Under the pieces are notes generated by a model that was not told where the DNA came from, made no database searches, and saw nothing but the letters and a program-made list of their open reading frames with translations. From Pseudomonadota bacterium (GTDB taxonomy: Bacteria; UBA10199; 2-02-FULL-44-16; JAAZCA01), in assembly GCA_043798915.1 (NCBI GenBank), contig JAZDOG010000086.1, positions 1 to 20,647 on the forward strand: a stretch of 20,647 nt of DNA. Direction: 5' to 3'. How positions within the stretch are numbered: position 1 is the first letter of the stretch; each line of letters begins with the position of its first letter. Both the position numbers and the translations under genes were made by a program. Shown in pieces: positions 1 through 20,647 of the stretch.

Positions 1-157
1 GCGGCGGGGGCGCGCCCCCCCCCCCCCAAAAACAAGCTAATTTATCAATATGAAAGTCAAAACCTTGACGATTTCGGTTTTAAGCGTCAAAAAACAGTCG
101 TACACGCAAACGGCGTGAGCTGTGCAAAACTGCGAAGAAAGACGACACCTCGGTTGC

Positions 158-469
158 CTATGCGGCTTTTTTGTATTCAAAGCCGATCATCAACCTCGCC
201 TTGAATGCACGAGATATCCGCTCCAGCAGGTCGAGGGATGGCATCCTTCGGTCCGTTCCCGATTCCAGCCGTGCGATGACACCCTGGCTGGTCTTGGCCT
301 TGCGGGCAAGCGCCGATTGTGTCAATCCATCCCGCAAACGAGCGCCTCTGACCAGGCGAGCCAGGTCGCTGATGGCCCTTTCGCGTTCAAAATAAAAGCT
401 AAACTCGGCGTCCTTGAGCTCCTTTTTGAGCACATGCTTGAGTGATATCCTCTTTTTTTGCGCTTTCAT
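158..469 (-). CDS. XRE/Cro-type HTH protein, putative HigA-like antitoxin
   Basis: 103 aa with an HTH_3-like segment (ARLRDGLTQSALARKAKTSQGVIARLESG...PSLDLLERIS). Its start overlaps the toxin stop as ATGA (466-469). Confidence 0.85.
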   Translation of the reverse strand: MKAQKKRISLKHVLKKELKDAEFSFYFERERAISDLARLVRGARLRDGLTQSALARKAKTSQGVIARLESGTDRRMPSLDLLERISRAFKARLMIGFEYKKAA

Positions 470-786
470 GACAACACCTCCTTCATTCGCCTGATCGCCA
501 CATCCCGCTCTTTCAAAGGCAACCTTCGGCCCTGTTTTTTATAAGCGTGCAGCAAGACCATCTCATTCCTCTCGATCAAGACGTAAAATACCCGCTGTGC
601 CGAGACCTTAATCTCCCACAGTTTGCCTGTAATCTGTCTGAATTCAGCTCGGACAGCTTCAAACCCAAAACGTTCAATCTGATCGAGCACTTCCAACAAC
701 CTGGCACGTTCCGGCTTCTGCAGTCCGCACATATACTCCAAGACCGGAGACCTGCCGGAAGCAGCCGTGTAAAATGTCACATTCAT
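466..786 (-). CDS. RelE/ParE-superfamily toxin (HigB/Gp49-like)
   Basis: From ATG at 786: MNVTFYTAASGRSPVLEY...KLWEIKV...RVFY...MVLLHAYKKQ, a typical Gp49/HigB-like pattern. Toxin-first order ahead of an HTH gene. The longer ORF-track start (867) runs through the promoter. Confidence 0.85.
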   Translation of the reverse strand: MNVTFYTAASGRSPVLEYMCGLQKPERARLLEVLDQIERFGFEAVRAEFRQITGKLWEIKVSAQRVFYVLIERNEMVLLHAYKKQGRRLPLKERDVAIRRMKEVLS

Positions 787-792
787 TTTAAG

Positions 793-820
793 ATTATACC
801 CAATTGGACATAATTGGCAA
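793..820 (-). promoter_or_regulatory. Sigma70-type promoter of the TA operon with a putative operator
   Basis: Minus strand reads TTGCCA (820-815), 16 nt, TATAAT (798-793), then 6 nt to the ATG. The palindrome CCAATTGG (800-807) lies in the spacer. Confidence 0.75.
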
Positions 821-884
821 GAAAAAAAACTACCTACATAGCGGACGAGATAAAGAAATGAGGTCACACCCTCAAGTCATCAGG

Positions 885-1152
885 GACCTGTTGAAAGGTG
901 AGATAGTCTGATTGGGCGCATTGCGCAGCGAGCCGTTTTTGCCGGCGAAAAATTGCCGGTTGTGCCTTGAGTAAAGTCTGCGTTGCACAACGACGCAAGA
1001 TGTCTGAGCGAGCAAAAGCCATTAACAATGGTAAAGTTTAATTCAGCGTTTGCGAGCGAGTTTCTTGCGTCGAAGCAATTTGAGTCCGTTGCAAAAACGT
1101 GCGAGCGGAGCAATTTTGCGCCCAATCAGACTATCTCACCTTTCAGCAGGTC
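885..1152 (+). repeat. 268-bp long palindromic element (MITE/RPE-like) with 36-bp terminal inverted repeats
   Basis: 885-920 GACCTGTTGAAAGGTGAGATAGTCTGATTGGGCGCA versus 1117-1152: 35/36 complementary, the exception being T891.G1146. Nested internal stems are present. AGG flanks both ends (882-884, 1153-1155). Confidence 0.85.
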
Positions 1153-2728
1153 AGGTGCGCGGCCCGGCGGCGATGACTCTTTCGCCGGCGTATTCGGCGT
1201 ACTGCGCGAAGTTTTTCTGGAAGCGCGCCGCGAGTTCATTGGCCTTGCGATCATAGGACGCCTTGTCGCGCCAGGTGTTCCTTGGGCTGAGCACGTCGTC
1301 GGGCACGCCGGGGCAGGAATCCGGAATGAGTATATTGAAGATCGGGTCCGGCGTGAACGAAGCGTTCTCCAGCTTTCCGTCCAGCACGGCGGAGAGGAGA
1401 GCGCGCGTGATCGATATCTTCATCCTGTTGCCCTCGCCGTAAGGGCCTCCGCTCCAGCCGCTGTTGACCAGCCAGCATGTCGCGCCGTGCGCTTTCAGCC
1501 TCTCGCCCAAAAACTTTGCGTATGCAGTGGGATGCAGCGGCATAAACGGCGTGCCGAAGCATGTGGAGAAGGTGGCCTGCGGCTCGTCGATCCCCACTTC
1601 CGTGCCCGCGAGCTTCGCCGTGTATCCGGAGAGGAAGTGGTACATCGCCATATCGGAGTTGAGTTTGGCTATCGGCGGCAGGACGCCGAACGCGTCGCAG
1701 GTGAGGAAGAAGACATGCTTCGGATGGCCGCCGACGCCCGGGATGACGCAGTTAGGTATGTGCTCGACTGGATAGGTCGCGCGGGTGTTCTCAGTGATCG
1801 TGTCGGCGTCGTAGTCGATTCTCCGGCTCTCCGGATCGACGATGACATTTTCGAGGATGGAACCGAAGCGGATCGCATCGAATATCTGCGGCTCCGCCTG
1901 TTTCGACAATTTAATAACCTTGGCGTAGCATCCTCCCTCGAAGTTAAATGTCCCCCGGTCGCTCCAGCCGTGCTCGTCGTCGCCGATCAGGCGCCTGGCC
2001 GGGTCGGCCGAGAGCGTGGTCTTGCCCGTGCCGGAGAGTCCGAAGAAGAGCGCGACGTCGCCGGCGTCGCCGACGTTTGCGGAGCAGTGCATCGGGAAGA
2101 CATTCCTGTCGGGCAAAAGGCCGTTCATGACAGAGAAGATGCTCTTCTTGATCTCGCCGCCGTAGCCCGTGCCGATGATGAGGATGATCCTCTTTTCAAA
2201 CGAGATCCCCACGAAGGTTCCGGAGTGGATGCCGAAGCGGACCGGATCGAGCTTCAAGTCCGCGGCATCGATGACCGTGAACTCGGGCCGGATATTTGCG
2301 CGTTCCTCCTTCGTGGGCCGGATGAAGAGTGTCGTCGCGAAGAGGGCGTGCCACGCCTTCTCGGCGATCACCCTGATCGGCATGCGGTATTTTGCGTCGG
2401 CGCCCGCGAAGCCCTCGAAGACGAAGCGGTCGCGGAGGACGAGATAATCTGTGGCAGCAGCCAGGAGCTTGTCGAAGGCCTCCTCCGAGATCTGCTTGTT
2501 GACCGGACCCCACCAGACGTGTTTCGCCGCCCATTTATCCTCGACGACGTAGCGGTCGGCGGGCGAACGGCCCGTGCGCTCGCCGGTGCGGACCACGAGC
2601 GCCCCGTTGGAGGCGAGAGTCCCCTCGCCGCGCTCGAGGGCCATCTCGACGAGCTTTGGCGGAGGGATGTTTCGGTGCACCAGCTCCGCATCGGTCTCCA
2701 TAAGTGCCGCAATCGCGCTTTCTGTCAT
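1151..2728 (-). CDS. pckA: Phosphoenolpyruvate carboxykinase (ATP)
   Basis: 525 aa. Motifs TGRSP, YGGEIKKSIF, PMHCSAN, FFGLSGTGKTTLS (P-loop), LIGDDEHGW, FNFEGGCYAK, ENTR, FLTCDAFGVLPP. Confidence 0.97.
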   Translation of the reverse strand: MTESAIAALMETDAELVHRNIPPPKLVEMALERGEGTLASNGALVVRTGERTGRSPADRYVVEDKWAAKHVWWGPVNKQISEEAFDKLLAAATDYLVLRDRFVFEGFAGADAKYRMPIRVIAEKAWHALFATTLFIRPTKEERANIRPEFTVIDAADLKLDPVRFGIHSGTFVGISFEKRIILIIGTGYGGEIKKSIFSVMNGLLPDRNVFPMHCSANVGDAGDVALFFGLSGTGKTTLSADPARRLIGDDEHGWSDRGTFNFEGGCYAKVIKLSKQAEPQIFDAIRFGSILENVIVDPESRRIDYDADTITENTRATYPVEHIPNCVIPGVGGHPKHVFFLTCDAFGVLPPIAKLNSDMAMYHFLSGYTAKLAGTEVGIDEPQATFSTCFGTPFMPLHPTAYAKFLGERLKAHGATCWLVNSGWSGGPYGEGNRMKISITRALLSAVLDGKLENASFTPDPIFNILIPDSCPGVPDDVLSPRNTWRDKASYDRKANELAARFQKNFAQYAEYAGERVIAAGPRT

Positions 2729-4350
2729 GGCTCGCTCCTGTTTTGGACGGGGTTGGTCGATAGTTCGCGGAAAGATGCGAGTTCGACGCCGGCGGCGGCC
2801 GCTGCCTTTGCAAACGCGGGGTCAGCCAGGACCGCCATCTCAGCCTCGCGCTCATCGTTGTAGCTGTCACGACAATCCGATGAATATCCCGGATGAACCA
2901 TCACCTCGGTGAGGCCCGAGGGAATCATCCCCAGCGTCTTTGCCCAGCGCCCCTTGAGATCCTTACCGGCGCCCAGAGAAAAACCGCCGAAGTGATCGGT
3001 GCTCTGAAAACCGCGCCCCCGCCAATAGGCCGGCTTGGAGGCCGCGAGGAATGAGACCGGGAGGCGTCTCGCAAGCGCCGCATGCCACGGCGACCAGAGG
3101 CCCTCGCGAGGGGAGCGCACCGCGCGGATTCCGAATTCGCGCGCCACGCGCTCCGCGGCGTTTCGTATGATCGGAAACACGTGGACGTGGTGATGGCTGT
3201 CCATGTGCCAGAGTTCCGGCCAGCGCTTTGCCACCTTCTCGCATTGCGCGCGAAGTTCCCGATACACCTCTTCAGCCGAGACCCGACCGGCCAGCACGCG
3301 CATGAGGAGCGCGCTCTGCGAAAGGAATGCGCCATCTTTGCCGACGAGCGTCGGCACGTCCTTCGGATCGGATATTGGATGACCCCACGTGAGCACCGCG
3401 TGAAAACCCACCTCGGGGCGAGCGTGCGCTTTCATCAGCTCATCCATCGACGCCTCGAACTCCGGCGAGTTGGCCATGGCGGAGGTCGACCTCACCGAGC
3501 CAGCAGCCACGGCCTTCAAAATCCCCCGGCTGATGGGGAGCGTCATGCCGAAGTCGTCGGCGTTGATCAGGAGCCTCCTCCTGCCCTCCTTCGCCGGCAG
3601 CTTGTAGCGGCCAAGCGCCCCGTTGATCCTGACGCGCAGGACGTCGCGCGCCATCCCCATGCCATCCTGCAGGAAGACGACTGTCGTCGGCTCGTTGAAA
3701 TATTTAAATTCGACCGGGACCTCCTTGGTCGTCAGCCCCAACCTCTCCGCGAGGTAGAGCGCCTCCACGTCGAACGGAAAGCCGCGCACGATCTGGCGCG
3801 AAAAGATGTTCTGCGCGGGCGCAGCGCGGAAGCCCTTCAGCCCCGCCTGCGAATCGCGGCAGTGGGGGATGATCGTGTGCCGCATGACCCAGTTGATGAC
3901 GCGGCTGGCCAGGTGGCGCGTGTAGAGATAGTGGAAGAAGGCGGGGCTTATCGTGTAGCGCGAATCCTGGTGCACACGGCAGGCGACCGCGACATCGGCC
4001 CCCTCCTCCAGCGCCTCCAGAATTCTCAATATCTGCGAGGGGGCATAGGCGAGGTCGACATCCAGAAAGATGCGAAACGCGCCCTTTGCGGCGAGCATCC
4101 CGGCGGCGACTGCGCCTCCCTTGCCGCGGTTCTCGCCATAGGAGATGACGCTCAGCGGGTAGGGCCTGCCGCGCGCGGCCCACTCCCTGGCCACGGCGAG
4201 GGTGCGGTCCGGGCTGCCGTCGTCGACTATCAGGAGCTCGGCGCTGCAAGTGAGGTCGCGGAAGAATTTGTCAAGCTCATCGAGCGTGCGCGCGACGAAC
4301 CCCTCCGCATTGTAGACCGGGACGATGACTGAAAGGTGTATCTGCGACAT
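2725..4350 (-). CDS. Fusion of a GT2 polyprenyl-phosphate sugar synthase-like domain and a YdjC/ChbG/HpnK-family deacetylase
   Basis: N-terminal motifs IVPVYNA, VDDGSPD, NRGKGGAV, FLDVD, DSQAGLKG, FPFDVE. C-terminal motifs INADDFG, GFH, DSHHHVH, EVMVHPG. GGAGG lies 8 nt before ATG 4350; TTG at 4356 is an alternative start. Confidence 0.88.
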   Translation of the reverse strand: MSQIHLSVIVPVYNAEGFVARTLDELDKFFRDLTCSAELLIVDDGSPDRTLAVAREWAARGRPYPLSVISYGENRGKGGAVAAGMLAAKGAFRIFLDVDLAYAPSQILRILEALEEGADVAVACRVHQDSRYTISPAFFHYLYTRHLASRVINWVMRHTIIPHCRDSQAGLKGFRAAPAQNIFSRQIVRGFPFDVEALYLAERLGLTTKEVPVEFKYFNEPTTVVFLQDGMGMARDVLRVRINGALGRYKLPAKEGRRRLLINADDFGMTLPISRGILKAVAAGSVRSTSAMANSPEFEASMDELMKAHARPEVGFHAVLTWGHPISDPKDVPTLVGKDGAFLSQSALLMRVLAGRVSAEEVYRELRAQCEKVAKRWPELWHMDSHHHVHVFPIIRNAAERVAREFGIRAVRSPREGLWSPWHAALARRLPVSFLAASKPAYWRGRGFQSTDHFGGFSLGAGKDLKGRWAKTLGMIPSGLTEVMVHPGYSSDCRDSYNDEREAEMAVLADPAFAKAAAAAGVELASFRELSTNPVQNRSEP

Positions 4351-4352
4351 TT

Positions 4353-5915
4353 TCAATCCCTCCTCCGATAAAACACCGCTCCGCTGATGGTCGTCTCCCC
4401 GCGATAATGCCCCTCAATGTACTCCATAAGCCTCGAATAGGCCAAAATAGGGTAGTATTGGTAGTCATGCAGGCCCGAAGGGGATGTATCTATTATATAC
4501 GCCGGCCTGTGGCGGCGAATATCTTCCATGAACATCTCCCAGGCGACGGGGTTCACATAGGCCGCCGTCTCCGAGGGAATCCCGCCCTTGAGCCCCGGGA
4601 CGCGCCCGGTGAGGGCATCGCTCCAGAAAAAGCGCGTCGCCGGGAGCCGCTCCGAATACCAGTAGATGAGAGGCGCATAGCCCCATGCCACCACGCGATC
4701 GGCTGGAGCGGTTTGCGAAGCGACGTAGGCGGCGATGGGCCTGTAATCATCGAGGTTGTCCTCGCCCGCCGCGCGGTTGATCTGCGGGATGAAGAAGCGT
4801 GCCACGGTGAATCCGACAGCCGGCAGGATGATCCATTTGAGGATGGCCCGCCTCGACCACTTTTGAGATTTATCCGCCCAGATCCGCGCCGCAACCGGCG
4901 CCGCAAGGATGGACATCGGCGGAACGAGCAGAAGGAAGTAGTGCCCGTAAAAACGATGCCCCGCCGAGACCGGAACGAAGCTCAAGATAAGCCAGAGGAC
5001 GATGAGCCATTCATGGGCGAAATCTCGTGTCTCATGTCTCGTGTTTCGATAAAGCGCGATGGTCCCGTAGATGGCTAACACCCATATCAGCGCGGTGCTC
5101 GCAATGTATGGCATCACGCGCGTAAGCAATTGGTGTACGAGGCCGATGCTCGCCGATCCCTCGCGGACGTACTCGAGGCTCCCCCGGATATTCCAGAACC
5201 AGAAACCATCGAGGGCCCCGGCGCGATAGAGATACGCGATCATCAAAAGCGGCGGGAGGAGCGAGCCGGCGATGAATCTGGCAAAGCCGCGCCAGTGTTC
5301 GATTTCCGGCCGCTCATGCGCGAGGATGGGTTTGGCGATTCCAAGATACGCCATGAGGATGATGAGATTCATCCCCGCCTGATATTTGAAAAGGCAGGAG
5401 ATGCCGAATGCGAGACCGCTTCCGAAGGCCCACCATCCCCTCCCCTCCCGCTCGAATCGGATCCAGAGCCAGAACTGCAGCGCGACAGACAGGAGCATCA
5501 CGGGCTCGATCGTGGTCGCGATGTACTTCGGTATGTAGGTCGTGCTGAATACGATGTAGAAGAGGGCTGCCCAAAAACCGGCCCGCCTGTCATACAGGCT
5601 ATTTGCTATCAGATAGATCACATATGCCGTGCCCCCGACGACCGCTATCGTCACGGCGTGCACGGCGATCATGTTGAACCTGCCGAATATGGAGAAGATC
5701 GCGCCATAGAAAAAATAGATGCCGAGCGGCTTGGTCTCCACGCAGTCGACGTATGGCACGCCGCCGTCGAACCATACCCGCGAGAAGAGGCCATATATCG
5801 CCTCGTCGACATCCAGCACCGGATGGATCAGCGCTGGAATACGCAATGCGATGAGGACACCGGCCAGGAAAAGGGGCCACTTGAAAGCGCTGATTTTTGA
5901 TTTTATATCCAGCAC
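4353..5915 (-). CDS. ArnT/PMT-like (GT-C fold) integral membrane glycosyltransferase
   Basis: 520 aa with many hydrophobic segments. DE motif after TM1 (LDVDEAIY), ETKPLG, CLFKYQ, RFYGHYF, and a soluble C-terminal domain. The GTG start is uncertain. Confidence 0.8.
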   Translation of the reverse strand: MLDIKSKISAFKWPLFLAGVLIALRIPALIHPVLDVDEAIYGLFSRVWFDGGVPYVDCVETKPLGIYFFYGAIFSIFGRFNMIAVHAVTIAVVGGTAYVIYLIANSLYDRRAGFWAALFYIVFSTTYIPKYIATTIEPVMLLSVALQFWLWIRFEREGRGWWAFGSGLAFGISCLFKYQAGMNLIILMAYLGIAKPILAHERPEIEHWRGFARFIAGSLLPPLLMIAYLYRAGALDGFWFWNIRGSLEYVREGSASIGLVHQLLTRVMPYIASTALIWVLAIYGTIALYRNTRHETRDFAHEWLIVLWLILSFVPVSAGHRFYGHYFLLLVPPMSILAAPVAARIWADKSQKWSRRAILKWIILPAVGFTVARFFIPQINRAAGEDNLDDYRPIAAYVASQTAPADRVVAWGYAPLIYWYSERLPATRFFWSDALTGRVPGLKGGIPSETAAYVNPVAWEMFMEDIRRHRPAYIIDTSPSGLHDYQYYPILAYSRLMEYIEGHYRGETTISGAVFYRRRD

Positions 5916-5953
5916 CCTTATTAATTAACACACGTTCAGGCGGCGAACAACCC

Positions 5954-5982
5954 TTGACTAAGAGCCCGTTTTTCAATAGTTT
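5954..5982 (+). promoter_or_regulatory. Putative sigma70 promoter for the PAP2/GT-C operon
   Basis: TTGACT (5954-5959), 17 nt, TAGTTT (5977-5982), 25 nt before ATG 6008, in the divergent intergenic gap. Confidence 0.5.
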
Positions 5983-6007
5983 GCCGCCAACGTCGACGGA
6001 ACAGCCC

Positions 6008-6991
6008 ATGCAGACAGCCGAAAATCGCAGCAGGATCTTCGAAATATTCGGGCCGAACACGGTCATCGTGCTCGTGTACTTTGGCCTCCTGATGGCCCTT
6101 TTCTTGAGCTACGGCGTGAGGCTGCAGCTCACACATTTCAAGCTCTGGTCCATATTCCTCTCGACGCTCCTCGTGATCTACTTGAGTTCCACGCTCGTGC
6201 AGCACGCGAGACAGGGCGCGGTCGCGGAGCTTCCCTTTCTCCCCTTTGCGGGCCGGAAGCTCGTTCGCTTCGCCATCGACTGGTTTCCCCTCGTGGCCCT
6301 CGTGACGATCTACGAGAACCTGCGCGAATACACCGGGGTCATCAGGACTGATTCGATCGACGCAACGCTATATAATCTCGACCTCCTCATCTTCGGCGTG
6401 GAACCGACGGTCTGGATCCAGAAATTCACGAACCCCATCCTCACGGAATACTTCGCATTCACATATACGCTCTACCTCATGCTCCCGCTGTCGTTGGGCT
6501 GGCTCTTCTATCTCTTCAGCCACCGCCGCGCGTTTCACACGCTGACGACTGCCGTTATCCTGACCCTGTGCATCGGGTTCGTCCTCTATCTCGTCTTTCC
6601 CGCCGGACCGCCCCGGTTCTATCTAGCGGGGCTGTTTGATCCTCCGCAGCTCCAGGGATATTTCGGCTACTACAACGCGATGCAGACGAGGTTCGACGCC
6701 GTGAACCCCATGACTTACCGCGCCAGCTTCCCGAGCCTCCACGTGGCCCTCTCGTCCCTGGCGCTCATCTTCGTGACGCGTTTCAGGGCGATAGTTCCTT
6801 TCTGGAAACTCCTGGTTCCGGTCTACGCGCTGCTCGTCGTGAGCCTCTGGATAGCGACTGTCTACCTCAGGCATCACTGGGCGGTCGACATCTTCGCCGG
6901 ATGGGGCGTCGCTGCTCTGGCTACCGCCTGCGCGCTGTGGATTCAGAAGCGCTGGCCCCGATATGAAGAATCAAACCGATCGATGGCTTGA
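6008..6991 (+). CDS. PAP2-superfamily membrane protein, Aur1/inositol-phosphorylceramide-synthase-like (PAP2_3)
   Basis: Multi-TM protein with FPAGPPRF, ASFPSLHVA and TVYLRHHWAVDIFAG, matching the conserved Aur1-like PAP2 motifs. ATG 6008 chosen because the longer ORF overlaps the divergent gene. Confidence 0.8.
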   Translation: MQTAENRSRIFEIFGPNTVIVLVYFGLLMALFLSYGVRLQLTHFKLWSIFLSTLLVIYLSSTLVQHARQGAVAELPFLPFAGRKLVRFAIDWFPLVALVTIYENLREYTGVIRTDSIDATLYNLDLLIFGVEPTVWIQKFTNPILTEYFAFTYTLYLMLPLSLGWLFYLFSHRRAFHTLTTAVILTLCIGFVLYLVFPAGPPRFYLAGLFDPPQLQGYFGYYNAMQTRFDAVNPMTYRASFPSLHVALSSLALIFVTRFRAIVPFWKLLVPVYALLVVSLWIATVYLRHHWAVDIFAGWGVAALATACALWIQKRWPRYEESNRSMA

Positions 6992-8540
6992 CGGCACGAA
7001 GCTCGCGCTCGTCCTTCTGGCGGCAGCGCTCTTCGTCCGGCTACCAGGCCTCTTCTGCGGGTTCTATAACCCTGACGAAACCTGCTACGCAGCCATCGGC
7101 CAGAGGCTCCTCGAAGGAAAGTTCCTCTATCTCCAGATAATCGACCACAAGCCCCCTCTCATATATTATCTCTACGCGCTCTTCGTCTTCATCGGAGGAA
7201 ACAAGGCAATCCTTGTCGCGCATGCGGCTATGATTGCGATAGTGGCTGCAACAGCATATGCGATTTGCCACATAGCTGATTTCCTGAATGTCATTGCGAG
7301 CCCGAAGGGCGAGGCAATCCCTTTGAGTCCAGGGGATTGCTTCGTCGCTGCCGCTCCTCGCAATGACAGCCATGTCGGCCTATTGGCTGCCATCCTCTAC
7401 ATAGTCGGCACGAGCCTGGGCAAACCGAACGACGTCGCCGCAGCAAACGCGGAATTGTTCTTCAACCTGCCGCTGACGCTCTCCCTCCTCTTCGCAATCG
7501 TGTCGCTCGACCGGAAAAAACTCAGATTCATCGCGGCGAGCGGAGCCTTCGCCGGAATCGCGGTGCTCATAAAGCCGCAGGCCGCAGTGGCGCCAGCTGC
7601 GACGGGCTTTTTTCTGCTCTTCGCTTCCGGCCTCGCGATCAGGCAGAGATTGAAATCTGCCGCGGCATTTGCGGCCTTCCTGTCGCTCCCGCTTGGGCTC
7701 GCCGCATTTTTTCTCTCCGCTAACGGATCCCTCTCCGCGGCATGGTACTGGGGCGTGACGGTCAATTCGCTCTACATGGAGGGGCATGAAGGCGGCGCCG
7801 TGATGGCTCTGAGATTCTTCAAGCAATCGCTCTACATGTTCTCCGAGGAGTTTGCCCTGTGGATTCCGCTTATCCTGTGGCCCTTTTTAAAAAATCGCGG
7901 CGACCGGATCATCTCTGGGAACGGAAGGCTCATCGCGATCTGGCTCGCGGCCTCAGCGCTGGCGGTCGTGCCCGGCTTCAGGTTCTACGGGCACTACTAT
8001 CTGCAGATGCTCCCGCCTCTTTCCATCTTAAGCGCCTGTGCAGCGCTGAAACTCCTTTCCGCGGCAAAGGCGAAGAGGGCGCTTGTGGCATCGTGGTGCG
8101 CGGTCATCGCGATACCGCTCGTCTATTCATGGATATGGGCCACGCCCCTCATCGGGAAGGGACTGGAGCCGGAGGAAAATGCCGGATTGATCAGCTATCT
8201 CAAAGAGGCGACGCGCCCCGGTGAAAAAATCGAGGTGTGGGGCCGGTTCAACGGAATCCCGTTTCTCGCAGGCCGCGAAAACGGCACGCGCTTTCTGAAC
8301 AAGAACCTGTTGAGCGGAAGCTTTCGGCGCAAAAAACTCGTCAGGATGCCCGACGCGCATTGGGATATGTTCTTTGCGGATATTGAGAAAAACAAGCCCG
8401 AGTGGTTCGTCGACCACTCGGGCGTGGATATGAAAGACGCTCCGATCAACCTCTTTCCGAAACTCGCCGACTATATCGAATCACACTACACGCTGAAGGC
8501 GGAAGTGAACGGCAGCACCGTCTATCGCCGAAACCGCTGA
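6963..8540 (+). CDS. Second ArnT/PMT-like (GT-C fold) membrane glycosyltransferase, carrying an in-frame palindromic insertion
   Basis: 525 aa. NPDETCY, DHKPPL, LIKPQ and RFYGHYY parallel the motifs of the 4353-5915 protein, and both have VFYRR/TVYRR near the C-terminus. Confidence 0.8.
   Translation: MKNQTDRWLDGTKLALVLLAAALFVRLPGLFCGFYNPDETCYAAIGQRLLEGKFLYLQIIDHKPPLIYYLYALFVFIGGNKAILVAHAAMIAIVAATAYAICHIADFLNVIASPKGEAIPLSPGDCFVAAAPRNDSHVGLLAAILYIVGTSLGKPNDVAAANAELFFNLPLTLSLLFAIVSLDRKKLRFIAASGAFAGIAVLIKPQAAVAPAATGFFLLFASGLAIRQRLKSAAAFAAFLSLPLGLAAFFLSANGSLSAAWYWGVTVNSLYMEGHEGGAVMALRFFKQSLYMFSEEFALWIPLILWPFLKNRGDRIISGNGRLIAIWLAASALAVVPGFRFYGHYYLQMLPPLSILSACAALKLLSAAKAKRALVASWCAVIAIPLVYSWIWATPLIGKGLEPEENAGLISYLKEATRPGEKIEVWGRFNGIPFLAGRENGTRFLNKNLLSGSFRRKKLVRMPDAHWDMFFADIEKNKPEWFVDHSGVDMKDAPINLFPKLADYIESHYTLKAEVNGSTVYRRNR
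7290..7367. repeat. 78-bp REP/RPE-like palindromic element inside a CDS
   Basis: GTCATTGCGAG...CTCGCAATGAC terminal inverted repeat, inner GCAATCCC/GGGATTGC stem, and a CCC-GAA-GGG mini-hairpin. It spans exactly 26 codons in frame. Confidence 0.85.
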
Positions 8541-8557
8541 CCCCGTCCTCACAGAGT

Positions 8558-10999
<2,442 letters not shown>

Positions 11000-11009
11000 A
11001 AATTCTCCT

Positions 11010-12275
11010 TTATGCCGAATCAGCCTTCATCTCATTGTCATAGACAACCAGAGGCGGTTTGCTCTTCAGGATAACGTCCTCGTCGATGTGGACCTCGCGC
11101 ACGTTCTCGCACGATGGGATGTCATACATGATCTCGAGCATCACGGACTCGAGGATGGCGCGCAGCCCCCTGGCGCCGGACTTGCGGCGTATCGCCTCGC
11201 GCGCGACCGCCTCGATCGAGCCGGGCATGAACTCGAGCTTGACCCGTTCCATCTCGAATAGACGCTGGTACTGCTTGACCAGGGCGTTCTTCGGCTCTTT
11301 CGCTATCTTCACGAGCGCGCCCTCGTCCAGCTCTTCGAGCGCCGCCACCACGGGGACGCGGCCGATGAACTCCGGGATCATGCCGTATTTGATGAGGTCC
11401 TCCGTCTGGACCTCGCGGAGCAGCTCGCCCAGCTTCTTGTCCGTCTTTCCCTTGATCTCGGCGCCGAAGCCCATCTTCTTCTCGCCGATGCGGCGCTCGA
11501 CGATGTCCTCGAGGCCCACGAACGTCCCGCCGCATATGAACAGGATGTTCGCCGTGTCGACCGGGATGAACTCCTGCTGCGGGTGCTTGCGCCCGCCCTT
11601 GGGCGGAACGGAGGCGATCGTCCCTTCGATGATCTTGAGGAGCGCCTGCTGCACGCCCTCGCCCGAGACGTCCCTCGTGATCGAGGGGTTCTCGCTCTTG
11701 CGGCCGATCTTGTCGATCTCGTCGATGTAGACGATGCCGCGCTCGGCCCTGGCCTTGTCAAAATCCGCCGACTGGAGGAGGCTCAAGATTATGTTCTCGA
11801 CATCCTCGCCGACGTAGCCCGCCTCGGTGAGTGTGGTCGCATCCGCGATGGCAAACGGGACCTTGAGGAACCGCGCTAGCGTCTGCGCGAGGAGCGTCTT
11901 GCCGGTGCCGGTGGGACCGATGAGGAGGATGTTCGACTTCTGTATCTCTATCTCCTCGCCCGTCTGGCGGCTTCGCGACTCGATGCGTTTGTAGTGGTTG
12001 TGCACCGCGACCGAGAGGACCTTCTTGGCCTTCTCCTGGCCTATGACGTAGTCGTCGAGCACCGCCTTGATCTCGACCGGCTTGGGGGTGCCCATCCGCT
12101 CCCCGGCCGCGCGGGCGCGAGTGCCGTCCTCGGCGATGATGTCGTTGCAGAGCTCGATGCACTCGTCGCAGATGTAGACGGTGGGGCCGGCGATGAGCTT
12201 TCGCACCTCGCGCTGGCTCTTTCCGCAGAAGGAACACGACAAATTCATCGGATCGTCGATCGGGGGCCTGGTCAT
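11010..12275 (-). CDS. clpX: ATP-dependent Clp protease ATP-binding subunit ClpX
   Basis: CSFC...CDEC zinc finger, [34 protein letters not shown] loop, GARGLR. Confidence 0.98.
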
Positions 12276-12285
12276 AAAAACCTCG

Positions 12286-12915
12286 CTATTTCTTCTTTCC
12301 CTTTTCCGCTTCGCTCACCTTCGCCGGACGATAGGTCACAACCTGGTCGATCAATCCGTAGTCCTTGGCCTCATTCGCGCTCATGAAGAAATCGCGGTCG
12401 GTGTCGCCTTGAATCTTGTCGAGGTCCTGGCCGGTGTGCTTTGAGAGGAGATCGTTGAGCTTCTCTCGCATCCGCAGGATCTCCTTCGCCTGTATGGCGA
12501 TGTCCGCCGCCTGGCCCTGAAAACCGCCCATCGGCTGGTGGATCATCATCCTCGCATGAGGCAGGGCATAGCGCTTGCCCTTGGCCCCGGCCGCGAGCAG
12601 GACCGCCCCCATGCTGGCCGCCTGCCCCATGCAGAGAGTCGAGACCTCCGGGCGGACGTACTGGATGGTGTCATAGATGGCGAGCCCCGCCGTCACGACA
12701 CCGCCGGGGCAGTTTATATAGAGGTGGATGTCCTTATCGGGGTCCTCGGATTCGAGGAAGATAAGCTGCGCGATGATGACGTTCGCAAGGTCGTCGGTTA
12801 TGGGCTGGCCGACCAGGATGATCCTGTCTTTGAGCAGGCGGGAGTAGATATCGTATGCCCGCTCCCCCTTATGGGTCTGTTCGATGACCATTGGGACCAG
12901 TTCATTTTTTATCAT
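12286..12915 (-). CDS. clpP: ATP-dependent Clp protease proteolytic subunit
   Basis: [23 protein letters not shown] (Ser), MIHQP (His), DRDFFM (Asp). Confidence 0.98.
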
Positions 12916-12956
12916 ATTTGGGCCTGTTTTTGCGTTTTTTGCATTAAATTTAACGT

Positions 12957-14261
12957 CTACTTCTCTTTTTTAAGCTTCGTATCTGTAATTTTAGCCTTAT
13001 CGACTATGAAATCAAGGGTTTTCTCGAAGAGCATTTGAGAGCGCAGCTGGTCCAGCTGCTTGTTTTTATCCAGCTGTTCCTTCACCTTGGCTACCGGCTG
13101 GCCGTTCTGGACGGCAATCTCCGAGATCCTCGCCTCGAATTCCGCATCGGATATCTCGATCTTCTCCTGCTTGCCCACGGCGCTGATGATCATGTAGCCG
13201 CGCGCCCGGTTCGCCGCCTCGCCGGCGTTCTTCTCGACGAACTCCCGCGGGTCAATTTTGATCTGATCGAGCGACTGGCCGCGGGCCTTGAGCTGGCGGT
13301 CCATCTGCCCCAGCATGTTCCCGAGCTCCGCCTCGACCAGCGCCGCCGGGACCTCGAGCTCCTTGTGCTTCTCTATCAGGAGGCGGATCGCCTGCTCCCT
13401 CAGCATGTTGCGGATGACGTGATCCTTATATTCGGCGATTCTCTTCTTCAGATCGGCGCGCACCTCGTCGAGTGAGGTGAATTTTCCAAGCTCCTTGGCG
13501 AACTCGTCATTCAAGTCCGGCACGATCTTGCGGCGCAGGTCCTTGAGCTTCACCTTGAACTCGCCCTTCTTGCCGGCGATCTCCTTTTTGAAGTAGCTCG
13601 CGGGATAGATGAAGGAGATCGCGCGCTCCTCCTTGGCCTTCAGGCCTTTGATCTCCACCTCGAACTCCTCGAGGAGGGCCCCCGAGCCGAAGTCGACTAC
13701 GTAGTTCTCGGCCTCGCTTCCGGAAAACGGCTTTCCTCCGGCGGTTCCCTTGAAGTCGACCATACCGACCATGCCCGGCCCCAGCTCCGCCTCCAAAGCT
13801 GGCTCGAGCTGCGTCATCTGGCCCTGCAGGCGGCGGAGCTCGACCTCCACCTCCTCGTCATCCACGGCCGCCTTCTCGCGCTCGAGCTTCAAGCCCTCGT
13901 AGCCGGCGGCGGTGAACTCGGGGTAGACCTCGAAATTGGCCTTGTATGAGAAGGTCTTGCCCTTTTCGATCTTGCCTCCGGGCTCGATCTGCGGATCCCC
14001 TATGGGGCGCGCCTGTGTCTCGCGGACGGCCGCGGGATACGTGTTGCGAACGAGCTCCTTTATCGCCTCGGCATTGAGCTCTTCTGAGAAGCGCTGCGCT
14101 ATGATATCTCCCGGAATCTTGCCCTTCCTGAAACCGGGGATCTTCGCCTCGCAGCGGATCTTCTCGGTCGCGGCGTCGATCGCCTTTTCCACGAGATCGG
14201 AGGTCGCCTCGACGCTCAACGTCTGCCTGATGGTGCCGATTTTCTCTAAAGAGGTTTTCAT
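12957..14261 (-). CDS. tig: Trigger factor
   Basis: [10 protein letters not shown] ribosome-binding signature, FKBP-like middle domain, position upstream of clpP. AAGGAG RBS precedes ATG 14261. Confidence 0.95.
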
Positions 14262-14282
14262 CAATATTCTCCTTCAAATTTT

Positions 14283-14367
14283 TGGTGCGAGGGAGGGGAG
14301 TCGAACCCCTATGGATTTCTCCACCAGATCCTAAGTCTGGCGCGTATTCCAGTTCCGCCACCCTCGC
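14283..14367 (-). tRNA. tRNA-Leu (anticodon TAG)
   Basis: 85 nt: GCGAGGG/CCCTCGC acceptor stem plus ACCA, anticodon arm CCAGA-CTTAGGA-TCTGG, long variable arm, GTTCGAC T-loop. Confidence 0.96.
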
Positions 14368-14409
14368 ATTAGGGCCCTAATTTTCCGCCTGAATGCCAAA
14401 ATGGCGATC

Positions 14410-14438
14410 AAGCTAGCGATTTTCGACTGCAAAGGCAA
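14410..14438 (-). promoter_or_regulatory. Putative sigma70 promoter for tRNA-Leu/tig
   Basis: Minus strand TTGCCT (14438-14433), 17 nt, TAGCTT (14415-14410), upstream of the tRNA. Confidence 0.5.
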
Positions 14439-14459
14439 GAAATAGTCAAAAAAGAGACA

Positions 14460-15233
14460 TCAAATGCCCTTCTTCTCAGCTATGAGCGTCCAGGACATGC
14501 CGTTTGTGTGCGTGAGGCGGGAGATATTAACGGGAAGGCCGTCCACGAGCCGCTCCACCTCCTCCCGCCGCCAGTAGTGGGCTATATGCGGCAGCAGCTG
14601 GTCGAAGACGATAGCCTCCGTATGACGAAACGACCCCTCCTTCAAAAGGTTCAGATATTTGTCCCGATGCGGAAGCAGTAGATAGCCCCTGAAGAGGATG
14701 GTGATCGCCTTCGCGATGCATCTGGTGACGCGCAGATTGATGCGCGACGTCACGAAGGCCCGAAACGGATTGAACCACTTGAGATACCTCTCGTTCCCTT
14801 CGCGCGCATACACCCACACGATCAGCGTCCCGCCGACTTTAAGCGCTGCAACGAGTTTCCGCACCGCCTCCATCGGGCGCTCGAGGTGATGTATCACGCC
14901 GATGCAGAACACGATGTCGAATTCCTCCGCGAACCCGATGTTGTATATGGATCTGTAGGCGACCTCGCAGTTGGCAAACCCCTTCAGATTCTCCCTGGCG
15001 ACCGCGACCGTGCGCTCGTCGTAGTCAAACGCGATGCCTGCGGCGGCTCCGCCTTTCAGCGCCCAGAGGCTGTTGCGCCCTATCCCGCAGCCCGCGTCGA
15101 GGAACCTCTTTCCCTTGAAGAAGGAGAGCTCGACAGGGTTGATCCAACGGAGGAACTGCTTCTCGTGGATGGGGAGGATCTCGCGGTAGATATCCCACTC
15201 GAAGCCGAATTTTTTTTCAGTCCCGCTGCTCAT
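14460..15233 (-). CDS. Class I SAM-dependent methyltransferase
   Basis: FLDAGCGIG motif I and FDIVFCIGVIHHL. ATG at 15233 overlaps the upstream stop (ATGA). Confidence 0.88.
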   Translation of the reverse strand: MSSGTEKKFGFEWDIYREILPIHEKQFLRWINPVELSFFKGKRFLDAGCGIGRNSLWALKGGAAAGIAFDYDERTVAVARENLKGFANCEVAYRSIYNIGFAEEFDIVFCIGVIHHLERPMEAVRKLVAALKVGGTLIVWVYAREGNERYLKWFNPFRAFVTSRINLRVTRCIAKAITILFRGYLLLPHRDKYLNLLKEGSFRHTEAIVFDQLLPHIAHYWRREEVERLVDGLPVNISRLTHTNGMSWTLIAEKKGI

Positions 15234-15976
15234 GTTATACACCTTGCGACTGCAAAGAGCTGCGCCCCTCTCCTGCTTGAGTTGAGTTTGAACGCAAGCC
15301 GCAGCGCCGCACAGACGAAATTCTGAAAATGCGTGTATCGCTTCTCGCTGAATCGCTCCATCGTCTTATCGGGATTCAAATTGGCGAACCGTTTCGACCA
15401 GTCGTGAAACGGAAAGCCGCAGTTCCAGACCTTGACGGGTCTCCAGCCGGTCCTCTCGAGCAGTCCAGCCATCTCACCCGCGCTGAAATGCCTGTGGTGG
15501 CCTACCCGCCTCTCCGTCTCCCCCACCCTTCCGCTCTGGGTGGAGATGAGGAGCGTCCCGCCAGGTCTGGCCAGCGCCAGCGCGTTCTTGAGAAATATCT
15601 CAGGGTGCGGAAGGTGCTCGACGACTTCCGAGGCGAGCACGGCATCGAAGCGGCCCCGCAGTCCATCCGGAAACTGCTGTTCCGCACCGAGATCGAGCGT
15701 CCGCCACTCGACCGAGGGATCGGCCGCGAGGTTTGCCTCCGTCTGCGCGGGCGAAAGATCGATCCCGCAGAGCCGGATTCCCGGATATCTGTCCCTGATC
15801 TCCCTGAGGAGCTCGCCATTTCCGCAGCCGAGATCGACGAGATTCGCGGGCCTGATATCTCCGAGGATTTTCAGAAAAGCGGCGACGCGAAACCGAGGGG
15901 CTGCCATCTTGCGCCAATAATCCAGCCTGCCCGGCTGGGAGGCTGAATAATATTCCCGGTTAACATCGATGGCCAT
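15230..15976 (-). CDS. Class I SAM-dependent methyltransferase
   Basis: LVDLGCGNG, GIDLS, FDAVLASEVVEHL, PGGTLLIST. Starts directly after the upstream TAA. Confidence 0.88.
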   Translation of the reverse strand: MAIDVNREYYSASQPGRLDYWRKMAAPRFRVAAFLKILGDIRPANLVDLGCGNGELLREIRDRYPGIRLCGIDLSPAQTEANLAADPSVEWRTLDLGAEQQFPDGLRGRFDAVLASEVVEHLPHPEIFLKNALALARPGGTLLISTQSGRVGETERRVGHHRHFSAGEMAGLLERTGWRPVKVWNCGFPFHDWSKRFANLNPDKTMERFSEKRYTHFQNFVCAALRLAFKLNSSRRGAQLFAVARCIT

Positions 15977-17350
15977 TTATTTCTTCACCTTCGCGAGCCC
16001 GCAGTAGAGATGCGCGCAGGTGGCAATGCCCTTGTGGAAGTTCTCGAGTTTGAATCTCTCATTGGGCGAATGTATCACGTCGCTCGGCAGGCTGAATCCG
16101 ACGAGCAGAGGCGCAGCCTTGAGCTCGGACTGGAACGTCGCCGTGATCGGAATCGACGCTCCCTCGCGCACCATTATCGGCCGCCTTCCAAATCCGCTCT
16201 CTAGCGCGGTTGCGGCCGCCTTCACAAACGGGTTGTCGAGCGGGACCAGCACGGGCGGAGCGCTCTGCAGGACAGTCACGTTGACCGTGACTCCCGGAGG
16301 ACATATGCTCGTCAGATAATCCTTGAATTGTTTGGCGGTCTTCTCCGGATTCATGTTCGCGACCAGGCGCGAACTCACCTTGAACCCGCCTTCCGAAGCG
16401 ATGACCGTCTTGGGGCCGGGCCCTGAATACCCTCCCCAGATGCCATGGACATCGAGCGAGGGACGCGCCCAGTTGCGCTCGCTGGACGTAAACCCATTCT
16501 CCCCCCACAGCGCTGATATACTTAAATCCTTCTTCATCTCCTCGTCATGATTGCCGATCGACGCAAACTCCTTGCGCTCCGCATCGGAGAGCTTGACGAC
16601 ATCGTCATAATAGTGAGGGATCTGAATGACGCCATTCTCGTCCTGCAGCTTGGCTATCATCTTGCCGATCGCATTGAGGGGGTTTTGCACCATGCCGCCG
16701 AACGAGCCAGAGTGGAGGTCGCGCTTCGGCCCCTTCACATCGACCTGCAGATAGCACATGCCGCGCATCGCATACACCATCGTCAGCATCTCATCCGTGT
16801 GCCAGTTCGTGTCGCTCACGGCCACCGCATCGCATGCGAGCAGCTCTTTGTTTTGAACCACGAACGGGGACGTGTGCAGCGATCCGCATTCCTCTTCGCC
16901 TTCGACGAAGAATTTGACATTGACCGGAAGCTTGCCCGTGTTCTTCATCAGCGCCTCAAGGGCAAACAGATGCGCGCAGAACTGGCCTTTGTCGTCCGCC
17001 GTCCCGCGCCCGTAGATATAGCCATCCCTTATCGCCGGGTCGAACGGAGGCGTGGTCCATTTCTCGATGGGATCGGCAGGCTGGACGTCGTAATGCCCAT
17101 AGACGAGGATAGTCGGCGCGCCCTCGGCGTGGAGCCAGTCGCCGTACACGACCGGATGCAGCCCGGTCTCCATGAGCTTCACATTTTCGATCCCGATGTT
17201 CTTCAGCCTGCCCGCCAGCCATTCCGCGGCCTTTCGAGTCTGTGCGCTGCGGGCCGGATCGGCCGAGACGCTCTCGATCTTCAACCACTCGATCATCTCG
17301 CTCTCGTACCGCTTTTCGTTCTGCTTGATGAAACTGAGGACTTTTTCCAT
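15977..17350 (-). CDS. M20-family metallopeptidase (dipeptidase-like)
   Basis: YGHYDVQP, GRGTADDKG, EGEEE, DLHSG, GASIP, IHSPNE. AAGGAG RBS upstream of ATG 17350. Confidence 0.92.
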   Translation of the reverse strand: MEKVLSFIKQNEKRYESEMIEWLKIESVSADPARSAQTRKAAEWLAGRLKNIGIENVKLMETGLHPVVYGDWLHAEGAPTILVYGHYDVQPADPIEKWTTPPFDPAIRDGYIYGRGTADDKGQFCAHLFALEALMKNTGKLPVNVKFFVEGEEECGSLHTSPFVVQNKELLACDAVAVSDTNWHTDEMLTMVYAMRGMCYLQVDVKGPKRDLHSGSFGGMVQNPLNAIGKMIAKLQDENGVIQIPHYYDDVVKLSDAERKEFASIGNHDEEMKKDLSISALWGENGFTSSERNWARPSLDVHGIWGGYSGPGPKTVIASEGGFKVSSRLVANMNPEKTAKQFKDYLTSICPPGVTVNVTVLQSAPPVLVPLDNPFVKAAATALESGFGRRPIMVREGASIPITATFQSELKAAPLLVGFSLPSDVIHSPNERFKLENFHKGIATCAHLYCGLAKVKK

Positions 17351-17572
17351 AATGACTTCTCTCCTTTCGTTAGGAACTGCCACTCTGATCATTTATATTG
17401 AGGATGGTTGGCTCTCCGGTTTTTTTCATCCATTGATCTTCTTGAAGCTCAAAATTTAAAAAAAGGTTGCAAATCAATCAAATAGACCCTATCGGAAGGG
17501 TAGGGGCGGGAACCTATTGAAAAAAAGAATGGTTGTCAAAAGTCTTCTTGTCGCCCTGAACCTTTCATGGCC

Positions 17573-17587
17573 TGGCACGGCTTTTGC
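17573..17587 (+). promoter_or_regulatory. Sigma54 (RpoN) -24/-12 promoter
   Basis: TGGCACGGCTTTTGC matches TGGCACG-N4-TTGC with exact GG-N10-GC spacing, 56 nt upstream of ATG 17644. Confidence 0.75.
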
Positions 17588-17643
17588 CCAAATCCGTGTT
17601 TGAAGGCGCTGAGTTGGTGTTAAATTTACAAAAGGGAGAAAAC

Positions 17644-18879
17644 ATGGATAACCAATTGTTCGAAAAAGTTTCAAAGACTATCGATAGTTTCAGAAACGAC
17701 TCTGTTGAATTGCAGAAAAAACTGATCTCCACCCCAGCCATAGGCCCGGAAAGCGGTGGGGAAGGCGAAATGAAAAAGTATCAGCTGCTCGAACCTCTTC
17801 TCAAACAGGTTTCGGATGAGCTCACAACCATGCATGCCAAAGACGATCGCGTTCCTTCCGGTCTCAGACCCAACGCAATGGCAAAGATCAAAGGCAAGAA
17901 CAACAAGGTCAATCTGTGGATCATGGCGCACATGGACGTGGTCCCCGCGGGAGACGAAAAACAATGGAAGACAAAGCCCTTTGAAGCGACAATACAGGAT
18001 GGAAAGATCATCGGGCGAGGCGCAGAGGACAACCATCATGGGATCTGCGCAGGCTATTTCGCAATGAAGGCGCTCAAACAACTGAAGATCACTCCTCCTG
18101 TAAACGTGTGCCTCCTGCTCATATCCGACGAAGAGGTGTCGAATGAATACGGAATCACGCACATCATTAAAAACCACAAGTCGCTGTTCAATAAAAACGA
18201 CCTCTTCATAGTTCCGGATTCGGGCGACGAAAAAGGCGAAACGATAGAGTGCGCCGAAAAACACGTCGTCTGGCTCAAGTTCACGACGACTGGCAAGCAG
18301 AGCCATGCGGCGTTCCCCAACCTCGGCAAGAATGCATGCAGGGCCGCCGCCCATCTGATAGTGGCGATGGAAAAGCTGAGAGACAAATATTCGATGACAG
18401 ACAAGGTCTTTGTCGATCCGTCGTATTGCACGATTGAACCGACGAAGAGGCTCGCCAACGTTCCCAACGTGAACACGATCCCGCCTGAAGATGTAACCTT
18501 CTTCGACTGCCGCCTGCTCCCAGAGGTCAACGTGGACAAGTTCATCGCTGACGTGAAGGAAATCGCCAGGGGCGTGGAGAGCAAGTTCGGCGTAAAGATA
18601 GCAGTCGATATAGACAGCCTTATGCCAGCCTCCTACACGCCACCGGATTCAGCGGTAGTGAAAAGGCTTCAGATCGCCGCCAAGGCGGTATACAATACTG
18701 ATGCAAAACCGATTGGAATCGGGGGGGCGACTGTCAGCAGCCTCTTGAGGCAAGAGGGCTTTCAGGCAGCCTGTTTCGGCAAGATATTCGAGACCTGCCA
18801 CCAGCCGAATGAATTCACGACGATCGACGGCATTCTGGGCGATGCAAAGGTCTTTGCACACACAGCTTTGCAAGACTAG
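17644..18879 (+). CDS. M20-family metallohydrolase (ArgE/DapE-like)
   Basis: PAIGPESGGEGE, MAHMDVVP, GRGAEDN, SDEE, VPD, GKQSHA, CHQPNE. AAGGGAG RBS before ATG 17644. Substrate cannot be determined. Confidence 0.88.
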   Translation: MDNQLFEKVSKTIDSFRNDSVELQKKLISTPAIGPESGGEGEMKKYQLLEPLLKQVSDELTTMHAKDDRVPSGLRPNAMAKIKGKNNKVNLWIMAHMDVVPAGDEKQWKTKPFEATIQDGKIIGRGAEDNHHGICAGYFAMKALKQLKITPPVNVCLLLISDEEVSNEYGITHIIKNHKSLFNKNDLFIVPDSGDEKGETIECAEKHVVWLKFTTTGKQSHAAFPNLGKNACRAAAHLIVAMEKLRDKYSMTDKVFVDPSYCTIEPTKRLANVPNVNTIPPEDVTFFDCRLLPEVNVDKFIADVKEIARGVESKFGVKIAVDIDSLMPASYTPPDSAVVKRLQIAAKAVYNTDAKPIGIGGATVSSLLRQEGFQAACFGKIFETCHQPNEFTTIDGILGDAKVFAHTALQD

Positions 18880-18925
18880 TTTATTCCATCGGTTTGCTCC
18901 GCGACCGGTGGTTTCAAAACCAATC

Positions 18926-20275
18926 ATGTTATTCTTCACCATCTTCGTATTCATTGCCCTGGCCATCCAGATCGGCATCATCATCTACGCATGGCACGTC
19001 CTGACAAAACCGCTGCATCAGCTGACGGAGATGATGCAGAGGGTGGAGGAAATCGAGCCGGAAAAATTTCTTCCGACGCTCCTGAATCAGCCGATGCCCC
19101 GGAGCGCGTCCAGCGAGGTGAACCGCTTCTACAAGGTGTACCAGAAGCTCCTCCAGAACATCCACGTCCACGAGCTGCACGAGAAGGAGATGGCGGTCCA
19201 GGCTTCCATCGGAAAGATCGCGTCGCACATCGCGCACGACATTCGCTCGCCGCTCTCCGTCCTCGGCGGCTTCATGGGGCTCGTGAAGGACATCGACGAC
19301 CCCGACTTCAACGAATTCAAGGGGGCCGCCGGACGAAGCGTCGATAAGCTTGGCCGCATGGCCGACGACCTGGTCGACTACGCGAGCGCCAAGCAGATCC
19401 AGCCGGCACCGGTGAACATCGGAAAGATCCTGAACGAAGCGGCCGAGGAGTTTGCGAAGACGGCTGCCGAGAGGGAAATCTCAATGGAGGTGAACTGCCA
19501 GGATTCGCTCGCGGCCAGGATCGATGAGCACAAGTTCAACCGCGTCCTCGCGAACATGATCCAGAATGCCGTCCACGCCATTCCGCAGACCGGCGGCAGG
19601 ATAGGCATCAGGGCCCGCCTGGATGAAAAAGGCTGGCTCCGCATCTCCATCGCCGACACGGGCTCCGGGATCGAGGAGAAACACCTCCCGCGGCTCTTCG
19701 ACAGCTCGTTCACCTTCGGGAAGCCCTCCGGCACGGGGCTCAGCCTCTCGTATTGCAAAAACGTCGTGGAGGCCCACGGTGGCCGCATCTCCGTGGAAAG
19801 CAAAGCGGGGAAAGGCAGCACCTTCACGATAGAATTGCCGATCTCCGCCTCCAGGCTGGCTGAAGTCGGACAGCCAGAGGGCAAATTCGAGCTTCCGGCT
19901 GCCAGGGCACAGGATAGTGCGCGCGCGATTCTTGTCGTCGATGACGACGAGCAGATACTCGCTCAATGGAAACATCTCATCGGGGAGCTGACGCAGTTTG
20001 ACATCGTCACGGCCAGCGGCCCCGAGGAGATGCTAAAGATATATCCGACGCCGGAGAGATTTCGCGCCGCCATCTGCGATTACCGCTTCGAGGGAAAAGA
20101 CACGACGGGGATCGACATCATCAAAATCCTTAAGGAAAAGGGCATCTGCTGCCGCTACCTCTGCACCGGATTCTACTACGACCCCGCGCTGCGCGAGGCG
20201 GCCATCGCCGCCGGCGCGCACGCCATCATTCCAAAGCCGATCCCGGATGGACTCGTGAAACAATTGTTCGGATGA
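18926..20275 (+). CDS. Hybrid sensor histidine kinase / receiver protein
   Basis: One N-terminal TM, a HAMP-like segment, H-box AHDIRSPL, N-box NMIQNA, G1 DTGSGI, G2 GTGLSL, and a C-terminal receiver (VVDDD, CDY, CTG, PKP). The start is uncertain; no clear RBS. Confidence 0.85.
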   Translation: MLFFTIFVFIALAIQIGIIIYAWHVLTKPLHQLTEMMQRVEEIEPEKFLPTLLNQPMPRSASSEVNRFYKVYQKLLQNIHVHELHEKEMAVQASIGKIASHIAHDIRSPLSVLGGFMGLVKDIDDPDFNEFKGAAGRSVDKLGRMADDLVDYASAKQIQPAPVNIGKILNEAAEEFAKTAAEREISMEVNCQDSLAARIDEHKFNRVLANMIQNAVHAIPQTGGRIGIRARLDEKGWLRISIADTGSGIEEKHLPRLFDSSFTFGKPSGTGLSLSYCKNVVEAHGGRISVESKAGKGSTFTIELPISASRLAEVGQPEGKFELPAARAQDSARAILVVDDDEQILAQWKHLIGELTQFDIVTASGPEEMLKIYPTPERFRAAICDYRFEGKDTTGIDIIKILKEKGICCRYLCTGFYYDPALREAAIAAGAHAIIPKPIPDGLVKQLFG

Positions 20276-20280
20276 CATGT

Positions 20281-20528
20281 TGTGCAATTTTTCGCAGGGG
20301 AGCCTCATCCCTGGAACCGCGCCAGCTCCCTCCGGCTATTCGTCTTGAAAATAGCGGCGGTTTCAACACCTCATCATACAAAACCTCTGTCGGAACAAGT
20401 TCGGGGCTTCCCTTCGTCAGCCCCTAACTTGTGAAACCGCCGCCATTTTCAAAACTCATACGCCTGCGCTCGCGCATAAGAGGCGCTTAAAGTTCCAGGG
20501 ACGAGACTCCCCTGCGAAAAATTGCACA
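20281..20528 (-). repeat. 248-bp long palindromic element with 37-bp terminal inverted repeats
   Basis: 20281-20317 versus 20492-20528 (35/37). Inner 21-bp stem 20345-20365 versus 20432-20452 (20/21). Hairpin 20396-20408 versus 20419-20431. Confidence 0.85.
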
Positions 20529-20647
20529 CGCTGGATTTTTGGGGGATTTTCAAAGGACGCGAGACTCAATTCGTGAAATAAGTGTCCCCGGAATTATGAG
20601 TATTTTTCACGATTGCTTTTTTCAATGTATAGGCTTGATAAGGTGTT

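Follow-up and report, generated by a model that had tools for sequence, protein, structure and literature searches.

Two families of large, purine-strand-biased hairpins in an uncultured bacterial lineage, probably mobile and REPIN/MITE-like

The window analysed here, a whole stretch of 20,647 nucleotides, carries two long palindromes, A and B, each placed at the stop codon of a gene, and this raises the question of what kind of element they represent. A preliminary description of this DNA had proposed a non-autonomous mobile element or structured RNA defined by structure rather than sequence. The palindromes themselves are confirmed, the outer arms of A (36 nt) being 97% complementary and those of B (37 nt) 95%, and the two elements do indeed have unrelated terminal repeats. 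Element A overlaps the stop codon of pckA by 2 nt, B begins 5 nt past that of a histidine kinase gene, and in both cases the better-folding strand is antisense to the adjoining gene, as had been described. The features of the two elements and their surroundings are as follows.

885..1152, plus strand: element A, whole hairpin, 268 nt; plus is the purine-rich, better-folding strand
885..920, plus strand: 5′ outer arm of A, pairing with 1117-1152; the sole mismatch forms a plus-strand T.G wobble
921..1116, plus strand: conserved core of A, a multi-branch fold with 50 consensus pairs
924..931, plus strand: 5′ side of the purine motif of A (CGCAG at 924-928, C929, GA at 930-931)
1103..1110, plus strand: 3′ side of the purine motif of A (GA at 1103-1104, G1105, CGGAG at 1106-1110)
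1117..1152, plus strand: 3′ outer arm of A, its last 2 nt within the pckA stop codon
1151..2728, minus strand: pckA, the gene ending at element A (context)
18809..20275, plus strand: hybrid sensor histidine kinase, its stop 5 nt before element B
20281..20528, minus strand: element B, whole hairpin, 248 nt; minus is the purine-rich, better-folding strand
20281..20317, minus strand: outer arm of B adjoining the histidine-kinase stop codon, the 3′ arm on the minus strand
20330..20341, minus strand: 3′ side of the purine motif of B (GA at 20341-20340, CGGAG at 20334-20330)
20337..20365, minus strand: one side of the inner stem of B, pairing with 20432-20460
20432..20460, minus strand: other side of the inner stem of B, pairing with 20337-20365
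20456..20468, minus strand: 5′ side of the purine motif of B (CGCAG at 20468-20464, GA at 20457-20456)
20492..20528, minus strand: second outer arm of B, the 5′ arm on the minus strand
20529..20598, no strand assigned: tail of about 70 nt beyond B, which also accompanies the full B copy of contig C61

Folded as single strands, A and B give z scores of -12.2 to -13.7 on both strands, and in none of the four cases did any of 200 shuffles fold as well. Folding is strand-dependent as claimed, with -85.0 kcal/mol on the plus strand of A against -81.2 on its minus strand, and -87.3 on the minus strand of B against -76.2 on its plus strand. Both mismatches in the outer arms of B are G.T wobbles on the minus strand, and its inner stem spans 29 nt with 86% complementarity. 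The two elements had also been said to hold CGCAG in exact register opposite CGGAG, next to a tandem G.A/A.G pair. This stands for A, where the tandem pair joins 930-931 and 1103-1104, but in B the register is reached only through a small asymmetric loop, with the tandem pair 6 bp further in (20456-20457 with 20340-20341); in the minimum-energy fold of B, part of CGCAG pairs locally instead. Because the spacing of the motif differs between A and B, the common fold holds for the motif and the design, not for the spacing. Two smaller hairpins were noted nearby: a terminator-like one just outside A (874-859), and a separate hairpin repeat contained in the tail beyond B.

Covariance-model and BLAST searches revealed that both elements are, as anticipated, members of multi-copy families. 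A covariance model of the core of A, termed R1, recognizes element A itself at 914-1121 (E 2.6e-45) and, among 61 related genomes, detects 44 distinct full copies spread over 10, with 2, 7, 15, 10, 2, 1, 2, 5, 2, and 2 matches per positive genome and E values reaching 1e-61. Relatives of B were found by BLAST in 12 of the 61 genomes, and the genome that carries B holds one full copy at 89% identity together with four partial ones. Homology between the two families is undetectable, R1 giving no match on B, and what they have in common is a design in which long, fast-diverging, compensated outer arms surround a conserved core. The elements measure about 190-330 nt, of which roughly 130-195 nt form the conserved apex core; a near-perfect stem of 25-40 bp makes up the base and changes fast from copy to copy without losing its pairing. 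The idea of a class defined by structure rather than sequence is unsupported or overstated, since each family's core is strongly conserved and free variation is confined to the arms: R1 finds the A-type core kept across genera and families, and 15 copies of it share 50 invariant columns. Scanning 185,579 species genomes with a pattern that recovers 12 of the 44 known copies gave 23 stretches; the ones from three MAG records seem to be relatives already in the set, and the remaining matches, in high-GC genomes, are probably due to chance. When metagenomes were searched with the C-terminus of pckA, the best relative was only 77% identical, hence neither a near strain nor an empty site was available, and no A-type element was found 3′ of pckA in the 6 nearest loci (of 80) that were given to R1.

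Stems of the A-type core covary strongly when put to the test that the preliminary description had proposed. Double changes occur in 34 of the 50 pairs compared to 15.3 in shuffles, and 95.7% of cells are paired compared to 83.5%; none of 500 shuffles reached either value, and slid controls gave at most 8 double-change pairs. The motif is likewise kept among A-type homologues, with its G.A pair in 39 and its A.G pair in 40 of the 44 distinct copies and the tandem G.A and A.G in 38 each, and the neighboring pair covaries, being G-C in 30 and A-T in 11 copies. In B-type elements the tandem G.A pairs are carried by CGTATGAG, identical in 11 of 12 copies, and by GA[A/G]TAG, present in all 12. The C-GAA-G loop, to which importance had also been attached, is not conserved in the relatives of B.

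The preference for one strand extends to both families. The purine-rich strand is the more stable in 41 of 44 A-type and all 21 B-type copies under RNA parameters, and in 39 of 44 and 20 of 21 under DNA parameters. Arm mismatches in A-type copies comprise 29 G.T, 7 A.C, and 15 transversion-type among 1041 pairs, and in B-type copies 9, 1, and 2, respectively, among 469 pairs, so that pooled arms of both families contain 38 G.T against 8 A.C. In the core, wobble bias varies with the strand used for the consensus (34:7 vs. 22:20); the bias obtained from a one-strand consensus was discarded as partly an artefact, and pairs common to both strand consensuses give 19:7. The orientation rule, first seen in two copies, proved general: among 34 copies located within 100 nt past a stop codon, the purine-rich strand is antisense to the gene in 31 and sense in 3 (27 vs. 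2 when only genes confirmed by Pfam or NCBIfam are counted). Coupling to the replication strand, which the preliminary description had raised by way of replichores, was rejected on the local GC skew of 25 A-type copies, whose purine strand lies on the G-rich strand in 12 and on the C-rich strand in 13. A and B themselves lie in opposite orientation on the same contig.

We consider it probable, at about 0.6, that A and B represent two families in a lineage-restricted superfamily of large non-coding, REPIN/MITE-like mobile hairpins in which the purine strand is selected. Selection would see the purine-rich strand folded alone, the G.A block may be the recognition site of an enzyme that copies the element in trans, and copies would survive mainly where they lie just 3′ of a gene and have their purine-rich strand on its template strand, such that the mRNA of the gene carries the weaker, pyrimidine-mismatch version. 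As for the mobiliser, a structure-specific single-strand enzyme is a tentative guess. It is a good deal more speculative that the two-fold symmetric CGNAG/CGNAG block and the tandem G.A/A.G are where a still undescribed structure-specific enzyme docks, one whose copying is tied to transcription and not to replication and that works, for example, at the 3′ ends of genes on the template strand or on an RNA intermediate. If true, transcription-tied copying would set apart a class of mobile elements mechanistically distinct from IS200/IS605, REPIN-RAYT, and DDE MITEs.

A mobilising gene was not found, nor was a parent insertion sequence with matching ends in the loci examined. As a test for retrons, reverse transcriptase was sought and found neither among the 15 long ORFs of the window, which gave other assignments or no match, nor among 32 ORFs flanking other copies, which belong to housekeeping families or had no match (5 of 32). 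Recognition by HUH enzymes, suggested earlier, gains no support, given that Y1/RAYT-like genes (PF01797) occur in 53 of the 61 genomes with or without elements, compared to A-type copies in 10; their co-occurrence is uninformative because the family is so widespread. The proposed linkage to RAYT genes fails as well, as no Y1/RAYT-like gene adjoins any copy, and BLAST placed no A or B copy around the three Y1-like genes of the source genome. The only transposase found inside copies is of IS110 type and is inserted into the core, not between ends: two copies in genome G003 are interrupted at an identical point of the core by an IS110/IS1111-like element, flanked on either side by GAG and encoding the same 390-aa DEDD/Transposase_20 protein. 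This insertion is site- and orientation-specific inside the repeat, as for IS110-family target repeats. REPs serve as targets for some IS110 members.

Passages of PMC3116915 describe compensatory changes across the REPIN hairpin as common, and propose folded ssDNA or mRNA as the selected form. The present elements resemble REPINs in being non-coding, dispersed, extragenic hairpins kept by compensatory changes, here in core and arms alike, and Y1/RAYT-like genes exist in their genomes. However, in REPINs, about 70-110 nt long, the ends are conserved and the spacer varies, whereas here the apex is conserved and the base variable; REPINs number hundreds per genome against 1-15 matches here; and a cognate RAYT is flanked by its repeats, whereas no Y1 gene is flanked by copies of A or B. 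PATEs, non-autonomous derivatives of IS200/IS605 that are moved as single strands by the Y1 HUH enzyme TnpA, are comparable in that strand-specific imperfect hairpins are recognized, no target duplication is made, and terminal inverted repeats are not required in principle. In IS200/IS605 elements the two ends bear small hairpins separate from each other, and insertion is biased to the lagging-strand template; the present elements, on the contrary, are one giant hairpin with no replication-strand bias, which speaks against IS200/IS605, the one well-understood single-strand mechanism. In the literature on REPIN/RAYT and MITEs we found no description of the present architecture, which is no proof that it is unpublished.

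An unlikely alternative is that these are structured RNAs or single-strand structures selected by the host at gene 3′ ends, each copy being kept paired in place, for instance as a guard against convergent antisense transcription or as a 3′-end processing or stability element. Conservation of the core across genera and families together with strong covariation would suit such a function, as would arms that are near-perfect even where they have diverged beyond alignment, and the tight post-stop placement with its fixed orientation. The same intergenic site, with homologous flanking genes on both sides, holds an A-type element in G012 and a B-type in G001, and in G000 as well as G020 an A-type copy adjoins pckA. 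However, the strand with the signs of selection runs antisense to the adjoining gene, and thus the mRNA of that gene carries the other strand. No promoter-like site was found on either strand inside A or B, no terminator-like site was found in B, and a terminator or promoter role was rejected on these grounds; nor was any conserved sequence found to travel upstream of the arms. Rfam contains no match for either element: at gathering thresholds the whole window gave tRNA only, and at E<=10 there was nothing for A and one chance snoRNA match (10.8 bits) for B. Finally, A-type copy number ranges from 0 to 15 among close genera, truncated copies occur, and ten copies in G005, 86-97% identical with shared arms, look like a burst, all as for selfish DNA.

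It is very unlikely that the elements are ordinary double-strand MITEs, that is, deletion derivatives of a DDE insertion sequence whose transposase binds the terminal inverted repeats. Classical MITEs such as Correia/NEMIS, ERIC-like, and RUP-like elements are 100-300 bp long, bear terminal inverted repeats, lie between genes near gene ends, and can fold in transcripts; the present elements resemble them in size, terminal repeats, position, and folding potential. Their inverted repeats are long, arms or termini are shared among copies in G005, G012, and G059, and a B-type terminus beginning TGTGCAA recurs in G000, G005, and G016. However, no consistent target-site duplication was seen on inspection of all 21 B-type copies and about half of the A-type (the G003 copies), and no conserved termini are common to all copies. 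In G003 and G000 the interior is conserved but the arms and termini differ between copies, contrary to what transposase-bound ends imply. Strand-biased wobbles and conserved purine-purine pairs would be meaningless in duplex DNA; a conserved, covarying interior with such pairs, and the strict orientation, set the elements apart from classical MITEs. The IS110-type enzyme, too, sits in the core and not between the ends.

Judged from their sequences, the arms are inherited with the element, not made from the target. Arms of copies winA and C53 are about 58% alike (by eye) and those of a2 and a8 about 67%; copies in G001 share arms with compensated changes and a second outer stem of 28-35 bp that is homologous but diverged; and B-type arms show a G-run pattern common across genera. 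In G003, 11 copies have cores 80-94% identical and arms that are mostly unalignable, whereas in G005 cores are 86-90% identical and arms at least 90% alike, a contrast that a simple master-copy model does not explain and that could reflect long residence with selection in place. That only the core moves, with fold-back or template-switch synthesis making new arms out of the flanking DNA at each site (an inverted target duplication) or the core landing in pre-existing palindromes, would fit the G003 arms, 26-37 bp, perfect yet different in every copy, and two neighboring copies with cores 93% identical and unrelated arms, but it can hardly be correct and was rejected as the main source, given the homology of arms between loci just listed and a source genome with no coreless palindromes carrying A or B arms.

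Bacterial hairpin repeats are usually recognized by their conserved ends. The present elements instead conserve a large folded center that contains four purine-purine pairs, all near-invariant, and their long stems change freely but remain paired. The wobble bias, and an orientation that follows the gene in about nine of ten copies and is blind to replication, raise the question of what single-stranded form selection acts on and by what process the polarity of transcription is read. Because the elements break assemblies, act as landing pads for an IS110-family element, and occupy the 3′ regions of many housekeeping genes, they are relevant to the annotation of genomes from this uncultured lineage and possibly to how its genes are expressed.

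Every copy of the two kinds of element, whether related to A (885-1152, purine-rich on the plus strand) or to B (20281-20528, purine-rich on the minus strand), is one long hairpin, in which an outer stem, mostly of 23-43 bp (only 7-20 bp in a few copies), leads inward to an irregular purine-rich stem and then to one to three inner hairpins. The following parts were delimited in the window with a repeat finder.

885-920/1117-1152: outer arms of A, 36 nt, 97% complementary
20281-20317/20492-20528: outer arms of B, 37 nt, 95% complementary
20337-20365/20432-20460: inner stem of B

Single-strand folds of both strands of A and B gave z-scores of -12.2 to -13.7, with 0 of 200 dinucleotide shuffles as good; fold energies were -85.0 (plus) vs. 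-81.2 (minus) kcal/mol for A and -87.3 (minus) vs. -76.2 (plus) kcal/mol for B. The preliminary description located CGCAG and CGGAG pentamers correctly in both elements and set them in exact register within a common fold. This register holds in A (C-G, G.A, C-G, A.G, G-C), whereas B needs a small asymmetric loop. Moreover, in A the pentamer block is followed by one C-G pair and a tandem G.A/A.G at 930-931/1103-1104, and in B six pairs and a bulge separate the pentamers from the tandem further in (20456-20457/20340-20341). Because of this loop and the displaced tandem, what A and B have in common is the motif and the design, not an identical fold.

Relatives of A (A-type) keep these purine pairs, whose conservation the preliminary description had asked to be tested, in 38-40 of 44 copies.

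Pairs around the purine motif in A-type elements (44 distinct full-length copies, 10 genomes; alignment fitted to R1, the covariance model of the A-type core, and leaning towards that model)
Pair on the other side of the purine block: C-G 35, T-A 3, T.G 3
First purine pair: G.A 39/44
Pair between the two purine pairs: free (G-C 12, G.G 10, C-G 5, others 17)
Second purine pair: A.G 40/44
Next pair inward: G-C 30, A-T 11
Tandem pairs: G.A 38/44, A.G 38/44

Among relatives of B (B-type), CGTATGAG is identical in 11 of 12 copies and GA[A/G]TAG is present in all 12, which together place the tandem G.A/A.G between Watson-Crick pairs. By eye, 10 of the 12 show a CGNAG-form pentamer on the 5′ side, and most copies retain the facing G.A; at the second purine pair, six copies have A.G, and those of genome G005 and of own-genome contig C61 have A-T. 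The C-GAA-G loop noted earlier is not conserved among the B relatives. Covariation in the A-type core is strong: pairing holds in 95.7% of helix cells, against 83.5% in shuffles, and 34 of 50 pairs carry double-sided changes vs. 15.3, neither value being reached by any of 500 shuffles (slid controls at most 8), and 50 columns are invariant among 15 copies.

The suggestion that both elements fold strand-specifically extends to their relatives. Under RNA parameters the purine strand is the more stable in 41 of 44 A-type copies (mean difference in minimum free energy -9.2 kcal/mol) and in 21 of 21 B-type copies (-13.3 kcal/mol); under DNA parameters the counts become 39 of 44 and 20 of 21. Arm mismatches point the same way. 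On the purine strand, 1041 A-type arm pairs contain 29 G.T, 7 A.C and 15 transversion-type mismatches, and 469 B-type pairs contain 9, 1 and 2, respectively; after collapsing mismatches evidently inherited within a genome, G.T:A.C is 26:7 for A-type and 9:1 for B-type. Since only Watson-Crick matches were used to set the arm boundaries, the method introduces no strand bias. In the core, the purine-strand consensus gives 34 G.U vs. 7 A.C but the complement-strand consensus 22 vs. 20, so that this wobble signal is partly circular; pairs common to both consensuses give 19 vs. 7. Non-template deamination during transcription of the neighbouring gene would be expected to enrich A.C on the purine strand, opposite to the data. 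We conclude that selection acts on pairing within the unpaired form of the purine-rich strand, either RNA or single-stranded DNA, in which G.T/G.U is tolerated.

Both elements adjoin a stop codon, as first described: an arm of A overlaps that of pckA by 2 nt, and B starts 5 nt past that of a hybrid histidine-kinase gene. The rule that the better-folding strand is antisense to the adjacent gene, proposed from these two copies, was examined in elements at most 100 nt from the stop codon of a flanking ORF of at least 100 aa that passed a crude codon-position composition filter. The purine strand is antisense in 19 A-type and 12 B-type copies and sense in 3 and 0, or 31 vs. 3, although these 34 copies, which span more than 10 genomes and two families, are not all independent owing to shared ancestry and local duplications. 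With confirmed genes, namely both window genes and those 27 of the 32 other ORFs that Pfam assigns, at E<=1e-8, to unrelated housekeeping families, the count is 27 vs. 2. Replication direction, taken from the sign of local GC skew, which mostly agrees with local coding-strand bias, has no link to A-type orientation: the purine strand is the G-rich strand in 12 and the C-rich strand in 13 of 25 copies (9:7 in genome G003, 3:4 in G001, 0:2 in the own genome), and A and B are opposite in this respect on the same contig. Orientation follows the gene, not the replication fork, and is transcription-linked. This freedom from the replication strand sets A-type elements apart from IS200/IS605; an IS200/IS605 derivation was rejected on a tested defining feature.

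No promoter-like site was found on the plus strand at A, so any A transcript, lying in the 3′ region of pckA, would be of the pyrimidine-mismatch strand. On the minus strand, a terminator-like hairpin (874-859) separates A from a strong promoter-like site (820-793, sigma-70-like, 11 of 12) for the next operon; this site serves a Gp49/HigB-like gene and an HTH gene, likely a toxin-antitoxin pair, located just past A (158-867, minus).

Neither element is an orphan. The own-genome assembly (2.34 Mb, 105 contigs, 57.7% G+C; the window is contig C37) contains a full B copy on C61 (89% identity) and partial copies on C47, C94, C72 and C57. The end of C47 overlaps the right end of the window, indicating that the assembly broke at B. 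C47 (24592-24701) has a truncated B with 17 nt of the window left flank, including the histidine-kinase gene end (95.5% over 111 nt), which suggests a duplication including flank rather than clean transposition. On C94 (45439-47257) an AT-rich segment truncates a B copy past the central hairpin; the HTH ORF and the 449-aa ORF in this segment may be another toxin-antitoxin module. A small separate palindromic repeat just past B (20555-20610) recurs at C73:1367-1420 and C75:1452-1520. Some 70 nt beyond B (20529-20598) recur beside the C61 copy, which may reflect either a non-palindromic tail of B or a neighbouring repeat.

A is single by BLAST in the own genome, and R1, built from 15 core copies, finds a second member (C53:62127-62321, E 5.6e-46). 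R1 matches occur in 10 of 61 genomes (the own and 60 relatives; 2, 7, 15, 10, 2, 1, 2, 5, 2 and 2 per genome), from three families of the same class, and B-type BLAST matches in 12 of 61. A shorter B-like type occurs in a third genome group (G039, G046, G058). At least six own-genome copies (e.g., C12:10283-10505, C72:32113-32331, C11:11466-11682, C90:26422-26636) form a 215-223-bp hairpin family whose core looks B-type by eye and whose arms, common within the family, differ from those of B; several further hairpin families (~120, 150 and 180 bp) are, by eye, purine-rich on one strand. B escapes R1 even with the threshold relaxed to E<=1, and homology of A and B is therefore not demonstrable; an Rfam search matched neither to a family. 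At one intergenic site with homologous flanking genes (41% and 49% identity), G012 has an A-type (L073) and G001, of another genus, a B-type element (L024). A-type copies adjoin pckA on its 3′ side in the own genome and on its 5′ side in G020. In G005 (C133, 5614-6061; L083/L040) ~100 nt separate a B-type from an A-type element, and this spacer is found again 5′ of other G005 A-type copies, which hints at composite units.

The arms evolve differently from the core. In the 3-contig genome G003, the cores of 11 full copies are 80-94% identical, and the arms, perfect or near-perfect in themselves, are mostly unalignable between copies, having diverged much further than the cores; in G005, ten copies have arms in common even where cores are only 86-90% identical. 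Formation of arms from flanking DNA at each insertion was rejected as their chief origin, since arms from separate loci are recognisably related: those of A and its C53 relative are ~58% alike, and those of two G003 copies with unrelated flanks ~67%. Four G001 copies have a common 34-nt arm whose differences are fully compensated, and a second outer stem (28-35 bp) that is homologous but diverged; a pattern of G runs persists in B-type arms from different genera. Since arms are related across loci, change with compensation and are never seen as coreless palindromes in the own genome, they travel with the element, free to change while pairing is kept.

Neither target duplications, sought at the borders of all 21 B-type and about half of the A-type copies, nor conserved termini were found. 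No Y1/RAYT-like gene, the kind of linked gene once considered, adjoins a copy, to judge by BLAST around the three in the own genome, and such genes do not discriminate, as 53 of 61 genomes have them. Two own-genome copies of a ~330-aa Y1 (IS200-like/RAYT-like) gene (C93:2-1015 and C71:1-975, 97% identical) each start at a contig end, so the preceding sequence is probably a repeat that broke the assembly. The only transposase found inside copies is a 390-aa IS110/IS1111-type protein (Pfam Transposase_20, DEDD_Tnp_IS110), which splits the core of two A-type copies in G003:

L059:1686-2858, plus: IS110/IS1111-like transposase
L061:264-1436, minus: IS110/IS1111-like transposase

Both inserts (~1.43 kb, with sub-terminal inverted repeats) occupy the same position in a conserved core motif (GCGAG|TTC), with GAG on both sides, identifying the core as a landing site. 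REPs are landing sites for some IS110 members.

Membership in classical MITEs was rejected, a tested defining feature being lacking. Of the kinds described, the REPIN comes closest: a non-autonomous hairpin that shows compensatory changes and is proposed to act as single-stranded DNA or mRNA (PMC3116915). The present elements differ in their inverted layout, a size two to three times greater, low copy numbers and the lack of any observed link to RAYT. A- and B-type elements are classed here as a lineage-restricted superfamily of strand-specific hairpin repeats.
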